IMG/VR virus record: IMGVR_UViG_3300027782_000032
Location: 1 to 64,000 of that record
Length of the DNA stretch: 64,000 bases
Origin: a virus
Reading direction: 5' to 3' (one strand)
This document shows positions 1 to 64,000 of the stretch, in pieces. Position 1 is the first letter of the stretch. Each line of letters begins with the position of its first letter. The translations under genes were made by a program, and so were the position numbers. The notes beneath the pieces were generated by a model. The model was not told where the DNA came from. It searched no databases and saw nothing but the letters and a program-made list of their open reading frames with translations.

Positions 1-3000
1 AGTTCTAGTTACTGAAAGTATTGGAGCAGTTACTGTTGTGCCATCGAAAGTAAAACTCGAAGATCCAGCGGCAGCATTGCTTCCGTCTTTATAGACAACT
101 TGATTTGCAGATCCAGCGACTGGGCCGGTTGCTCCCTGAGCTCCTTGGCTTCCTTGATTACCTTGTGAGCCTGCTCCTCCTTGATTGCCTTGAGGCCCTT
201 GTGAGCCTGCTCCTCCTTGGTTTCCTTGTGTTCCTTGAGGGCCTGCTACTCCTTGATTACCTTGAGGGCCTGCTCCTCCTTGGTTTCCTTGTGTTCCTTG
301 AGGGCCTGCTACTCCTTGATTACCTTGAGGGCCTGCTCCTCCTTGGTTGCCTTGAGGGCCTGCTCCTCCTTGGTTGCCTTGAGGGCCCGCTCCTCCTTGG
401 TTGCCTTGAGGGCCCGCTCCTCCTTGGTTGCCTTGAGGGCCTGCTCCTCCTTGGTTGCCTTGTGTTCCTTGAGGGCCTGCTCCTCCTTGGTTGCCTTGTG
501 TTCCTTGAGGGCCTGCTCCTCCTTGATTTCCTTGATTTCCTTGAGTACCTTGATTTCCTTGAGGGCCTGCTCCTCCTTGATTTCCTTGAGGGCCTGCTCC
601 TCCTTGATTACCTTGAGGGCCTGCTCCTCCTTGATTTCCTTGAGGGCCTGAGGCTCCTTGATTTCCTTGAGGGCCAGTAGGGCCAGTAACTCCTATAGTT
701 CCTTGATTTCCTTGAGGTCCGGTAGACCCTGCGGTTCCTTGAGACCCTGAAGTTCCTTGGCTACCCTGCGGTCCTTGATACCCTACGCTAATACCTGAGT
801 ATCCTTGTGATCCTGTATATCCTTGGTAACCGTAATATCCTTGAACACCGTAGTATCCTTGGTAGCCTTGAATACCGTAGTACCCTTGACTTCCTTGGCC
901 TCCATTGTAACCTTGGTTACCTTGATACCCTTGACTTCCTTGGTCTCCATTGTAACCTTGGTTACCTTGATACCCTTGACTTCCTTGATAGCCTTGATAG
1001 CCTTGATAGCCTTGATATCCTTGATATCCTTGATAGCCTTGATATCCTTGATATCCTTGATATCCTTGATATCCTTGATATCCTTGATATCCTTGATAGC
1101 CTTGATAGCCTTGACTTCCTTGATAGCCTTGACTTCCTTGATAGCCTTGACTTCCTTGATAGCCTTGAGCTCCATTAAACCCCTGACATCCTTGCGCTCC
1201 ATCAAACCCTTGAGCTCCATCAAACCCTTGAGCTCCGCAGAATCCTTGAGAACCGTCATAACCTTGTGAGCCGTTAAACCCTTGAGCTCCGCAAAACCCT
1301 TGAGCTCCATCAAACCCTTGAGCTCCATCAAACCCTTGAGATCCATCAAACCCTTGAGCTCCGCAAAACCCTTGAGCTCCATCAAACCCTTGAGCTCCAT
1401 CAAACCCTTGAGATCCATCAAACCCTTGAGCTCCGCAAAACCCTTGAGCTCCATCTAAGCCTTGAGCTCCATCTAAGCCTTGAGCTCCATCTGCTCCATT
1501 TGCTCCTTGAGCTCCGTCTGCTCCGTCTGCTCCGTCAGCGCCAGGGGCACCGTCTGAGCCGTCAGCACCGTCTGAGCCGTCAGCACCCATAGTCCCTTCG
1601 AAACCTTGATTTCCTCTAAAACCTTGAGCTCCTTGAGCTCCTTGCGGTCCTTGTGGCCCTTGAGCTCCTTGCGGTCCTTGAGGTCCTTGAGGGCCTTGAG
1701 CTCCTTGAGGTCCTTGAGCTCCTAAAGGTCCTTGAGCTCCTTGCGGTCCTTGAGCACCTAAAGGGCCTTGAGATCCTTGAGCTCCAGCTTCTCCTTGAGA
1801 TCCAGATTCGCCTTGAGAGCCTTTATCTCCTTGAGCTCCATTATCTCCTTGAGCTCCTCTAAAGCCCATAGGCCCAGGACTTCCTTGAGGACCATCTGGG
1901 CCAGCAAAGCCTGTAAGACCTCGAAATCCAGTAGGTCCTGTAGGGCCTGTAGGGCCTGTATCTCCAACTAGTCCTTTATCTCCAACTAATCCTTTATCTC
2001 CTTTTGCTCCTTTATCTCCTACTTCTCCTTTATCTCCCTCTTCTCCTATATACCCTTGAAGGCCTTTATCCCCCTCTTCTCCTATATACCCTTGAAGGCC
2101 TTTATCTCCTTGAAGGCCTTTATCTCCTTGAGCGCCTTTATCTCCTTGAGCTCCTTTATCTCCTTGAGCTCCTTTATCTCCTTGAGCGCCTTTATCCCCT
2201 TGAGCGCCTTTATCTCCTTGAGCTCCCTTATCTCCATAGGCTCCCTTATCTCCTTGAGCGCCTTTATCTCCTTGAGCGCCTTTATCTCCTTGAGCTCCCT
2301 TATCTCCATAGGCTCCCTTATCTCCTTGAGCTCCCTTATCTCCATAGGCTCCCTTATCTCCTTGAGCTCCCTTATCTCCATAGGCTCCCTTATCTCCTTG
2401 AGCTCCCTTATCTCCATAGGCTCCCTTATCGCCTTGAGCTCCTTTATCTCCATAGGCTCCCTTATCTCCATAGGCTCCCTTATCTCCTTGAGCTCCCTTA
2501 TCTCCATAGGCTCCCTTATCTCCTTGAGCTCCCTTATCTCCATAGGCTCCCTTATCGCCTTGAGCTCCTTTATCTCCATAAGCTCCTTTATCGCCTTGAG
2601 CTCCCTTATCTCCATAGGCTCCCTTATCGCCTTGAGCTCCTTTATCTCCATAAGCTCCTTTATCTCCTTGAGGTCCAGGTGATCCAGGTGATCCGCTTGG
2701 TCCGATTGGTCCTTCGGGTCCTGTAGGAGCTTGAGGTCCAGGCGATCCGCTAGGTCCAGAAGGTCCTGGTCCTCCAGGAGATCCAGGAGGCCCAGGAGGC
2801 CCAGGAGGTCCGCTTGGTCCGCTTGGCCCTTCGGGACCTGTAGGAGCTTGAGGTCCAGGCGATCCGCTAGGTCCAGAAGGTCCTGGTCCTCCAGGAGATC
2901 CAGGAGATCCAGGAGATCCAGGAGTTCCATCTAAACCGTCAGCGCCATCAATACCATCAATACCATCAATACCATCAACACCATCAGCGCCATCAAGTCC

Positions 3001-6000
3001 TTTATCTCCAGTAAGGCCTTTATCTCCTTGAATTCCTTTATATCCTTGAACGCCTCTAAAACCTACAGGGCCTCTAAGACCGTCAGGACCCATAAAACCG
3101 TCAGGACCCCTAAAACCGTCAGGACCCCTAAAACCGTCAGGACCCATATTACCATCAAGTCCTTTATCTCCTTGAACTCCTTTGTCGCCTTGGATTCCTT
3201 TGTCGCCTTGGATTCCTTTGTCGCCTTGGATTCCTTTGTCGCCTTGGATTCCTTTGTCGCCTTGGATTCCTTTGTCGCCTTGAACTCCTTTATCGCCTTG
3301 AATTCCTTTGTCACCTTGGATGCCTTTGTATCCTTGAACACCATCTTCTCCATCATAACCTTGAACGCCTTTATCTCCTTGAACTCCTTTGTCGCCTTGG
3401 ATTCCTTTGTCGCCTTGGATTCCTTTGTCGCCTTGGATTCCTTTGTCGCCTTGGATTCCTTTGTATCCCTGAATACCATCGTCTCCATCATAACCTTGAA
3501 CTCCGTTGTCTCCTTGGTTTCCTCTATAACCTTGAGTTCCTTGGTTTCCTCTATAACCTTGAGTTCCTTGGTTTCCTATGTAACCTTGAGTTCCTTGGTT
3601 TCCTATGTAACCTTGAGTTCCTTGGTTTCCTATGTAACCTTGAGTTCCTTGGTTTCCTATGTAACCTTGAGTTCCTTGGTTTCCTTTGTAGCCTTGATGT
3701 CCTCTATATCCTTGATGTCCTCTATATCCTTGATGTCCTCTGTAGCCTTGGTTTCCTCTATAACCTTGAGTTCCTTGGTTTCCTATGTAACCTTGAGTTC
3801 CTTGGTTTCCTATGTAACCTTGAGTTCCTTGGTTTCCTCTATAACCTTGAGTTCCTTGGTTTCCTCTATAACCTTGAGTTCCTTGGTTTCCTCTATAACC
3901 TTGAGTTCCTTGGTTTCCTCTATAACCTTGGTTTCCTCTATAACCTTGGTTTCCTCTATAGCCTTGGTTTCCTTTATAGCCTTGATATCCTCTGTAGCCT
4001 TGATATCCTCTGTAGCCTTGATATCCTCTGTAGCCTTGATATCCTCTATAGCCTTGATGTCCTTGGTTTCCTTGATAGCCTTGATGGCCTTGATGGCCTT
4101 GATGGCCTTGATGTCCTTGGTTTCCTTGATAGCCTTGGTTTCCATACCCCTGTGGAAGGCTTAGGTCGACTTGAAATTGATATGGGCATTCTGGAGGCTC
4201 TAATCCTGGATAGCTATTAGGAATAGTCCCTGGAGTTATGCTTAGAGATAATATAGGGGCCTGCCCTGAAGGAAGTACATATACATGATTCTCTCCAGGG
4301 GTTGTCCATATATATGGAGCGCAGCCATTGTCACCTTGATGTCCTTGGTTTCCTTGATAGCCTTGGTTTCCTTGATAGCCTTGGTTTCCTTGATAGCCTT
4401 GGTTTCCTTGATAGCCTTGGTTTCCTTGATAGCCTTGGTTTCCTTGATAGCCTTGGTTTCCTTGATAGCCTTGGTTTCCTTGATATCCTTGGTTTCCTTG
4501 ATAGCCTTGGTTTCCTTGATAGCCTGGGTTTCCTTTATAGCCTTGGTTTCCTTGATAGCCTTGTGGAAGGCTTAGGTCGATTTGAAATTGATATGGGCAT
4601 TCTGGAGGTTCCAAGCCTGGATAACTGTTAGGAATAGTTCCTGGAGTTATGCTTAAAGATACTGTAGGAGCTTGACCAGAAGGAAGTACATAAACATGAT
4701 TCTCTCCAGGGGTTGTCCATATGTATGGAGCGCAGCCATTGTCACCTTGATAGCCTTGGTTTCCTTGATAGCCTTGGTTTCCTTGATAGCCTTGGTTTCC
4801 TTGATAGCCTTGGTTTCCTTGATAGCCTTGATAGCCTTGATAGCCTTGATAGCCTTGATATCCTTGATATCCTTGATATCCTTGATATCCTTGATATCCT
4901 TGATATCCTTGACTTCCTTGATAGCCTTGGTTTCCTTGATAACCCTGTGGAAGATCTAATTCAATTTGAAATTGATATGGGCATTCTGGAGGTTCCAAGC
5001 CTGGATAACTGTTAGGAATAGTTCCTGGAGTTATGTTTAAACTTAGGGCAGGAGTTCCACCTGCAGCAATCATATTAACTATGTTCTCTCCAGGAGTAGT
5101 CCATATGTATGGAGTACATCCTCCGTAGCCTTGAGTTCCTTGATATCCTTGGTTTCCTTGATAGCCTTGGTTTCCTTGATAGCCTTGGTTTCCTTGATAG
5201 CCTTGGTTTCCTTGATAGCCTTGGTTTCCTTGATAGCCTTGAGGGCCTGCTGGTATTTCAAAATCAAAATTAAAGGTTGGGGCACACTCTTCAGGATCTT
5301 CAGAAGGTACTTTAGTTATAGTTACTGATGCTTCGTATTTGCTCTGTACAGTAGTTACATCGCCTACCTGTATGCCTACTTGAGGGCAAGGGCCTGCTGG
5401 TATTTCAAAATCAAAGTTAAATGTAGGGGCACATTCTTCTGGGTCTTCAGAAGGTACTTTAGTTACAGTTACTGATGCTTCGTATTTGCTCTGTACAGTA
5501 GTTACATCGCCTACCTGTATTCCTACCTGAGGACAGGGCCCAGCTGGTATTTCAAAATCAAAGTTAAAAGTCGGGGCGCATTCTTGTGGATTTGTAGAAG
5601 GTACAGGAGTTACAGTTACAGAAGCTGGTACATAAGATTGTACTGTAGTTACGTCACCTATCTGAGCTCCAATTTGAGGACAAGGAACTGGAATATCTAA
5701 ACTTATTTGAAATTGATAAGGACACTCTGGAGGTTCTAATCCTGGATAACTATTAGGTATAGTGCCTGGAGTTATAGTTAGAGAAAGCTCAGCAGGTTGT
5801 CCTGCGGCTACAATATTAACTACGTTTTCTCCAGGGCTAGACCAAAGGTATGGAACGCAAGCTTGAGTTCCTTGATATCCTTGATACCCTTGAGGTCCTT
5901 GATACCCTTGATACCCTTGAGGTCCTGATGGTATTTCAAAGTCAAAGTTAAAGGTTGGGGCGCAGTCTTCTGGGTTAGCAGGTGGTAGTTTAGTTATAGT

Positions 6001-7254
6001 TACTGATGCTTCGTAATTGCTTTGTACAGTAGTTACGTCTCCTACTTGTATCCCAACCTGAGGACAGGGACCTGCTGGTATTTCAAAGTCAAAGTTAAAT
6101 GTCGGAGCACAGTCTTGTGGGTTTGTAGAAGGAACTTTAGTTACGGTTACAGAGGCCTGAGTTCCTTGTACAGTAGTTACGTCTCCTACTTGTATCCCAA
6201 CCTGAGGACAGGGTCCAGCTGGTATTTCAAAGTCAAAGTTAAATGTCGGAGCACAATCTTGAGGGTTATTAGAAGGAACTTCAGTCACGGTTACAGAGGC
6301 CTGAGTTCCTTGTACTGTGGTTACAGTACCGACCTGTATGCCTACTTGAGGACATGGACCTGCTGGTATTTCAAAATCAAAGTTAAATGTCGGAGCGCAG
6401 TCTTGTGGATTACTTGATTGTACAGGAGTTACAGTTACAGATGCCTGAGTTCCTTGTACAGTGGTTACAGTACCGACCTGTATGCCTACTTGAGGACATG
6501 GACCTGCTGGTATTTCAAAATCAAAGTTAAATGTCGGAGCGCAGTCTTGAGGGTTTGCTGACTGTACAGAGGTTACGGTTACAGATGCTAGTTCATAGCT
6601 TTGTAATGTAGTTACAGTACCGACCTGTATTCCTACTTGAGGACAGGGCCCAGCTGGTATTTCAAAATCAAAGTTAAATGTCGGAGCACAATCTTGAGGG
6701 TTTGCTGACTGTACAGAGGTTACGGTTACAGAGGCCGACTGAGTGCTATTTAAAGTAGTTACAGTACCGACCTGTATGCCTACTTGAGGACAGGGTCCAG
6801 CTGGTATTTCAAAGTCAAAATTAAAAGTAGGGGCGCAGTCTTGTGGGTTCGCTGACTGTACAGAGGTTACGGTTACAGAAGCTAGTTCATAACTCTGAAC
6901 AGTAGTTACAGTACCAACTTGTATACCTACCTGAGGACAAAGTCCCTCAGGTATTTCAAAATCAAACTGTATAGTAGGTTCGCAGCCTTGTGTACTATTA
7001 ACAGACCGTATTGTTACATTAGCCTGATTGCCTGTTACTGTAGTTGTTGTAGCATTAACTTGTATGGTAGGGCACGGCCCAGTTAGCCCAATAGGCCCAG
7101 TTATACCAGTTATAGGTATATTTATATCTATGTCTGGGCAGTCATATATTGGCGGAGGCGGGTCTGGTAGCGTACAGCTTGATATGAAATCAAAGCTGGA
7201 TATTGCCTCTGTAAAAGGCAGTCCGCATCTACTATTAGCAAATACATCTGCCAT
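1..7254 (-). CDS. Giant collagen-like virion fibre protein, >2418 aa, 3' end outside the window (not in ORF track)
   Basis: ATG at 7254 ([17 protein letters not shown]...). Manual reading of this frame found no stop down to position 1. It contains Cys-bounded beta repeats, short collagen blocks, ~1340 aa of Gly-X-Y and then [25 protein letters not shown]. Confidence 0.9.
118..4143 (-). repeat. In-register Gly-X-Y collagen repeat, ~447 triplets
   Basis: Gly at every third codon ([15 protein letters not shown] blocks). Only two Gly-to-Ala substitutions (GPQAPTG near 2728 and 2845), with register preserved. Confidence 0.95.
4147..5859 (-). repeat. Four copies of a ~59-aa two-Cys hinge domain, mostly flanked by short collagen blocks
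   Basis: [56 protein letters not shown] and variants at ~4147-4326, 4561-4737, 4945-5121 and 5689-5859. Confidence 0.9.
5245..7080 (-). repeat. Eleven 48-49 aa (144/147 bp) two-Cys repeats
   Basis: [17 protein letters not shown]...ASVTVT....[26 protein letters not shown] anchors at 5254, 5401, 5548, 5932, 6079, 6223, 6367, 6511, 6658, 6805 and 6952. Confidence 0.92.
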
Positions 7255-7349
7255 TAAAGCTTTACCTAGCCTCTACAGGGTTAAAACACAGGTTACTATC
7301 GCATATCTACTATAAGTGCTATTTATTTATTAATCTAGGTTAACTAAGG

Positions 7350-8375
7350 TTATATAACTGCAGACGAAATATAAACATCTGGGTTTGCACATATAGCTAG
7401 ACCATTAAGTGTAGCTTCTATTGAAATAAGGTAATCTGCTTGTGTTGAAGTTAAAGTTATTCCTTTACCTCCAACAACCCACAACCTTTTGCCTCCCATA
7501 CCATTGATCGACTTTATAGTGTCTTTACAGGTAGGGCCTCCACTGTACAGCTCGCTGCCATCTGGTATCTCTTGATCAGTACCCATTTTTATTCCAGGAA
7601 TTAGAGTGCTTGGGTATTTTATAGAAGATGGCTCATCTTTACAGAACTGCCCTTTAATAGCATCCGTAACTGTAGCTGTAAACGTAACAGAGTTTCTAGC
7701 TGAAGATAAGGTGACGTTGCAACTGTAGCCATCTACAAACCTAATGTCTCCAATAAGCCCCTCGTGATATACTAGGTTCTCGTATAGCACTAATGGGTCT
7801 TCTCCGCACCCGCTAGCAGGAGTAGCTTGCTCTGGAGTTTGATTAGCTATGCTTATAGATTGAACATCTGCGCTTTGAAGATTTTTTATAAGAGTCGGCT
7901 CTATAACGTATATCGAATCAACTACTACAATTTCTCCGACATACATAGAGTCAACGATAGAGTCTATATTTCCAAATATTATAAACCCATCCCATAACAG
8001 GTCTTCATCGATGCCAGCTACTGAACTTGAACTTGAACTTGAACTTGAGCTTGAGTTGTTTGAGTTGTAACCTTCATCTAGCTTTACATAAGAGAATGAA
8101 TATGTGAGCTCTGTAGCTGGGTAATTAATGCTAAATACTAAAGATTTATTAATAAGTCCATCTGCATCGCATTTAAACTCTAATATTAATTGATTTATAG
8201 TTTTCTCAATACTGTGCAGCCTTACAGTGTTAACACCGTCTACAAATCCAGACCCGTAATTGACCGCGCAGTTAAACTCTACTACCGTTTCTTTAGGTAT
8301 AGGAGGCTCTACAGCTGGGTCTACGAAAGGGTACGACCTGAACATGTTGTCAAAATAAAAGCCTTGTTTTGCCAT
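7350..8375 (-). CDS. Putative tail fibre-base/structural protein (paralog array member), poly-Ser linker
   Basis: 341 aa. N-terminal RSYPF, GDIRFVDG and IKSING motifs shared with the neighbouring genes. Confidence 0.5.
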   Translation of the reverse strand: MAKQGFYFDNMFRSYPFVDPAVEPPIPKETVVEFNCAVNYGSGFVDGVNTVRLHSIEKTINQLILEFKCDADGLINKSLVFSINYPATELTYSFSYVKLDEGYNSNNSSSSSSSSSSSVAGIDEDLLWDGFIIFGNIDSIVDSMYVGEIVVVDSIYVIEPTLIKNLQSADVQSISIANQTPEQATPASGCGEDPLVLYENLVYHEGLIGDIRFVDGYSCNVTLSSARNSVTFTATVTDAIKGQFCKDEPSSIKYPSTLIPGIKMGTDQEIPDGSELYSGGPTCKDTIKSINGMGGKRLWVVGGKGITLTSTQADYLISIEATLNGLAICANPDVYISSAVI

Positions 8376-8389
8376 TGGTTACAGCTCCG

Positions 8390-9166
8390 TTATCCTACTA
8401 TGGCCTGAAGATCTTGACCAACAAGCTCTACTCTTATACCTGGCAGGCTAGGGTCAGGATAGATCCGCAATATGGTGTCGCTAGCTTGGAAGTTGCCTAC
8501 TACTATCTTGTAATCTCCGTGCTCATCAGGTGGTACGTTATTAATTGTTTTTATAAACCTAGGAGTTATAAAGCTCTCAGGATTATCTCTTCTTTTAAAT
8601 AAAGTATCTCCAACTATGTCTACGCGTATGTTGCCGTCTTCAAGTCTAAGTACTACACCGTCTTCTCCTATTAGCCACACGTTACCATTAACAAGTTCGT
8701 TGTCATAGCTTCTAAGAGAAGACACAGCTTCTCCCGACATAGTAAGAACTACTGACGGCACGAACTCTGCAGCCTCTCTTAGTATGTGCTCTCCTATTGG
8801 CCAAGTCTGTAAGAACGCCATGGCTACTGAATCTACAACCATTATGCCTGCCGGCCTTCCCAGCGTATCTGTAAACGTTATTACTTCTGGTATGCTAAAA
8901 GGATCAAGCGTTGCTACAGCTGCCTTCTTATTTGAAGAGTTACCTACGTATATTTTAAGCTCTGGTCCTACGCCTGTGGCTATTTCTATGCTAGTTATAA
9001 AAAGCCTAGAACTCCAATTTACTAAATAGAAAGAGGCGTCATATATGGCTGACTTATCTATTAGTAAATTGCTTGCTGTTAAAAGTGTTGAGTTGTCAGA
9101 GAAAGGGTACTTTGTATCTTTAACTTGGTCCCTCCACTCGTATCCATACTCTTGTTTATAGCTCAT
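8390..9166 (-). CDS. Putative tail fibre-base/structural protein (paralog array member)
   Basis: 258 aa. W....DTKYPF, GNVWLIG and IKTINNVPPDEHG motifs. Confidence 0.5.
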   Translation of the reverse strand: MSYKQEYGYEWRDQVKDTKYPFSDNSTLLTASNLLIDKSAIYDASFYLVNWSSRLFITSIEIATGVGPELKIYVGNSSNKKAAVATLDPFSIPEVITFTDTLGRPAGIMVVDSVAMAFLQTWPIGEHILREAAEFVPSVVLTMSGEAVSSLRSYDNELVNGNVWLIGEDGVVLRLEDGNIRVDIVGDTLFKRRDNPESFITPRFIKTINNVPPDEHGDYKIVVGNFQASDTILRIYPDPSLPGIRVELVGQDLQAIVG

Positions 9167-9180
9167 TATAGATTACCTTA

Positions 9181-11043
9181 TTAGCTTACAAAGAAGTGTG
9201 AGAATACAACAGACCCACTACCAACAGTACCGAATCCTACCAGACATCCTGAGTCTGATAGCTCTAACAGCTGCAGATTAATACTTGCGATAGCATACAG
9301 GTCTATGTCAGCAGAGTAACCAGGTATTGGAGTTACTACTGGGGCTACATACTCTGGGTAGTCTGATGATCCAGAGCTTGAGTTTACATAAGTGCTTTGA
9401 CTACTTTCAGATGAACTTACATGTAAGTACTCAGACGAGCTTGATATGACTGGCTCTGTAGGTATAGGCCAATATTCATTAGCTAAAAACATCCTCAGCC
9501 TGTAATAAGCTTTGTTGTCAGGAAGGTTGTAGCTTGTATCTTTTTGAAAGTCTAAAGAGTACCATACTCCAGCTTTTATATTAGGAACAGGAGCTGATCT
9601 ACCTGAAGATATCCAATTAAGACCGTCCCATCTATAAACCTCTAAGCATTTAGATGAAAAATTAAAAACACCTATTAAATAACTTTTAACATACTTGTTG
9701 CAAGCTTCAGAATATATGGTGGAGTAGTCTAGTATAACTCCTGCAGCTCCTGTAGTGGACCCATTAGAGAACACGAATGTAACTGAAGCCCTTACTCCTA
9801 TTCCAGCTTCATATGGGTAGTTTCTTTGGTAAGTGTGAGAATCCGTTGCAGGGTCATTCCATACAGACGTAAATCTAGAGCCTGTGCTCACTACAGCTAG
9901 CCCTGAACTTTCATTACCTAAAGGAAATCCTCTATTAAACGCTGTAGCTACAAACTGATAAGATCCATTTACAACTTCAAAATGGCTCGGAACTGCTGTG
10001 GAGTAGATTGGCTTTATTAAGTTGTCTGCGTAAGGAAGCATAGTAGGTTCAATAACTTCGCTATTCAGTGCAGGGTTTATATCTACATTACTTCCAGTCT
10101 CAGCTACAGCGTCCTGATCTCCTTCAGCCGCTGATATGTCAGCACACTCATCTGCGTACTCGTTGGGTAGTTTACCTGACTCGTCAGGAAGGAAGTCGTT
10201 TCTTATGCAGGCTTCGGCCATGCCTAGTGGCATCTCTACGGCTATGCCTTTAAGGTCGCTGTTTACCAAAGTAGTTGATGTAATTTGGTTTCTAGAGAAC
10301 ACAAGGTTTATATTGCCGTAGCAGTCAGGCTGTATGTTATTAAGGTACTCTACGCTTATCTTATTACAAGATTCGCTCTCAGGGCGACCTTGGCACTTTC
10401 CAATATACTTCTTGTAAAGATTTTCTGTAGAAGTCTGGCTCTTTAATTTAAATATTAGAGCATCTACGGTGCCTACTCCTTTTACATATCTCTGACCGCG
10501 TACTATGTCTAGGTCTCCAACTGGGCTTAATAGCACATCTTTTTTTAATAAAGCTGTTTCGTTATTAACTGATATAGAGGTTACTCCTGGAAGCTTATAA
10601 GTCATAGACGCTCTAGGCGCTATTATTGACTGGCTTGCTTTACTAAATCTTGCAGCAAAAGGTTTTTCAATTCCTTCACCAAATACTATCCAACCTACTA
10701 CTCCTTTAGTTATTGCAGTTAAGCTGTAAGGCACTCCGGCTATTACAGGCTTAGGTATTGAGACTACTGCTAGAGGTTTAAACTGGTCGTATGGATCGTC
10801 TTCACCAGTCTCTAGAGGGTACCTAGTGCAGCCTAGAAAGGTAACTGTTACTATTTTTGAAGTGCAGTTTATGCTTCCTATAGACGCAAACTTACATAGG
10901 CTGTCTGGAAACCTTATACGAAGATCTACTATTATGTCGTTTGGAAGCTCAAACCCTTCATCAGATTCTCCAGTAGCAATATCGTCTATAGGGTATCGCT
11001 TTGTAGAGTTAGAGTTAAACCAGTTGTTGTTAATTACAGACAT
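9181..11043 (-). CDS. Putative tail fibre/structural protein (paralog array member) with C-terminal beta-rich extension
   Basis: 620 aa. WFNSNSTKRYPI and YLNNIQPDCYGN motifs; Ser-rich linker. Confidence 0.5.
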   Translation of the reverse strand: MSVINNNWFNSNSTKRYPIDDIATGESDEGFELPNDIIVDLRIRFPDSLCKFASIGSINCTSKIVTVTFLGCTRYPLETGEDDPYDQFKPLAVVSIPKPVIAGVPYSLTAITKGVVGWIVFGEGIEKPFAARFSKASQSIIAPRASMTYKLPGVTSISVNNETALLKKDVLLSPVGDLDIVRGQRYVKGVGTVDALIFKLKSQTSTENLYKKYIGKCQGRPESESCNKISVEYLNNIQPDCYGNINLVFSRNQITSTTLVNSDLKGIAVEMPLGMAEACIRNDFLPDESGKLPNEYADECADISAAEGDQDAVAETGSNVDINPALNSEVIEPTMLPYADNLIKPIYSTAVPSHFEVVNGSYQFVATAFNRGFPLGNESSGLAVVSTGSRFTSVWNDPATDSHTYQRNYPYEAGIGVRASVTFVFSNGSTTGAAGVILDYSTIYSEACNKYVKSYLIGVFNFSSKCLEVYRWDGLNWISSGRSAPVPNIKAGVWYSLDFQKDTSYNLPDNKAYYRLRMFLANEYWPIPTEPVISSSSEYLHVSSSESSQSTYVNSSSGSSDYPEYVAPVVTPIPGYSADIDLYAIASINLQLLELSDSGCLVGFGTVGSGSVVFSHFFVS

Positions 11044-12386
11044 TAAGGAATTAACCCCAGTGAGTAGTCTGGCGCTTCTGCCAGAGTTTCATCAGTGCTG
11101 TCTAGTATAGCTTGTGCGTTTGCTTGAATAAGATCGCCGTCAGCTGTGTCAGGTACTTCTACGTTAAATCTTATCTTAGCTGACCTACCAGGTTCTATAG
11201 AGTCCCACCTAAATATATAGTTAGGCCATTCTCCTTCAGGCTCTATAACCTGCGGAGAGCCTCCTTTAGGAGAGTACCATATTGTTGAATTAGCCACTAT
11301 GTTTCCTAGGTTTGCATCAGGGTTTGCTTGAGTAGATGAGGCCATGTTTACTTCAACTCTAACAGGGCCTACAGTGTTTTGGGAGACGTTACAATAAGCT
11401 ACAAGCATTGAAGCTCTTCCGCCTGATATAGGAAGAGCGAATAGCTTCATTGAATGCTGCTCTCTACATGTTTTTGCTGCAACCCATCTGTCTTGGTTTG
11501 AATAGTGCTGAGACCTAACCTTCATAGACCTGTCTCCAAGTCCTTTAAATTTTGTATACAAATTCTTTATACCTTTGTAAGTTTTTACAAAGTCTTCGCA
11601 CTCGCAGCAAGGATTGCAGTTGTTGTTAAGGCCTATTGTGTTTTGGTTTGATGGTTGATACAGCTGACCGTTACTAATGCCTGAAACACCAGTCCAATAG
11701 CAATCCTTGGTTACTACAGCCATGTTTCCATTTGTATCAGGCCTTACTCCGTTTAAAGACGTTATAAAATCCTGTACGCAACCTGGAGGACACGAGGGGT
11801 ATATACCATCACCTGACCCAGGCACTGCTGATATTTGAACATTGTTAACCTTTCTTTTACCTTCTACAGCTGTAGAACTAACAAAATTAAATGCTATATT
11901 GTTACCAGCCACTAAAGAGAGATCGCCTGAGTATTCCTCATTGCCTACGAATATGCGGTTAACTTTGTCTGTCTCTTTTAGTGAAACTCTCTCGTCTAGA
12001 ACGGCGTTAGTTGGATACAAAGAAACGCTGGTTGCCGACGTAAAGTATTGTACTATGGTTAAAACAGCTCTAACAGTCGTCCAGCTGTAAACGATTCTAT
12101 TCGATCCCCAGCTTGAGTGGCTACTGTCTATGGCGGCTGCAGTTGAGAACACTACAGAGTTGTTTGCATCAGTTATAGTTATGCTTGACATGCCAGGGCT
12201 GCTAGAGTTAAAGCCTACAGCTGATGTAACCTTTAAAGGCAGCTTGTAATCGCCTGAGTATGACAGGTGCATGTCTTCAAATAACCCACGTATGTCTGAT
12301 GATGGGTTTACGAATGGGAAATCAGTCCCATTTGGAAATAGACCAGATCCGTACCCTGTAGCTACTGCCATTATTATCCCAAGCAA
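11043..12386 (-). CDS. Putative tail fibre/structural protein (paralog array member); likely start ATG 12371
   Basis: 447 aa. TDFPF, GDLSLVAGNN, ITSLNGVRPDTNG and CNPCCEC motifs, then a helical segment and an Ig-like C-terminus. Confidence 0.5.
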   Translation of the reverse strand: MLGIIMAVATGYGSGLFPNGTDFPFVNPSSDIRGLFEDMHLSYSGDYKLPLKVTSAVGFNSSSPGMSSITITDANNSVVFSTAAAIDSSHSSWGSNRIVYSWTTVRAVLTIVQYFTSATSVSLYPTNAVLDERVSLKETDKVNRIFVGNEEYSGDLSLVAGNNIAFNFVSSTAVEGKRKVNNVQISAVPGSGDGIYPSCPPGCVQDFITSLNGVRPDTNGNMAVVTKDCYWTGVSGISNGQLYQPSNQNTIGLNNNCNPCCECEDFVKTYKGIKNLYTKFKGLGDRSMKVRSQHYSNQDRWVAAKTCREQHSMKLFALPISGGRASMLVAYCNVSQNTVGPVRVEVNMASSTQANPDANLGNIVANSTIWYSPKGGSPQVIEPEGEWPNYIFRWDSIEPGRSAKIRFNVEVPDTADGDLIQANAQAILDSTDETLAEAPDYSLGLIP

Positions 12387-13321
12387 CTTCCACCGTCCCC
12401 AACGCGGCTGCCAAGGACTGTGAGGTTCATTCGGTTTACTGAGCCTTCTAGCCTATTCAAAAAGTTAGTCAAGCTATTAGCTGCGTCTCCAAACCTTACT
12501 AGGTCGGTAGTTACAGCCTCAAGCTCCGTGCATCCGCAGCACGGTTTTGAACATGTGTCGTTAAACTGAAGACCGTTTGATATGGATACTACGTTAAGGC
12601 AATCATCACCAATTATAGCTATATCGCCTGTTTCATTAGGACTTGTACCGTTAACTGAGCGTACGCAGCCACCTATAGCTAGGTCGTCTTCGCAATTGCA
12701 ATTTAAGCTAAGGCCCTCTCCTTTGATAGCGTTGAACGTTATGCTTGTAACTCCGTCTACTGTTGACGAGTACAGTTGCATGTTAGTGCCTGCTACAAAA
12801 GCTATGTCTCCCTGCAGCCTTTTAGATACCGACGTACCATTTACTAGAGATATGCTGCTGACGCCTCTTATCATTAACCTAATAGCATCAGAGTCTACGT
12901 TAGAACTTTCGTAAGTGAAGTTGTAAGATCCAGCTGGCAGGGTGTTGAGCTCGTCAACTCTTCCAAGTACTATTTTTCCAACGCAATCTATGAAGTCACC
13001 CTCTCCTACTAAAGAATAAGTTTTATATTCAGAGTGTGACGAGAAGGCCACTGTAACTGTGGCTACCGATATGCCCTCATCGCTGTCCCAGTATCCTAAA
13101 ACTAAACTTAGCCCTGTAGAAAAGACAGATATAGACCTTATGTAGAATCGTTCTGGAAAGGCTACTAACCCTGCATGTATTGGAAAGTATAAGCCTAGTA
13201 ATAAGCTGTCAGGTATTGTAAAAGTGCCTGTAGTATCTACCTTAGATGCTGTCTCTGTTAAGGGATAGCTTCTTTGGCTATTAGAGTTCAACCATTCTAG
13301 GTTCCAAATACCTACAACCAT
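12374..13321 (-). CDS. Putative tail fibre/structural protein (paralog array member)
   Basis: 315 aa. WLNSNSQRSYPL, GDIAFVAGTN, VRSVNGTSPNETG and CSKPCCGC motifs, then a coiled-coil-like end. Confidence 0.5.
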   Translation of the reverse strand: MVVGIWNLEWLNSNSQRSYPLTETASKVDTTGTFTIPDSLLLGLYFPIHAGLVAFPERFYIRSISVFSTGLSLVLGYWDSDEGISVATVTVAFSSHSEYKTYSLVGEGDFIDCVGKIVLGRVDELNTLPAGSYNFTYESSNVDSDAIRLMIRGVSSISLVNGTSVSKRLQGDIAFVAGTNMQLYSSTVDGVTSITFNAIKGEGLSLNCNCEDDLAIGGCVRSVNGTSPNETGDIAIIGDDCLNVVSISNGLQFNDTCSKPCCGCTELEAVTTDLVRFGDAANSLTNFLNRLEGSVNRMNLTVLGSRVGDGGSCLG

Positions 13322-13356
13322 TAGCTACGACCTCCATGTCGTAATGTTTATAAGTC

Positions 13357-15150
13357 TTAGTATAGAACTGCTACAGCCTCTATTAGACCAACTTCTCCTG
13401 CGTAACCGTCTCCTGAAGATCTTTCTATGGAAAAGAATACTACGTCTTGCCCTTCTGCCCCAAGAATATCTTCGCTGTCTATGTCTATGTAGTGATCAGC
13501 CGATATAGATGACCCTGTGTCGATTATTAAAGCTGTGTCAGTAACAGGAAGAGGTTCAGGCGATCCTGATGATTTTGAAAGTATTCTGTAGCTTGCTGAC
13601 AGATCAGGCATAGTTCCTGAGGTTCTACCTAGCACTCTAAGTCTAAGCTTTAGCTTAGGAGTTGCTGGAAAAGAGTCAGCGTGCGGTAGAAGTACCTTTA
13701 GCCTTACTGAGCTTGCTTGATTAGGAGGGAACGCTAAGTACATGATATCGTTATAATATCGTTCTTTTGTATCACTAAGCCTAACTACTTGAGGCTGTAT
13801 TATTCGCTCAGATGGTTCAACGTTAGCTCTTATGGTAACTATACCTTGATGTATCGTATCGTCTCCGTCTACTCTGTTAAACGTTGACAATATAGTAACG
13901 CTGTTATCAGCCGCCCTAATGCCTTCTACTATCCTACCGCGTTGAAACTTTCCATTGTTTACAGACTTTAACGCTAGAGATCCAAGCGCCGCGTTGTTGT
14001 CTATAGCTAAGGCTAGATTAACACCTATCTTAAGCGCGCCTGTGTTTGTAGGCTTGTTATCGTAGCATCCAATAATTGTAATGCCACTGTTCTCTACAGG
14101 ATCAAGACTTGTCACTACGGTCTTATCAACTCCGTAAGCTGTCTTTGAAAATCGTAACAGCATCTTTCTTGTTACGTCTCTAGGGCACTCAGGTCCAGAT
14201 TCTGATGACGAACTACTGGAGTTGCTGCCTAGCTGATGGTAGGCCCATGGTACGTCGTTGTAGCAGTCTGACATCCACCATATACCGTTTATGTCTATTA
14301 CAACTAAACCCAGAGGTCCAAGAGGGAGCTCTACTCCATTTCCATCAGATTCACTTTTAAATAAAGTTATGCTTGCTGACTCTGCAGGCATAGGAGGAAA
14401 CACGCTGTATAGGCCAGTGTGTGTCTTAAGGTTATATCCAAAGGCAGCGCCAGTTGGAGCTAACCCATTAAATGAAGCATCGTCAGCTGGAAGCCAACCT
14501 GTCAAGTCACTGTCCACGTTAATAATAGTGTGCTTACCGTCAACACTAGGAGTAGGCGAATCTCCACATGCCGAAAGATAAAGGTTAAACTCATAATGAA
14601 CGTGGTTGTAAGGTCCGTCTCTTAGCTGAGGCTGAACATAGACAATTCCATTACCGTCTGCGTGCAGTACAGCTACGTCAGCTATTGCTGGCTTTTTTGA
14701 TAGTTTACCTTTAGTTTTTCCAGACAGATAGTATCTACCTGGAGTTACAGGTCCGCCTCCGTCTATTACAGAAGCTATGTCTATGTTGCCTTTACCTACT
14801 AGAAGTATGTCTGCAACTTCTTCAGAGTGCTTGTAAAGGGCTACTCCAATAACGTCACACATTGGAGACGTCTCCAATGTACGAGTCTCCATGTCGAACT
14901 CGTAACCTGCCAAAGCTCTGTCAAACCTAGATACGCTAGAGTTCCAGTAGACGGCCATGCCTACTGTTACTGCAGACTCTACTGGGCAGTCATAGGCTAC
15001 CAAGGCTTCCTTATTTTCAATACCGTCGATACGGTCTTTAAGATACCTTGATTGATTCTCAAGGGCTCTAGTTGGGCGGCTGTCTACTTTAGCTTCTACA
15101 GCCTCTCCGTCTTTTACGTGCTCTATTTTGTTTGTCCAAGATGATGACAT
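13357..15150 (-). CDS. Putative tail fibre / baseplate-attached protein
   Basis: 597 aa. The N-terminus VKDGEAVEAKVDSRPTRALENQSRYLKDRID resembles myophage tail-fibre anchor domains; position is downstream of the wedge genes. Confidence 0.55.
   Translation of the reverse strand: MSSSWTNKIEHVKDGEAVEAKVDSRPTRALENQSRYLKDRIDGIENKEALVAYDCPVESAVTVGMAVYWNSSVSRFDRALAGYEFDMETRTLETSPMCDVIGVALYKHSEEVADILLVGKGNIDIASVIDGGGPVTPGRYYLSGKTKGKLSKKPAIADVAVLHADGNGIVYVQPQLRDGPYNHVHYEFNLYLSACGDSPTPSVDGKHTIINVDSDLTGWLPADDASFNGLAPTGAAFGYNLKTHTGLYSVFPPMPAESASITLFKSESDGNGVELPLGPLGLVVIDINGIWWMSDCYNDVPWAYHQLGSNSSSSSSESGPECPRDVTRKMLLRFSKTAYGVDKTVVTSLDPVENSGITIIGCYDNKPTNTGALKIGVNLALAIDNNAALGSLALKSVNNGKFQRGRIVEGIRAADNSVTILSTFNRVDGDDTIHQGIVTIRANVEPSERIIQPQVVRLSDTKERYYNDIMYLAFPPNQASSVRLKVLLPHADSFPATPKLKLRLRVLGRTSGTMPDLSASYRILSKSSGSPEPLPVTDTALIIDTGSSISADHYIDIDSEDILGAEGQDVVFFSIERSSGDGYAGEVGLIEAVAVLY
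14859..14880. repeat. Dispersed palindrome copy 1 (22-bp perfect palindrome)
   Basis: ACATTGGAGACGTCTCCAATGT; core at 14863-14876, translated as LETSPM. Confidence 0.95.
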
Positions 15151-15164
15151 AAGCCTTACCTCTA

Positions 15165-15755
15165 TTATTTAAACTGTTCAGTCCAGCTTACGCCTATTTG
15201 ACTAGAAGCCTGCTTCAGAACCTGTTGGTTTGAAGGGTAATACTCCCTAGCGAATATAAGGTCTTTGGTTCTATCTTCCCACCTTGGTGTGGCAACTAAT
15301 GATAAACCAAATACCTTGCTATTAGCTCCTACTGTAAAAGGCTTTCCGTGGACACCTACGCTACCAGTCGTCTGGGCAAAGAAGGTTAACTGATTTACCT
15401 TTACCGATGCACCTTCATATCCAGATATCAATGAGGCCTTAGGGTTTGATATTAATTGAACTCTAAGAAAGTCTCTTGCTGGACTGGCAGATAAAGCAGA
15501 GTAATATTCAATACCGTCTGCTCTGTCAAATGATGGAGATGAAACTACGTCTTCAGGAGAAGATACGTTTTCAAACTCTATGTACATTCCGCTTATTTTA
15601 AATTCTTCTCTACCTTCTCCAAACAGCTTGCAGGCTATCTCTCCCCAGGTCCATTGAATCTGGTTATGAAACGTAGCTTTAGGCAGCCATAGACCGCTAC
15701 TTTCAATTTCGTAAGTACTTATAATACCACTTACTTCTGCTCTGTTGTTAGACAT
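15165..15755 (-). CDS. Putative baseplate/tail-collar protein
   Basis: 196 aa, beta-rich, between the wedge-like and fibre-like genes. Confidence 0.35.
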   Translation of the reverse strand: MSNNRAEVSGIISTYEIESSGLWLPKATFHNQIQWTWGEIACKLFGEGREEFKISGMYIEFENVSSPEDVVSSPSFDRADGIEYYSALSASPARDFLRVQLISNPKASLISGYEGASVKVNQLTFFAQTTGSVGVHGKPFTVGANSKVFGLSLVATPRWEDRTKDLIFAREYYPSNQQVLKQASSQIGVSWTEQFK

Positions 15756-15762
15756 CGTTACC

Positions 15763-17241
15763 TCATGAACACTGGCTGCTTATAGATTTAATAACTACAG
15801 CCGAATTAAGTAAATAAGAAGCATCATACTCCTCTAACGTTTCAGCGCCAGTATACTTATCTTCGTTAGATGATTGTACAGTAAATTCACTATCAATGGC
15901 GAGTGGAGCTTCAAAAATGAAAAATACTCCGTTACCAAGTGAAACTAAGTCTGGAACTACGTCTAGCCTTGGTATGCCTTGAGGTACAGCTTCAGCCTTT
16001 ATAGTGACTAAAGTTAACCCTCCAGGAATCATTTCATTTATTAAAAACTGTAACGGATTTATAGTTGATGGCAGGCTCTCCTTGTAAGGATTACCTACCT
16101 TATCAGCCCTAAGGTCTAACCCCATGGCTATAGTCCTACCCTTTTCGACCCCATTAGCGTGGACTATCTCCCAAAACCTATCAACGTCAAAAGGATGCCC
16201 TGACACCTTAAACTTTAATTCTGTAACTGGACCTTTATCATCTACATCTACTGGAAAATCGTCATTTAGAAATGTAAGGTCGTAAGAGAACTCGTTGTTA
16301 ATGAATCCTTTTCCTAAGGTTATAGCTTTAACTTCTGACAAGTCTGAGCCTCTTCTAAGCTCCTTTACTACCAAAGCGTTTGACAAGCTCTGACCTAGAC
16401 TTACCTCATCTCCTACTGATACCGTAGGCTCTGCTCTAGGGCTAAGAAAGTACACCTTCTTATTAGTTACTACAACTTTCCTAATGTTAGAGTTTATAGT
16501 CTCTACTGTTTCAGTAGCTTCAGCTACAGGAGCGTTGAGTGCGTACCCAATAAGCTTAGATAGCCTTCCTGATGACATGCCTAGAATAAGGCAATCATAT
16601 ATTGTGTTAACTAGGCCTTTGTAGGCTTCTCCAGACTGACCGTCCACACCTATGGGTAACCCGTATATTTGTTGAACAGACTTTTGATCTATCTTTGGAA
16701 GGTAAAGCCACATAGCCAGCTCTCTATCCTGAACGCCTTTACTGTTAAGCTTGTCTCTAGTTGCAAAGTTAGTATTTAAAAATGGATCAAAGCTGAACAC
16801 AAGCCTGTTAGTAGCTGTGTTTAAGCTGAAGTCCATCCCTTCGAAAAGACTGGCTGACGGGTACGATATTCTATTGTATATTTGGCTTACGCTAGCCACT
16901 CCGTCTGGAAGCTTCCAAGAAAAGCCTACAGCTTCTCCGTAAGTTATAATAGACGAGCCGTACTCAGCTCCACCTTCGTAGAACCCTCTGTTTGCTATTC
17001 CTTCGCTTTTTAATATAGGAAAATATATCCAACTCTTTGACTTGAAAGGACTTATGCTTAGCCTGCTCTTACTAAGTTCTGCTTCTTTCCAGACGCTCAT
17101 AGCGTCCTTCCAGAGCGTAGTTCTAGCATCGACCAAATCTTCTATTTGGTCTTTTCCTTCATATATATCTATCCAATAGCCGCCGGTAAGTGATCTAACC
17201 TTTTCGGCTACGTCCAAGTAAGTCTTAGGATACTCAAACAT
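15763..17241 (-). CDS. Putative baseplate wedge subunit (gp7 / P2 gpI-like)
   Basis: 492 aa. Called mainly from synteny downstream of the J-like gene; motif support is weak. Confidence 0.4.
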   Translation of the reverse strand: MFEYPKTYLDVAEKVRSLTGGYWIDIYEGKDQIEDLVDARTTLWKDAMSVWKEAELSKSRLSISPFKSKSWIYFPILKSEGIANRGFYEGGAEYGSSIITYGEAVGFSWKLPDGVASVSQIYNRISYPSASLFEGMDFSLNTATNRLVFSFDPFLNTNFATRDKLNSKGVQDRELAMWLYLPKIDQKSVQQIYGLPIGVDGQSGEAYKGLVNTIYDCLILGMSSGRLSKLIGYALNAPVAEATETVETINSNIRKVVVTNKKVYFLSPRAEPTVSVGDEVSLGQSLSNALVVKELRRGSDLSEVKAITLGKGFINNEFSYDLTFLNDDFPVDVDDKGPVTELKFKVSGHPFDVDRFWEIVHANGVEKGRTIAMGLDLRADKVGNPYKESLPSTINPLQFLINEMIPGGLTLVTIKAEAVPQGIPRLDVVPDLVSLGNGVFFIFEAPLAIDSEFTVQSSNEDKYTGAETLEEYDASYLLNSAVVIKSISSQCS

Positions 17242-17256
17242 ACGACTCCCTCGTTC

Positions 17257-18309
17257 TTAGGGATTTGAATTATCGCATATTTTTTTAACGAATGAAACCA
17301 GCTTTTCTAAGCCTTCTTCAGTAAAGTCCTTTACCGACAAAGTTATTGTGCCTACTTGGTTTTCAGCCTTCCTAAGAGACCTACTACTGGCCATTCTTTT
17401 GGCTTCTCTGAGCGCGCTTTTAGGCTCTATAAGGCCCCATCCATAAGTAGTGTCGTATCCAGCTTCTCCTGCATCGGTAGCGGTCTTGAAGAAAGTTTTA
17501 GATATCTCAGTTAAAAGTTGTTTGTACTTTATGTTCTCAGCTTTTAAAGCTGACAATACAAGCGCTAGTACACCAGCCACAAAAGGCGTAGCCATCGATG
17601 TCCCAGAGAGCTTGGCGTACCCTTTAGCTGGCCAGCAAGAGGTCACGTCTACGCCTGGAGCCGCTATGTCTACCTTTCCTCTGCTTGAAAATAGGGCAGC
17701 AGAATTCTTTTTATTAACTGCAGCTACCGAGATGCACTCTTTCATTCCAGCTGGAAACCCAGTGGTAGCAGGTCCTGGTCCTTCGTTACCTGCGGCTGCT
17801 ACTATAAAGCATCCCTTCGAGTATGCAAACTTTACAGCATCCTTTATTTTCTTGTCCAATACTGAAGAGCCTAGACTCATTGATATTATGTCTGCACCTT
17901 CAGCTACAGCCCATCGTATACCTTTAGCTATCCAATCTGAAGAACCTGACCCTTCGTCATCAAGAACTTTTCCTATTATTAAACTTGCGCTAGGAGCTAC
18001 TCCTATGATTCCGCTGTTGTTCTTATTTCCAGCTATGACTCCAGCGCAGTGGGTGCCGTGCCCATTAGTGTCATAGTGCCCTGAAGGCGAGCCGCTGAAA
18101 TCTTTCAAGCTTGATATCTGACCAGATAGATCAGGGTGCTTATCTGCAACGCCTGTGTCAAGAACAGCAACCTTTATGCCTTTTCCTGAAGAGTCTATCC
18201 ATATGTCTGGGACATTAAACGACCTAAGACCCCAGTCTATTACTTCAGAGCAGGTTATAGACAGACTTTCAACTTTGAAGTCAGGAAGCTTGTATGTTGG
18301 TTTAGACAT
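17257..18309 (-). CDS. Subtilisin-family (S8) serine protease, intracellular Isp-like architecture
   Basis: Catalytic triad motifs VAVLDTG, GHGTHCAG and GTSMATP. No signal peptide or propeptide; short N-terminal extension only. Confidence 0.95.
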   Translation of the reverse strand: MSKPTYKLPDFKVESLSITCSEVIDWGLRSFNVPDIWIDSSGKGIKVAVLDTGVADKHPDLSGQISSLKDFSGSPSGHYDTNGHGTHCAGVIAGNKNNSGIIGVAPSASLIIGKVLDDEGSGSSDWIAKGIRWAVAEGADIISMSLGSSVLDKKIKDAVKFAYSKGCFIVAAAGNEGPGPATTGFPAGMKECISVAAVNKKNSAALFSSRGKVDIAAPGVDVTSCWPAKGYAKLSGTSMATPFVAGVLALVLSALKAENIKYKQLLTEISKTFFKTATDAGEAGYDTTYGWGLIEPKSALREAKRMASSRSLRKAENQVGTITLSVKDFTEEGLEKLVSFVKKICDNSNP

Positions 18310-18310
18310 G

Positions 18311-18661
18311 TTACTTACCCTCGCTAGGGTATGTGTTTTCTATCCATTTTATAATTAGCTTAACTAGTATTGGTAGAAGCCACACAGGTATATCAAACGA
18401 AGCTGCTACTGGTTTTTCTTTTTTATCTAATATTTCCTGTAATGCAAGAGCTACAGACTTCTTAGAAACTTTAGCAGCCTTTATAGATTTTACAGCGTAA
18501 GACTCGGCTGCAAACTGCATAAGGTATGTGGCTATGTCCATTGCCGCGTATATAGCGTCCCATCTTTTAAAAGTGGATTTTCCGTTTAGCATCTCAGCAA
18601 GTTTTCTTACTGATTCCATAGGGAAGCCAGCGTACTTTATAGAGAATGTTTTTGCAGCCAT
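18311..18661 (-). CDS. Hypothetical protein with hydrophobic C-terminus
   Basis: 116 aa; IPVWLLPILVKLIIKWI segment. Confidence 0.6.
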   Translation of the reverse strand: MAAKTFSIKYAGFPMESVRKLAEMLNGKSTFKRWDAIYAAMDIATYLMQFAAESYAVKSIKAAKVSKKSVALALQEILDKKEKPVAASFDIPVWLLPILVKLIIKWIENTYPSEGK

Positions 18662-18664
18662 GGT

Positions 18665-19039
18665 TTATCCTTCAATAGAGTTTATTATGTTATTAACATC
18701 TTCCTCGTTTATCAACTGAGCTGCTGTTGATACAGCTTTCTCTATGATGGCTATAGCCGGATCACCTGCTACACCCTTTGGTATTTTTAGCTTGTTATCT
18801 TTAAGGCTATTTCTTATTACGCGTCTTATTTTAATCTTTTCAATTATGTTAGGGTCTCTTACGTGCTCCAGAGCTTCCTTAGGAGAGTACTTACACATTT
18901 GATTTAGCTTAACTAAATTAACTATTATAGACACTAAAGCCGACACTACTATAAACGTCTCTACTATAAACCCTTTGGCTTCTAGATCTTTTTGCAGCTT
19001 AGTAGACATCCTACCTGCTAGAGCTTCTACATTATTCAT
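18665..19039 (-). CDS. Hypothetical protein, one hydrophobic segment (start revised from 19108)
   Basis: AGGAAAGGA Shine-Dalgarno-like sequence precedes ATG 19039 (MNNVEAL...). Confidence 0.6.
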   Translation of the reverse strand: MNNVEALAGRMSTKLQKDLEAKGFIVETFIVVSALVSIIVNLVKLNQMCKYSPKEALEHVRDPNIIEKIKIRRVIRNSLKDNKLKIPKGVAGDPAIAIIEKAVSTAAQLINEEDVNNIINSIEG

Positions 19040-19054
19040 TTGGATTCCTTTCCT

Positions 19055-19070
19055 GTGGAGACGTCTCCAC
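19055..19070. repeat. Dispersed palindrome copy 2 (intergenic, just upstream of an RBS)
   Basis: GTGGAGACGTCTCCAC. Confidence 0.95.
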
Positions 19071-19080
19071 TGTATTTCCG

Positions 19081-19260
19081 CTAATGTTCGTGCGCTTTGC
19101 AATCGCACTTAAGTCCACAACTTACAGTCATTTTAAGTTTACTGCAACAGCGATCATCAGCCTTATACACTAATACAGCGCCTATAACAGCGCCTACACA
19201 TAGCACTGCTAGTACTTCTATTAGCTGTATAATATTGTTTACAGATTTCTTAAAGCTCAT
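19081..19260 (-). CDS. 59-aa membrane protein with Cys-rich C-terminus (below ORF-track cutoff)
   Basis: MSFKKSVNNIIQLIEVLAVLCVGAVIGAVLVYKADDRCCSKLKMTVSCGLKCDCKAHEH*; fills the gap between co-oriented genes. Confidence 0.7.
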   Translation of the reverse strand: MSFKKSVNNIIQLIEVLAVLCVGAVIGAVLVYKADDRCCSKLKMTVSCGLKCDCKAHEH

Positions 19261-19304
19261 CTAGATTAGGCCTTTGCTGGCAACTGCCAGCAGCTGGATT
19301 AAGT

Positions 19305-19526
19305 TCAACAGCCTGATGAGCCTCTATACCTACGCTTTTTTGTTTTATCCTGAGGCGGCTCTGTGACAAGCCGCTCAGGTTCAGTGTCAAGTTTTTTTGA
19401 TGTAAAACTTGACACTGGTTTTTCTTTTAGCAAATCAAATGCTGCCTTATCTATCTTAGTAGTCTGATAAGACATAACAGCCGCCAAGATTATGTGTAGC
19501 ATGTCAGGCCTTGCCTTGTGTATCAA
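19305..19526 (-). CDS. Small hypothetical protein, possible short signal-like N-terminus
   Basis: 73 aa (MLHIILAAVM...), co-oriented and gap-filling. Confidence 0.5.
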   Translation of the reverse strand: MIHKARPDMLHIILAAVMSYQTTKIDKAAFDLLKEKPVSSFTSKKLDTEPERLVTEPPQDKTKKRRYRGSSGC

Positions 19527-19538
19527 GGCGTTAGTAAG

Positions 19539-20474
19539 TTACACCAACATAAACAAAGCTTTATCTATTAGCTGCTCTGGGAACCCTTCAAAGTTACTAA
19601 ACGCAAAGGTCTCTCTAGCTCTAATATGTTTTTCAGCATCCTTTCGCCTGACTCTTAGCACCCCTATAGGTAGGTCAGCTCCAGTGTTGAAGTCCTTAAG
19701 CTGTCCATGAGCATCACCCCAGCTATTAAGAATAATAGCGTAAGGGTCGGTAGCGTTATCATCAACTCCGATAAAGCACATCTGGTGCCCCCAGTTATCC
19801 GTCTGACGGTGAAACCCATCATTAGCTGGAGTCATAGAGTAGCCAACATCGCTAGCGGTCGTGCAGGGGTATCCGTTAGATATAGCCGCTACTAAGTCGT
19901 CCCAGCTCTTAACAAGGGCTGCTGACTTTACTGGGTGTAGTTTACCTTCCTCTACAAACCTAGTATCTGGTCCTGGACGGTCTCCCCACTTTTTAGCTAC
20001 TTTTCCAGAATATGCTGGCACACCACTAAAATTACTGCGAAGAACACCGTATTTAATAATAGCGTCTGCCATCCAGCTTCCCAGGGAGCCATCGTCACCA
20101 TCGAACTGCCCTCCTCCGATAAGTACCCGACCTGTGCCGTAGAGATAAGGAGGGAATACTGGGTTAAAAGCTTCCCTGTCGCCTTTCATGAGCTTTTCGG
20201 TAGCCATTAAGTATTCACAGGCGTTCTTAGCTCCGAAAGACACGCAGTCACCTATCTCTTGTGCATAGTTCTCTGTATCCTTGCCTAGGAGCTTTCTTAC
20301 GACTTCATACAGCATAGTCTTTCCACCCTTAGTGCTTCTTGTGGAGCTAAGGATGTTAAATTCTTTAAATGATCCTTTAATAAGATCAAACTGAGATTTT
20401 ACAAGATCTGGGTTGTCCTTACCTACCCAGCCGCCTTTTGCTCCATCTTTATAAAGTGATAGTATGTCGCTCAT
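19539..20474 (-). CDS. Papain-like (C1) cysteine peptidase
   Basis: QEIGDCVSFG (Gln and catalytic Cys), WGHQMCFIG (His), IILNSWG (Asn). Confidence 0.88.
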   Translation of the reverse strand: MSDILSLYKDGAKGGWVGKDNPDLVKSQFDLIKGSFKEFNILSSTRSTKGGKTMLYEVVRKLLGKDTENYAQEIGDCVSFGAKNACEYLMATEKLMKGDREAFNPVFPPYLYGTGRVLIGGGQFDGDDGSLGSWMADAIIKYGVLRSNFSGVPAYSGKVAKKWGDRPGPDTRFVEEGKLHPVKSAALVKSWDDLVAAISNGYPCTTASDVGYSMTPANDGFHRQTDNWGHQMCFIGVDDNATDPYAIILNSWGDAHGQLKDFNTGADLPIGVLRVRRKDAEKHIRARETFAFSNFEGFPEQLIDKALFMLV

Positions 20475-20486
20475 GTTATTTTTTCC

Positions 20487-21260
20487 TTATTTTATAGCCT
20501 TAAGTCCGGATGCTACCTCTCTCCAAGCCTCAGCGAAATCTGAGGCAGTTACCATCTGTTTGCTTTCATAAAGAGAGTAAAGGGTGTCTTGCATTTCTTT
20601 AAAGAAAGGTTCCCATGCAGCTTTGTTAGCGCCTACAGCTATCCTGTTAGAATCTGCAGTCTTCTTTAAAAGATCATCAACCTCAATGATAGCCCCAGCT
20701 GCTACGGCTGATGCCATAGACTCGAACGATTTAGCAACAGCCGTTGCAGAACTCTTACGAATGGTTGCAGGCACCTTGCTCATAGCTAAGGAGTAAGATT
20801 TCTTTTGAAGGTTGTATCTAGCTTCTGGTAGTGATGGTTCAGGAGCAGAAGGGTCTGGAGCTGGGCCTGGGTCTTCTCCAATAATAACTGGTGAAGAAAT
20901 AATAACAGTCTTAGTTGCTATCTCTGTTGCCTTGTCGCCTTCTTTAACAGCGTAGAGATAAGTTATAGCTACCAAAGCTGTCATTCTTTTAGGAACAACG
21001 CCTGCTCCAAAAAAGATACCGTCTTGGTACTCTCTTACCCTTTTCTCTTTATCGCCATCAAAAACCTTCCAAGCAATACTGCAAGATACAAAATGCTTTG
21101 GCGGATCTTTGATAGGCGAGACAGTTAAATCTACCAGCTCCCCAAGGGGGACTGGTAATTCAGCTCCAACAATCTTTTGTTGCGGAACAACAAAGTCAGT
21201 AGCTAGCAAGCTGCTGTTAATTAAAACAGCAGCTAAAACGCTTATAAGAAGCTTGTGCAT
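20487..21260 (-). CDS. Exported two-domain protein with Pro-rich linker
   Basis: Signal-peptide-like MHKLLISVLAAVLINSSLLA, beta domain, DPGPAPDPSAPEPSLP linker, helical C-terminal domain. Confidence 0.6.
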   Translation of the reverse strand: MHKLLISVLAAVLINSSLLATDFVVPQQKIVGAELPVPLGELVDLTVSPIKDPPKHFVSCSIAWKVFDGDKEKRVREYQDGIFFGAGVVPKRMTALVAITYLYAVKEGDKATEIATKTVIISSPVIIGEDPGPAPDPSAPEPSLPEARYNLQKKSYSLAMSKVPATIRKSSATAVAKSFESMASAVAAGAIIEVDDLLKKTADSNRIAVGANKAAWEPFFKEMQDTLYSLYESKQMVTASDFAEAWREVASGLKAIK

Positions 21261-21265
21261 AGTTG

Positions 21266-21538
21266 TTACCCCTTATTGTTCTGTGAAGCCAAAGCAGCAG
21301 CTACAAGTTGAGTTGCTCTTTCTTTGCTTACTGGAGTGCTAGGTCCAAAAGACTCTATTAAAGTTACAATTAAATCAGCAAACCAAGGCTGATCTGCAAA
21401 TTGTTTTAAAATTTCTACAACTCTATCATCTACATCTCCAGGAATCACCTTTGTCATGGAGTCTGCAATCCTTACAATTAAGCTGATTGCCTTTTTAACC
21501 TTTTCAGCGTCCAAGGCACCATTTGTTGAGTCTGACAT
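21266..21538 (-). CDS. Hypothetical 90-aa protein
   Basis: ORF with GGAG RBS, co-oriented. Confidence 0.6.
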   Translation of the reverse strand: MSDSTNGALDAEKVKKAISLIVRIADSMTKVIPGDVDDRVVEILKQFADQPWFADLIVTLIESFGPSTPVSKERATQLVAAALASQNNKG

Positions 21539-21574
21539 GTCTGTCTCCTAATAAAGTTAATAAAACCAAGTTAC

Positions 21575-23209
21575 TTATACACTCTGCACAGAGATTTGGA
21601 TATCTGATTTATTTAGAAAATAAGATGTAGTTCTGGGTGTTACTAGGTTAAGAGGGTCCTCAGGTATAGTCAAAGAGACTCTTCCATTGATGTACCTTAT
21701 TCTTCCGTTAGGATAAAGCAACCTGCCTCTAAGGTCTATTGAGTCGATTGACTGGTCTTCTGTTAAAGCGTTTTGAATTATAGATATAAGATTAGATTCG
21801 TACAGCTTAGCTGAGAAGCCTAGGCTATTAACATACCCATATAAGCCTTCTTTTATGGTGTCAATTGGTACGGTAAAGTCTTTATTTCGGTTGTGTATTA
21901 CTACCGATATTTTTACATCAAAAGGCGATGTAGCTCTAACAAGTATGTCAGAACCAGATGGTCTTGTCTCTGGGCTGTTCAAGAAGGACTGCAGCGAATC
22001 CAATTCTTTTTGTAACCTTAAAGTTATGCTGTAATCGGCTTCTGAACCTAAGTCTAATCCTGCAAATGTGTCAGTATCTAAGAATTGAATAGTGCATGTT
22101 TGATAGCGTGTGAAAGCTGCTTCGTTAGCCGTCTCTATGTCAGGGCTAAATCCTGTACCATCGTCTTCTAAATCAAAACCTCTTATAATGTTTACTGTCT
22201 CGTATCCATTAACTATAGAGATGTTGTTTTTATCAGCAAGCTTAACAATACGCGTAGCTTCGTAAAACCCTGGGGCTGTTCCTCTAGTAAACGATACCTG
22301 CCACAGGCCACCAGCTAGCCTCTGCTCAATAAGCTTAGCTTTTGTATCTAACGACATATTATACGGTATTCCGGCATTCCTCACGCAGGCGTCTACTCTG
22401 CCTCCATGGGCTACTGGAAAAATACCATGATACCTTATCTGCTCTGGAGCTCCGTACCCTAGGCAGGATACATCTTTTACTGAGCTGAAGTTACCTTTTA
22501 TAAGAGAAGATAATGCATACTTACTTGAGAAATTTCTAGATGATATGCCTTCCTTAAGCCTTTGGATAAGCTCTAAGTTAGACTCTACATTAGAACCTTG
22601 AATGAAGTCACTGGCTGCAAATGCGCCTGTAGCTCCCGAAGCTGCAGATGTTATCTGAAGTTTGTCTCCCTGCTTAAGCTGTGTACCCTCTCCTTCATTT
22701 ACAGCTTCAACGTCCACGTTAAACCCGTATGTACCATCTCCTACTTCAAATATAATACGATCAGACTCAGTTATAATTGCGTTTACAGACGTTCTAGCTG
22801 CAAATGTGTTAGTAACTATATAACTATTTCCAAAAGCTGTTAGTACTGATCCGCCAGCTATTGCAGTAGCCTTGTTATCGTCTAAGACTATTGTTACTAC
22901 TCCGTAAGTCTTTCTACCTAGCTTTCTTGTTATTAAGAAGTTACTAAGAACTGCGTCCACTAAGCTGTCATCAGCCAATGATGGATCAGCTTCTATAGCT
23001 TGTATTGATCCTGACTTTCTAAATTTATCAGCGTATGTCTCCTGAGCAGCGTGTACTATGCTTTCAAGATTTAAAAGAAGATCATGTATTACTCCCCTTC
23101 TAAATTCAGCTGTAGGAGCTTTTTCTTGAAGCTGCTGTATAAGCAAAGCTCTAGCGGCTGACACGCTTTCGGTAGGTAGCTTCATTAAGTCTGGAAATTG
23201 TATAGGCAT
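21575..23209 (-). CDS. Baseplate wedge protein, J / gp6-like
   Basis: 544 aa. VEAVNEGEG...FIQGSNVESNLELIQRL matches the baseplate-J pattern; adjacent to the gp25-like gene. Confidence 0.75.
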   Translation of the reverse strand: MPIQFPDLMKLPTESVSAARALLIQQLQEKAPTAEFRRGVIHDLLLNLESIVHAAQETYADKFRKSGSIQAIEADPSLADDSLVDAVLSNFLITRKLGRKTYGVVTIVLDDNKATAIAGGSVLTAFGNSYIVTNTFAARTSVNAIITESDRIIFEVGDGTYGFNVDVEAVNEGEGTQLKQGDKLQITSAASGATGAFAASDFIQGSNVESNLELIQRLKEGISSRNFSSKYALSSLIKGNFSSVKDVSCLGYGAPEQIRYHGIFPVAHGGRVDACVRNAGIPYNMSLDTKAKLIEQRLAGGLWQVSFTRGTAPGFYEATRIVKLADKNNISIVNGYETVNIIRGFDLEDDGTGFSPDIETANEAAFTRYQTCTIQFLDTDTFAGLDLGSEADYSITLRLQKELDSLQSFLNSPETRPSGSDILVRATSPFDVKISVVIHNRNKDFTVPIDTIKEGLYGYVNSLGFSAKLYESNLISIIQNALTEDQSIDSIDLRGRLLYPNGRIRYINGRVSLTIPEDPLNLVTPRTTSYFLNKSDIQISVQSV

Positions 23210-23211
23210 TG

Positions 23212-23703
23212 TTATCTCTCTGGAACTACAGTAAGTGGAACTACAAACACCCTAGATTCTCCAGCCAAGCTGTCTAACCTAACAGAAAGGCTAAGCTTAG
23301 ATCCTGTCTCTATCTTAATAGCTATAAGTGATGCTCCTCCGTACTTTTCGTCGTTTGGATACGTACCTTCGCTATCTTCATTAATGAGGTTTGTAGCTAC
23401 CCTGTCCTTGGCAAATTGAAATGCCGAGGAGGCATCAGCCTCTGTTCTTATTCTACCAGACCTTGCTTGGTTTATAAAGTTTGAACCTCTGTCAGGTAGG
23501 TATGGAAGAGACCCTAACGGAGTAAGCAGTTCTATAAGCCACCTTTGTGTAAGTTTCTGTATGCCTGCACACACTTTTCCAGATGAGTATGTTCCGTATA
23601 AGCCCTGCTCTAAACGAAACAACCCATCGCTATAAGCCCCATCAAATGCTAGTACATCTACCTTTCGTCCAGTGTAGTCTAATGTCTTTGCTGTTTTTGC
23701 CAT
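23212..23703 (-). CDS. gp25-like baseplate wedge / sheath initiator
   Basis: GIQKLTQRWLIELLTPLGSLPYLPDRGS resembles the gp25/gpW family pattern. Confidence 0.72.
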   Translation of the reverse strand: MAKTAKTLDYTGRKVDVLAFDGAYSDGLFRLEQGLYGTYSSGKVCAGIQKLTQRWLIELLTPLGSLPYLPDRGSNFINQARSGRIRTEADASSAFQFAKDRVATNLINEDSEGTYPNDEKYGGASLIAIKIETGSKLSLSVRLDSLAGESRVFVVPLTVVPER

Positions 23704-23714
23704 GGTATTAACTA

Positions 23715-24179
23715 CTAGCCTCCAGTGGATGCGCTTAGTTTAATTAGCCTCTCTATGTAACCTTTTACACCGTAAGGAGTAAGAAGTGGGCCGTTACCAC
23801 TACCTTGTCCTTTTCTTCTACCAGATGCAAAGGCTTCTGCTCTAGCTAGCGAGCAGTGCCTTAGCCTAAATGCCCTCTCCATAGCTTGGAGGTACGCAGC
23901 TTGAAGCTTTATAACTTTAGCGTCTCCGTCAGTACCAGGGGAGCCTGGAGAGTACACTGATTGGTACTGACTGTCTAATATCCTTCTTGAGAAAGTTTCT
24001 CTTACAGAAACATGGTCACATGGGTTCTTGTTCTCATGGTTAGCTAGCTCCCATACCCTTGCTCCACCATTAAGCATGGAGTTAGCAATGACCTCAGACT
24101 GTTCAGCCATCTTTTCAATATTCTTTCTAAAGTTAGTGTCTGGTGACGAAACTTTAGATGACCCATGATATCCACTCAT
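23715..24179 (-). CDS. Hypothetical protein in baseplate module
   Basis: 154 aa; ATGA overlap with the sigma gene stop. Confidence 0.55.
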   Translation of the reverse strand: MSGYHGSSKVSSPDTNFRKNIEKMAEQSEVIANSMLNGGARVWELANHENKNPCDHVSVRETFSRRILDSQYQSVYSPGSPGTDGDAKVIKLQAAYLQAMERAFRLRHCSLARAEAFASGRRKGQGSGNGPLLTPYGVKGYIERLIKLSASTGG

Positions 24180-25003
24180 AAAAGACCCATCCTTTCTCGG
24201 CCGTCCATCTTGTTCTGGATGTCAGACCTTATTTGACTAACCCTAGCTGGGGTTATTCTAAGTTTCTTTGCAATGCCTATGTTATCCAATTTTGACTTTC
24301 CATTCATTCCAAATGTGTGTTCCATTATTAATTTAGCTCTGTCATCAAGTCCGTCGTACACAAACCCTCTCCAAGCTTGACCCTGCTGCTGCCCTGGAAT
24401 TGATGAAGATGGATCGGACACGTCGTCTGACTCTGAGCCCATAAACCCTTGTGAAGCCGCTCCTTCAGACAAACCAGGCTTGTACCCTCTAACCCTTTCG
24501 ATTCTTTTATTTGATAGCCCTGTGTAGTTAGCTAGCTCGTCATCATTAGGGTCTCTACCCAGCTGATCTTCCAGCTCTTTAAATGACGCATTTACGTAGT
24601 GGCTGTCTATTCTTACCCTTTCAGGGACGTTTAATATCTGACTGGACTTAGCTGCTGCTCTCTTCAATCCCTGCATGTGCCACATCATGTGAGTTTTAAG
24701 TTTTGACTTAGAAGGGTCATAACCTTTAAGACCGTCTAAAGCCATCCTTCTTGCTTGAAGTCTTACACTTGGAGAAGCTTCTTGTCCAGCGTAAGACTTT
24801 ACAGCTGAATCTATAATAGGGTTTATCTTTCCTATAATCATGTCATTTTGTTCAGGAGTTTGATTCTGCTTCCAAGAGTCGTAGGCTTCTTGATACTCAG
24901 GCTCTAAGTTTGAAGTAGGCGCGGCTGGTTTTCCTGGCTTAGCTTTATCCTTATCTAGAGAGAATAGGCTAGGTACTTTGTCAAAAGGTTTCTTTTCGTT
25001 CAT
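24176..25003 (-). CDS. Sigma-70 family RNA polymerase sigma factor (regions 2, 3, 4; FliA/SigF-like size)
   Basis: Region 2 YDPSKSKLKTHMMW; region 3 LGRDPNDDELA; region 4 HTH LDDRAKLIMEHTFG...IAKKLRITPARVSQI. Confidence 0.88.
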   Translation of the reverse strand: MNEKKPFDKVPSLFSLDKDKAKPGKPAAPTSNLEPEYQEAYDSWKQNQTPEQNDMIIGKINPIIDSAVKSYAGQEASPSVRLQARRMALDGLKGYDPSKSKLKTHMMWHMQGLKRAAAKSSQILNVPERVRIDSHYVNASFKELEDQLGRDPNDDELANYTGLSNKRIERVRGYKPGLSEGAASQGFMGSESDDVSDPSSSIPGQQQGQAWRGFVYDGLDDRAKLIMEHTFGMNGKSKLDNIGIAKKLRITPARVSQIRSDIQNKMDGRERMGLL

Positions 25004-25028
25004 GTTGTCTCCTGTTTAGTAATACTGA

Positions 25029-26660
25029 TTAAGCTATAGCTCCGGAGTCTAACGACGTACCCCTCCATGGAGGATCGTTGTATATAGGGTGCTCGGTTAC
25101 AGTTATAACATTTAAAGAGTCTTCGTGGTCTGTTCTAACGTACCCTACTGTAAATGTAGTAGAAGACTGTGAAGCCTGAGCGTCTATAGAGCATAAGACC
25201 TTTAAAACCATTCCTACAAAAACGCTAGATACAGAGTTAGCCACGTTAGCAGTAGCAGGCAGTTCAAACCTTATCAGACTTCCTACGCCTATATCTGTTC
25301 TGTATGGTCCGGTTATAGTACCCTGTCTGCCTTTAAGGACCTCTATGCAGTATATGGATTTAGCTAACGCATCTCTAAAACGAGCTTTGTTTACTGCTTG
25401 TTGAGTAGCCGTAGGTTTGTCGCTTTCATTTCCTGCATTTGTTTGCGTAGTTGTTCTAATAGGAGGCTTGTTGCACGCATTATTTGAAAGATCTATTGGA
25501 CCTGTGTTAGCAACCCATCCTGGAGAGTATTTGTATATAATAGTACCTTTGCATCCCTCAGTCTCGGCTATATACACTCCTCCTGGTTTGTTTAAAGTTA
25601 TTCCAGTATCTTTATTACCAGGTGCAACGTTTATAGCAGACGCTTGTGAGAACAGAAGAGCCACTCCTCTTATAGTTCTAGGCATGTCTCCCGATATTGA
25701 AATGTTCTCTATTTGCTCTGCAGGTATCTCCTTAAAAGGACCAGCGTCGATGCTCACTGACAATGAAGGACAGAACGGCACTACTATGGCGTCAGACACC
25801 TTAGGTACTACTGCAAACATATAGTTAGCACTTGAAGATATGATGTTGTCCCAAGCCGTTTGTCCTGCAAGATCTTCCAAAAAGATTTTTGCTAGGTCTT
25901 GTTTAATAGCGTTACCTATACTCTGAGCGTCAGCACCAACAAGCCGTATGTTTAGCGTTCCAGACATTCTAGACAAGGCTTTTAAGGCTGCTGCGTTTCT
26001 GGAGTCAGCTGCGCATGCGTTTCCAACTTGAACATCTAGTTCTACTAAAGAATCAGAGTTAGCACCTTCAGTTGCTATCTTCTTTATTCCGTTCTCCCAT
26101 AAGTCTGCAACTATACTGGCTCCGTCGCCTAATTTTTGACTTACGTATGACATCGCTAGCAAAGTGCCTGGCGCTTTTCTAGCTCCTACTTTATTGTTTT
26201 GAAGTATGACTGACCTTTGAAGGTCTCCAGCTGTCATAGAGTGAGTAGAGGCGCTTATCATGCTTGAAGCTGTTAAGTCTGATAGCCAGTGTTCAATAGC
26301 TAAAGAGAAGGCTATACCGGATGCCGATCTTTGATAACCAAATCCAGTTATATATCCTTCAAACATAAGTGAGTTAATTCCATTAACGTCTGGAGTAAAC
26401 TCATAGTCTCCTCTAAATTCATCCTCTATTTCATAGGTTGACCATATCTCTATAGGGTGTCTAAACGATGTTATGTTGTCTTCAAGATCATGGGCTGTAG
26501 ACGGTTTACCGTCATTTACGTTAACACCAGGTACTAAAGATACCGTAGCTGAAGGAATAGAGTTGAGTGCAAACTCAGTTGTCACTCTAGTAACTTCGTA
26601 CTCTTTTCCGTCTATAACGGCCCAGCATCTTATTTTTCTTTTTGAATAAGGATAATTCAC
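25029..26660 (-). CDS. Putative baseplate hub (gp27 / Mu gp44-like)
   Basis: 543 aa. N-terminal beta barrel (LMFEGYITG) and C-terminal GRQGTITGPYRTDIGVGSLIRF...FVGMVLKV pattern; synteny. Confidence 0.6.
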   Translation of the reverse strand: MNYPYSKRKIRCWAVIDGKEYEVTRVTTEFALNSIPSATVSLVPGVNVNDGKPSTAHDLEDNITSFRHPIEIWSTYEIEDEFRGDYEFTPDVNGINSLMFEGYITGFGYQRSASGIAFSLAIEHWLSDLTASSMISASTHSMTAGDLQRSVILQNNKVGARKAPGTLLAMSYVSQKLGDGASIVADLWENGIKKIATEGANSDSLVELDVQVGNACAADSRNAAALKALSRMSGTLNIRLVGADAQSIGNAIKQDLAKIFLEDLAGQTAWDNIISSSANYMFAVVPKVSDAIVVPFCPSLSVSIDAGPFKEIPAEQIENISISGDMPRTIRGVALLFSQASAINVAPGNKDTGITLNKPGGVYIAETEGCKGTIIYKYSPGWVANTGPIDLSNNACNKPPIRTTTQTNAGNESDKPTATQQAVNKARFRDALAKSIYCIEVLKGRQGTITGPYRTDIGVGSLIRFELPATANVANSVSSVFVGMVLKVLCSIDAQASQSSTTFTVGYVRTDHEDSLNVITVTEHPIYNDPPWRGTSLDSGAIA

Positions 26661-27419
26661 TTAAACACCTGCTAGTTTGATTAGATCTGAGTTATCTAGC
26701 TCTATTGCTAGAGCTAAGCTTAGTGCGCCTAGCTTATCAGCTATTAGGTCTGACCTATTCCATAATTCTTTTAAATCTTTACTCCTCGAAAACAATTGCA
26801 GCTCTACGTCTGATCCTATAAGGGCTTCACAATCAACTAGAACCTGCCCTATGTCTTTAGCAGGCTTGGCTGCAACCTGAATGCGGTAATGTCCGTCTCC
26901 AAGTCCAATCCTTATGTCGTTTCCAAAATCAAAAAAGCTTCCTGATGACTCTAACGTCCTAGTACTATTAATGCACTCGTCTACAGCTATGCACACAGTA
27001 CCTGTTACAGTAGCGTCTATTATGAACATGGACCGGCCTCTTGCGTCGTTAGCGGTAGGGCTTCCAAAAACATTAAAGTTAGGTTTTGAATCGGTGTTAA
27101 CACCTTCCACTACAACCTTGCCATAAGAGGTCATATCAGACGCAAACTTCAAAGGCCAATATGTAATGCGGCTGTCCTTAGCAGTGGCTGCCTCGTGTAG
27201 TAGGCCGTCATGCCACATAGTAGTTAGTTGTCTTAGTCTGTAGTTTAAATATGCTCTATCAGGGGTCTCACCAAATATAAGCCTGTGAACTGTAGATGTA
27301 ACTCCCTTTAAAGGCTTCGATTTAAATGATTGGTCTACAAGTTCTTCTCCTGGATACTCAAGACCAGGCCAGTTTGTACCTGATATATTAAGCAGAGCTG
27401 TTCTATAATGATTTATCAT
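26661..27419 (-). CDS. Hypothetical baseplate-module protein
   Basis: 252 aa; abuts the hub gene. Confidence 0.5.
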   Translation of the reverse strand: MINHYRTALLNISGTNWPGLEYPGEELVDQSFKSKPLKGVTSTVHRLIFGETPDRAYLNYRLRQLTTMWHDGLLHEAATAKDSRITYWPLKFASDMTSYGKVVVEGVNTDSKPNFNVFGSPTANDARGRSMFIIDATVTGTVCIAVDECINSTRTLESSGSFFDFGNDIRIGLGDGHYRIQVAAKPAKDIGQVLVDCEALIGSDVELQLFSRSKDLKELWNRSDLIADKLGALSLALAIELDNSDLIKLAGV

Positions 27420-27441
27420 AACAATCTTATGTCCTTTAACT

Positions 27442-27942
27442 TTACTTCTTAGGTGGTACTACAGCTAATTGCATGCTGAACTGACCTAACATAAACTGAG
27501 GGTCTGTAATTTGCATTTGAAAAGATAGCAAAAACGCTTTTACTGTTAAGGTAGTTCCTATAAGGATAGTCAAAGGATTAGGGTTTTTTACCACATAAGA
27601 TTGAAAGAATTTGTCGTAAAACGTCTGTAAAGGCAGGGCTCCTGAGTTTCTACCGCATACTAAAGGACTTGTCAAAAAAAGGTAACCACTAAGAGACATG
27701 CTACCCATCTTGTCACCAAATGTTGTTAAATATATTGCGTCTCTTAGGGTATACATAAATTGGACGTTAGAGTCTCCAGATATACTTGCTGTGGTTATAA
27801 TTCCACCTATCTCATCTACACCCCATTTAGATCCATCTACTTCAATAGAAAAAGGGTCATTAGGAATATCTCCATCTCCAGGTTTAGGAGTGGCATCTAT
27901 AACCATAACTGTTCCTGACGCCGCTGTGAATATACTGGGCAT
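27442..27942 (-). CDS. Putative tube-initiator (gp48/gp54-like) protein
   Basis: 166 aa, directly after the tape measure gene; tube-like beta pattern (VQFMYTLRDAIYLTTFGDKMGSMSLSG). Confidence 0.45.
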   Translation of the reverse strand: MPSIFTAASGTVMVIDATPKPGDGDIPNDPFSIEVDGSKWGVDEIGGIITTASISGDSNVQFMYTLRDAIYLTTFGDKMGSMSLSGYLFLTSPLVCGRNSGALPLQTFYDKFFQSYVVKNPNPLTILIGTTLTVKAFLLSFQMQITDPQFMLGQFSMQLAVVPPKK

Positions 27943-27958
27943 GGTAAAGCTCCTTAGG

Positions 27959-30900
27959 CTACTGTTTAGAAGAGTTTAGTAACCCACTTATCATTCCTTT
28001 AAATATGTCCATCTTGCCTGAGAACACAAGCGGCTGCTTAGAGTCAATAACAGCTACCATTTTTCCAGACTGAAAACTAGGGTCTCCTTCCTTACCTTGT
28101 AACATATTTTCTTTCTTTATTTTAGCGTCAGTAGCTCTTACCTTGGCGTTAACTTCTTTGGTTACCAGCTCTCCACCTTCACTTATCATATTAGCTTCAA
28201 CATAACCCTGAGCCGCAACGCCAGACTTAAGAGCCAACTGCTGCTTATTAAGGTTGGCATCAGGAGTAGAAAGCAGCTTTCTTAGCTCTTTTAGCCTTTC
28301 TTGAGGGCTAGCGTTAGTATTAGTCTTACCACTAAGATCGAACGCCTCCCTAGCTGCATATGACAGGCTAGAGCTTACTCTATTGAAGGCCTCCCTTTGA
28401 TCTCCAGTGGAGACGTCTCCAAATGATTTGCCTTCAAACTTCTTACCGTAAAAAGCCTCCTTAGAAACGTTAAACTCTTCTTGGAAGAATTGCATAGGGC
28501 TTTTTGCTTTGCCAACATCCTGTATCATTATGGCTTTAGCCTTATCGATGTTTTCTCTTTGTTTATCACTAAGCTTTGGACCCTCTCCTGAATAGTTTTG
28601 TACGCTTAAGTCTGTAAGTAAAGATGTTAGGTGATCAGTCTCGGCTGTACTAAGCTTAGCGTAGCTGTCCTTTCCTAAGACTGCAGCTTTAGCTGATGCA
28701 TTAAACCCAGCCATCTTTTCTAAAGCAGCCTCCTTATCTTTATCTAATATCTTGCCTTTATTGATGTATTCTTTAATTTTAGCTTGAACTTTTGGATCTT
28801 TAAGTTGCTTACGCCTCTCGTCTTCAGTTCTTAGAATAATTGGAAGAGATTTAAAATCCTCTGGACTTAATCCTGACTTTTCTTGAAGCGCTTTATACCT
28901 TGCTGTTTCTTCATCAGTAAGTCCTGCCCCTCCTTCGCTCTTAGCCGTTATAGCTTCAAATTCAGCTATATCAGCTTCACTTTTAAACCTACCTTTAAGT
29001 AGAAGTTCTCTAGATTTTTTCTTATCTACAAGCTCTTGGTGTCTAGCTTTATCTTTGTCAGTAAATTCTTTGTTCTTAAACTCGTCAAACTGGCCTGGTT
29101 TAATATCCTCTTTTTTATAACCTATTCTTAAGTTATCGATGTATTTTCTGTGTCTACTGCCACCTTCCTCGTACTGCTTAAGATTTATAAAGTTGCCTGA
29201 TTCTACTTCAGCATCAGTAGCTCTTACGGCTTTTCCGTCCTTAATTACAAAAGACTCACCATATTTAATGCCAGCCTGTTCAGCTTTGTTAACGTTGTAT
29301 AGCTGAGCTAGGTCAGCTTTCTGTTGGTCTTTGTTTTTAGATGTGTATCCAGAAAGCTTAAGTATGTTTCTTATATCTTCAGACTTCTGAGAGTCATCAT
29401 TAGAAAACATTTGTAGCTCTTGAACTGAGCTATACTTGTTTAAAAGTTGACTTACAGCGTTTTTGTTCTCAGCATCGAACTCTCTTCCAAACTCTTTAGT
29501 TAGCTCAACTACCTTAGAGCTAGCAGATTCTCTTTTTTTATCTTCTAGCTTTTTTAGCTCATCTTTATCTCTTTCATTAAACGTACTAGTGGCTTCTTTA
29601 ATGCTATTATCAAGATCGTAACTTTGTTTCTTTTTACGCTCGTCATCACTCATTGGGCTTGTTCTTGCTACCAGCCTTAAAGCCTCATCTCTATCGGAAC
29701 CTGTTAGGGTCTTAAACTTAGATTCTTGAGCTCCAGAGTCTTTTATAACCTTAGATATTTCTTCTTTTATTTTGTCTCTTTCTTTAGGAGATTTTTCGTT
29801 CGATAGCGCTGCTCTTAGTCTAAGTACCTTGCTACGTTCCTCATCTGTAGGTTCAACTGCAGCAGCCAAGCTGTCTTTCTTTATGTTAAGTTTGTCTAGG
29901 CCTGTTGCTTCAATATACTTATCTATGGCTGTGTCGTTGCTTTTCTTAGCAGCCTCTGCTTCAGTAAAGCTCTTGTAAGCTGCTTTTATTGCTTTCTCAG
30001 ATCCTTCGGTAAGGCTTTCTGAAAGCTTAGTGGCCTTATCTTTAGCAGCGCCAAGGTTCTCTGATTTAATGTCTAATAGTCCTTGAAGCCTCTCAGCCTT
30101 TCTTAAATCTTTAGGGTCCTTAGACTCACTAAGAGTTTTTACTTGGGCAGTTAGATTTGCTCTAGCCGTTAAAGCCATTCCAGGAACTGTAGATGACAGT
30201 TCTGTCAAAACGTTTATATCGTCTTTATTTTCAGCTTGAAGGTCTTTAAAGTTAAAGTTGACCCTAGACAGGTCTTTATTCATGTACTCCTCTCTAGTCA
30301 CACCAAGCTCGTTGCTTGAATTAGAAATACGGTTTAGAGCTATAGCCGCCTTATCTCTTATTTCTAATCCCTTCTTGCCTCCTTTCTCTAACAGTCCTCC
30401 TTCATTAGTTGTGTATCTGTCTAGGAAGTTTCTAGCCATGTCTAAGCCATAAGCTGCTTCTCCAGGATCAGCATTATTTATTTGTTTATTTATGTCATTA
30501 ACTTCTTTAAGACCTCCAGTAGCGTTGCTCATGAATCCAGCAGCAGTGAATTCTATTCCAGCCTTTTCAAGTATAGTCTTAAGCTCAGCCTGCTTTGTAC
30601 CTTTGCCTATTAGGGCTAGTTCTCTAGTGCTCTTTGTCTTAGCTTCATCAGCAGTAACTCCATGCCTATCTTTAAAGCTATTAATGTTTGATCTAGCAGT
30701 GGCTTCATAGTCTTTTGAATTCTTTTTAGCTTCGTTAACTATAGAAGCGTAGGTTGAGTCAACTCCGCCTGTGGTTGCTAAATCTGACTTTATAAGTTGA
30801 TCTTTAAGCTGATTCCTTTCTCCTTCAAGCTGTCTTCGTTTGTCTTCGGTTATTCCTGGCTTGGCCAACTCAGCGTCATTAAGGGCTATAGCGTTGTTTA

Positions 30901-33151
30901 AGTAGTCGTGCTTAACTTTGTCAGCGTCGTACTCGTTGTAAGCTGTTGACGCCTCTTTAATCTCACGGAACAAAGGTGCAAATCTTTCTTGTACCTTATC
31001 TTTTGGTACAAAGTTAAGTACAGCTGCTGCAGCATCTGAAGCGCTAGTTTTACTGTTTGCGTTCCTTACAAAGTCAGTAAGTCTTTGTGTAAGGTCGGTC
31101 TTACCAACATCTGCAAGCATAGACTCAAACCCACTCTGCTGCTGAACTTCAGCGCTGCTTATCCTAGCTTCCTCTAACACCCTAGTGCTTAGAGTAGCCT
31201 GAGCATCAGGAAGTGATTGGTAACCTGAGGACTTAGCCCACTGAAGTGATGAGTCGGCTATACCGCCTGCTGCTGATGCTAGGAATCTTTCGTCTGATGG
31301 TTTATCAAACTTGAATCCCCTCTTTCTAAGACTACTTTCAAGAGATTTCCTAATTGTTACTTCAGGCTTACCTATCTCATCTTTAGGAGCGTTAATTAAC
31401 GCTTCTGCAGCTTCTTTGTTAATTTCGTTAGCTGTAGCTTGGTCTGTGAAAGCTGACTTTACGTCTTTGCTAACACCTTCCATAGCCTTATCGTCTTTTG
31501 AATACCTAGCAAAGTTCATGCTGTTTCTATCGGATAACTCTGTAATAGCTCCAGCATTCTGCATAGGCCTTCCTACGTTTGATCCCATGTTGTACTTAAA
31601 CATGTACTCTTCGTTAGCTTCTTGAGTTGCTTGTAAGTCTTGAACTAAAGATACAGGCATACCGCTTTTTAAAAGGAATTCACTTACTCCTCCTGGCTGC
31701 CTAGACAATTCGCTTAGGGTTTTCTTTATCTTGTTTCCCTTGGCATCTGTAGTTTCATAGACTCCACCAGACGACGGGTTTGTTATAGCTTTGTATACTG
31801 ATTCTAGTTCTGAGCCTTCGGTAGGCTTAAACTTATATCTATCAACTGCTCTAGCTATGTTAGCTATTTGATTTACCCTAGGGTCCTTTAAGGCTTGAGT
31901 GTTAAGCTGCTGTTGAATGTCCATAATTTTGTCAGAAGAGCTAAGACCAAAGGCTGTAACGCCTCCATACATACGCTTAGACGCGTCATTCTCTAGAACT
32001 GACTGGTTTGTAGTACCAGGCACGAATACTCTATTTACACCCATCCTGTCAGCCATTCCAGCAGAGGCTCCCATAAGCCTAAACATCTCTGGCATTTCTA
32101 TGCCGGCTGCCTTAGCTGTGTTAGAGGTATCTCTAACCATCTTTTCAAGTTTGTGAGGTTCCATTCCTTGCATGTTAGCTTGAGTTAAAGTTTCTATAGC
32201 TCCTACAAGCTGAGACATTGGAGCATTGCTTTCTCCCATCTCTCCAAACACTTCTTGCATAGCCGCAACAGCCTTTGACATACCTTTAAGTCTTCCAGCT
32301 ATTTTATCTGCATCAAACTGTCTTAACCTAGCGTCTAAGTCTGGCATGTTAGATACTTCACCTACTGTCTTGTCAAGCTGCTCAGCTATTTTACGAATAC
32401 CCTCTCCTCTGCCGCCGCTATTAGGCATAGCTCCTCTACGTTGAAGCTCGTCGTATAGTGCGCCTGTTTTACCTGCTGTAAGCCCATTCATCTGAGACAC
32501 TTCAGCTCTATCGCCGTACAACCTTTCGTACACATTCTTGCTCAGCTCTCCTACAGAGTTGGCGCTCATTCCTCGCCTTCCTGTAACTGGGTCGGTGGCG
32601 TACCTTGCACCCTTGAACATGTTCTGAGCCATAACAGTGGCAGAACCTCTAGTACCGTTAAGACTGTCTACAAAGTCAGGAGCAAACTGCGCAGCCATAG
32701 GCATAAAGCCGCTGATAGTCTCAGCCAGCTGGTTGGCTGACTCACGCTCACGGGCTCCAAACCTTTGTCCTGTAAGCGCTGCTGTTCCTTGGATCATTTT
32801 AAAGATGGAGCCTTTGTCTACCTGAGACGCGTTGCCCATAGCTATGGACTGTCCCCTTAAAGCATCACCCATTCTCATTTGGCTATATAGATTACCTCCA
32901 GCCGAGAACTGAGCAGGCATGTATTTGTTGCCTATAAAGCTGGTTAGTAATGGCTGCATTATGGTATTGAGCATAAGGCTCATACCTGGGTCTTGTGTTC
33001 CTATTAAGCTTGCTATGTTAAAAGAGTCACCTATAGCTCCTAGTTTTCTTCCTTGGGCTATAGGAGGCTGCGCTATATTCTGAGCAAACGTATTAGGTAC
33101 AGGTGCGAACTCAGCGTACTGAGAAGCGTAGTTAGGTGTGTTGTAGGCCAA
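27959..33151 (-). CDS. Tail tape measure protein
   Basis: 1730 aa, Ala/Lys/Glu-rich and helical, no Cys; lies between the chaperone-like pair and the baseplate genes. Confidence 0.8.
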   Translation of the reverse strand: MAYNTPNYASQYAEFAPVPNTFAQNIAQPPIAQGRKLGAIGDSFNIASLIGTQDPGMSLMLNTIMQPLLTSFIGNKYMPAQFSAGGNLYSQMRMGDALRGQSIAMGNASQVDKGSIFKMIQGTAALTGQRFGARERESANQLAETISGFMPMAAQFAPDFVDSLNGTRGSATVMAQNMFKGARYATDPVTGRRGMSANSVGELSKNVYERLYGDRAEVSQMNGLTAGKTGALYDELQRRGAMPNSGGRGEGIRKIAEQLDKTVGEVSNMPDLDARLRQFDADKIAGRLKGMSKAVAAMQEVFGEMGESNAPMSQLVGAIETLTQANMQGMEPHKLEKMVRDTSNTAKAAGIEMPEMFRLMGASAGMADRMGVNRVFVPGTTNQSVLENDASKRMYGGVTAFGLSSSDKIMDIQQQLNTQALKDPRVNQIANIARAVDRYKFKPTEGSELESVYKAITNPSSGGVYETTDAKGNKIKKTLSELSRQPGGVSEFLLKSGMPVSLVQDLQATQEANEEYMFKYNMGSNVGRPMQNAGAITELSDRNSMNFARYSKDDKAMEGVSKDVKSAFTDQATANEINKEAAEALINAPKDEIGKPEVTIRKSLESSLRKRGFKFDKPSDERFLASAAGGIADSSLQWAKSSGYQSLPDAQATLSTRVLEEARISSAEVQQQSGFESMLADVGKTDLTQRLTDFVRNANSKTSASDAAAAVLNFVPKDKVQERFAPLFREIKEASTAYNEYDADKVKHDYLNNAIALNDAELAKPGITEDKRRQLEGERNQLKDQLIKSDLATTGGVDSTYASIVNEAKKNSKDYEATARSNINSFKDRHGVTADEAKTKSTRELALIGKGTKQAELKTILEKAGIEFTAAGFMSNATGGLKEVNDINKQINNADPGEAAYGLDMARNFLDRYTTNEGGLLEKGGKKGLEIRDKAAIALNRISNSSNELGVTREEYMNKDLSRVNFNFKDLQAENKDDINVLTELSSTVPGMALTARANLTAQVKTLSESKDPKDLRKAERLQGLLDIKSENLGAAKDKATKLSESLTEGSEKAIKAAYKSFTEAEAAKKSNDTAIDKYIEATGLDKLNIKKDSLAAAVEPTDEERSKVLRLRAALSNEKSPKERDKIKEEISKVIKDSGAQESKFKTLTGSDRDEALRLVARTSPMSDDERKKKQSYDLDNSIKEATSTFNERDKDELKKLEDKKRESASSKVVELTKEFGREFDAENKNAVSQLLNKYSSVQELQMFSNDDSQKSEDIRNILKLSGYTSKNKDQQKADLAQLYNVNKAEQAGIKYGESFVIKDGKAVRATDAEVESGNFINLKQYEEGGSRHRKYIDNLRIGYKKEDIKPGQFDEFKNKEFTDKDKARHQELVDKKKSRELLLKGRFKSEADIAEFEAITAKSEGGAGLTDEETARYKALQEKSGLSPEDFKSLPIILRTEDERRKQLKDPKVQAKIKEYINKGKILDKDKEAALEKMAGFNASAKAAVLGKDSYAKLSTAETDHLTSLLTDLSVQNYSGEGPKLSDKQRENIDKAKAIMIQDVGKAKSPMQFFQEEFNVSKEAFYGKKFEGKSFGDVSTGDQREAFNRVSSSLSYAAREAFDLSGKTNTNASPQERLKELRKLLSTPDANLNKQQLALKSGVAAQGYVEANMISEGGELVTKEVNAKVRATDAKIKKENMLQGKEGDPSFQSGKMVAVIDSKQPLVFSGKMDIFKGMISGLLNSSKQ
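28407..28421. repeat. Dispersed palindrome copy 3
   Basis: GTGGAGACGTCTCCA inside the tape measure gene (GDVST). Confidence 0.95.
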
Positions 33152-33172
33152 GTCTATAACCCTCCTGGCTAG

Positions 33173-33469
33173 TTACTTAGTCTTCTTAGGATCTAACCAC
33201 GGCATAGAAGCGTCTGAATAGTCTTGCACCAAGTTTCCTATGGTATCCCAAGCTTCATTGAACAAATCAGCAGTACCGTAGCCCAAGGCACCAGTATACC
33301 TTAAAATTGCAAGTTTAACCACTTCTGCAGATTTATTTGCAGTGTAAGACTTGGCAAGCCATTTTAGCTTGAGCTGCCACTTGCGATCGAGAAGGTTAGC
33401 GTCTTTGAAGTCGACGATTCCTTTGGCGGCCATCTCTATTAATACAGAGTTTACTCGATCGCTTTCCAA
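33173..33469 (-). CDS. Putative tail assembly chaperone, downstream part (possible -1 frameshift extension)
   Basis: 98 aa; TTG start without a clear RBS; overlaps the upstream ORF in the -1 frame; directly before the tape measure gene. Confidence 0.45.
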   Translation of the reverse strand: MESDRVNSVLIEMAAKGIVDFKDANLLDRKWQLKLKWLAKSYTANKSAEVVKLAILRYTGALGYGTADLFNEAWDTIGNLVQDYSDASMPWLDPKKTK

Positions 33470-34683
33470 AAAGTCGGAGACTCGGCCATTACCTGTAGCT
33501 TGTCACATAGAGACTGAAACTCGAAGTACGCATGCCCTATAATCGACCTTGTGCTTTCTAGTGGTAGGTAGTTGTCAAGAACGTGATTCAAAAATGGAAC
33601 CAGCTTGTTTTGAAGCTTTATAGGTCCTGAGTCAGGCATCTCGATTTCTGCTTCTTCTAATGAAGGAATACTAACCCTGCCGTAATCTACAGACTCTATG
33701 CTGTCTAAAGACATCACCATTCTATAGGCTTGAAGGTTTCTCCAGTAGAAGTCGGTACCGCCAATAATCCTGCTGTTATAGTCCAGCTGTCCGTCTATTA
33801 CTATCTGCCGGTAAGCTATGTCAGCTTCCTTAGTGGTTATAGCTTTAAACACAACCTTGTACTTACCATCAAACATTTCATATGATTTCTTAAACCTTAT
33901 ACTTCCTAAAATAGATTGAACAAAATCAAACTTATCTTCAGGAGTTACGTCAGTTAAGTCTTCTCTCTTAAGGTCCCACCCGCAGTGAGGGCAGTTAGGC
34001 ATTAAGCTAATAGCAGACGGCTGGTATTCCTGAGCTGGAGCAGTGTATTCCACGTGAGGTCTTGGCTCCTCTTTATAAGTCTGAGGCCTAGAAGCTTCAG
34101 CTGCAGGTGATGCTATGTCATTTATGAATGATAAGTTGTTTTCTTTGTATACTGGCTTGGCTGCTTCAGGTTTAGTGGAGACGTCTCCACTAATAACAAC
34201 AGGTTCTTCTTTTTTAACTATCTCCTCTTTTTTAACAGGCTCAGGCTCATTAGGCTTAAGGTGGTCTGGTAAAATTGGAGGTTTGAATGGGTTAGCCTTA
34301 TCTACTGACCTCTTAAAAGCATCATCATGCATCTTTTTTAACGAGTCGTATCTTTCCTTGTCAGACACTATCTCGTTTAGAAGCGCCATACCCTCTTCTA
34401 TTTGCCTTCTTTGCTGAGCTGAAACTTTATCAAGAGAAACAGGAGTTTTAACTTTTTGAAGTAGGTTTCTATAGGCCGCCATATCCTGCTCAGATGCCTC
34501 TTCCTCTACTGCAGGTTTGACTTCTTCTTTTTCAGGCTTAGTTGGTGATACCTCTTCTATTGCTTTTTGAAGCTCTTCAAGCTTTCCTTCTTTTTGAAGC
34601 ATTAAAGCTTTTATTTCAAAATCCGTAAGAGAAGACAGCTTAGCCTTACCAGCTAGCGGTGGGTCTTTCTCATTCTCACTCAT
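33451..34683 (-). CDS. Putative tail/baseplate assembly chaperone with CxxC
   Basis: 410 aa; low-complexity charged N-terminal half, CPHCG, globular C-terminal domain; synteny. Confidence 0.4.
   Translation of the reverse strand: MSENEKDPPLAGKAKLSSLTDFEIKALMLQKEGKLEELQKAIEEVSPTKPEKEEVKPAVEEEASEQDMAAYRNLLQKVKTPVSLDKVSAQQRRQIEEGMALLNEIVSDKERYDSLKKMHDDAFKRSVDKANPFKPPILPDHLKPNEPEPVKKEEIVKKEEPVVISGDVSTKPEAAKPVYKENNLSFINDIASPAAEASRPQTYKEEPRPHVEYTAPAQEYQPSAISLMPNCPHCGWDLKREDLTDVTPEDKFDFVQSILGSIRFKKSYEMFDGKYKVVFKAITTKEADIAYRQIVIDGQLDYNSRIIGGTDFYWRNLQAYRMVMSLDSIESVDYGRVSIPSLEEAEIEMPDSGPIKLQNKLVPFLNHVLDNYLPLESTRSIIGHAYFEFQSLCDKLQVMAESPTFWKAIE
34172..34193. repeat. Dispersed palindrome copy 4 (22-bp perfect palindrome)
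   Basis: TTAGTGGAGACGTCTCCACTAA. Confidence 0.95.
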
Positions 34684-34702
34684 AGCATCCCCAGTCCTTT
34701 AG

Positions 34703-37354
34703 TTAGCCTATGATCTTGTAAAAGCCATCAGGAACGTTTCTGATCTCCGTCCCAGGGTTCTTGTTATCCTCTATTTCGTAATTTGGAACAAGGTCATAAA
34801 ACTTCAAATCAACCCATCTTAATGCGGTTGGGTCTATCCACGCTCCATACCCAGGCCAAGGGTATGTCAAAGATCCAAGATAAGGTACAGGCTTTTCGAG
34901 CCAGCCTTGAGCACTTCCTCCAAGAAGCCTATCTCTTTGCTGCCACCTGCTCTCGTATATTCTGAATCCGTCTGCTTTGTATCCGCTTGTAGAATCGAAG
35001 TAAAACGCCACCTTTCCCCATCCGCCGCTAGGATTAGCATCGCCTATTCTTCCAGCTTCCCTAAACGGAAGGTTTATCGCATTCTCATACGCATCAGCTC
35101 CCATGTTTACAACCTTATCTTCTGCTTCCCTTATCTTTTCAAGTTCTTCATCTGCTTTTTGAGCTGCAGTCTGTCCGTTACCTACGTCTTGGCTTAAGTC
35201 GCCTACAAAACCGCTATAGTCCTTAGCTAGTGCTGTGGCTATATGGCCTGTAGTAGATATGAAGTGGTTTCTGCAAGCCATGTATCCAAGGCATGCCATT
35301 GTACCTGTAGAGTAAGTTGGAGACCCTAGTAAAGTGCTTTGATTACTAAAGACATTTGAACCTGAGTAATTTCCGTCTGAACCAAAGAAATCGTACCTAG
35401 ATTCTGTCATAAAGTTAGCGGTTACTCTAGCTGACAGAACTATATCCCCAGCCGCATTACCTCCTGCATCTATAACTATGTTGCTGGACGCGCCGCTAGA
35501 CCCAGACCTTATGTAAACCTCCATCTCTGCTAGTGTGCTCACCTGACCTGCTGATTTTAAAACTATACCCTGCTGGCTAGGACACTTGTTCTCTATAAGC
35601 AATTTACCTTCTGACTTGCCGTTACCTGCTAGCATGAAGAGGTCTTTTTCAGCTTTAATTCTTACGTCTGCATCGCTAGAAGATATATCAACTGAATGCT
35701 TGGATCTTAGACAAGTTGATCTACCAACAAGAGATACTAGATTCCTCCCTGGTCTAAGCTGAATATCTCCAGGACAGCTCAACTCTATCGAGCCTCCTAC
35801 CATCCTTATCTCTTCACCGTTAGGTCCAGCTATTACGATAGTACCGTCAGGTAATATCTTAAAATAAGACATTAGCTTGTTATACTTAGCTTTGTATCTG
35901 TGATCTACCGTTTTTGTAACTGTACTGGCAGGGTCTATGTACCACTGGCCAGACAACTGTCCGTATGATGGGCTCTCTTCTTTCTCTGGAGGCTCAATTT
36001 TATTAAAGTCATTTTCATGGTACTTAAATGGATGCTCGTTTCTCCATGCAAACGCGTACGCTGTGTCGTCATCAGCGCACAAAGATCTTCCTGGATATGA
36101 CTCAGCGTCTATGGGCGTGTCAGAAAGTCGGTGGTCTTTTCCTGACCCAGATAGCCCTGAAAACTTATAGTTCTGTCTAGTATCGCCTTCCAGTTCGTTT
36201 TCTATTCTAGCTTTTCTAACTGGCGGCTTGTATAGCGGAGAGTGCGCTATAGTTATTCCTTGAGATGACCTAATGTGATAGTTACCGTCTAGTGAAAGGT
36301 GTTGCTCCCACACTGACTCTCCGGTAGCTCCTCCTAGCTTGTTAACTCCTGACGCTCCGTCAGGTGGTAGCCTTAAAGTAGTTCTAAATCCTTGACCAAG
36401 GTATCCTGTGTACGTCTGTAGTCTATAGTAGGGAACTTGATCATCCTTTTCCTCTGAGCTTACTATGTCAGCAGCTCCTAGATAAGGCCTGTCAACCTGC
36501 TCGTCTCTAGCTGATATAGTCTTTGAAGATGGAGTACCTAAATCAAACGCTCCTACGCCTTCCCAAGAGTAAGGAGTAGTGCCTACGTACCCTACAGCTT
36601 CTCCGTTATCGTCAAAATGCTCTTGCTCGTAGCTGCCTGCACGTATTTGAATGTTATGACCTTGCATTCTTGCTAGCTGGTCGAAGTGGAACGACCAGAA
36701 GCCGCAGTTTTCATCTGCTTTGATAAATGCCATGAATGGGTCTATAAACACTGAGGTTCCTGTCTCGCACACCCAGCCCCTCTCACCTACTAGAGTAGAA
36801 TCAAGCGGAGCTCCATTTGAAAAGTTTACAAGGAACTCAGGATCTATAGCTGACATAAGAGTATTGGTTGATTCTGAAGACACTGAATGGCCAGAAGCCA
36901 TAGTGATGGTCTCTGCAAGCACATCAGCCACGTCATTCATTATTTCAGGGTCTGAACCTAATATTGTGCCACAAGCGGTGTTGTCGTTGCTTATGAAGTA
37001 AACTTTAGTGTGAGGCTGCAAAGATCCTATTCTTCTAGCCCCCAAAGGAGACTGAGACGAATCAGAAATAAGGCTGCACATTAGCGGAGCACCACCGTCG
37101 AAGGCTATAACTTTATAGCATCCCCAAAAAGGCAACGCCTCTGCTATTACACCACACCTAACTAGACTTGTATGAGATAGGTCTAGTTTGTGTGAAGTCC
37201 CTGTAGAGTATATATCGCTGTCGTTTTTAGACGGCCTAGACAAAGGGTTTGTAGACCCAATATAGGCTGATGTGTTACCTATAGAGCTTTCAACGTTGCT
37301 TATGAATTTATCAAAAAACACACCAAAGTTATTTTCGTTTGAAGATTCAGCCAT
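34703..37354 (-). CDS. Baseplate central spike, gp5/VgrG-like
   Basis: 883 aa. OB-fold-like N-terminal region, later beta-helix-like repeats (FKILPDGTIVIAGPNGEEIRMVGGSIELSCPGDIQLRPGRN...). No lysozyme motif seen. Confidence 0.6.
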   Translation of the reverse strand: MAESSNENNFGVFFDKFISNVESSIGNTSAYIGSTNPLSRPSKNDSDIYSTGTSHKLDLSHTSLVRCGVIAEALPFWGCYKVIAFDGGAPLMCSLISDSSQSPLGARRIGSLQPHTKVYFISNDNTACGTILGSDPEIMNDVADVLAETITMASGHSVSSESTNTLMSAIDPEFLVNFSNGAPLDSTLVGERGWVCETGTSVFIDPFMAFIKADENCGFWSFHFDQLARMQGHNIQIRAGSYEQEHFDDNGEAVGYVGTTPYSWEGVGAFDLGTPSSKTISARDEQVDRPYLGAADIVSSEEKDDQVPYYRLQTYTGYLGQGFRTTLRLPPDGASGVNKLGGATGESVWEQHLSLDGNYHIRSSQGITIAHSPLYKPPVRKARIENELEGDTRQNYKFSGLSGSGKDHRLSDTPIDAESYPGRSLCADDDTAYAFAWRNEHPFKYHENDFNKIEPPEKEESPSYGQLSGQWYIDPASTVTKTVDHRYKAKYNKLMSYFKILPDGTIVIAGPNGEEIRMVGGSIELSCPGDIQLRPGRNLVSLVGRSTCLRSKHSVDISSSDADVRIKAEKDLFMLAGNGKSEGKLLIENKCPSQQGIVLKSAGQVSTLAEMEVYIRSGSSGASSNIVIDAGGNAAGDIVLSARVTANFMTESRYDFFGSDGNYSGSNVFSNQSTLLGSPTYSTGTMACLGYMACRNHFISTTGHIATALAKDYSGFVGDLSQDVGNGQTAAQKADEELEKIREAEDKVVNMGADAYENAINLPFREAGRIGDANPSGGWGKVAFYFDSTSGYKADGFRIYESRWQQRDRLLGGSAQGWLEKPVPYLGSLTYPWPGYGAWIDPTALRWVDLKFYDLVPNYEIEDNKNPGTEIRNVPDGFYKIIG

Positions 37355-37371
37355 TGTAGGTATCCAATCAT

Positions 37372-37416
37372 AAAAAAGAACTGCCGTACGCCCCTATTGT
37401 GAGGTGTACGGCAGTT
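37372..37416 (-). terminator. Rho-independent terminator after the tube genes
   Basis: 11-bp stem AACTGCCGTAC/GTACGGCAGTT followed by CTTTTTT on the minus strand. Confidence 0.85.
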
Positions 37417-37442
37417 ATTTTCAATAGCACTAAACGTATAGA

Positions 37443-37937
37443 CTACTTGTACTCATACTCTAGGTCTGTCATAATTCCTTGAATCTGGGAGTTAATAAGA
37501 TTATCTTGAGCGGCTATGGAGAATCCTACACTTGAAAGAAGTACTCCAGTTAGATTAAGAGTTAGGTCACCTGTGCCAACCCCAGTTCCGGCTGCGAGTT
37601 CTGGGGGATTATCAACATCGCAGAATGCGCCAGGAATCAGTAATGTAAGTCTTCTATCTCCAGTACAAGGATTAGCTAAGGATGTAACTTGGTCTAATGC
37701 AGCCGACCCAAATCCTAAAATTTGAGTAGCGCTAAACGTACCATTAGCCTTACCAACAACATAATATCTATTGTTAGAGCCGACTTCAAAAAGAGGCTGT
37801 ATAGGCTGTTGATGTGAAACCTGAAGGTTCTGTATTAGAGTAAGAGGGCCGCCACCAAAGCTTAAGGACGTCCCTAGGGTAGTCCTAAAAGCTCCCCTGT
37901 ATACTCCTTGAGAGTCTTTTCCAAATATTGATGCCAT
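37443..37937 (-). CDS. Tail tube protein, paralog 2
   Basis: 164 aa after the sheath gene; LIQNLQVSHQQPIQPLFEVGSN motif. Confidence 0.7.
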   Translation of the reverse strand: MASIFGKDSQGVYRGAFRTTLGTSLSFGGGPLTLIQNLQVSHQQPIQPLFEVGSNNRYYVVGKANGTFSATQILGFGSAALDQVTSLANPCTGDRRLTLLIPGAFCDVDNPPELAAGTGVGTGDLTLNLTGVLLSSVGFSIAAQDNLINSQIQGIMTDLEYEYK

Positions 37938-37958
37938 GGCTACTTACCTTCCGTGTTG

Positions 37959-38438
37959 TTATGGGTTAATGTTAGCGTCAGTGTATTCCAAGTCTACCAT
38001 AATACCGCTTACATTAGAGTTGATAAGGTTGTCCTGTGATGCCACAGTAAACCCTACCTGTTGAACCAAAACCCCTCTTAAAGAAAGGCTAAGGCTGCCA
38101 CCAGTCTTACCATCTACGGTACAGTAAGAGTTAGGAATAAGGAGATTAAGTTGACGATTACCTACGCAAGGGTTAGCAAGCTCAGTAATGCCGTTTAAAG
38201 CTTCGTTGCCGAAGCCAAGGACTTGGCCGATGGTAAAAGTACCACCGGCTTTGCCTACTACATAGAATCGCTTGTTAGAGCCAACTTCGAAAAGAGGCTG
38301 TACAGGCTGTTGATGTGAAACCTGAAGGTTCTGTACCAAGGTAAGGTCCTTGCCTGCAAACTTTAAAGCAGTCCCGGCAGTTGTCCTAAACGCGCCTTGA
38401 TAATTAGCTGCAGAGTTTTCGCCAAATATTGAAGCCAT
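37959..38438 (-). CDS. Tail tube protein, paralog 1
   Basis: 159 aa directly after the sheath gene; LVQNLQVSHQQPVQPLFEVGSN motif. Confidence 0.72.
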   Translation of the reverse strand: MASIFGENSAANYQGAFRTTAGTALKFAGKDLTLVQNLQVSHQQPVQPLFEVGSNKRFYVVGKAGGTFTIGQVLGFGNEALNGITELANPCVGNRQLNLLIPNSYCTVDGKTGGSLSLSLRGVLVQQVGFTVASQDNLINSNVSGIMVDLEYTDANINP

Positions 38439-38493
38439 TATAGTTTCTCCTATTTACCTGTTTATGCCTTAACTTAGACAATTAGCCTAATGT

Positions 38494-41259
38494 TTACACA
38501 ACTAGCTTAAGCTCGATGTTGTTAAGTGGGTAAGGTACAGTCAGGTTTACTACAACAACAATGTGGTCTTTAAGGACGGCATGTTGGCGAAGTTCTGATA
38601 CAACGTAGTCAATAAGCTGAGGCCCAATGCTGGTAGTGCCTGTGTCTGACTTAAAGCCATCTCCAATACCCTTAAGGGTAATAGAAATACTTGACAGAGT
38701 GCTAGCTGTAACATTGGTGCGTCCGATGTAAGGAACAAGTCCTCTTCGGAAAGCATAGCTCATGTTGTCGACGTTAGTACGAACTTGTTCTTCACGACGG
38801 TTTAAGTCAGTGTTGTTAGTTGTAACTGCATGTCGATTGATGAAGCTGCCATCCTCTGCTTTGATAATAATCCAACCGCCGTCTCCAGCAATTGAATTAA
38901 GTTGAGCAGTGTTAAAGCCGTTGATAGCGTCTCCAACGTAGTCTACACCAGACACAGATACGCTGGTAAGACCTTGATGAGGATTAACACCAGATCGCAA
39001 ACCTGCGATAGCTGCTGCCAAGAAGTAGCTAGGCTGATTTGTGTAACCGCTTAAAGTTACATTATTGTTTGCAATCGCTACTACTCTAGTTGAAGAGTAC
39101 TTGCCAGCTGCATTACCAATTGCATCAGAATACTCGGTATTATTTAGATTTCTCCAAATTTCAACCTTTTGTGCAATAGCTACTGGAGCTGCAGGGCCAG
39201 CTTTAAGCCTAATAGTATTTTCAGAGATAACAGCCTCTACAGTATAGGATGTGTATCCAATACGGCCAAAGCCGTCAGTAATGTAGAAGTAGCGAACAGT
39301 ATCTCCAGCCCTTACTTTGTTAGTAAGGAACTTAGCGTTGTTAGCTGGAACGCTTAAACGGGTATACTGAGTACCTGAAGTGAAAGGATCGTCCGATATG
39401 GTTGCAAGCACTTCAGCACCGTCTGAAGACTTAGCTGCGCTTACAATAGGCGATAGCCTAGACTCATCAAGACCTACAACTACAGCTCTCCAACGCCCTA
39501 CTTCTGCTCCAGACTGGTCTTCAGCGTGAGCTTTGTAAGCGTCGATAACTACTTGCTCAAAGGTAAGTGGTACAAGGTTGTAAAGATCTTCACGATCTCC
39601 AACTACATCTAGTACGTTTAACCAGTCAGCAGTAACTGCTGGGTTAGACACTGCGGTGAAACGCACGTCTTGTCCGTTACAGTTCTGAAGAGCCATGAAC
39701 ACGCCCCAACACAAAGGATTGTCTGGGTGAAGTGTTCCAAGAAGTGACACAATGTCGCCTGGATCATTAATGGTGCCAAAGTCACCTACATACCGTTGAA
39801 GCCAAGCCCTGTACTCTACATACAAGTCGCCGCTTTCGATAGGAAGAGCAGTCTTAACACCGTCTACTGTCCATTCTGAATCAAATACAGTTACGTTTTC
39901 TTTTACAATAAGTTCTGTAGCGCTTGCGCTATAATTAACGTTAGGTGCGCTTTCTTCCTTGTTAATAGTAACAAGTGCGTTGCGTACAAGATAAAGCTTA
40001 AGGTCTAAATCTGCAGCACTTTGGATTTGTGTAGGAAGGTCGTCTTCAAGAACTAAAGTCCTTAAGTAACCAGAGACTACAGCTGTAACTGCAATGTAGT
40101 ACTTGTCGCCCTTGCAAAGCCCTGTACTTGAGAAGGATACAGTAATAGCTTGATTACCTACGTTAAAGGCAGTTCCAGACGCGTTTACAACTACTGGTGC
40201 ACTAAAGTCTACACCATTTGTAGTAGATACTGAGATTTCTGGTGATGAAGCGAAGGCCCCACCTTTAGTAACTTCTACAATATAGGTAGTGTCACTAGTT
40301 CCAGTGTATGTGCCACCTGAGGTAGCTACTGCAGGCGTGAACGCCTGTATTACATGTATTCTCCACTTGTGACCTACAACCAAGTCGTAGTCGCTTACAG
40401 ATGTAGTGTCTGCTGCGGATGAAGCAGAGGCAGTACCGTTGATATCAAATTCTAAATTTAAACCCCTAGTTCCGATGGCTGTGAATCCACCTGCAGCTAC
40501 TGGAGTTACAGATGCTACGTTGTCTAAGCCAGAGCTGGTAGTAACGCGAATCCTACCAGTAGTAAGATCTCCGTTTCTTGAGCTTTGGATTACTTCAACA
40601 GTGTAGTATTCATCGATTGCGCCGTCTTCTCGGCCATCGTACTGAGAAGCATTAGCCGTTACTGTAATAGAGTTCTTAACAGTGCTTAAGTCATCTACAG
40701 AAGTTGCAAGCGATTGACTTGTCTTATTAGTAGCAGCTGCAGTTGCTGCAGCTCTAGTGGCTGCTACGTCGTCACCAATGAATCCTGAGATTCTGGTTTC
40801 TAGTTCGTAGGTAGTTCCTGAAGCAACGCCTCGGACATAAACAGCGTCACCAACTCGTGCGCCTCTGTCATAAAGCTCTGCAGACTTAGGGTAGCTTGTA
40901 CCGTTGCTTGCAAAGGCTATGCCTGTTGCTTTAATTCTATTAGGGTGGGATGCCACGGTAGTAACCGTGCCACCTACGCCTGCGTCATTTTGATAATACC
41001 TAAGCTTTGCGTTGTCTACGTACAGCTTAACAAAGGTGGTATCTACAATAGACCCTGAGGAAAGGCCTGGCCAAGAGAAAGAAGTGTCAGATAGGTAGTC
41101 GTAGCCACCTAAATAGGTTAATTGTTTTTCTTCTGGTACGTTGTACCTGAAGAGCTCAGCATGTCCGCCGCTGATATGGGAGTTTAGGGCTCCAGCTGTT
41201 GCAACTGGTGCAATGCGGAATTCTTGGAAAACTGTAACTTGCGGCAGAACGTACGCCAT
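38494..41259 (-). CDS. Contractile tail sheath protein
   Basis: 921 aa. C-terminal sheath core: YFLAAAIAGLRSG..PHQGLT...RHAVTT...REEQVRTNVD...VPYPLNNIELKLVV. Confidence 0.9.
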   Translation of the reverse strand: MAYVLPQVTVFQEFRIAPVATAGALNSHISGGHAELFRYNVPEEKQLTYLGGYDYLSDTSFSWPGLSSGSIVDTTFVKLYVDNAKLRYYQNDAGVGGTVTTVASHPNRIKATGIAFASNGTSYPKSAELYDRGARVGDAVYVRGVASGTTYELETRISGFIGDDVAATRAAATAAATNKTSQSLATSVDDLSTVKNSITVTANASQYDGREDGAIDEYYTVEVIQSSRNGDLTTGRIRVTTSSGLDNVASVTPVAAGGFTAIGTRGLNLEFDINGTASASSAADTTSVSDYDLVVGHKWRIHVIQAFTPAVATSGGTYTGTSDTTYIVEVTKGGAFASSPEISVSTTNGVDFSAPVVVNASGTAFNVGNQAITVSFSSTGLCKGDKYYIAVTAVVSGYLRTLVLEDDLPTQIQSAADLDLKLYLVRNALVTINKEESAPNVNYSASATELIVKENVTVFDSEWTVDGVKTALPIESGDLYVEYRAWLQRYVGDFGTINDPGDIVSLLGTLHPDNPLCWGVFMALQNCNGQDVRFTAVSNPAVTADWLNVLDVVGDREDLYNLVPLTFEQVVIDAYKAHAEDQSGAEVGRWRAVVVGLDESRLSPIVSAAKSSDGAEVLATISDDPFTSGTQYTRLSVPANNAKFLTNKVRAGDTVRYFYITDGFGRIGYTSYTVEAVISENTIRLKAGPAAPVAIAQKVEIWRNLNNTEYSDAIGNAAGKYSSTRVVAIANNNVTLSGYTNQPSYFLAAAIAGLRSGVNPHQGLTSVSVSGVDYVGDAINGFNTAQLNSIAGDGGWIIIKAEDGSFINRHAVTTNNTDLNRREEQVRTNVDNMSYAFRRGLVPYIGRTNVTASTLSSISITLKGIGDGFKSDTGTTSIGPQLIDYVVSELRQHAVLKDHIVVVVNLTVPYPLNNIELKLVV

Positions 41260-41296
41260 GATAATCGGCCTCCATGCCTGTTTAGTTCGCCCCGTC

Positions 41297-41920
41297 TTAG
41301 GGCAGGTAAGAAGATAAATTAACCCTCTTTAGAATCGGCCCCTGCTGGGCTACTGTCCAAACCTCTTGTCCAGTGTACTGTATTACTATAGGAGCTGCAT
41401 AGTTCTCTTTTGCTTCTTCTAGCTGAAAAAGTTCTCCAAGCTCCACTGCTTCAAATTTAACCAAATTAAGAATATTTGCAATAACTAATCCGTAGGTATT
41501 TAAATCTTTAAAAACTTCTCCTGCAATTATCTCAGATTGAACTCCTGAATTAGATATACAGAATAACGTGTGAGAGCCTGCCATAAGCCTTCCATAACGC
41601 TGAGATCCTAAATATGAGTCGACTGTACCTACGCTGTCATTTAATACTAATCTGCTTGAAGTCCAGTTTCCTCTTTTAATAATTATTGCAGGTCTTTTTT
41701 CTGTAGCCTCAGGTTTCCATCTAGTTATAGACTCAATTAATATTCCTGTTGGCTGAGTAGCTTTCCACAAAAGACCCCTAAGAACTTCAGTTTCTATATT
41801 ATTAGCATCTGCAAATCTATTAGTAAGCCAGTCTCTCAAGAACCCTGTTACTACGTGAGGCATCATTCCTAACGCGCATAGGTTATTTCCTGTATCAAAT
41901 GCTGGGCTTGGGTCGCTCAT
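41297..41920 (-). CDS. Putative tail terminator/completion protein
   Basis: 207 aa directly upstream of the sheath gene; RPAIIIKRG motif. Confidence 0.5.
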   Translation of the reverse strand: MSDPSPAFDTGNNLCALGMMPHVVTGFLRDWLTNRFADANNIETEVLRGLLWKATQPTGILIESITRWKPEATEKRPAIIIKRGNWTSSRLVLNDSVGTVDSYLGSQRYGRLMAGSHTLFCISNSGVQSEIIAGEVFKDLNTYGLVIANILNLVKFEAVELGELFQLEEAKENYAAPIVIQYTGQEVWTVAQQGPILKRVNLSSYLP

Positions 41921-42117
41921 TACTTATTGCCTTTATTCATAAAACTAAAGTCAGGCTGCTTGTACGGTGTTGGCTGGATCATAGGTGGAAGCTCATTCTT
42001 TTTAGTGGAGACGTTTCCACTGAGCATCTTTACATGTGATGCAATCTTATCAAAGCTAGACTCATGACCAAACAATGAGTTTGATTCCATCATTCTAGGA
42101 GCTCTTTTTTCCATCAT
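41920..42117 (-). CDS. Small K-x-A motif protein
   Basis: 65 aa (EKRA, DKIA); overlaps both neighbours. Confidence 0.5.
   Translation of the reverse strand: MMEKRAPRMMESNSLFGHESSFDKIASHVKMLSGNVSTKKNELPPMIQPTPYKQPDFSFMNKGNK
42004..42021. repeat. Dispersed palindrome copy 5 (1 mismatch)
   Basis: AGTGGAGACGTTTCCACT. Confidence 0.85.
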
Positions 42118-42926
42118 ATACCATTCTCCTGTATAGTGTAAACAACATCAGAAAACGGTGCCATTCTAAGATTAATTGCAGCCACGATATTGTACCCCCT
42201 TATGGTAATCAATTCCGTGTACTCATGCACTATGTATCTTCTTCCGCTGCCCTTATCCCAGATTACATCTTGGCTGCTAAGAACGGCATCGCTTATTATT
42301 CTGCAGTTTTGAGTAGCTGCTTGGCTTGAAGTTCCAACCTTTTGATCATCTTGTTTTTCAACTTCATTAGAAACCTGCATATCTACAAGTATAGGTACAG
42401 CGGCGTAATAACCAGCAACTAGGCCTGTGCCTAGACACACTTGGCAGCTGCCATCAATAGGTTCATCCGTAAGAGGGTCGGCGCACCTAGTGCATTTTGT
42501 ACCGATACGTTTTCTTTTAAATAAAACAGCGTCCGGAACAGAAACGAACCGCTTCATTCTAAGTGTTTCTTTTCTAAGTATTTCTCTAACTATTCTCCAA
42601 GTTCTGTAGTCAACTCCTGAATCAGCTGAGATTACTGGTGAATAGTATGTACCTGAGTAAGTTACTAATTTTACTCTATAGAACCAATCTAGCTCTTTAC
42701 CAAAAATCCTAGCCTCGTCGTCTACAAGAAACCAAGTATTAACAGCTGGTAGCCCTATTGATATAAAGTTAGCTGTTGTTGCAGACGAGCTTGAGCCTTG
42801 TAGTGTGAATGTGTAAGGGCCCCTATCAGTGAACAGGTGGTTAAGTTCCCATTCAACTACGGTACCTCCTGATGGAGCAAACCTTATTGAAGTCCTTTCA
42901 AACGGCTCTATTCCTTCAATAGGCAT
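42114..42926 (-). CDS. Putative head-closure/neck protein with zinc-finger-like insert
   Basis: 270 aa; CTRC...CQVCLGTG followed by a beta-barrel-like C-terminus; position between adaptor and terminator genes. Confidence 0.5.
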   Translation of the reverse strand: MPIEGIEPFERTSIRFAPSGGTVVEWELNHLFTDRGPYTFTLQGSSSSATTANFISIGLPAVNTWFLVDDEARIFGKELDWFYRVKLVTYSGTYYSPVISADSGVDYRTWRIVREILRKETLRMKRFVSVPDAVLFKRKRIGTKCTRCADPLTDEPIDGSCQVCLGTGLVAGYYAAVPILVDMQVSNEVEKQDDQKVGTSSQAATQNCRIISDAVLSSQDVIWDKGSGRRYIVHEYTELITIRGYNIVAAINLRMAPFSDVVYTIQENGI

Positions 42927-43258
42927 GGTCGATTCCTCACCTTATTAAAGTGGTCTTCGCAATCCTTAACTACATTAGTATTCCAAGACAGGTAAGAATG
43001 AAGGTGGCCAAAAACAAAGTGGCAGTTACTAGGCTTAGAGCACAGAACGATAAAGTTATCATCGTCAAGCTCCTTAGTTGGATCTACTTGTACTGGTATT
43101 TTATGATGCACAACAAGGTTTTTAGATGCTCCACAAGCTGCGCACTTCTTACCCTTTATAAAGTTATCACGTTTGGCTGGCCACTTACCTGACCTGACGC
43201 CTAGAATCCAGCTAAGTGTGTCTAGAGTAGCTATGCCTACTGATTTTAAAGTTATCAC
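42908..43258 (-). CDS. HNH endonuclease
   Basis: CAACG...VHHKIP...DNFIVLC...CHFVFGH. Confidence 0.88.
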   Translation of the reverse strand: MITLKSVGIATLDTLSWILGVRSGKWPAKRDNFIKGKKCAACGASKNLVVHHKIPVQVDPTKELDDDNFIVLCSKPSNCHFVFGHLHSYLSWNTNVVKDCEDHFNKVRNRPCLLKE

Positions 43259-44202
43259 CTGTACCTTCCAAACCCATCATAGGTAGAGCCAAAAGAGCCA
43301 TCCCAGGCTTCTTTGTTGATCTGAATCTTTGTCATCTTTACCCACTTGAGATAATCTTGAAGCATCCTGTCGCCTATAGTCTCGTACTCTTGCGATTTGT
43401 TCTTGTCGTCTATAGCTAAACCGCCTGCAGTATAGTTTAATTGGTTTCTTCTGTAGTGCTTTGCAGCTGCTAAGTAAAGCTCACCCATGATACCGTTAAG
43501 CATTACAGATGGTTTTGGAAAGTTCTTAGTGCTGAACGTAACTCTAACCCTAGGCTGCATTGTATTCCAATGCTGAACGCAAAGTATCATTGCTTCGCAT
43601 ATCTCAGGAAGGTCGAACTCTAAGGTATTTAGAAGTGGATTGTCCTCTGGGGAACTATCCCTGAGATACAACCTTACTTCGTTTATGGATGGAAGACCCC
43701 TGCCGTTGTCGCTTCCAGAAGATGAGAACTGGCTTTTTTCTACAACTAGATAAAACTGCGATGAATGAATTAGCTCACTTGAGGCTGACATTACTCCCCA
43801 GTTAGCTTGAAATATTCCATTTAGATCAGTTGCGGTTACTGGAATCTTGGCTCTTACAACGCCGGCTGCAGCGTTTACAAAAACACCTTCTATATCTACT
43901 ACTGGAATTACAGAATTAGTGTCGAATACTTCTCTGGCTTTAAGTAGCACTTTACCTTGAAGCGCAGAGCTGCTTGAAGAACTTACAGAGCTTGAATAGT
44001 TCTCAAATCCGCATGACTCGAAGTTTATAGGTCTACCTTCTAAGTCTCTAAGAACCATTTCTATTACTGGCGCCATACCTTGTGATGTAACCAGTGCCTG
44101 TGTTTTACTTAGTATAGGCCTTCCGTCAACCCTAGTAATGCTTGGGCGTAGTACTAACTGATCTGAGCACTCAATGATTGACGGGTCCATGTCATCCTCC
44201 AA
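43255..44202 (-). CDS. Putative head-tail adaptor (neck) with N-terminal Ig/BppU-like domain
   Basis: 315 aa; C-terminal RLYLRD...RRNQLNYTAGGLAIDDKNK motif; synteny. Confidence 0.55.
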   Translation of the reverse strand: MEDDMDPSIIECSDQLVLRPSITRVDGRPILSKTQALVTSQGMAPVIEMVLRDLEGRPINFESCGFENYSSSVSSSSSSALQGKVLLKAREVFDTNSVIPVVDIEGVFVNAAAGVVRAKIPVTATDLNGIFQANWGVMSASSELIHSSQFYLVVEKSQFSSSGSDNGRGLPSINEVRLYLRDSSPEDNPLLNTLEFDLPEICEAMILCVQHWNTMQPRVRVTFSTKNFPKPSVMLNGIMGELYLAAAKHYRRNQLNYTAGGLAIDDKNKSQEYETIGDRMLQDYLKWVKMTKIQINKEAWDGSFGSTYDGFGRYR

Positions 44203-44207
44203 ATGCC

Positions 44208-45467
44208 CTATATTTTACATACGCCTGGCTGGTGTTGTCCTTTCAAAGCGCATAAGTCAGCGTAAACATATAGGATATTGTTGTTCTTGTGGAACTCCGA
44301 GGGTGCCTCTGTCCATATCCTTGCTGCTTGAAATCTACAGGTTATCTCAGGCACATACTTGGAGTAGTTCCTATCAGTATAGTACCAAAAAGAGTTCTGA
44401 TTGATATAGTTAATGTGAGTGGGATCTTGGTAAGCCCCTCTACCATCAGAGCTAGGAGTTCCAGATATAATGAAGCCGCCTGGAGCAAGAACTCTGTAAA
44501 AGTCGTTCATACACCAGACAAACTTATCTCTAGGCAAGTGCTCAAAGAAATCGAATGCTCTAAGAATGCCGACAGAGTTATCAGCAAATGGAAGAGGAGA
44601 CTCACCTACTCTATGAATGATATGAGCGTTCTTTACGTCTAAGCTCTTAAAGTTCTTAGGTGAGTTGAAGCCACCACCTAAGTCTATCATCTCTAGATTT
44701 TCTCTTCTGCACCACTCACCGCACAGCTTATGCAAGTATCTGTTGTAAGTGTTGTTCTGAATACGTGCTATGTCTGGACCCTTCTTTATAAAAGAGTTAG
44801 ACTTCTTTGGGTCTAATACCCTTCTATACAGGTACAAGCAGTCTTCGTGGTAGATAAACTTAGACCCTGACATGTAAGTTCTGCACACTAGGTCATGATC
44901 GTCTCCTACATCCATGCTGGCGTCGTGGCCTCCAGCTGCGTAGTATACATCTCTGTGCCATGCCCTTACGTGGTTAGGAGCGTAGTAGATCTGGCCTATT
45001 GTGCTTGGAGTATGTGGAAAGCATTTATGGGCTACGTATTTTGCACCGTCATATTCAAAGTCGTAGGTCTTCCAACCGTACATGTTGTTATAGATCTCTG
45101 CAGATCCATTTGGAAAGAAGCTAGCAAAGTCAGAGTAATGGAAGGCTGGACCCTGCTTCTCATGTTCCTCAGCCAGCCTCTGTAAAGCCCAAGGAACCAA
45201 GAAGTCGTCATGGTCTAGTTCTACGTAGATGTCGCCTGTGGCTTGTGAGCAAGCAAAGTTCTTAAGAGCTCCTATTTTGCTTTCAGCACTAGGTCTTATA
45301 ATTACTTTGGGGTCATTAAATATGTCTGTTGGTATTACTGGAGCAGGAGATCCGTTCGGTACTATAATCCATTCCCACTCTGTATGGGTCTGTTTCTTCA
45401 AGCTTTCATAACATTCGTGTAGCCAAGTCGGGTCGTTAGTTGGTGTAAATATGCTAAACTTGATCAC
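44208..45467 (-). CDS. GT2 glycosyltransferase fused to a class I SAM-methyltransferase-like domain
   Basis: SIFTPTN...GALKNFACSQATGDIYVELDHDD (DxDD); C-terminal IDLGGG...LPFADNSV...FFEHL...YRVLAPGG...DPTH. Confidence 0.88.
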   Translation of the reverse strand: MIKFSIFTPTNDPTWLHECYESLKKQTHTEWEWIIVPNGSPAPVIPTDIFNDPKVIIRPSAESKIGALKNFACSQATGDIYVELDHDDFLVPWALQRLAEEHEKQGPAFHYSDFASFFPNGSAEIYNNMYGWKTYDFEYDGAKYVAHKCFPHTPSTIGQIYYAPNHVRAWHRDVYYAAGGHDASMDVGDDHDLVCRTYMSGSKFIYHEDCLYLYRRVLDPKKSNSFIKKGPDIARIQNNTYNRYLHKLCGEWCRRENLEMIDLGGGFNSPKNFKSLDVKNAHIIHRVGESPLPFADNSVGILRAFDFFEHLPRDKFVWCMNDFYRVLAPGGFIISGTPSSDGRGAYQDPTHINYINQNSFWYYTDRNYSKYVPEITCRFQAARIWTEAPSEFHKNNNILYVYADLCALKGQHQPGVCKI

Positions 45468-45552
45468 AAAGTCCTTCTTTCTTATTCGTAATGGGTTACA
45501 GCCACGCCCATAGAATAGCGAGTATTGAATTCAATTTCCAGTGGTATTAAAT

Positions 45553-45582
45553 AAAAAAAGCCCTGGACTAATCCAGGGCTTT
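45553..45582 (-). terminator. Rho-independent terminator ending the head operon
   Basis: AAAGCCCTGGA-ttag-TCCAGGGCTTT followed by a T-run on the minus strand; a T-run also lies on the other side. Confidence 0.88.
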
Positions 45583-45601
45583 AGTTTTTTTATTAATACA
45601 A

Positions 45602-45934
45602 TTAAATGGAGCTTGAGTAAGCTATACCGCAAGGATTAGCAGTGCTTATAACATTGTTAGCTACTTTAATCGTCTTAGTTACGTCAAGTGTTTCGTCGTA
45701 AAAAAGAGGAGAAGGAGTGCTTACAACAACAATGTCTCCTGACTTGACTGCAGTAATAAAGGCTTCTCTCTTCCTTTTGGAAGTGATTGCCTGAAGAAGC
45801 CCAGTCGGAGATCCGAAGAAGGTATACTCATCGCCGGCTACCAGCCTCTTCCCATGAGGAGGAAGAAAGCCAAAGACAGCGGTCTTTCCAGACATGTTTC
45901 TTACCTTAGTTTCTAAGCAAGTAGAGTCAGCCAT
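45602..45934 (-). CDS. Hypothetical head-module protein
   Basis: 110 aa with GGAGG RBS. Confidence 0.6.
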   Translation of the reverse strand: MADSTCLETKVRNMSGKTAVFGFLPPHGKRLVAGDEYTFFGSPTGLLQAITSKRKREAFITAVKSGDIVVVSTPSPLFYDETLDVTKTIKVANNVISTANPCGIAYSSSI

Positions 45935-45957
45935 TGTAACCTCCTAGATTACTATTA

Positions 45958-46356
45958 TTAAGCAGAGATCTGTTTAGCAATTGCTCCGTGATAGGTAAGC
46001 ACTGCATCTACTAGATCAGGCCTTGCAGCTAGTTCATAAGATGCTTGCTTTACAGCAGAGCTAATGCCGTTATTGTTATTATTAGTTCCTGTTACCAAAC
46101 CATTAAGCTGGTTATTAGCTAGCTTAAGCAGATTAGTTTGGTTGGAAGCACTTTTAACGCTCTGTTGAGCGCTAGCTTCGCCAAGCCTTGCGGCCATTTC
46201 AAGAAGACTGGAAACTTCTTCATCGTTCTGTGGAACAATGTTAAAGTCGTTAGCCAACTTTTCAAGGAACACAGGGATAAACACCTCACGAACTAATGTA
46301 GCGTGAGCTGTTTGAGCTTGGTTGAGTTCTTCATTTGTAAGATTAGACATTGTCAC
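45958..46356 (-). CDS. Hypothetical K-x-A motif head protein
   Basis: 132 aa (VKSAS, VKQAS); GGAG RBS. Confidence 0.6.
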   Translation of the reverse strand: MTMSNLTNEELNQAQTAHATLVREVFIPVFLEKLANDFNIVPQNDEEVSSLLEMAARLGEASAQQSVKSASNQTNLLKLANNQLNGLVTGTNNNNNGISSAVKQASYELAARPDLVDAVLTYHGAIAKQISA

Positions 46357-46373
46357 TCTCCAAACCTAAATTT

Positions 46374-46399
46374 AAAAGGGGCTGCCGTTAAGCAGCCCC
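46374..46399 (-). terminator. Terminator directly after the major capsid gene
   Basis: GGGGCTGC-ttaacg-GCAGCCCC-TTTT on the minus strand. Confidence 0.8.
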
Positions 46400-46406
46400 A
46401 GAACAA

Positions 46407-47336
46407 TTACGCAAAGTCAACACGGGCAACTGCGTTGGTATTGCCGATGGCACCACCAAGAGTTTCATAGGCAAAGAATTCTAACATGTAGGCCTTTCGG
46501 TCCACATAAAGAGTTGTATCTTCAAGAATGAACGACTTGCCCAGGAACTTAGGATCAGCGAACATAAACACGCTGTCAGTAGGAACCAAGTCCTGCTTGA
46601 TGGAGATGATCCAACGAGCATTCATGAAGTTCTGTTCCGACCAGCCGTTTTTGAATACGTCCTGACTGAAGTCACCACCCATTTCCTCACGACCGAATTT
46701 CATCAGTTCGCGAATGGTAAGGTTGTTGACCAAGCAGGTACCTACTTCAAGTCGACTGATAGTTCTTGGAAGAATCTTGAAAGAGTCTTGCAAGGTGTCG
46801 CGGGTGATACCACCGTAGATGGTTTCCCACTGCACTAAGCCTGACTGAGTTACAGTAGTATCTGCAGCTCCGCCCATGGCAGCATTACAAGCAGCAATGA
46901 ATTTACGATCTTCTTCCGCTAACATATCCTTAATGGCATTATCCGAGAGGATCTGCCTGATATCCATGCGGTAAGTACGAAGTTCATCTACGTCCTTTGT
47001 GAATCGTGGGGTCACGATACGGTCAAAGGTTACTCGGTATTTCTGTCCACGAACATAAAGGTTCATAGGAAGAGTATTGAAAGGAATCGAGATTGCTGCT
47101 GGAGAATCAGGTTCACGTTCAATAATCTTTACAGGCTTATCAGTGTCGACTTGTTGATCAAGGTCGTCATTGCTGACCTGTACTGGTGGAAGAATTCTTC
47201 GGTAGAAGCCTTCTTCACGCATCCTGTACCTGGTGTAGTCGACCACTGCATCGAGTGCTCGCTTTTCCATTCCAGGAGTTTCAAGGTAGCTAAGGAACGT
47301 TTCGTTCGTCAGCTTAGTTTCATTATCGTAAGCCAT
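46407..47336 (-). CDS. Major capsid protein (HK97 fold)
   Basis: 309 aa; REEGFYRRILPP, RIVTPRFTKDVDELRTY, DIRQILSDNAIKDMLAEED and FFAYETLGGAIGN motifs; follows protease-scaffold-decoration genes; strong RBS and own terminator. Confidence 0.85.
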   Translation of the reverse strand: MAYDNETKLTNETFLSYLETPGMEKRALDAVVDYTRYRMREEGFYRRILPPVQVSNDDLDQQVDTDKPVKIIEREPDSPAAISIPFNTLPMNLYVRGQKYRVTFDRIVTPRFTKDVDELRTYRMDIRQILSDNAIKDMLAEEDRKFIAACNAAMGGAADTTVTQSGLVQWETIYGGITRDTLQDSFKILPRTISRLEVGTCLVNNLTIRELMKFGREEMGGDFSQDVFKNGWSEQNFMNARWIISIKQDLVPTDSVFMFADPKFLGKSFILEDTTLYVDRKAYMLEFFAYETLGGAIGNTNAVARVDFA

Positions 47337-47353
47337 GGTAACTATCCTCCTGT

Positions 47354-47926
47354 TTAGTAGCCGGTTTTGCCTGGTTTGTAGGTGGGCCAGAACGCTAATA
47401 CGTTATTGCGATCTGACTGGCGTTTACGAACGCCTCGAGAAACAACACCTACTACAGCGGTAGGATTAGTACTGCTGCTAAGAGCCGAAGAGTTTTCTAA
47501 GGTAACAACACTAGCGTTAGTCAAAAGACCACCATCAGTGCTGCTGTTAGAGCTGCTCTTGCATCGAAGAAAATCATTAGGAGCATAGGTACGAGCTGTA
47601 TCAAACTCAGTAGTCTCAAGCTCATAAGAGCCTTTAGCTACTAAACCAGTGATAACACCTGTTGGCCCGATAGGGTACCAAGTGGTTCCACCAGTGTTAG
47701 AGACATCGTTGTCATCGCTGTTTTGAAGAATGAAGATCGGCATCTGACTGCCGGTACAGCCGAGTTCAAACTCGCCTGTTGCATTAAGATGAACGCATCT
47801 TCCAGCGTACACAGTCGTTACAGTTACATTACTTGACAGCTTGGCCGTGTAGTCCAGAGCTGCCATATGAAACCAACCCTTGATCGCATCAAGAGTGTGG
47901 TCAAACATCTGACGTGGCGTTGCCAT
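47354..47926 (-). CDS. Putative capsid decoration/cement protein
   Basis: 190 aa directly upstream of the capsid gene; beta-rich, AVVGVVSRG motif. Confidence 0.6.
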   Translation of the reverse strand: MATPRQMFDHTLDAIKGWFHMAALDYTAKLSSNVTVTTVYAGRCVHLNATGEFELGCTGSQMPIFILQNSDDNDVSNTGGTTWYPIGPTGVITGLVAKGSYELETTEFDTARTYAPNDFLRCKSSSNSSTDGGLLTNASVVTLENSSALSSSTNPTAVVGVVSRGVRKRQSDRNNVLAFWPTYKPGKTGY

Positions 47927-47990
47927 TATATAGACCTCCGTGTCTGTTAAGGCTACCGACCTGAGGAGCGCGAGTTAAATAAACCAGTAC

Positions 47991-48377
47991 TTAGAGACCT
48001 AAGTGCTGGCGAAAACGACGATCAGACTCACGCTCAGAAGTAGTCCGTCGTCCCACATAAGGATCATTAAGAGAATCATAACTGCTAGCTTGCTTTTCGG
48101 TTTTACCCAAAGCTTTTGGCTTAACAGTGCGGTTAACGTCGGCGGCCTTAATGAGGATCTCAAGGGCCTTAGCATGATTCGTTAAAGCTGATGCAGCCTT
48201 CTCACGATCAGCTGGATCAATTCTTTCAAATTGAATAAGAGCATCAACAGCCTTAGGTAAAAGGTCGTTAATACGGTCATCAGCTGCTCGCTTTTCGTTA
48301 AGTCGCTTTTCAGCAACGTCTAGAGCGGCTTCTACACATTGAATGTAATCAACTGTTTTTTCTACAAAGTTAGACAT
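47991..48377 (-). CDS. Head-module K-x-A protein (scaffold-associated); start revised to ATG 48377
   Basis: EKRAA and EKQAS motifs; helical. Confidence 0.55.
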   Translation of the reverse strand: MSNFVEKTVDYIQCVEAALDVAEKRLNEKRAADDRINDLLPKAVDALIQFERIDPADREKAASALTNHAKALEILIKAADVNRTVKPKALGKTEKQASSYDSLNDPYVGRRTTSERESDRRFRQHLGL

Positions 48378-48394
48378 TAAAGTTATCTCCAATA

Positions 48395-49648
48395 TTATCC
48401 AATTATGTCACGAACACACAGTTTAATTTGGTCACGCAAGTTTCTTTGCTGAGCAGTCTTAGCTTCCGTAAACTTGAACTTACCTGCTTTACGGTAGTGC
48501 TGAGCATACTTAACCAAGTTAACTAGATCTTTTGTGACTGCCTTATTAGCAGAAGCCATTTTGGCAGCTTCAGGAGGCATACCACCCATCATCGCTGGGT
48601 CCATAGGAGGAGCACCACCGGCCATAGCAGGATCCATTGGAGGAGCGCCACCTTCAGCAGGAGCGCCGCCACCTTGAATCATCGCAAGGAGCTCAGCGGG
48701 GTCGATGCCTTGTTCTTGAAGAGCCATAAGAAGTTCTTGAGCCGCGTCGTCAGGGCTGGCGCCACCTTCTGGTGCAGCGCCCTCTCCAGCCATTTGCGAC
48801 ATCATTGAAGGGTCTACATCCATTCCGCCTTCGGATTCTTCTGCAGCCTCTTCTTCGCCTGATTCTTCGGACTCGTGCTCAGGACCAGCAGCTTCACCTT
48901 CAGCAGCTTTTACAAACTCTGTAAGGTAGCTGCCAACCATTGCTGCTTTTTCGAGGCCATCAAAGATGGTAGATTCGATTGAGCCTGCAACAGCTTCCTG
49001 GGCTTGTTTAACAATTTCAGCATGCTGCTCATTAGACAAGGAAGCAGCTGCTTCTCCTGCTGCTGCAGCTTTGCTTGTTTCTTCTTCTTTTTTATCGGAA
49101 GGATTGTCTTTTTTCTTTTGCTTCATCTTTTCTAGAATAAAAGGGGGCATCTTACTTTCTGCCTCCTTATTATTGTGATGAGCTGCAATATCAGCAAGAA
49201 GGTCATTAGCCTTCTTTTCTGTAAGAGCTCTGAGTGCGCTGAAGTTCATAGAGCTGTACTTCTCGCCTTCGCTAGCCTTAGCTGGGTGAGTTGTGCCTGG
49301 ATCTTCTTTATCACCCTTGTAGTTGTCTTCGTTAGAAGGGTCTTCACCAGTAGAGGTGCTGGTGATGCCTACATTGAGTTGTTGATCTTCTTGCGAAGGA
49401 GAGTTATCACTAGCGGAGTCTACTCCACCGGTAGAAATTGTCTTCTTTACATCAGATGTGTTTTCTTGCGAACGTTGTCCTTCGCTGGCAGGCTGAGTGC
49501 TATCCTCTACGTCTTTGCTAGGATGACTAGTTGCGCCGCCTTGGCTGCCTGGTTCGGTGTTGGCAGCTGCTCTCTTCTTTACGGAAGCTTGCTTTTCGTT
49601 TTCAACTTCGGAAAGGAACTCTCGAAGCTGGTCAAATAGCTGTGGCAT
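48395..49648 (-). CDS. Putative capsid scaffolding protein
   Basis: 417 aa, acidic and low complexity, many K-x-A motifs, GGAPPMDPAM repeats; between protease and capsid genes. Confidence 0.6.
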   Translation of the reverse strand: MPQLFDQLREFLSEVENEKQASVKKRAAANTEPGSQGGATSHPSKDVEDSTQPASEGQRSQENTSDVKKTISTGGVDSASDNSPSQEDQQLNVGITSTSTGEDPSNEDNYKGDKEDPGTTHPAKASEGEKYSSMNFSALRALTEKKANDLLADIAAHHNNKEAESKMPPFILEKMKQKKKDNPSDKKEEETSKAAAAGEAAASLSNEQHAEIVKQAQEAVAGSIESTIFDGLEKAAMVGSYLTEFVKAAEGEAAGPEHESEESGEEEAAEESEGGMDVDPSMMSQMAGEGAAPEGGASPDDAAQELLMALQEQGIDPAELLAMIQGGGAPAEGGAPPMDPAMAGGAPPMDPAMMGGMPPEAAKMASANKAVTKDLVNLVKYAQHYRKAGKFKFTEAKTAQQRNLRDQIKLCVRDIIG

Positions 49649-49731
49649 TGTGAATTTACTCCTTTATACATCAACGTGTTGAGGACAACTATCCTTAGTC
49701 GTCCCAGAGTGTTACTCTCACGTCTTTATTG

Positions 49732-49760
49732 ATTCTGTACACTACTTCAAAAACGTGCAA
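49732..49760 (-). promoter_or_regulatory. Candidate sigma70-like promoter for the scaffold-capsid operon
   Basis: TTGCAC-17 nt-CAGAAT on the minus strand in the 147-bp intergenic gap. Confidence 0.35.
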
Positions 49761-49795
49761 TAGCTTATTTGCACTTTTTTACAATCTTTTATTAA

Positions 49796-51232
49796 TTAGC
49801 AGATGACGTTGTAAGCAAGAACAGCCCTTCGATAGTTGTGTTCTGCCGTTTCGTTCGCTGATGCCGCCTTGATCCACTGAAGCTGATGAACTGCATAAGC
49901 TTTAGCTAATGCTTCATATTTATCTGATGTTTCAGCTGTTTTATCCATTTGCTTAATAATGTTAGGAAGCCTAAACCCTGAAATAACAGCCATGTGTACG
50001 CTGCTCTCTAGGCTCTTGTTACTAACAGAGTGGGCAGCTGCACACTTGTAAGCTTCCATGTTTTGTTTTTCTGTAGAAATACTTAATGAAGGGTCTGAGT
50101 TCCTGTCAGCAAGCTTTTCAATAGTGGAGACGTCTCCAATGATCCTACTGAAGACTCCTGGCATGTATTTCTTTACTTCGCTGGCAAGTTTGTCATGCCC
50201 CTTAGCTAGCAACCAGTCTTCCAAAGAAATAATTATCCCCTGCTTAGCACATGCTGACCAAGGGAAGGAGCCGCCCATTGCTGCTTGTTTCCAGAACGGT
50301 AACGGTCTAACTCTAGCATTGATAGTAGCTAGAAGCACTGGGCTGTAAGCACTTGCAGACTTTTCAAGCTCAGCCATCTTAACAGCTGCTTCGACCATTT
50401 TCGTGATGTCAGCAGAAAGGTCTCCACCTAGCACTCCTACTGGAGCGCCGACGCCAGCAAGTTCAGCTAGTTCAGCTCCGCCAGCTACATACACGCCTGA
50501 AGCTGCTTTATAATGACCTACTACCCAAGCTATGCGGTCTGCTGGTCTATAAACGTCGCTAATATCGAACCAAGTTGGATTGGGGTTATCTACATGCAAT
50601 ACGTGTCCGTCTGAAGCAACCTTGGTAAGGTTACCTCGGCAGCCGCCGTACTTGCACATGTCTTCAGTACAGTATTCGTCTCTGTTTCTAGCTTTGTTAC
50701 CGCAGCCTGAACAGACGTCATGAGCTACTCGGCACGCCATGCTGACGCCCCAGTTATCATCTCCAGAAGCAATCTTCTGCATTTCCTTGTCAGCTACTAG
50801 ACCTTTGTTTCGTTCTGCAGCTTCTTTAGTTGAATTAAGTGCAACTATTAGTTCGACTCTCTTCATCTTGTCATTGAACATGGAAGCTTTAACTAAGCCA
50901 TAGCTTTGTTGTGGGTCTTTATTCTTATGGTTTCTGTACCATCTAGCGTGCTTTACGAACGTGTCATGGTACTTGCGGCATGTGGCTTCTTTGAAACCAT
51001 CACCGTTTCTATTTGGTCCGTAAGCTTCTGTAGCTCCTATAGCTATCATGTGTATAGGTTGCTCACCAGGCTTGAAGTCTATTCCTTTTAGAAGATGGGC
51101 AGCGCCGTCTCCAGCTCTCTTAATAAACGATGACAGGTCTGATCCTACTAAGCCTTTAGAGGATACCTTAATTAGGGAGCTTACTGAATCTCCGAAGTCC
51201 TGAGAGTTCGGAGCTATAATTTTGATCATCAT
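49796..51232 (-). CDS. Prohead maturation protease (assemblin-like) with Cys-cluster insert
   Basis: NRNGDGF...RNHKNKDP...SMACRVAHDVCSGCGN...YC...WFDISDVYRPADRIA; K-x-A-rich C-terminal half. Confidence 0.72.
   Translation of the reverse strand: MMIKIIAPNSQDFGDSVSSLIKVSSKGLVGSDLSSFIKRAGDGAAHLLKGIDFKPGEQPIHMIAIGATEAYGPNRNGDGFKEATCRKYHDTFVKHARWYRNHKNKDPQQSYGLVKASMFNDKMKRVELIVALNSTKEAAERNKGLVADKEMQKIASGDDNWGVSMACRVAHDVCSGCGNKARNRDEYCTEDMCKYGGCRGNLTKVASDGHVLHVDNPNPTWFDISDVYRPADRIAWVVGHYKAASGVYVAGGAELAELAGVGAPVGVLGGDLSADITKMVEAAVKMAELEKSASAYSPVLLATINARVRPLPFWKQAAMGGSFPWSACAKQGIIISLEDWLLAKGHDKLASEVKKYMPGVFSRIIGDVSTIEKLADRNSDPSLSISTEKQNMEAYKCAAAHSVSNKSLESSVHMAVISGFRLPNIIKQMDKTAETSDKYEALAKAYAVHQLQWIKAASANETAEHNYRRAVLAYNVIC
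50124..50138. repeat. Dispersed palindrome copy 6
   Basis: GTGGAGACGTCTCCA inside the protease gene. Confidence 0.95.
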
Positions 51233-51287
51233 AAGTAGGCATCCTCAAAATTGTTGTATTATTTGTTTTTAAATACTTACTTACGGA

Positions 51288-52013
51288 TTAGGGTTGGTTT
51301 TTAGGGTCATTCATGTGGTACCCCTCGTTTGCACCAAAAGCGGTGTAAGCCGCAATAAGTGAGGCTAGAGTCATGGCTTTGGTAGCTTTTTGCGCTCTGG
51401 AGGAGTGTACTCCGTGAGGGTTAATAGCTTTTAAAGTTGGGTTAATTGCGTAACGAGTAAGAGCTAAGCCCTTCGCAGCATTTAACGCCCCTCCTTCAAT
51501 TGCGTTTGCTTGATCAAGCGTTATTCCGTAGTCGTTTGGGTCTCGCAGCGGAGGCGCTCCTGCTACTGTAGGCGCTGAAGCTGCTGTAGGGTTTGATTGA
51601 TTAGCAGCCAAAGTTGCAGAGACTACTGCAGGATTGGGTGAAGTAGTAGTTGGTGGAGTAGGTGCTGGTGAAGTAGCAGTAGCTGCAGCAGAGGCAGCTG
51701 GACTATTAGATAGCATATCCTCTATTGAGCCTCCACCGTAATAGCCTAAGGCTCCGCCTGGAATAGCTCCGGCCATTGCTCCGTACAAGGCGTCGCTTGC
51801 GTTTAAATCTTTACCTTTTAAGTAGTTTAGTCCTAAAGTCGCTAGACCGCCTCCTCCGCCGCCTATAGCTGCGCCTATCAAAGCGTTTCTAGTGTCTTTG
51901 TCTATTGCTCTTTTTTCATATGATACCTTTTGAACATCGGCATACCTTTGAGATAGCAGCTCGACAGCTTCACTAGCTGTTTTGTTGAAAAGGCTTTCAA
52001 TAAGCTTGGACAT
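51288..52013 (-). CDS. K-x-A / glycine-zipper protein, putative internal virion (ejection) protein
   Basis: NKTAS and EKRAI, then GAAIGGGGGGLATLG and GAMAGAIPGGALG; no Cys. Confidence 0.5.
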   Translation of the reverse strand: MSKLIESLFNKTASEAVELLSQRYADVQKVSYEKRAIDKDTRNALIGAAIGGGGGGLATLGLNYLKGKDLNASDALYGAMAGAIPGGALGYYGGGSIEDMLSNSPAASAAATATSPAPTPPTTTSPNPAVVSATLAANQSNPTAASAPTVAGAPPLRDPNDYGITLDQANAIEGGALNAAKGLALTRYAINPTLKAINPHGVHSSRAQKATKAMTLASLIAAYTAFGANEGYHMNDPKNQP

Positions 52014-52056
52014 TACTGTCTCCTAGTTAACTATGGATTAATTCAGAGCGTTGCTC

Positions 52057-53457
52057 CTACTCCTTATCTTCTTTAGGGCCTTTAAATCCCTTTCGTTCAT
52101 CTATGCTGCTGTTTATTGATTTAATTCTACTGTTAGACGGAGAGTCTTTTCCAAAGGCGTTGTCTGCTCTGTAAGACTGTGTCTCTCCTCTTGTGTTTTC
52201 CATATCTAACATTTGCTGAACGTCAGAAGGATCAATAGCAGAGGTTCCACCTACCAAACGCTTTCTAAGAAGAGGTCGCATAATAGCAGTGTTTGTGGTG
52301 GTGTCTGGAGCTATGCTGCTAATTTCATTAAAGTGGAATGCCACGTCTTCAGGGTGGTACCCGCCTATGATTTCGTCGTTAGCCATTAAGTCAGATATAG
52401 CTGCGCTAGCTCTAATGTTCTTTAGAGTCATATCTTGAGCTATCTGATCGTTTCTAAATTTGTATTCGTTTGAATCTCTAGAAACTGTCTTGTCTTTAGG
52501 CTCGCTTTGGACAAAGTTGTAAGCGCTATTAAACATACCCTTATTCTTGTCCCACAGCTTACCAGCAGACTTATTCAAACCGTCTAAGACTGAACCTGTG
52601 TTAGAACCAGGAAGGTCTTCAGAGAAAGCAGCTGACAGGGCAGACCCGATAACCTTTTTAAGGTGATCAACTGCTGCCTTCTTATTCAAGTGAACTTCAG
52701 CGTGCTTAATGCAATCTTTTATAAGACTGTAAGGAGCTTGTGAAAGCTCAACTGGAGCCATAATGTCTGACAGTGTGCCAGCTTGTTTACGAAACGCTTT
52801 GTTTGAAATAGCAAGTATGTTGAGAAGTGACTCTGCCTTCTTTCCAAACAACCTAACGCTGTTTTCTTTGGCGACGCTAAATGGAACGCCTCCAAAAGTT
52901 CTAAAGTAAGTAGCAATCTTGGTGATGCCGTCCATCATCATATCTTTGCTATGAGCAGAATCCATTCTAAGCTTTTCAGAGTCTCTACCCATTTTTTCAA
53001 TAAGTGAGCTGATTACTCTGGTTTTTCCAAGGCTGTCTTGAGCTAATGTAGCATACTTGCCTTGGTCTGAAGCTAACTTACCAAGAGGCTTAAGTTCAAA
53101 CTTAGGTTGAACAGGTGGCCTTTTGTAAGCGTCGGATATTGCGCCTTCCTTGATCATAGAAGCGGCGGTCTTAACAGAGTCTGGATAAACCAAACCTATT
53201 ACCGTTTTCAAGTCTGCCAGATCGAACTCTGCCAGCTTTTCAAGAGGGTCTGATCCTGCTTGGCGGTGTGCCTCACTCCTTCCAGTATTGAATGCCCTTA
53301 CCATAAGCTCTAAGTGACCTACGGGTACACCGTAGGCTGAGGCTGTTTTGGCAATGGCTTCATTAGGCGAAGAGCCTGAGTTTACAAGCTCAGCTGCCTC
53401 GCTTAAGGAGTCGGTTATTCTACTTTCAGATTCTTTACTGAGCCCTTGTGTCGCCAT
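52057..53457 (-). CDS. K-x-A-rich hypothetical virion head protein
   Basis: 466 aa; VKTAA, GKLAS, RKQAG, NKKAA, NKSAG. Confidence 0.55.
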   Translation of the reverse strand: MATQGLSKESESRITDSLSEAAELVNSGSSPNEAIAKTASAYGVPVGHLELMVRAFNTGRSEAHRQAGSDPLEKLAEFDLADLKTVIGLVYPDSVKTAASMIKEGAISDAYKRPPVQPKFELKPLGKLASDQGKYATLAQDSLGKTRVISSLIEKMGRDSEKLRMDSAHSKDMMMDGITKIATYFRTFGGVPFSVAKENSVRLFGKKAESLLNILAISNKAFRKQAGTLSDIMAPVELSQAPYSLIKDCIKHAEVHLNKKAAVDHLKKVIGSALSAAFSEDLPGSNTGSVLDGLNKSAGKLWDKNKGMFNSAYNFVQSEPKDKTVSRDSNEYKFRNDQIAQDMTLKNIRASAAISDLMANDEIIGGYHPEDVAFHFNEISSIAPDTTTNTAIMRPLLRKRLVGGTSAIDPSDVQQMLDMENTRGETQSYRADNAFGKDSPSNSRIKSINSSIDERKGFKGPKEDKE

Positions 53458-54382
53458 CGGCTTTGGCCTCCGGTAATATAGTGCCTACTAGACTTTCCAA
53501 TATGGTCGTATCCCCGTTAGCTATCATCATGGCCTCATCGGCCCTAGGCTCCGCTGCGTTGACATCTTGCCCAACCCAGCTGAGTGTATTCTTGCTATTA
53601 GCGTTAGATCCAGTAGTTACTACAGTGGACATAGCGTTCATAACATAATTAAGAATGTTGCCATTATCAGACGTGCTCTTGTAAGCAGACGACTCTGACG
53701 CCATTTCTTGTTCCTTCTGATGCATCTGTAGCAGTTGTAACTGATTCCAGCTGTTGGGTGCAACAATTTTCGAGCTGTGTAGGTTCTTTCTTAAAAGATT
53801 TGAAGCTATCTCTTCACTAGCCCATATATTGATCTCTGCGTCAGCTCTGTTGTGTATGAGCCACTCTAATTTTGAAGGTCCGTATAGGTAAGCATATACC
53901 TTCCACAGGACGTCTAAGTCTCGTTCAGATGCACCGAAGAACGCGTTCTTTCCAATAGCAAAGTTCATAATCCAAGAAGCGTTGTCTAGTCTATCTGATA
54001 CGTTGAAGAATAAGCTCTCGTACCATTTGATGCATTTTGCAGACAGACCTGATATCTCAGTAATTGTAACTATGTCTGTTCTAGCAAGAATTCTAGCTTC
54101 AAGCTCCCAACGCATAATTTTTGCTTCTGGCTGAGTGTACAGTTCGTAAGCGTCCGCAAGGGCTTGGTTAGGTAAGCACTTTATACAGTACTCCCATGAG
54201 TTCTCTACTTTATTAAGTAACCTAGCGAATTTCCAAGCTGCTTGAACAAACTTATCATCGTTAAACCTGTCTGGCTGCTTTTTGTTGTCAAACAGAGCAT
54301 TAGCTCGACGCCAGCGCCAATCAACTGGCCTTACTGGGCTTGTCTTTCTAAGGTTAACGTATTCAGAAATGCTTGCTTCCAT
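53435..54382 (-). CDS. Hypothetical protein, possible HTH (start revised to ATG 54382)
   Basis: TAATG overlap with the upstream stop; LEARILART...ITEISGLSAKCIKWYE is HTH-like. Confidence 0.55.
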   Translation of the reverse strand: MEASISEYVNLRKTSPVRPVDWRWRRANALFDNKKQPDRFNDDKFVQAAWKFARLLNKVENSWEYCIKCLPNQALADAYELYTQPEAKIMRWELEARILARTDIVTITEISGLSAKCIKWYESLFFNVSDRLDNASWIMNFAIGKNAFFGASERDLDVLWKVYAYLYGPSKLEWLIHNRADAEINIWASEEIASNLLRKNLHSSKIVAPNSWNQLQLLQMHQKEQEMASESSAYKSTSDNGNILNYVMNAMSTVVTTGSNANSKNTLSWVGQDVNAAEPRADEAMMIANGDTTILESLVGTILPEAKADGDTRAQ

Positions 54383-54813
54383 TAGCCTACGTCGCTCCAA
54401 CCAGACAAGGCTATGTCCCAAGTAGCTGAACCAGTACCTGAAGGATGTATTTGAATATAGATCTTTCGCTTTCTATCAGACAATGGGCCATCGTAGTTCT
54501 TGTAAGCCTTGCCGTAATCGTCGATTATTGTTAGGAGCTCTCCGGATGTTCCAGAGGCCTGAGCAAATACTCTGTACAGCTCTTGATCTGCAGAGTAGTC
54601 TCCGCCAACCTCGTCACCACCAGAAGACGACCCGTCTAAAAACGCCTTCTTAGAGTTAAAGACATCAACAGTAAAGTTAACAAGTGCGCCGCCGCCCACT
54701 TGCTTTACTATGATTTTCTTTATGAAACCTTCAGAGAAGAACCCAAGCTCTAGCTGGGTGGTCTCGCCTTTAGGTGCGCTTATGCTTCTATAATGCTTTT
54801 CGTATATACGCAT
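54382..54813 (-). CDS. Hypothetical beta-rich protein
   Basis: 143 aa, jelly-roll-like alternating pattern. Confidence 0.55.
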   Translation of the reverse strand: MRIYEKHYRSISAPKGETTQLELGFFSEGFIKKIIVKQVGGGALVNFTVDVFNSKKAFLDGSSSGGDEVGGDYSADQELYRVFAQASGTSGELLTIIDDYGKAYKNYDGPLSDRKRKIYIQIHPSGTGSATWDIALSGWSDVG

Positions 54814-54824
54814 TTCTAGCTCCG

Positions 54825-57230
54825 TTACACGTTGTTGTCGTCTAGGCTGATGCCTTCGTCAGGGTACGAGTCAATAGTCTTCTGCTTGAGGAACAATAAC
54901 AAGTCTCCGAGCTGTTCAAAAGAGTTCCTAAGATTGTCTTCAAGCTCAGGAATGTCTTTCTTACCATATCGGTCTTCGAACTTGTCTTTGTGCCAATAGA
55001 AACTAAAGAGAATACGTCCAATCTTGTCTAGCCCGCCCATAAGGTCACCCAAGTGGCGATCTACCATTGTGTCATCGCGAACAGACTTGATTAAGGTACC
55101 GATCATAGAAGTATCAAACACTTCTTTCTGACCAGACTGAGCAGCGTTGTAGCCGATAGCCATAGTATTTGGATCAGGAAGCCTTGGGTCATATACGGCT
55201 GAGTTAGCCTGAAGAGACTGGCTGTTCATCGCAGGCAGAGACTGTTGCTGAGGGTATGACGACTGCACACTTCCTAACAACGTAGACTCCATACCTGTTG
55301 GAGGAGTAGGAAAAGCAGGAGCAGAGGTAGTGCCCTGCATTGATTGGTCTATTTGGTCGCCTGGAGCTGCTGACTTTATTAAGTCGCCTGCATCCTCTTT
55401 GACCGGCTTGTGTACTCTATAGTTAGCAACTTTGTTTTGCTTAGCTTCTTCCAAAATACATCGAGCTTGCTTCTCACGCAGAGCAACGTCTCGTACTAGA
55501 TGGATAAGCGCTTCCTTGGGTTCTAGAACTCTACCATTAACAGATACCTCAGAGCCAGTGTGCCTGACGTTTAAAGAGGCTGTCTTTTGATAGATAGCGT
55601 GCTGAAGGTCAGTAAGATTTCCAGGGACGATAGAGCCGTCACCTGTGCAACAATCACCTGACAACTTTATCATTTTAAAATTACCAGGAATATAAAGGTC
55701 TCCCTTAATAGCTTTGATACGGGAGCCTGGTTTATCAGTTACGTACAGCTTACGTCCGCCGCCTATTACATTGTTACTGTAACCATGGTCGTCACAACCA
55801 TCGCTTACTTTAGATTTTGGAAGATAGGACGGCTTCTGCTGTGAAGCAGAGTCGTGATAAAGTACTCTGTAGTTCTTAGTGCCGTCAGACGCACTGTCTG
55901 TCTTAAGTACTTCAAAGGGAACGCTAGCGTCTCCACTTTCGCTGACTGCCATGTAAATACCGCCCTTTGTTAACGAGGACGATTCTGGAAGCTTCTCAAA
56001 AAACTTAGCATAGCTGTCACCGCTAGTTTTGCTTTCTGGTGAGTCTTGTCCGCCATCTCTTGGTGGTCTGGTAAACAGATTACCTGGATGGCTGTTGATC
56101 CAACTTTTTTCTCCCTCGTAGTTAACTACTGTGGCGAAGTCTTGCCTTCCAGAAGGTCCGTGAGGCATTAGGAAGATTACAGTCTTTAACATTGAGAAAG
56201 GAGAAACAAGAAGGTCGTAAACTCCAGTAGTTGGAGGATTTTCTATTGAGGTTGGCTCTTGAATTCTGTAAGCGATAGATGCTTCATCTTTGGTTCTAGC
56301 ATCCCTAAAGATAACTCCATCAGTAAGAAGCTTTTTCTTATCTGGTTCTGAAGAATCCATAATGTCTTCTGAGCCGTTAGATGAAGAATTAAAGCTTCTT
56401 ACAATAATAGTAAGAGCCTGCTTCTCTTGATGTCTTAGCTGTACGGTGTCTTCAGCGAGAACGCCTGGCTCTGTTAACGTGCCAAGCTTGGCAACTGCAT
56501 CTTTAAGAAAGTCATTACCGCATGTACTATCAATAGCTTCTGCCATCTTAGGAAACCGTTGACAGATATCGATAATGCCTTTTACAAGCTCTCGGTAAGC
56601 ACTTTTACTATGAGAAGCTTCTTTATTTAGAAATGATTTTAGAGTAATTGTCTTAGCGAACTTAGGATCGTGCACAGGGTTAGAGCAAGCGAACTTAGCG
56701 AAAGCTCTTACACCTTCCATCATCTCATCAGAGTCATCAGCAGGCTTGTTAGCCGAAGCGAACTTAGCTGGAGGTCTGCTAAACGCTTGAAGGTCAGGAG
56801 TAAGGAAGCCAAGACGGCCCATGTTCTGGTCGGTCTTCTTGCCAAGGCTGGCTGGCTTACGGCGTAGAATGTAGTTAAGCCAGTTTTCTTTAAGAGGTAC
56901 GAATTGATCTTGGTCTTTAAGATAAAGCAGCTCATGACCCTTAAGGTCGCCATTAATAAAGAACACTGGCGCATACAGCCACTGGCTGCCAACTTTAAAA
57001 CCAAACAGACCAACTGCTTTGGTGTTGTCTTCGTTGCGCTCCATAAGCTCAAAGCCTACTTCGTAGTCTAGAAGTCCTGGGGCTTTGTCTTTTAAATAAG
57101 CGTGTGCAAGATTGCTGAAAGCCTGTTCAAACTGAGTATCATTGCCTTCGCCTCCAAGTTCAGCTTGCTTAACAAGCCCTTTAACTAAAGAAGGTAACTC
57201 AAGTAAAAACGACTTATTGTTATTGCTCAT
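54825..57230 (-). CDS. Large K-x-A-containing hypothetical virion protein (start revised to ATG 57230)
   Basis: ~800 aa; GGAAGG RBS before MSNNNKS; VKQAE, AKFAS, NKEAS, EKQAL, QKTAS, IKSAA. Confidence 0.6.
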   Translation of the reverse strand: MSNNNKSFLLELPSLVKGLVKQAELGGEGNDTQFEQAFSNLAHAYLKDKAPGLLDYEVGFELMERNEDNTKAVGLFGFKVGSQWLYAPVFFINGDLKGHELLYLKDQDQFVPLKENWLNYILRRKPASLGKKTDQNMGRLGFLTPDLQAFSRPPAKFASANKPADDSDEMMEGVRAFAKFACSNPVHDPKFAKTITLKSFLNKEASHSKSAYRELVKGIIDICQRFPKMAEAIDSTCGNDFLKDAVAKLGTLTEPGVLAEDTVQLRHQEKQALTIIVRSFNSSSNGSEDIMDSSEPDKKKLLTDGVIFRDARTKDEASIAYRIQEPTSIENPPTTGVYDLLVSPFSMLKTVIFLMPHGPSGRQDFATVVNYEGEKSWINSHPGNLFTRPPRDGGQDSPESKTSGDSYAKFFEKLPESSSLTKGGIYMAVSESGDASVPFEVLKTDSASDGTKNYRVLYHDSASQQKPSYLPKSKVSDGCDDHGYSNNVIGGGRKLYVTDKPGSRIKAIKGDLYIPGNFKMIKLSGDCCTGDGSIVPGNLTDLQHAIYQKTASLNVRHTGSEVSVNGRVLEPKEALIHLVRDVALREKQARCILEEAKQNKVANYRVHKPVKEDAGDLIKSAAPGDQIDQSMQGTTSAPAFPTPPTGMESTLLGSVQSSYPQQQSLPAMNSQSLQANSAVYDPRLPDPNTMAIGYNAAQSGQKEVFDTSMIGTLIKSVRDDTMVDRHLGDLMGGLDKIGRILFSFYWHKDKFEDRYGKKDIPELEDNLRNSFEQLGDLLLFLKQKTIDSYPDEGISLDDNNV

Positions 57231-57334
57231 ATTTCTTAACCTTCCATGGCTTAGAAAGTAACACAGAGCCATTATGCTCTTTATTGGTTCACTCTGCAAC
57301 AATTACAGGTGATTATTATCAATAATGCTCTTAA

Positions 57335-57691
57335 TTATCTAGGCCGCATACTGAGAATATTTTCAGTTAAGCTTCCGCTCTTCATAAGCTCAAGCATGAC
57401 CTCTGCCATCTTAGCATAATTATTACCTTGGGTGTTAGTGGAGACGTCTCCACTACTTTGAGCCACTGCTGCTGCTTGATTTGACACAGGCGGCAGCATC
57501 GTAGAAGGGGCCATAAGAGCTGGCGAAGTGTTAACGTTCTTTACATCTTGAGGTGATGGTTTTTCTGATTTTGCTGCAGATAAAGATGGTGAAGCCCCTG
57601 CAGAAGGAATGGTGGGAGCAGTCAATGGCTTTAAAGCTGAAGGCTTACTAGGCTGACCCATGTTAGCCCACTTGTGTATAAAGTCGCTCAT
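57335..57691 (-). CDS. Low-complexity K-x-A protein
   Basis: 118 aa, Pro/Ser/Ala-rich; its start overlaps the beta-prime stop (TAATG). Confidence 0.55.
   Translation of the reverse strand: MSDFIHKWANMGQPSKPSALKPLTAPTIPSAGASPSLSAAKSEKPSPQDVKNVNTSPALMAPSTMLPPVSNQAAAVAQSSGDVSTNTQGNNYAKMAEVMLELMKSGSLTENILSMRPR
57436..57455. repeat. Dispersed palindrome copy 7 (20-bp perfect palindrome)
   Basis: TAGTGGAGACGTCTCCACTA. Confidence 0.95.
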
Positions 57692-59610
57692 TATAAAACT
57701 CCGTCATTTTCAATTGGTTTAAGTATTTCACTCTTAGGTTTTTCTACTTTAAATCCTTTTACTGGACCGCTCTTACCAAAGTCTACAGCCTTGGCTAATG
57801 ACGGCACATAGGACGTGCCCTTCTCGTCGCTTACCGCACCACGATGCACGGCATTTAAAGTTGACTTTCTAAGATTGCTTCCAAGCATTCTAGTCATCCA
57901 GTCTGGGTCATGCTGAAGGTTTTCCAAACCCCTAACGAAGTGAGCTTCAAACGGAGCAGGGTCTTTGTGAACAGTAATCTTAGAGACACCAAACTCATTT
58001 AAGTCTTTTATCATAGAAGGCTTGATAGGAGTCCCTATACTGTAGTGCAGCACGGGCTGCTCAAGGTATTTACCAATAGCTTCTCTTGGATTTACTATGG
58101 TATGTCCTTCTCTAGGTTCCCAATCGTGTTCTACCGAGTCATAAGGTACGACGTCGTCTGGAGCGTACTGCTTGTACTCATCGCTCATCTTGACGTGATT
58201 GATAAGGCCTTTCGACATGACTTCTATGTTGCGTCTGTTTCCAGACATGCCTGCGCCTTTCATGGCTCCTTTAAAGGCTTGTACAAACTGACGCCTACCT
58301 TCACCTATTCCTTTGAACCTAGTAAGCATAGCAGGGTTGGCAATACCGTCAGACAATGTGTCCCCAGCCTCTACTACATCGTTAAGCTTCACAGACAAGT
58401 TTACTCCAGGGTTTACGTGGTGCTCAACTCCGTCTATCGCTATGAATGTGCCACCTGTAGGAGCTTCTTTAATTCCAGTAACCTTACCATCACGCTGAGC
58501 ATGAGCTGCCCAGTAAGGAGACTGCTTAGGTGATTGAACAAGCTGGTTTAAGTGTTTAAAGCCTGAGACTGCCCCAGCTGCTCCAGCTACTCCACCTGTG
58601 TGCTTAGAGCTTAGCTGACCTTGAGAAATAGGCTCGGATAGAGCTTGCATAGCGGCAATACCTATGGCGTCGCCTATTGGAGCAAAGCTGCCTCTTTCCC
58701 TTATGCCTAAATCTCTAGAGTATAGCCCTCCGTCAGGAGCTCCAGTTGCTATAGGGCTTCTTACTAAGAGCCTTTTTACGTTGTTAGCCTTTAAGTCTTT
58801 TATAACTCTAGGTGTAAGCACGGTGTTTCTAGCATAGCCCCCAGCTGCCATAGCTAGAAGCGCGCCTTCGTTATCATCATCCTCTATGTCTACAGGAAGT
58901 CCACGGCTTTCAAACCGTTTAGGATCGTCAGCGTCGTCACCTACGACAACCATTCTATGACCTATCTGATTTAGCTGTTTTGAAAAGAATCCAGCGTCCA
59001 TTGTTGCGAACTTAGTATCAGCAACTCCTTTACGGGCACCGAATGCTCCAGCAAAGTACTCAGCAGGATTTAAGCCTTTAGAGTATGAGTTGAACACAGG
59101 AATGGGAATAGCATTATCGTGATGATCGGTGTAGAGTAGATCTCCACCTCTAAGGCTTTTAAGGTTCATCGGCTTACCACGCGACCCTGACTGAATCTGT
59201 CTAGCTAGCTGGTTACCTTCTCGTAGTGAGTCATCAAATATGCCTTTTTCCATACCGCTTTGAGCATTGTTAAGCAGCTCAATCATACTACTATTTTTAG
59301 TGTCTTCATCTATTCTAGAGTTTCTCATTATTCCATCTATAGCTAGCTTTAGCTTAGCCTTAGCGTCTATAGAGTGATTAGACTCCCTTAGGTCTTTTAG
59401 TCCGAATGAAAATCCTCCACTGTTATAAGACACATCTCTACCGATATCAAAAAGCTTCTTTGATATGTCTTTGTACTTCTCTGGATGATTTTGAGCTATG
59501 ATCTGCATAAGCGAAGCAGAAGCTTTTGAATCTAAAGATCTGGTGTAATCTCTTAGCTCTGCAGGAAGGGCGTCGTTAACCATGATCTGACCTATGGTGG
59601 TCTTAAGCAT
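57691..59610 (-). CDS. rpoC: RNA polymerase beta-prime, C-terminal piece (bridge helix, trigger loop, clamp end)
   Basis: KTTIG; GSRGKPMNL; NSYSKGLNPAEYFAGAFGARKGVADTKFATMDAGFFSKQL (bridge helix); GDAIGIAAMQALSEPISQGQLSSKHTGG (trigger loop). Confidence 0.93.
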   Translation of the reverse strand: MLKTTIGQIMVNDALPAELRDYTRSLDSKASASLMQIIAQNHPEKYKDISKKLFDIGRDVSYNSGGFSFGLKDLRESNHSIDAKAKLKLAIDGIMRNSRIDEDTKNSSMIELLNNAQSGMEKGIFDDSLREGNQLARQIQSGSRGKPMNLKSLRGGDLLYTDHHDNAIPIPVFNSYSKGLNPAEYFAGAFGARKGVADTKFATMDAGFFSKQLNQIGHRMVVVGDDADDPKRFESRGLPVDIEDDDNEGALLAMAAGGYARNTVLTPRVIKDLKANNVKRLLVRSPIATGAPDGGLYSRDLGIRERGSFAPIGDAIGIAAMQALSEPISQGQLSSKHTGGVAGAAGAVSGFKHLNQLVQSPKQSPYWAAHAQRDGKVTGIKEAPTGGTFIAIDGVEHHVNPGVNLSVKLNDVVEAGDTLSDGIANPAMLTRFKGIGEGRRQFVQAFKGAMKGAGMSGNRRNIEVMSKGLINHVKMSDEYKQYAPDDVVPYDSVEHDWEPREGHTIVNPREAIGKYLEQPVLHYSIGTPIKPSMIKDLNEFGVSKITVHKDPAPFEAHFVRGLENLQHDPDWMTRMLGSNLRKSTLNAVHRGAVSDEKGTSYVPSLAKAVDFGKSGPVKGFKVEKPKSEILKPIENDGVL

Positions 59611-59612
59611 GA

Positions 59613-59831
59613 TTAAGCTCCTATGTTTATTTTCTTAACAATAGGAGGATTAATTCCATATTGCCTTAATATTTCTGTAAAACCATTATCTGCAGCTGTG
59701 TAGCAGATAATGGTGCTGTTTGGATTCTCTAGAAACAAGGCTATAGGATTACTGTCTTTATCGTAAACAACTATCCTTGTAGCTTTAACAACTGGACTAA
59801 CATCAAACAAGTTGTGGTAATCAAGAAACAT
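59613..59831 (-). CDS. Hypothetical 72-aa protein
   Basis: Tightly packed between co-oriented genes. Confidence 0.55.
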   Translation of the reverse strand: MFLDYHNLFDVSPVVKATRIVVYDKDSNPIALFLENPNSTIICYTAADNGFTEILRQYGINPPIVKKINIGA

Positions 59832-59835
59832 GATA

Positions 59836-60492
59836 CTAGTCTTTCTTAAGTCTTAGTAAATGAAGAATGCCTGCTGCCTTTTCACTTACGCTGAAGTTGT
59901 CAGCCGCTGTCTTCATAGGCTGAGCTCCTTGACTTGGAGCACCGCTTGGACCTTGCTGTTGTCCGTCAGAGCCCTGCTGCCCCTTAGGGTCATCAAGAAT
60001 ATCATGAGGCAAGTTAAGCCCTAAGGATGAGTAAAGATGAGTCATGAGCTTTTGAATGCGGTGCATGTACACCTCAGTCTGAGCTCCGTCATTCTTCTTT
60101 GCAGCTCCCTTACCGCCGCCTTTAGCCTCAGCCATAGCTCGCTGCATTTCGTCTTTTACAACTGACCTGATTTGTTCTGTAGGATCAGGAGGAGCACCGC
60201 CCATAGAAGGGTCCATAGGAGGGGCACCACCAGCAGCGGCTGGGTCCATAGGAGGAGCACCACCAGCCATAGCAGGATCCATTGGAGGGGCACCACCGGC
60301 CATAGCTGGGTCCATAGGAGGAGCACCGCCAGCCATAGCAGGATCCATTGGAGGAGCTCCTTGTGGAGGAGCGCCGCCCATAGAAGGATCCATTGGAGGA
60401 GCGCCTGGAGGAGCCCCTGCTTGTTCTGGAGGCATGAATGCCTGCTTGACTCTAAGCTGTGCCTGCTTCAAAAGATACTTATTGATAGCCAT
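59836..60492 (-). CDS. Pro/Gly/Met-rich repeat protein with K-x-A motifs
   Basis: 218 aa; six APPMDP units with an 11-aa period; LKQAQ, VKQAF, MKTAA. Confidence 0.65.
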   Translation of the reverse strand: MAINKYLLKQAQLRVKQAFMPPEQAGAPPGAPPMDPSMGGAPPQGAPPMDPAMAGGAPPMDPAMAGGAPPMDPAMAGGAPPMDPAAAGGAPPMDPSMGGAPPDPTEQIRSVVKDEMQRAMAEAKGGGKGAAKKNDGAQTEVYMHRIQKLMTHLYSSLGLNLPHDILDDPKGQQGSDGQQQGPSGAPSQGAQPMKTAADNFSVSEKAAGILHLLRLKKD

Positions 60493-60512
60493 GTTGATTA
60501 CCTTATTTATTA

Positions 60513-61061
60513 TTATCGAGGTTCTGCGTCTAACGCTGGCATGTTGACCTGCTTATTTTGCAAGTTATACTTTTCGTATGGGTCTAAGTAGCTGTGGGCT
60601 AGGTTTACTGGAGGAGCAATGTAATCTGAAGCATTATTAACATTACCTGACAAGTACATATCTCGGTCAGCACCTGTACGGCCCATGCCAAGTCTAATTG
60701 CGGCTTCATTAATACCGGCGCCGCCTAAGGCACCGACACCGCCACCAGCAAGAGCACCGCGGCCAAGTCGGCCAAGAATGCCTACGCCTTTCTTTCGTTT
60801 ACCAAAAAGAGCGTTGCCTATGCCGCCAACGCCAGCGCCTACGCCACCACCCAAGATAGCTGCTTGAGCTGTTGGATCAAGCCCTTTGTAATAATCTAAA
60901 GCGTTGTTACCAAGACCTTTTAACCCTGACATTGCGCTGTCACCAAGGCCTTTAAGGCTGTCCATCATGCCTTCGCCAATTGCTTGTTTTACAAGCATGC
61001 CGTTTTTACGACCTAGATAAGCAGCAAGTTTAGTTGATCGTTCGATTCTAGCGAAGTCCAT
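60513..61061 (-). CDS. K-x-A / glycine-zipper protein
   Basis: TKLAA and VKQAI, then GGGVGAGVGGIG and GALAGGGVGALGGAG; no Cys. Confidence 0.55.
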   Translation of the reverse strand: MDFARIERSTKLAAYLGRKNGMLVKQAIGEGMMDSLKGLGDSAMSGLKGLGNNALDYYKGLDPTAQAAILGGGVGAGVGGIGNALFGKRKKGVGILGRLGRGALAGGGVGALGGAGINEAAIRLGMGRTGADRDMYLSGNVNNASDYIAPPVNLAHSYLDPYEKYNLQNKQVNMPALDAEPR

Positions 61062-61141
61062 TTCACAATCTCCATGTGGTATATAGTAAAGCCGTTAGAC
61101 AAGTTTAACCTACGATTAATAGCTATTGCTATAGCAAATAG

Positions 61142-61780
61142 CTATCCTACCAGTAAAGGCGCAGCTCTCCTAAGCAATTCAGGTCTTAGAAGGCCGTAGT
61201 CTTTTAGTACTTTAGATGTAGCCAGTAAGTCTTTGTTATGGTTACCAGCACTGTAAAGACCCAGCGCTCCACCCATAGCTGCAGGAGCCAAAGTAGCTGC
61301 TATAGATGTTGACAGAGGCTGCCCTGTTAACCTACTAGCAAGAAGACCTCCAAGGCCACCTAAGCCTGCGTATCCAGCGGCTCTAAGTGTAGGATTAGCT
61401 CTGTGCTTTGAGAAGTCGTACTTTTCAGAAGGGTCATCTTGAAGACGTCCTAGCATTCCACTTAGAGCAGGTCTGCTTATACCGTAGTTGTCCAAGTCTT
61501 CGTCAGTTGGATTAACCATGTTTCTAGCTTGGTCCATCATTGACATTGCTTCTGGCATTCTGTCAGGACCTGGCCTCATCCTTGTAGCAAGCTGCATGTT
61601 ACGAGCTGACTTCTCGGATGTTAGCTTATCCCAGTTTTTCTTGTCTGGGTAAGCTTCACTGCCTGGCTTGGCTGGAGGTGCTCCCCTTTTCTTTTTTGCT
61701 TGAACGTTAGCCCACAAGCCTGGGTTGCTCTCTGATGCAGCTGATTTAAAAAACAAATTATGCAGTCCTTGCAAGCTCAT
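61142..61780 (-). CDS. K-x-A / glycine-zipper protein with GLWANVQAKKKRG module (start revised to ATG 61780)
   Basis: GGAG RBS before MSLQG; FKSAA, EKSAR; GYAGLGGLGG and AAMGGALG; no Cys. Confidence 0.55.
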   Translation of the reverse strand: MSLQGLHNLFFKSAASESNPGLWANVQAKKKRGAPPAKPGSEAYPDKKNWDKLTSEKSARNMQLATRMRPGPDRMPEAMSMMDQARNMVNPTDEDLDNYGISRPALSGMLGRLQDDPSEKYDFSKHRANPTLRAAGYAGLGGLGGLLASRLTGQPLSTSIAATLAPAAMGGALGLYSAGNHNKDLLATSKVLKDYGLLRPELLRRAAPLLVG

Positions 61781-61805
61781 AGTAGTCTCCAAAGTTTAAT
61801 AACCC

Positions 61806-61897
61806 AGCTGAAAAGACTTCGTCGCTCTGACGCACTTCCGCTTCGAGCGTCGATTAGTCCCAGGAGAGTGCTAAAACAGGCCCTAGCCTTTCCAGCT
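61806..61897 (-). ncRNA. Candidate structured RNA (three-way junction) in intergenic leader
   Basis: 12-bp closing helix AGCUGGAAAGGC/GUCUUUUCAGCU enclosing CUAGGG/UCCUGG and GACGC/GCGUC stems. Confidence 0.35.
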
Positions 61898-61911
61898 AAG
61901 TACATATAATA

Positions 61912-63405
61912 TTACTCTTTACTTCCAATTTGTTTAAGTACATTTAGGAATTTTTCATTAAGTTTCTGCTTACGATTGGCAGCGTTGATCAAGTAGTCAT
62001 CTGTTGCAGGGATAGGGTCTGCACCTATACCTATATGACGCAGCAAAGATCTTAGTCTTCCTGGAGCAGTCCTAGCTATGTAACGTTCTATTGAAACTTT
62101 TCTGTCTTCTGGATCAAGATGGTCATGGCTGTCAAACCTAAGAGCTCGGCCTTCGCTCTGGCTGCTTCTAGCTGTATTCCAGTGAGGGTCAAGCAGTTGA
62201 ACTAGCTTGGTACCTTTAAACGACAAACCTTCTGTTCCTGCTGGACCTAGCAAAGCTACCTTAAGCTTATCGCTGTTGTAGTCGTCAACCAGTCTTTTAC
62301 GCTCTTTATCTGATAGTGCACCTGTAAACGAAGCTGCAGGAATACCTGCTCTGTCTAAAGCGGCTTGGTAAGGCGACAACCCTGCATCGATAAAGTTGGA
62401 GAAGATAAGAGCTTTGCCTTTAGGGTCTTTGTCTAAAAGCCCCTTAAGATTACCAAACGCTGTAGTAAGCTTTGGAGAATCATCGAAAGCTTTTTGAATG
62501 TCTTTGTTTTCTTTCATGAACGGAAGTGTTGAAAGCCCTACCTGCCTAAGCCCTGTCATAAAGCTAGACATTCTGCTTACTTCATCTTTTGTTAGAGGGT
62601 AGTTCCTCTCTAGCTTCCACCTAAGTACAGTAGGAAGCTGACCCATTATATGGCTGTTAAGGTCTGTCTGATCTCGGTTCATTTCTACGACTACGTCTTT
62701 GCGATTAACTTCAGCCTTGGGAGCTAGCGGTGCAAAGTAGTCTACCTTACCTTTTAGCTTGTCTTTAAGTTGCTGCTGATTAATTATCTCTGGCTCTGCT
62801 GGATCTGAGTTTAGAAGTCTGTTGTACCAAGTAGGACTGGCTGTGTCTTTTACATAAGTGTCTTCAAACTCATTCTTACTAACGTCCTCTCCTGTAAGTA
62901 TGTTATACGGCAATGTAAAGTCGCTAGGGTCATTTACCACTGGAGTGCCGGTAAGCATCACAACCTGTTTTGCTTTTCTAGCAGCCTCCATAAGGTTCTT
63001 AGCTTGAGCGGACGCTGGGTTTCTAAATCTGTGAGCTTCGTCTATTAGAATAGAGCCTGGGTTATCTATTGGTTTTCCAAGTGCTAGGCCGGTATGACTC
63101 ATGACGCTGCTAGGTGTTGCAGTGTCTTGGTCTATAAACTTCTCTTGCTCCTTGCGTAAGTTGTTACGTAAGGCAGCAGGAACTACAGCTGTGTAAGGTA
63201 TCTTTGACTCGTCTGCTGAAGCTAATCCGCTTAAAGTCTTACCAGAGCCAAGACTATGGTAAAGCAGCATGCGAGCTTTACCAGTTGTGTCTAGCTGTTT
63301 CTGTACCTTGTCCACTACTCCCTGCTGGTGTGGCTGCAGAGAGATATTAGGATTTAGATCGGCTTGTTTTGTGGAGACGTCTCCACTGTTGTACTCTTGG
63401 GTCAC
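61912..63405 (-). CDS. SF2 SNF2-like helicase/translocase
   Basis: LQPHQ; LYHSLGSGKT (I); LIDEAHRFRN (II); LTGTP (III); AGTEGLSFK...LLDPHWN...QSEGRALRFDSH (V/VI). Confidence 0.92.
   Translation of the reverse strand: MTQEYNSGDVSTKQADLNPNISLQPHQQGVVDKVQKQLDTTGKARMLLYHSLGSGKTLSGLASADESKIPYTAVVPAALRNNLRKEQEKFIDQDTATPSSVMSHTGLALGKPIDNPGSILIDEAHRFRNPASAQAKNLMEAARKAKQVVMLTGTPVVNDPSDFTLPYNILTGEDVSKNEFEDTYVKDTASPTWYNRLLNSDPAEPEIINQQQLKDKLKGKVDYFAPLAPKAEVNRKDVVVEMNRDQTDLNSHIMGQLPTVLRWKLERNYPLTKDEVSRMSSFMTGLRQVGLSTLPFMKENKDIQKAFDDSPKLTTAFGNLKGLLDKDPKGKALIFSNFIDAGLSPYQAALDRAGIPAASFTGALSDKERKRLVDDYNSDKLKVALLGPAGTEGLSFKGTKLVQLLDPHWNTARSSQSEGRALRFDSHDHLDPEDRKVSIERYIARTAPGRLRSLLRHIGIGADPIPATDDYLINAANRKQKLNEKFLNVLKQIGSKE
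63371..63386. repeat. Dispersed palindrome copy 8
   Basis: GTGGAGACGTCTCCAC in helicase codons ~7-12. Confidence 0.95.
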
Positions 63406-63407
63406 GG

Positions 63408-64000
63408 CTACTCCACTATGACAACTTTGTCGTTGGCGTCTATCTCACCGGAACGGTATGCACGCATGGCATCAGCCTTAGTCTTGAAATAACGCTCAGG
63501 CCTCTTTGATGCTTCAGAGGTAGCTGTGTAAAGTCCGCCTTGATATTCATTCATCGGCAACTGGTGAACCTTGAAGTTCTTTACAGCAAATAGATTTCTA
63601 CTAGGAAGCATCTTCTCTATCGCATCCTTTACAGACTCATCAGTGGTTGGAACGTGATAGTTCATAGCGTCGCCATCGAAGTCGGCGCCAAACCCCTTTA
63701 CAATAATAGGAGGGACCTGAAGCGTACTACCCTTGACCAGCTTCGGCTTGAAAGCCATTACACCATATCGGTGAAGAACTGGGGCCCTAGTAATGATTAC
63801 TGGCCTTGCTTCCATCTCAGAAGTCATGGCATCCATAGCCATAGGGTCTTTCTTCTCTATCATTTCAGAGGCTTTAAATCTATCGACTCCTCTTTTTACA
63901 AGTCGTCGCATAATGAACGGCTTATAAACCGACCAAGCTCTGTCTTCAGGAAGACCTACTTGATCCATGTCCAAGTCTGGGTTAGGAGTAATAGCAGCTC
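63408..64000 (-). CDS. rpoC: RNA polymerase beta-prime, catalytic (DFDGD) piece; 5' part outside the window
   Basis: The frame is open to the edge (R AAITPNPDLDMDQVGLPEDRAW); PVIITRAPVLHRYG; GFGADFDGDAMNYHVP. Confidence 0.95.
   Translation of the reverse strand, partial: AAITPNPDLDMDQVGLPEDRAWSVYKPFIMRRLVKRGVDRFKASEMIEKKDPMAMDAMTSEMEARPVIITRAPVLHRYGVMAFKPKLVKGSTLQVPPIIVKGFGADFDGDAMNYHVPTTDESVKDAIEKMLPSRNLFAVKNFKVHQLPMNEYQGGLYTATSEASKRPERYFKTKADAMRAYRSGEIDANDKVVIVE

Follow-up and report, generated by a model that had tools for sequence, protein, structure and literature searches.

RacA/ram of Bacillus subtilis and MatP/matS of E. coli rest on palindromes of 13–14 bp, about 25 copies of which run through genes over a large region. 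Both systems are cellular and serve a single macrodomain, and their readers, which bridge or anchor DNA, combine a small DNA-binding domain (MerR-like and ribbon-helix-helix in fold, respectively) with a coiled coil. Temperate phages carry tens of copies of repressor sites, mostly intergenic, such as the Cluster A stoperators (L5 gp71) and the conserved inverted repeats of phiC31; the stoperators are asymmetric and oriented with transcription. The OB sites of the plasmid protein KorB lie in part directly upstream of a −35 region and in part far from promoters. As in the phage described below, they are a short palindrome that recurs throughout a replicon, that of IncP plasmid RK2. They are read by KorB, a dimer with a helix-turn-helix of ParB type, which acts as a CTPase sliding clamp; a ParA-type partner and the KorA lock belong to the same system (PMC11790492).

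Among published systems, the Cluster O mycobacteriophages come closest, with a 17-bp dyad repeat (PMC4351075). This repeat, TGTTCGG-NNN-CCGAACA, is present in more than 30 invariant copies per genome, both intergenic and genic (Cresawn et al. 2015, PMC4351075). The repeats occupy mostly the same places in relatives, are lost through single base changes, and occur about once per 2 kb of a 70-kb genome, with many in one operon (PMC4351075). Binding of a dimeric protein was inferred by the authors, who thought promoter control unlikely and noted that the repeat is absent from host genomes; their report gives no even spacing, positional turnover, reader or function (PMC4351075).

We analysed a 64-kb stretch of DNA (the window) from an uncultured, tailed phage whose virus record spans 190,371 bp (~190 kb). 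It carries a palindrome with a 14-bp core (TGGAGACGTCTCCA), an exact palindrome length of 14–18 bp and the extended consensus Y-AG-TGGAGACGTCTCCA-CT-R. The window holds seven exact copies and one copy with a single mismatch:

14863..14876, in a 597-aa gene (13357-15150, minus strand): exact copy, a 22-bp perfect palindrome including its flanks, read as LETSP.
19056..19069, intergenic, directly ahead of the ribosome-binding site of gene 18665-19040 (minus strand): exact copy.
28408..28421, in a 1730-aa gene (27959-33151, minus strand): exact copy, read as GDVST.
34176..34189, in a 410-aa gene (33451-34683, minus strand): exact copy, a 22-bp perfect palindrome, read as SGDVST.
42006..42019, in a 65-aa ORF (41920-42117, minus strand): one-mismatch copy TGGAGACGTTTCCA, read as GNVST.
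50125..50138, in a 478-aa gene (49796-51232, minus strand): exact copy, read as GDVST.
57439..57452, in a 118-aa gene (57335-57691, minus strand): exact copy, a 20-bp perfect palindrome, read as SGDVST.
63372..63385, at codons 7–11 of a helicase-like gene (61912-63405, minus strand): exact copy, read as SGDVST.

An earlier note on this DNA had reported these seven exact cores, the single-mismatch core and the gaps between them, and all were reproduced. The longer palindromes that it described were recovered at 14863 and 34176 (22 bp each) and at 57439 (20 bp), as were its frames, with a GDVST-type reading in six genes (GNVST at 42006), LETSP at 14863 and an intergenic copy at 19056. Across the whole 190,371-bp record the motif was found 26 times, in 23 exact and three one-mismatch copies, against approximately zero expected, and none of 100 dinucleotide-preserving shuffles of the window contained a match. 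The earlier note had named an assembly artefact as one way in which its reading could fail; this is contradicted by the presence of the motif in seven independent metagenome assemblies. No near-identical phage was found in GenBank for positions 33000–41500 of the window.

The array resembles the Cluster O repeats in kind only: both are invariant inverted repeats spread genome-wide through genic and intergenic DNA, with positions shared among relatives and no enrichment in bacterial genomes. It differs in that the Cluster O repeat is unrelated in sequence, has a 3-bp spacer and is denser, and in that even spacing and turnover are described only for the present clade. The sites are like those of RacA and MatP in being short palindromes that run through genes, and unlike them in spanning the whole genome. 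They share with stoperators and the phiC31 repeats the tens of copies of one site across a phage genome.

Five related metagenomic phage contigs (65–92% nucleotide identity) carried the same motif, mostly in orthologous places. With the motif masked in the alignment, 43 of the 58 alignable orthologous positions in these relatives kept it with at most one mismatch, while proteins across the compared relatives were 32–97% identical. Within the window, copy 14863 was unchanged in the corresponding codons of G001, G002 and G003, and copy 50125 was exact in the same three. The intergenic copy 19056, which lies 11 nt past the stop of a small ORF, had orthologues at 96461 in G001, 9676 in G002 and 9559 in G003, the last with one mismatch. 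Copy 57439 was exact in G001 and G002 and had one mismatch in G003; copy 42006 was exact in G002 and G003 and carried a different single mismatch in G001. Copy 34176 was retained in G001 and G002, and G003 had a site in the same gene about 60 bp away. Two copies were less widely shared. Copy 28408 is private to this lineage, the aligned place in G001 and G002 showing eight mismatches, and in its place G003 had a site at ~25213 (G000 coordinates). Copy 63372 was exact in G002, decayed in G003 (two mismatches) and absent from G001, which instead had a site 3.1 kb away at ~66482 (G000 coordinates).

The earlier note had proposed looking in relatives for sites gained or lost in orthologous codons, and both were seen. 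Sites decayed through 1–5 substitutions, and a lost site was replaced by a stretch of the same length with no insertion or deletion (for example at 148885, 102455 and 66482). In several intervals each lineage had its site at a different position (63372 versus 66482; 102455 versus 104770; 148885 versus 149799 versus 152426), and there are signs that lost sites are replaced nearby. These alignments bear on the possibility, also raised in the earlier note, that the motif is a miniature mobile insertion spreading through the genome. Scattered identical units, three of them beside swappable gene cassettes, would fit such an element, but relatives without a site show other letters in an aligned stretch of the same length, target duplications are absent, and flanks are common only to the three cassette-promoter copies. 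A mobile origin is therefore extremely improbable.

Genome-wide, the 26 copies fell into all three reading frames (10 GDVS, 8 ETSP and 4 WRRL) and into intergenic DNA (4 copies), which indicates that the DNA is selected and not the peptide. This bears out the earlier note, which had held that selection acts on the DNA, and the motif was moreover letter-perfect where its flanks were only 65–75% identical. The mean density was about one palindrome per 7 kb, unrelated genes included. The genome-wide map also allowed the regularity of spacing to be assessed, as the earlier note had suggested. The 26 copies were more evenly spaced than random, with a coefficient of variation (CV) of the gaps of 0.52 versus 0.94 under chance (P ~6e-4). 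All six genomes were under-dispersed (gap CV 0.35–0.58 versus a null of ~0.9), which, given their common ancestry, does not amount to six independent observations. Lineage-private sites were also more evenly placed than random insertion would give (P = 0.013 and 0.051). A strict period was rejected, as gaps ranged from 0.5 to 15 kb.

The variation within the motif distinguishes between recognition by a protein and folding of the nucleic acid itself. The 27 one-mismatch variants were concentrated at half-site positions 2, 5 and 6, and positions 1, 3, 4 and 7 were almost fixed. None of nine two-mismatch variants carried a symmetric (compensatory) change. Flank preferences were mirror-symmetric, while per-site complementarity of the flanks was at chance (0.59 vs 0.59, 0.50 vs 0.57 and 0.33 vs 0.31). 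Together the mismatch pattern and the chance-level complementarity point to two half-sites that are read independently, which argues for a symmetric protein dimer and against an RNA hairpin or a DNA cruciform. A hairpin acting in transcripts as a processing, stability or termination signal would have every copy transcribed, since the genes are co-directional (200 of 222 ORFs on one strand), and the 18-mer is able to give a 7-bp stem with a 4-nt loop. Against it stand the single-arm changes in 27 variants with no compensatory doubles, a central ACGT that is self-complementary and would be unneeded in a loop, and the lack of a T-run 3′ of the motif. A spacerless palindrome of 14–18 bp is also short for cruciform extrusion, and independent variation of the two arms speaks against the cruciform that the earlier note had offered as an alternative. 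We consider either structure very unlikely.

A dimer reading these sites could be supplied by the host, for example a nucleoid-associated protein or regulator recruited or titrated by the phage. The core AGACGTCT is identical to the E. coli MetJ met-box consensus, so that cellular repressors are able to read such a core, and the phage-encoded reader discussed below is itself a candidate, in whose place a host protein could equally serve. The 18-mer, however, had only seven matches, each in a different genome, among 185,579 species genomes, where about nine were estimated from database size alone, and all seven lay in places unrelated to this phage. At this level, no bacterial chromosome represented there carries it as a repeat, and we regard a host protein as an improbable reader.

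The phage encodes a candidate reader outside the window, a single-copy protein of 302 aa (126391-127299, minus strand; L094:2391-3299). It has a predicted ParB/KorB-like helix-turn-helix domain, with a weak and consistent likeness, followed by a C-terminal coiled coil. The AlphaFold2 model had a mean pLDDT of 74.6, with 84–93 over most of residues 60–170. All of its top ten Foldseek matches were ParB, Spo0J or Noc, at weak E-values of 0.02–0.1 (E>0.01). VIA-align, in which Z<8 is common among helical proteins, matched it to ParB 6s6h_B (Z 7.9, rmsd 9.8, 133 aligned), Spo0J 1vz0_A (Z 6.8, rmsd 5.0, 110 aligned) and the KorB-operator structure 1r71_A (Z 6.2, rmsd 3.7, 112 aligned), and a profile of the candidate's family reached ParB chains at E = 0.009–0.016, ranked after coiled-coil noise. 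Each of these matches is weak, and they are mutually consistent. Modelled as a homodimer the candidate scored 0.78 versus 0.01 for the best control, a mark that was attained by 20 of 30 proteins whose solved structure is a pair of one chain and by 1 of 23 whose solved structure is a single chain; contact agreement between runs was at least 67%, partner pLDDT was at least 79, and the predicted assembly was symmetric. The candidate's putative recognition helix (S-T-x-Y-K-T) was invariant across the clade, like the motif. In each of the seven contigs with the candidate gene, a perfect site lay ~410–470 bp past it, a likeness to ParB/KorB–parS, where a short palindrome of 13–16 bp is near or in the gene region of its reader. 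Since the motif carriers all come from one clade, co-occurrence of candidate and motif is uninformative.

A search for a paralog of the candidate gene found none. The candidate family comprised 487 representatives at E up to 0.001; distant homologues were not located among viral, genomic or metagenomic contigs, a tblastn search of GenBank phages with P0033 had no match, and an ESM Atlas search with the candidate domain returned unnamed clusters only. No other binder of symmetric sites was among the Pfam families listed for 157 further ORFs (the 25 most-matched families per batch), and another reader could be hidden among the many ORFs without a family match.

The earlier note had proposed a phage-encoded DNA-binding protein and had invoked parS among its models. 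The first part stands as the best reading, with a ParB/KorB-like candidate present; the extension to a parS/ParABS system does not. ParB_N (PF02195, the ParB CTPase domain) was absent from the candidate's hmmscan matches at E up to 10, and a six-frame search of the phage's own genome, of such low sensitivity that it missed DUF1016_N too, also gave none. A CbiA/ParA family search of this genome for a ParA-type ATPase gave one match below cut-off (14.9 bits, E = 0.003). Integrase families gave no match in a search of equally low sensitivity; like those for ParB_N and HTH_35, it is a weak negative. With no CTPase domain in the candidate and no ParA or integrase found, this is not a parS/ParABS system. 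The candidate differs from KorB in the first two of these respects, and its replicon is an apparently lytic phage and not a plasmid. Its predicted pairing of a DNA-binding domain with a coiled coil is like that of RacA and MatP, and its predicted ParB/KorB-like fold sets it apart from both. As the missing CTPase domain is the one that lets ParB and KorB spread, the 7-kb spacing has no worked-out mechanical reason.

In hmmscan the candidate had a below-threshold Pfam match to DUF1016_N (E = 1e-4). Elsewhere, N-domains of this type mostly occur in fusion with a PD-(D/E)XK nuclease, which lends some weight to the idea that a sequence-specific enzyme (nuclease, nickase or recombination enzyme) acts on the sites to make programmed breaks or recombination hot spots (for example for recombination-dependent replication or T5-like virion nicks). 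An exact 14-bp palindrome would suit a homodimeric endonuclease, and indels lay beside sites in several alignments. Yet hmmscan found no nuclease domain in the candidate, restriction-type or HNH families were not among the Pfam families listed for the 157 ORFs (the 25 most-matched per batch), a palindrome-cutting homodimer would break the genome into ~7-kb pieces, and contigs of 75–190 kb assemble straight across the sites. We judge such an enzyme unlikely.

A repeated, strand-specific element, CTTAAT...GCGTCATAAT, is considered promoter-like from its position, strand bias and repetition only, and a standard sigma-70 scan did not call it a promoter. Three of the 26 sites adjoin its −35-like part, beside swappable gene cassettes, and this arrangement was seen only in the present lineage and its closest relative. 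Autoregulation at these three cassette promoters was dropped, as no DNA-binding domain was detectable in the three genes behind them. A bound protein might instead act as a genome-wide transcription roadblock or silencer, like the Cluster A stoperators or long-range KorB repression. Control of read-through is a plausible need where 200 of 222 ORFs share a strand, the three adjoining sites would suit this role, and sigma-like ORFs together with a gene resembling RNA polymerase beta-prime suggest that the phage transcribes its genes in stages. However, 23 of the 26 sites are distant from promoter-like elements and G001–G004 have no adjoining site at all. The palindrome and its flank preferences are symmetric, unlike the asymmetric, oriented stoperators, and, as no integrase was found, nothing hints at a lysogenic state that would need silencing. 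A roadblock thus appears rather unlikely as the general function, and a local effect on the three cassette promoters may exist in this lineage.

What was observed, namely the sites, how they are conserved, how evenly they are spaced and that their half-sites vary independently, leads us to infer that the palindrome is a docking site, about every 7 kb chromosome-wide, for a DNA-binding protein that the phage encodes and that binds as a two-fold symmetric dimer, with the 302-aa protein as candidate reader; we put the probability of this reading at roughly 0.6. New sites would arise by point substitutions in tolerant gene stretches and intergenic gaps, and selection would maintain every letter of the site as well as a more or less even density. 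The candidate would form a homodimer through its coiled coil and dock on the palindrome by its ParB/KorB-type helix-turn-helix. Our best guess for the consequence of docking is that the phage DNA is bridged, compacted or coated along the whole chromosome. More tentatively, and as a possibility that we would not favour at present, a ParB-type domain that lost or never had the CTPase clamp, joined to a dimerising coiled coil, may read a selected ~7-kb lattice with nearby replacement of its sites, by which a large and apparently lytic phage would scaffold, compact or mark its whole chromosome.

Arrays of palindromes across whole phage genomes have been known from the literature since 2015 (Cluster O), with neither a reader nor a function assigned. 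The present clade offers a clean case, in which an exact site is forced into unrelated genes and kept at 65–75% background identity, and for which a candidate reader can be named. If the candidate binds, what the phage gains from a lattice of sites (compaction, compartment targeting, protection or global transcription control) would become addressable, and the system would bear on whether ParB-type domains work without a CTP clamp.

A motif search of the 64-kb window returned seven exact copies of the 14-bp palindrome TGGAGACGTCTCCA and one copy with a single mismatch (42006), the same tally as in the earlier note and far beyond chance: none of 100 dinucleotide-preserving shuffles of the window matched the motif. 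Inspection of the flanks confirmed the longer perfect palindromes that had been claimed, of 22 bp at 14863, 22 bp at 34176 and 20 bp at 57439. The reading frames of the window copies were also as described, with six GDVST-type readings, one LETSP and one intergenic copy:

19056: intergenic palindrome copy, flanked by the stop codon of a small ORF and by the next gene's ribosome-binding site

The small ORF (19081-19259, minus strand), which was not in the 100-aa ORF list used, stops 11 nt before this palindrome; its product is a peptide of ~59 aa, hydrophobic and rich in cysteine. Across the whole 190,371-bp record the motif search found 23 exact and 3 one-mismatch copies, and GAGACGTCTC occurs 24 times, against 0.12 occurrences expected from base composition. 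Of the sites in the whole genome, 10 read as GDVS(T), 8 as ETSP and 4 as WRRL, and 4 are intergenic. The consensus beyond the core is itself symmetric (Y-AG-core-CT-R).

Five related IMG/VR phage contigs from different samples (G001-G005, 65-92% nucleotide identity) each contain 11-21 copies of the motif. For orthology, the motif was masked in both genomes before alignment, and sites were also mapped via protein alignments. The motif was kept with at most one mismatch at 43 of the 58 alignable orthologous positions, in proteins that are 32-97% identical. Where a relative lacks the site, the aligned stretch is equally long and the residues differ: at 148885, HLVETSPLI corresponds to TISILEPTI, of the same length, in a site-less relative, and the site-less counterpart of 66482 carries four substitutions in one half. 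These results indicate that sites are gained and lost by point substitution in orthologous codons, the comparison that the earlier note had proposed, and they speak against insertion of a unit as the origin of the sites. Indels adjoin many sites, in variable protein stretches, which suggests that their placement follows what the protein tolerates.

The proposed genome-wide spacing test showed gaps more even than random. On a circularised map, the coefficient of variation (CV) of the gaps among 26 sites was 0.55 versus 0.95 for random placement (P ~6e-4), and among the 23 exact sites it was 0.52 versus 0.94. Spacing was under-dispersed in all six genomes (CV 0.35-0.58), which share ancestry, so that these tests are not independent. 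Positional turnover is more telling than the CV of related genomes. The interval bounded by the shared sites at 141075 and 158093 holds a site at 148885 in the record's own genome (G000) and G005, at ~149799 in G003 and at ~152426 in G001 and G004. Likewise, a site at 66482 in G001 replaces the one at 63372 held by G000 and G002, a site at ~104770 in G001, G002 and G004 replaces 102455 of G000, and ~25213 in G003 is the counterpart of 28408 in G000. Private sites fall among shared ones more evenly than random insertion would place them (P 0.013 in G000, 0.051 in G001), which is suggestive, not conclusive. The longest palindrome-free stretch in both G000 and G001, and the only long one, measures 20-25 kb and spans the collagen-like gene:

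1-7254, minus strand: collagen-repeat ORF of >2400 aa that runs off the contig start (Pfam Collagen, E 1e-214), probably a fibre gene

Palindromic arms might serve as an RNA stem or a cruciform, the latter being the alternative held by the earlier note, or as the two half-sites of a protein dimer. Among 27 one-mismatch variants in the six genomes, half-site positions 2, 5 and 6 accounted for 8, 7 and 8 cases, and positions 1, 3, 4 and 7 were almost invariant. None of nine two-mismatch variants in these genomes was symmetric. Flank preferences mirror each other left and right, and flank complementarity at individual sites was no higher than marginal frequencies predict (0.59 versus 0.59, 0.50 versus 0.57 and 0.33 versus 0.31). 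The lack of symmetric doubles and the chance-level flank pairing indicate that the arms evolve as two independently read half-sites, which fits a symmetric protein dimer and not an RNA stem or cruciform; both of the latter are therefore disfavoured. At its core the earlier proposal held that a phage protein recognises the palindrome as DNA. This reading is the best supported, and we put at roughly 0.6 the probability that the palindromes are docking sites for a symmetric dimer encoded by the phage.

The 18-bp form of the palindrome was present once each in seven of 185,579 bacterial and archaeal species genomes, where about nine occurrences are estimated from database size alone, and none of the seven places was related to the phage. 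Thus, the motif is specific to this phage clade. A repeated element, CTTAAT(T/C)CA-N13-GCGTCATAAT, is present in 10 copies at 74529-183441 of the own genome and always on the coding strand, for example:

L093:2692-2720 (a stretch of the own genome outside the window), minus strand: intergenic copy of the element

The element resembles a phage-specific promoter class; a standard sigma-70 scan did not call it as a promoter. It often stands directly after a terminator-like hairpin. At 106712, 107242 and 109367, outside the window, a palindrome immediately precedes the CTTAAT part on its upstream side, each after a terminator-like hairpin or T-run. Such abutting sites are limited to G000 and its close relative G005, so promoter control would be no more than a local secondary use.

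Baseplate_J, tail collar and Gp10-like baseplate domains identify the record as a tailed phage. The minus strand carries about 200 of its 222 ORFs, an unusually strict one-strand gene order in a 190-kb phage, and GC and AT skew are negative throughout the window, matching this one-way order. Some of the transcription machinery may be phage-encoded, as the genome holds ORFs with sigma-70 region 3 and region 4 and the following gene:

57691-59610, minus strand: RNA polymerase beta-prime-like gene (Rpb1 domain 5, E 2.5e-18)

CsrA, PhoH and subtilase genes are found elsewhere in the genome. Comparison of the stretch 33000-41500 of the window with GenBank gave no close phage.

One protein was considered as the candidate reader of the palindromes:

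126391-127299 of the own genome (L094:2391-3299, L094 being a stretch outside the window), minus strand: single-copy gene for a 302-aa protein

Its homologues, at 39-97% identity, occur in this clade only and are invariant in a stretch around D-K-S-T-V-Y-K-T and W-S-H. In Pfam the candidate matched DUF1016_N only, below threshold (E 1e-4; 22.8 bits versus a cut-off of 32.8), and ParB_N was absent. The AlphaFold2 model has a mean pLDDT of 74.6, with 84-93 across most of residues 60-170. The best ten Foldseek matches, with weak E values of 0.02-0.1, were without exception ParB, Spo0J or Noc. VIA-align ranked the ParB DNA-binding domain 6s6h_B first (Z 7.9, rmsd 9.8, 133 aligned), Spo0J 1vz0_A second (Z 6.8, rmsd 5.0, 110 aligned) and the KorB-operator domain 1r71_A third (Z 6.2, rmsd 3.7, 112 aligned), Z values that are common among helical proteins. 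With coiled-coil noise set aside, the wider-family profile matched ParB chains at E 0.009-0.016. The homodimer model scored 0.78 versus 0.01 for the best control, a mark reached by 20 of 30 proteins whose solved structure is a same-chain pair and by 1 of 23 whose solved structure is a single chain. Contact agreement between runs was at least 67% and pLDDT at least 79, and the predicted symmetric interface comprises residues 184-269 and 30-90; the modelling supports a putative homodimer. Each of these structural lines is weak. All seven contigs with the gene have a perfect palindrome ~410-470 bp downstream of it, and all seven belong to one clade. Among the matches listed, at most 25 families per batch, in a Pfam scan of 157 other ORFs, the only nucleic-acid binders were sigma-like ORFs, a weak HTH_35 and a CsrA homologue. 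If the palindromes are docking sites, the chance that this protein is the dimer falls somewhat short of even.

The wider family of the candidate has 487 members (representatives), P0019-P0037 among them, with an N-terminal helix-turn-helix domain and a coiled coil. In many members the C terminus is a basic tail that closes with R-R-P, and several are on contigs of 50-213 kb. Distant members on long contigs are P0023 (67.8 kb), P0031 (67 kb), P0033 (213 kb), P0034 (187 kb) and P0166 (44 kb). Look-alike clusters of the candidate family in the ESM Atlas belong to Planctomycetota and viruses.

RacA/ram and MatP/matS combine a small DNA-binding domain and coiled coil with ~25 intragenic palindromes of 13-14 bp, a plan to which the array and the candidate can be likened. 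Cluster O mycobacteriophages provide the nearest published parallel, a 17-bp dyad repeat with 34 invariant copies in Corndog within and between genes; its positions are mostly common to relatives, and copies are lost by single changes (PMC4351075). Its authors inferred binding by a dimeric protein, considered transcriptional control unlikely and gave no function (PMC4351075). Closest in mechanism are the OB sites of RK2 and their reader KorB, a CTPase sliding clamp that acts together with KorA and can reach promoters at distances of up to 1.5 kb (PMC11790492). Unlike KorB, the candidate has no CTPase domain, and family searches of the own genome gave neither a ParA nor an integrase above cut-off, so the parS analogy of the earlier note does not extend to membership of ParABS or KorAB. 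The analogy holds in part: by comparison with these systems, the palindromes would function in the manner of a dispersed centromere or an array of operators.

Follow-up and report, generated by a model that had tools for sequence, protein, structure and literature searches.

Reviews describe the multisubunit RNA polymerases (RNAP) of phages as lacking a sigma homologue, and phages that carry a sigma factor as lacking an RNAP of their own (PMC7598289, PMC7824862, PMC13282480). phiKZ-like and AR9/PBS2-like phages package a multisubunit RNAP whose beta-prime is split and inject it to transcribe early genes, as is probably the case here. These phages, however, have two RNAP sets (virion and non-virion) of 4-5 very divergent chains and no sigma-70 homologue, whereas the clade considered here has one set of two chains, close to bacterial RNAP, and two sigma-70-family genes. 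In the former phages a SNF2-type helicase has been linked to the RNAP genes, and a helicase is found among the packaged head proteins of phiKZ (PMC7824862, PMC13282480). Phage N4 also packages and ejects an RNAP, gp50, which is indeed free of cysteine (0 Cys in 3500 aa), as are the neighbouring virion proteins gp51 and gp52; gp50 is nevertheless a single-subunit, T7-like enzyme of unrelated fold that uses hairpin promoters and no sigma. Poxviruses, which package a multisubunit RNAP with initiation factors and a SNF2 ATPase (vaccinia RNAP with NPH-I, PDB 6rfl), offer an analogy only, being eukaryotic viruses without sigma. The multimeric-RNAP-encoding Caudovirales (mReC) of Weinheimer and Aylward (2020; PMC7481178) are, like the phage studied here, large uncultured tailed phages whose beta/beta-prime align readily to bacterial RNAP, but that work is a phylogeny only, in which the words sigma, virion and packaged are absent. 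Finally, virion mass spectrometry on sucrose-gradient particles is available for the cultured Salmonella phage Arash (OQ632216; PMC10585845). The original prediction, that this phage injects a bacterial-type RNAP with its own sigma and a helicase in a combination not described before, is not wholly new in this respect, since the Arash paper lists beta, beta-prime, sigma and helicase in the virion and offers one hedged sentence on early transcription, without functional test (PMC10585845). Our literature follow-up on Arash, on mReC virions and on packaged sigma found nothing beyond that paper.

We analysed positions 1-64,000 (the window) of a 190,371 bp contig of an uncultured phage (Table 1). 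The four ORFs first read as a Cys-free transcription set (split beta-prime, sigma and SNF2 helicase) are all real, lie on the minus strand, contain no Cys and are supported in their identities by Pfam matches. The first one needed correction, since its 188 aa result merely from the cut at the edge of the window. The window contains the C-terminal 196 codons of the full frame, with the catalytic GADFDGD double-psi barrel, and this part matches Rpb1 domain 2 (Pfam 1e-20). Because the full ORF carries Rpb2_3, Rpb2_6 (2e-49), Rpb1_1 and Rpb1_2 (3e-21) together, it is a fusion, beta being joined to the N-terminal half of beta-prime. It also aligned to Salmonella rpoB/rpoC: the beta catalytic domain is present (NFED, GDKGV and LNPLG motifs), and the Mg-binding triad GADFDGD (fusion residues 1393-1399) stands opposite rpoC 458-464, where the bacterial motif is NADFDGD. 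The C-terminal half of beta-prime matches Rpb1 domain 5 (2.5e-18) and aligns to rpoC 636-939 and 1184-1261. The helicase has both lobes, a SNF2 N-lobe and Helicase_C (Helicase_C 8e-13, 49 bits for a cut-off of 23.5; SNF2-rel_dom 29.6 bits for a cut-off of 24.9; ResIII 34.1 bits), and is 34% identical to Arash gp217 (E 3e-62). Among solved structures it comes closest to vaccinia NPH-I (6rfl_Y, 1.7e-9), with a match that covers the C-terminal lobe and may reflect general SNF2 similarity only.

Table 1. Features of the phage contig discussed in the text (Arash, Salmonella phage Arash)
Feature	Position	Strand	Basis
Beta + beta-prime-N fusion, 1485 aa	63408-67865 in contig; 63408..64000 in window	-	Pfam on full ORF
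SNF2-type helicase/ATPase, 497 aa, 0 Cys	61912..63405	-	Pfam; Arash gp217 orthologue
Three Cys-free small proteins between helicase and beta-prime-C genes	59836..61792	-	sequence, composition
Gly-zipper, membrane-like protein, Cys-free	61142-61792	-	sequence, composition
Gly-zipper, membrane-like protein, Cys-free	60513-61061	-	sequence, composition
218-aa protein with GGAPPMDPAMAGG repeats, Cys-free	59836-60492	-	sequence
Beta-prime C-terminal half (beta-prime-C), 639 aa, 0 Cys	57691..59610	-	Rpb1_5; Arash gp216 orthologue
118-aa Ser/Ala/Pro-rich protein, Cys-free	57335..57691	-	directly downstream of beta-prime-C
Tape-measure-like protein, 1730 aa, 0 Cys	27959..33151	-	size, composition, position
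Sigma1, sigma-70-family, 275 aa, 0 Cys	24176..25003	-	tail-gene run; Arash gp10 orthologue
Second sigma, 3 Cys	157023-157736, outside window		contig ORFs

The same organization is found in Arash, with a beta + beta-prime-N fusion (gp206), a separate beta-prime-C (gp216), an adjacent SNF2 helicase (gp217) and a sigma (gp10) beside the gene of a tail-internal protein. These are orthologues of the four ORFs but are only 24-34% identical to them, and Arash retains few Cys (1, 4, 0 and 0, respectively). The gene order differs as well: in Arash the helicase directly follows beta-prime-C and the portal gene precedes the fusion, whereas here the two RNAP genes, which belong to a head-gene run with Gly-zipper proteins around them, are separated by the helicase and four small ORFs, and the portal is found at a distance of 50 kb. 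Vibrio phages D69, D181 and D148 carry unstudied homologues of these Arash proteins, and more than 1,850 relatives of the fusion were found in metagenomes, on contigs of about 200 kb.

Fusion, beta-prime-C, helicase and sigma1 together have no Cys in about 2,900 residues; the beta part and the N-terminus of beta-prime, which lay beyond the window, are thus Cys-free as well. In the block 57335-67865, the only Cys in 3,427 aa belongs to a 72-aa ORF. The genome as a whole is not poor in Cys: its content is 1.35% genome-wide, 0.97% in tail, baseplate and head genes and 1.92% in the non-structural genes at 106.6-190 kb, a result that goes against one possible refutation of the original prediction. 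As had been noticed, the tape measure and the Gly-rich proteins have no Cys and the fibre and baseplate ORFs are Cys-rich (1.6-3.2%). Alignment to Salmonella beta-prime agrees with the reported change of QCGLP to QVGLP and loss of the second zinc site, and extends the loss to both sites (Salmonella 70/72/85/88 and 814/888/895/898), whose Cys are replaced or deleted while GADFDGD is kept; the N-terminal beta-prime region aligns poorly, yet contains no Cys.

Homologues are nearly all Cys-free too. No Cys was found in 100 of the 109 fusion homologues without intein (10 Cys over 160,663 residues in total), in 67 of 68 sigma1 homologues (1 Cys in 17,327 residues), in 87 of 93 helicases of standard length (9 Cys in 45,883 residues) and in the beta-prime-C orthologues at 10 of 13 IMG/VR loci. 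The rule is thus kept by hundreds of relatives, and the avoidance is protein-specific and conserved. Inteins provide a control within the same genes: the 88 Cys of 11 fusion homologues with inteins are all located in the inteins, with S or T as the +1 extein residue in every case, one fusion (genome G005) owes its only Cys to a split intein, and intein-bearing helicases follow the same pattern. Cys is therefore tolerated in the gene and not in the mature protein. Among the 51 orthologue groups common to five genomes of 43-62% GC, Cys is absent or nearly absent only from sigma1, beta-prime-C and the fusion; it is retained in portal, terminase, baseplate and replication proteins. Tape measures leave the virion through the tail and serve here as the reference for ejected proteins. 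That of our phage matches no Pfam family and is identified by its size, composition and position only; no Cys occurs in the tape measure of any of the five genomes, the orthologues in the four relatives being 1575-2024 aa long. One relative, G004, has a helicase with a C-terminal extension containing 7 Cys, encoded away from its RNAP genes.

Could such an absence of Cys arise by chance or from genome composition? We give this idea practically no credence: nothing was found in its favour, given the Cys rate of the genome itself, 3,470 aa would lack Cys with a probability of only about 4e-21, the trait holds in relatives over the whole GC range, and inteins in the same genes have 1-4% Cys, so that homologue counts, intein control, genome rate and five-genome comparison all refute it. 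A more serious alternative, although we think it unlikely, is that the enzyme is an ordinary non-virion RNAP, transcribed by the host and acting in middle or late infection, that its Cys were lost for some other reason, for instance robustness to oxidative stress or purging once the zinc sites had gone, and that its detection in Arash is carry-over of an abundant DNA-bound enzyme. Each genome has a single RNAP set, which must act in the cytoplasm anyway, and contamination of particle preparations is easier because this sole RNAP has to be present free in the cytoplasm as well during late infection. Carry-over does occur in the Arash preparation, since the proteome (116 of 272 proteins) includes ribonucleotide reductase, ligase and primase, clear non-structural enzymes, and the authors themselves acknowledge it (PMC10585845). 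Ejection does not demand Cys loss either: phiKZ gp80, annotated as a structural head protein and a subunit of the virion RNAP, has 6 Cys in 449 aa. We therefore reject as a general law that packaged RNAPs are always Cys-free, with the reservation that phiKZ was sampled over 50-100 kb only and that gp80 was the sole such subunit examined. Against a non-virion enzyme, however, the other cytoplasmic enzymes of the phage keep 1.9% Cys, the orthologues of terminase, of ribonucleotide reductase and of the primase and polymerase regions keep conserved Cys, and, among the other large conserved proteins, Cys is missing only from the tape measure, of the class that exits through the tail. In Arash particles, moreover, the fusion is the top protein (128 unique peptides, 3516 spectra), and beta-prime-C (40; 1210), helicase (38; 1148) and sigma (24; 467) were detected as well, with peptide numbers like those of portal (32 peptides) and major capsid protein (30), whereas primase and ligase gave only 2 unique peptides each and the second sigma of Arash, gp196, is not in the virion list (PMC10585845).

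It has also to be considered that the core is packaged without sigma1, which would then be a late sigma like T4 gp55, made with the tail genes and acting on the phage or the host core. The sigma1 gene lies in a tail-gene run and not beside the RNAP genes, and phages without their own RNAP commonly encode sigmas for the host core (PMC7598289, PMC7824862). We nonetheless find this still less plausible than a non-virion RNAP, since the Arash orthologue is among the virion proteins counted above, sigma1 shares the Cys avoidance of the RNAP while the second sigma does not, and sigma1 is predicted to dock on the clamp helices of the phage enzyme (see below), although this prediction may draw on memory of solved complexes. 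The evidence thus points to a sigma that travels in the particle. There are no virion, expression-timing or ejection data for this phage, which has to be held against the packaging reading.

A packaged, ejected, sigma-dependent holoenzyme consequently remains for us the probable explanation, with both packaging and ejection inferred for this phage. Packaging is probable because the cultured relative has the same four proteins in its particles, and every check proposed with the original prediction that was run, including virion mass spectrometry, though in the relative only, supported an injected bacterial-type RNAP with sigma and helicase. According to this explanation, one bacterial-type RNAP of two chains, the fusion and beta-prime-C, would be made alongside the structural proteins, packed into the particle with sigma1 and the SNF2 ATPase, and ejected with the DNA into the cell, where the holoenzyme could start phage transcription without host RNAP. 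The Cys-containing second sigma would be synthesised once the phage has entered and would turn this one polymerase to later genes. Loss of Cys and of the zinc sites would, in this view, adapt the enzyme to being stored in extracellular particles and to crossing the tail and the oxidising envelope unfolded: as it could neither form disulfides nor lose metal, refolding would be simple, and the tether between beta and beta-prime would replace alpha-assisted assembly. A role in early transcription, the switch of sigma factors and the cause of the Cys loss are all inferred.

Sigma1 is a real sigma factor. Its Pfam support is modest (Sigma70_r3 26.9 bits for a cut-off of 25.3, r4 10 bits only, no r2 match), but a PDB profile search found SigA/RpoD/RpoS at 4e-11 over regions 2.x to 4, and the top 50 Foldseek matches of its model are all sigma-factor entries over about 250 aligned columns; both methods recover the sigma2-sigma3-sigma4 domain order. 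It is 32% identical to Arash gp10 (E 1e-16). In all five genomes its gene is found 3-4 kb (3 kb in our phage) downstream of the tape measure, and the Arash sigma gene adjoins that of the equivalent large tail-internal protein. Docking with the fusion gave an ipSAE of 0.71 versus 0.00 for the best control; of 80 solved complexes, 58 attain the mark applied, against 2 of 110 mismatched pairs, the runs agree in at least 40% of contacts, and partner pLDDT is at least 68. The predicted interface joins sigma1 residues 49-89 to fusion residues 1190-1238 (rpoC about 250-300, the clamp helices). Binding of sigma1 to the phage's own clamp helices is thus a model prediction without binding data, and since sigma and clamp helices are a textbook pair, its success may reflect memory of solved holoenzymes. 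Region 2.3 of E. coli sigma has conserved aromatics that melt the -10 element (Y425/Y430/W433/W434); the putative corresponding segment, identified by eye in an alignment, has one Trp (W109) in this phage and in relative G001, and none in four more distant orthologues. For the second sigma, no orthologue was detected in four relatives at 1e-8 or in the examined parts of Arash at 1e-4.

A second RNAP set, Cys-containing or otherwise, which would have weakened the proposal, was found neither in this phage, with only one each of Rpb2_6, Rpb1_5 and Rpb1_2 in the contig, nor in the five relatives (one of them 100% complete), with one beta domain each. A search for T7-like RNAP gave no match, but its control was uninformative. 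For alpha, a PF01000 search of the contig gave no match at E <= 10, although its control was positive in 14 of 14 genomes (omega lay outside the search); use of the host alpha cannot be excluded. Residues of the rifampicin pocket differ (D516 to E, H526 to Q, F514 to P, E. coli numbering), which might hint at early transcription independent of host RNAP, a weak pointer only, with the transcription itself inferred. Enrichment of 8-mers in intergenic DNA gave one promoter-like motif, absent from G002, G004 and G005, and one terminator tail; it gave no second, late motif tied to either sigma and no distinct promoter class tied to sigma1. No tRNA genes were found in the phage genome.

Reviews notwithstanding, this clade has both a multisubunit RNAP and a sigma of its own. 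Whether the whole clade (abundant environmental phages of about 170-235 kb) sends a complete, sigma-dependent holoenzyme of two-chain core, sigma1 and SNF2 ATPase through the tail, uses it as sole RNAP during all infection and switches it with a second, unpackaged sigma is more tentative, and we would put this at somewhat below an even chance. If true, it would be the bacterial-virus counterpart of the poxvirus virion transcription machine, with an enzyme remodelled for the journey (Cys-free, zinc-free, beta tethered to beta-prime). A minimal bacterial-type holoenzyme of two chains, without alpha or zinc, would survive unfolding and refolding, strict Cys avoidance with inteins as built-in control would be a signature for ejected proteins in uncultured phages, and a route by which common environmental phages leave host transcription control would be suggested. 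As Arash and the Vibrio phages D69, D181 and D148 are cultured phages, the idea is directly testable.

Searching PHROGs and Pfam with 20 structural ORFs of the neighbourhood and with 8 further Cys-free ORFs brought hardly anything beyond a weak major-head match at 46407-47336 and DUF5661 and AAA matches elsewhere, so that head and tail assignments rest mostly on Arash orthology and position. The 118-aa protein has no family match; its G001 orthologue is Cys-free. The three small proteins encoded between helicase and beta-prime-C may be internal or ejection proteins, a function that is inferred only. The 218-aa repeat protein is Cys-free in 3 relatives, and its GGAPPMDPAMAGG repeat also occurs in the scaffold-like ORF 48395-49648.

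The window covers the first 64 kb of a single IMG/VR viral contig of 190,371 bp (CheckV 92% complete; GC 42.6%), and nearly all genes lie on the minus strand. The four transcription ORFs of the original prediction are real, each lacks cysteine, and domain matches at all four bear out their identities as RNA polymerase (RNAP), helicase and sigma factor (table). The 188-aa ORF is however not a whole gene, since the window edge truncates it: in the contig its frame extends to 67865 and encodes 1485 aa with Rpb2_3, Rpb2_6, Rpb1_1 and Rpb1_2 domains. It is therefore a complete beta fused to the N-terminal half of beta-prime (hereafter the fusion), and the split point of beta-prime thus lies past the catalytic barrel. 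The helicase gene and four small ORFs separate the fusion gene from that of the C-terminal part (beta-prime-C); searches gave no homologue of alpha.

Features of the contig and of its relatives, with orthologues in Salmonella phage Arash
Feature	Position	Strand	Arash orthologue	Remark
Fusion, Rpb1 domain 2	63408 onward	-	gp206	domain match
Beta-prime-C, Rpb1 domain 5	57691-59610	-	gp216	domain match
Helicase	61912-63405	-	gp217	Helicase_C, SNF2, ResIII matches
Sigma1	24176-25003	-	gp10	Sigma-70 region 3 match
ORF	54825-57302		gp218	
ORF	21575-23209		gp13	
Sigma2 (second sigma-like gene)	157023-157736 (contig segment L016:1023-1736)	-		outside window; 237 aa, Sigma70_r4 2e-14, 3 Cys
Gly-zipper proteins, window	51288-52013, 60513-61061, 61142-61792			GxxxG-rich, 0-1 Cys
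Gly-zipper proteins, contig	67867-68934, 69300-70187, 70621-71940			GxxxG-rich, 0-1 Cys
Two-block motif	~74553, 75238, 76302, 106716, 107246, 108225, 108708, 109371, 120528, 183465	-		outside window
Palindrome TGGAGACGTCTCCA	14863, 19056, 28408, 34176, 50125, 57439, 63372			in window; 16 further in contig
Split fusion gene of relative G005	66967-70113 and 72027-73787 (L046:6967-10113 and L046:12027-13787)			
Intein-bearing fusion homologues				P0020, P0024, P0034, P0035, P0038, P0039, P0044, P0053, P0100, P0118, P0119

The lack of cysteine extends, as had been anticipated, to the rest of the polymerase: the whole fusion has none, and the block 57335-67865 contains a single cysteine in 3,427 residues, located in a 72-aa ORF (at the genome's own Cys rate, P ~4e-21 for 0 Cys in 3,470 aa). 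Elsewhere the genome is not Cys-poor like the RNAP block (0.97% across the head, tail and baseplate genes, 1.92% over the half with replication and early genes, 1.35% overall). For reference, Salmonella has 7 Cys in beta and 15 in beta-prime. Alignment to Salmonella beta-prime confirmed the replacement of QCGLP by QVGLP and the loss of the second zinc site; in fact, both zinc sites are missing. GADFDGD is unchanged in the fusion and the catalytic motifs of beta are also kept. Residues of the rifampicin pocket differ at D516, H526 and F514, a weak hint of drug insensitivity.

The homologues are likewise Cys-free. Of over 1,850 relatives of the fusion, Cys was counted in the best 120 (54-99% identity): 100 of the 109 without inteins have none (in all 109, 10 Cys in 160,663 residues). 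The same holds for sigma1 in 67 of 68 homologues (35-98% identity), for the helicase in 87 of 93 homologues of standard length and for beta-prime-C at 10 of 13 IMG/VR loci; in the same gene run as beta-prime-C, orthologues of 49796-51232 (10 Cys) and 54825-57302 (8 Cys) retain cysteine. When four related genomes (43-62% GC) were fetched whole and 51 shared orthologue groups compared, only sigma1, beta-prime-C and the fusion were Cys-free or nearly so, and conserved Cys were retained in portal, terminase, baseplate and replication proteins. Loss of Cys is therefore neither a genome-wide property nor a general property of virion proteins. The tape measure has no Cys in 5/5 genomes (1575-2024 aa each). 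An exception to the rule is the helicase orthologue of G004 (51353-53428), which lies 30 kb away from the RNAP genes and whose C-terminal extension (577-691) contains 7 Cys in a CxxxCxC...CxC cluster; the helicase ORF of G001 reaches 1162 aa with 0 Cys. Beta-prime-C itself has a C-terminal extension of 450-700 aa in more distant relatives (G002 118812-122744, G004 88153-91335, G005 76486-80658), which is missing in our phage; this extension is Cys-free in G002 and G004 and contains one Cys, C726, in G005, whose called ORF has a second, C34, in a leader ahead of the aligned start.

The 11 longer fusion homologues carry inteins (346-409 aa, with LAGLIDADG or Intein_splicing Pfam matches) at four different sites, past residues 431, 620, 805 and 845 in the numbering of our phage, two of the proteins having two inteins each. 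All 88 Cys of these proteins fall within the inteins, and each intein is followed by Ser or Thr as the first extein residue, in no case by Cys. Cys-rich helicase homologues are again intein-bearing; inteins are present in P0247, P0282 and P0289. In G005, the fusion gene is split at the counterpart of residue 950 by an apparent split intein: the N-piece closes with CFLAGTH, the start of an intein, and ~98 aa more, and the C-piece opens with ~41 aa ending in VLVSN, then Ser. The sole Cys of the beta piece is the first residue of the intein, and a 637-aa Cys-free ORF sits between the two pieces.

The premise taken from phage N4 is correct, its virion RNAP having 0 Cys in 3500 aa, as do the adjoining virion proteins gp51 and gp52. 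In phiKZ, gp80, annotated as a structural head protein and which we take to be a virion RNAP subunit, has 6 Cys in 449 aa, and among four inner-body proteins counted gp89 and gp90 have none and gp93 and gp95 one each. Given N4 and phiKZ gp80, avoidance of Cys hints that a protein is ejected but is not required of ejected proteins.

Salmonella phage Arash is the nearest cultured relative, and its virions were purified on sucrose gradients and analyzed by LC-MS (PMC10585845). The most detected virion protein was gp206 (128 unique peptides, 3516 spectra), and gp216 (40; 1210), gp217 (38; 1148) and gp10 (24; 467) were also found, the portal giving 32 and the major capsid protein 30 unique peptides (PMC10585845). 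These four are also Cys-poor (1, 4, 0 and 0 Cys, respectively). The authors propose a role in early transcription, yet allow for carry-over; in the same table, primase and ligase gave 2 unique peptides each and gp196, the other Arash sigma, is missing (PMC10585845). No follow-up literature on Arash was found; published support for a virion RNAP of the present kind is one proteome table. Taken with the comparative evidence, we consider it likely that the holoenzyme is packaged and injected, as originally predicted, but this has not been shown for the present phage.

A second RNAP set, Cys-containing or not, whose existence had been raised, was not found in Pfam-based six-frame searches of our genome and five relatives: ours has one Rpb2_6, one Rpb1_5 and one Rpb1_2 locus, and each relative, one of them 100% complete, has one beta domain. 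On its sequence and model, sigma1 is a genuine member of the sigma-70 family: a six-sequence profile matches solved SigA, RpoD and RpoS chains (4e-11) from region 2 to region 4, and a structure search with its model (pLDDT 68.6) returns sigma factors only. When sigma1 was modelled together with fusion residues 1040-1485, the predicted complex had an ipSAE of 0.71 (best control 0.00), a level attained by 58 of 80 solved complexes and by 2 of 110 mismatched pairs; the runs share at least 40% of their contacts, with a partner pLDDT of 68 or higher. In the prediction, sigma1 49-89 contacts fusion 1190-1238, which corresponds to the beta-prime clamp helices. Sigma and clamp being a textbook pair, the result indicates likeness to solved holoenzymes and does not show binding by sigma1. 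In 5/5 genomes, 3-4 kb separate the sigma1 gene from the tape-measure gene upstream of it, and in Arash it adjoins the equivalent gene. No orthologue of sigma2 was detected in four relatives (threshold 1e-8); sigma2 could be a sigma that is not packaged and serves later genes.

We infer that core, sigma1 and SNF2 ATPase would be produced together with the structural proteins, enter the particle and leave it with the DNA. Cys and zinc sites may have been removed because of storage outside cells and unfolded passage of tail and envelope, and the fusion might help re-assembly without alpha. The ejected holoenzyme would then initiate phage transcription, and sigma2, produced later, could redirect the same polymerase. 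According to reviews, RNAP-encoding jumbo phages have two RNAP sets without a sigma homologue and sigma-encoding ones have no RNAP (PMC7598289, PMC7824862, PMC13282480); bacterial-like beta/beta-prime were described in uncultured Caudovirales in the mReC paper, which does not mention sigma, virions or packaging (PMC7481178). Among solved structures the helicase is closest to NPH-I of vaccinia, the SNF2 ATPase in the RNAP complex that poxviruses package; the parallel is an analogy only. Compared with known systems, the enzyme, if packaged as inferred, is therefore a variant of the virion RNAP kind, differing from known virion RNAPs in being a single, two-chain, near-bacterial and sigma-dependent set without Cys or zinc sites.

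The conserved two-block motif TTAATYCA-N12-GYGTCATAAT occurs ten times, in each case ahead of small genes whose ends carry a hairpin, a T-tract and AGCTATCA. Three copies are present in the close relative G001 and none in the distant G002, G004 and G005. The ten sites make good candidate promoters for a phage sigma, be it sigma1 or sigma2, though host sigma-70 may read them instead. The palindrome TGGAGACGTCTCCA is found in 23 copies, about every 8 kb and mostly within genes; in G001 there are 14, in the three distant relatives none. Those at 106712, 107242 and 109367 immediately adjoin the -35 block of the motif.

Membrane-like Gly-zipper proteins flank and interrupt the RNAP genes; they gave no family matches and are candidate ejection or channel proteins. 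A GGAPPMDPAMAGG repeat is common to two minus-strand ORFs, 59836-60492 (218 aa, Cys-free, inside the RNAP block) and 48395-49648, an acidic, scaffold-like protein of 417 aa encoded upstream of the putative major head gene, in which it occupies the C-terminal part; it may be a shared targeting or processing motif. At 80205-86932, outside the window, lie consecutive genes for unrelated proteins of ~200-310 aa, several of them without Cys. The window's first 4 kb differ from the rest in GC (49.6%) and in their strongly negative GC and AT skew, and positions 1-7254 (minus strand) hold a giant ORF (>2418 aa, 38 Cys) that continues past the contig start and is probably a gene for a repetitive fibre.
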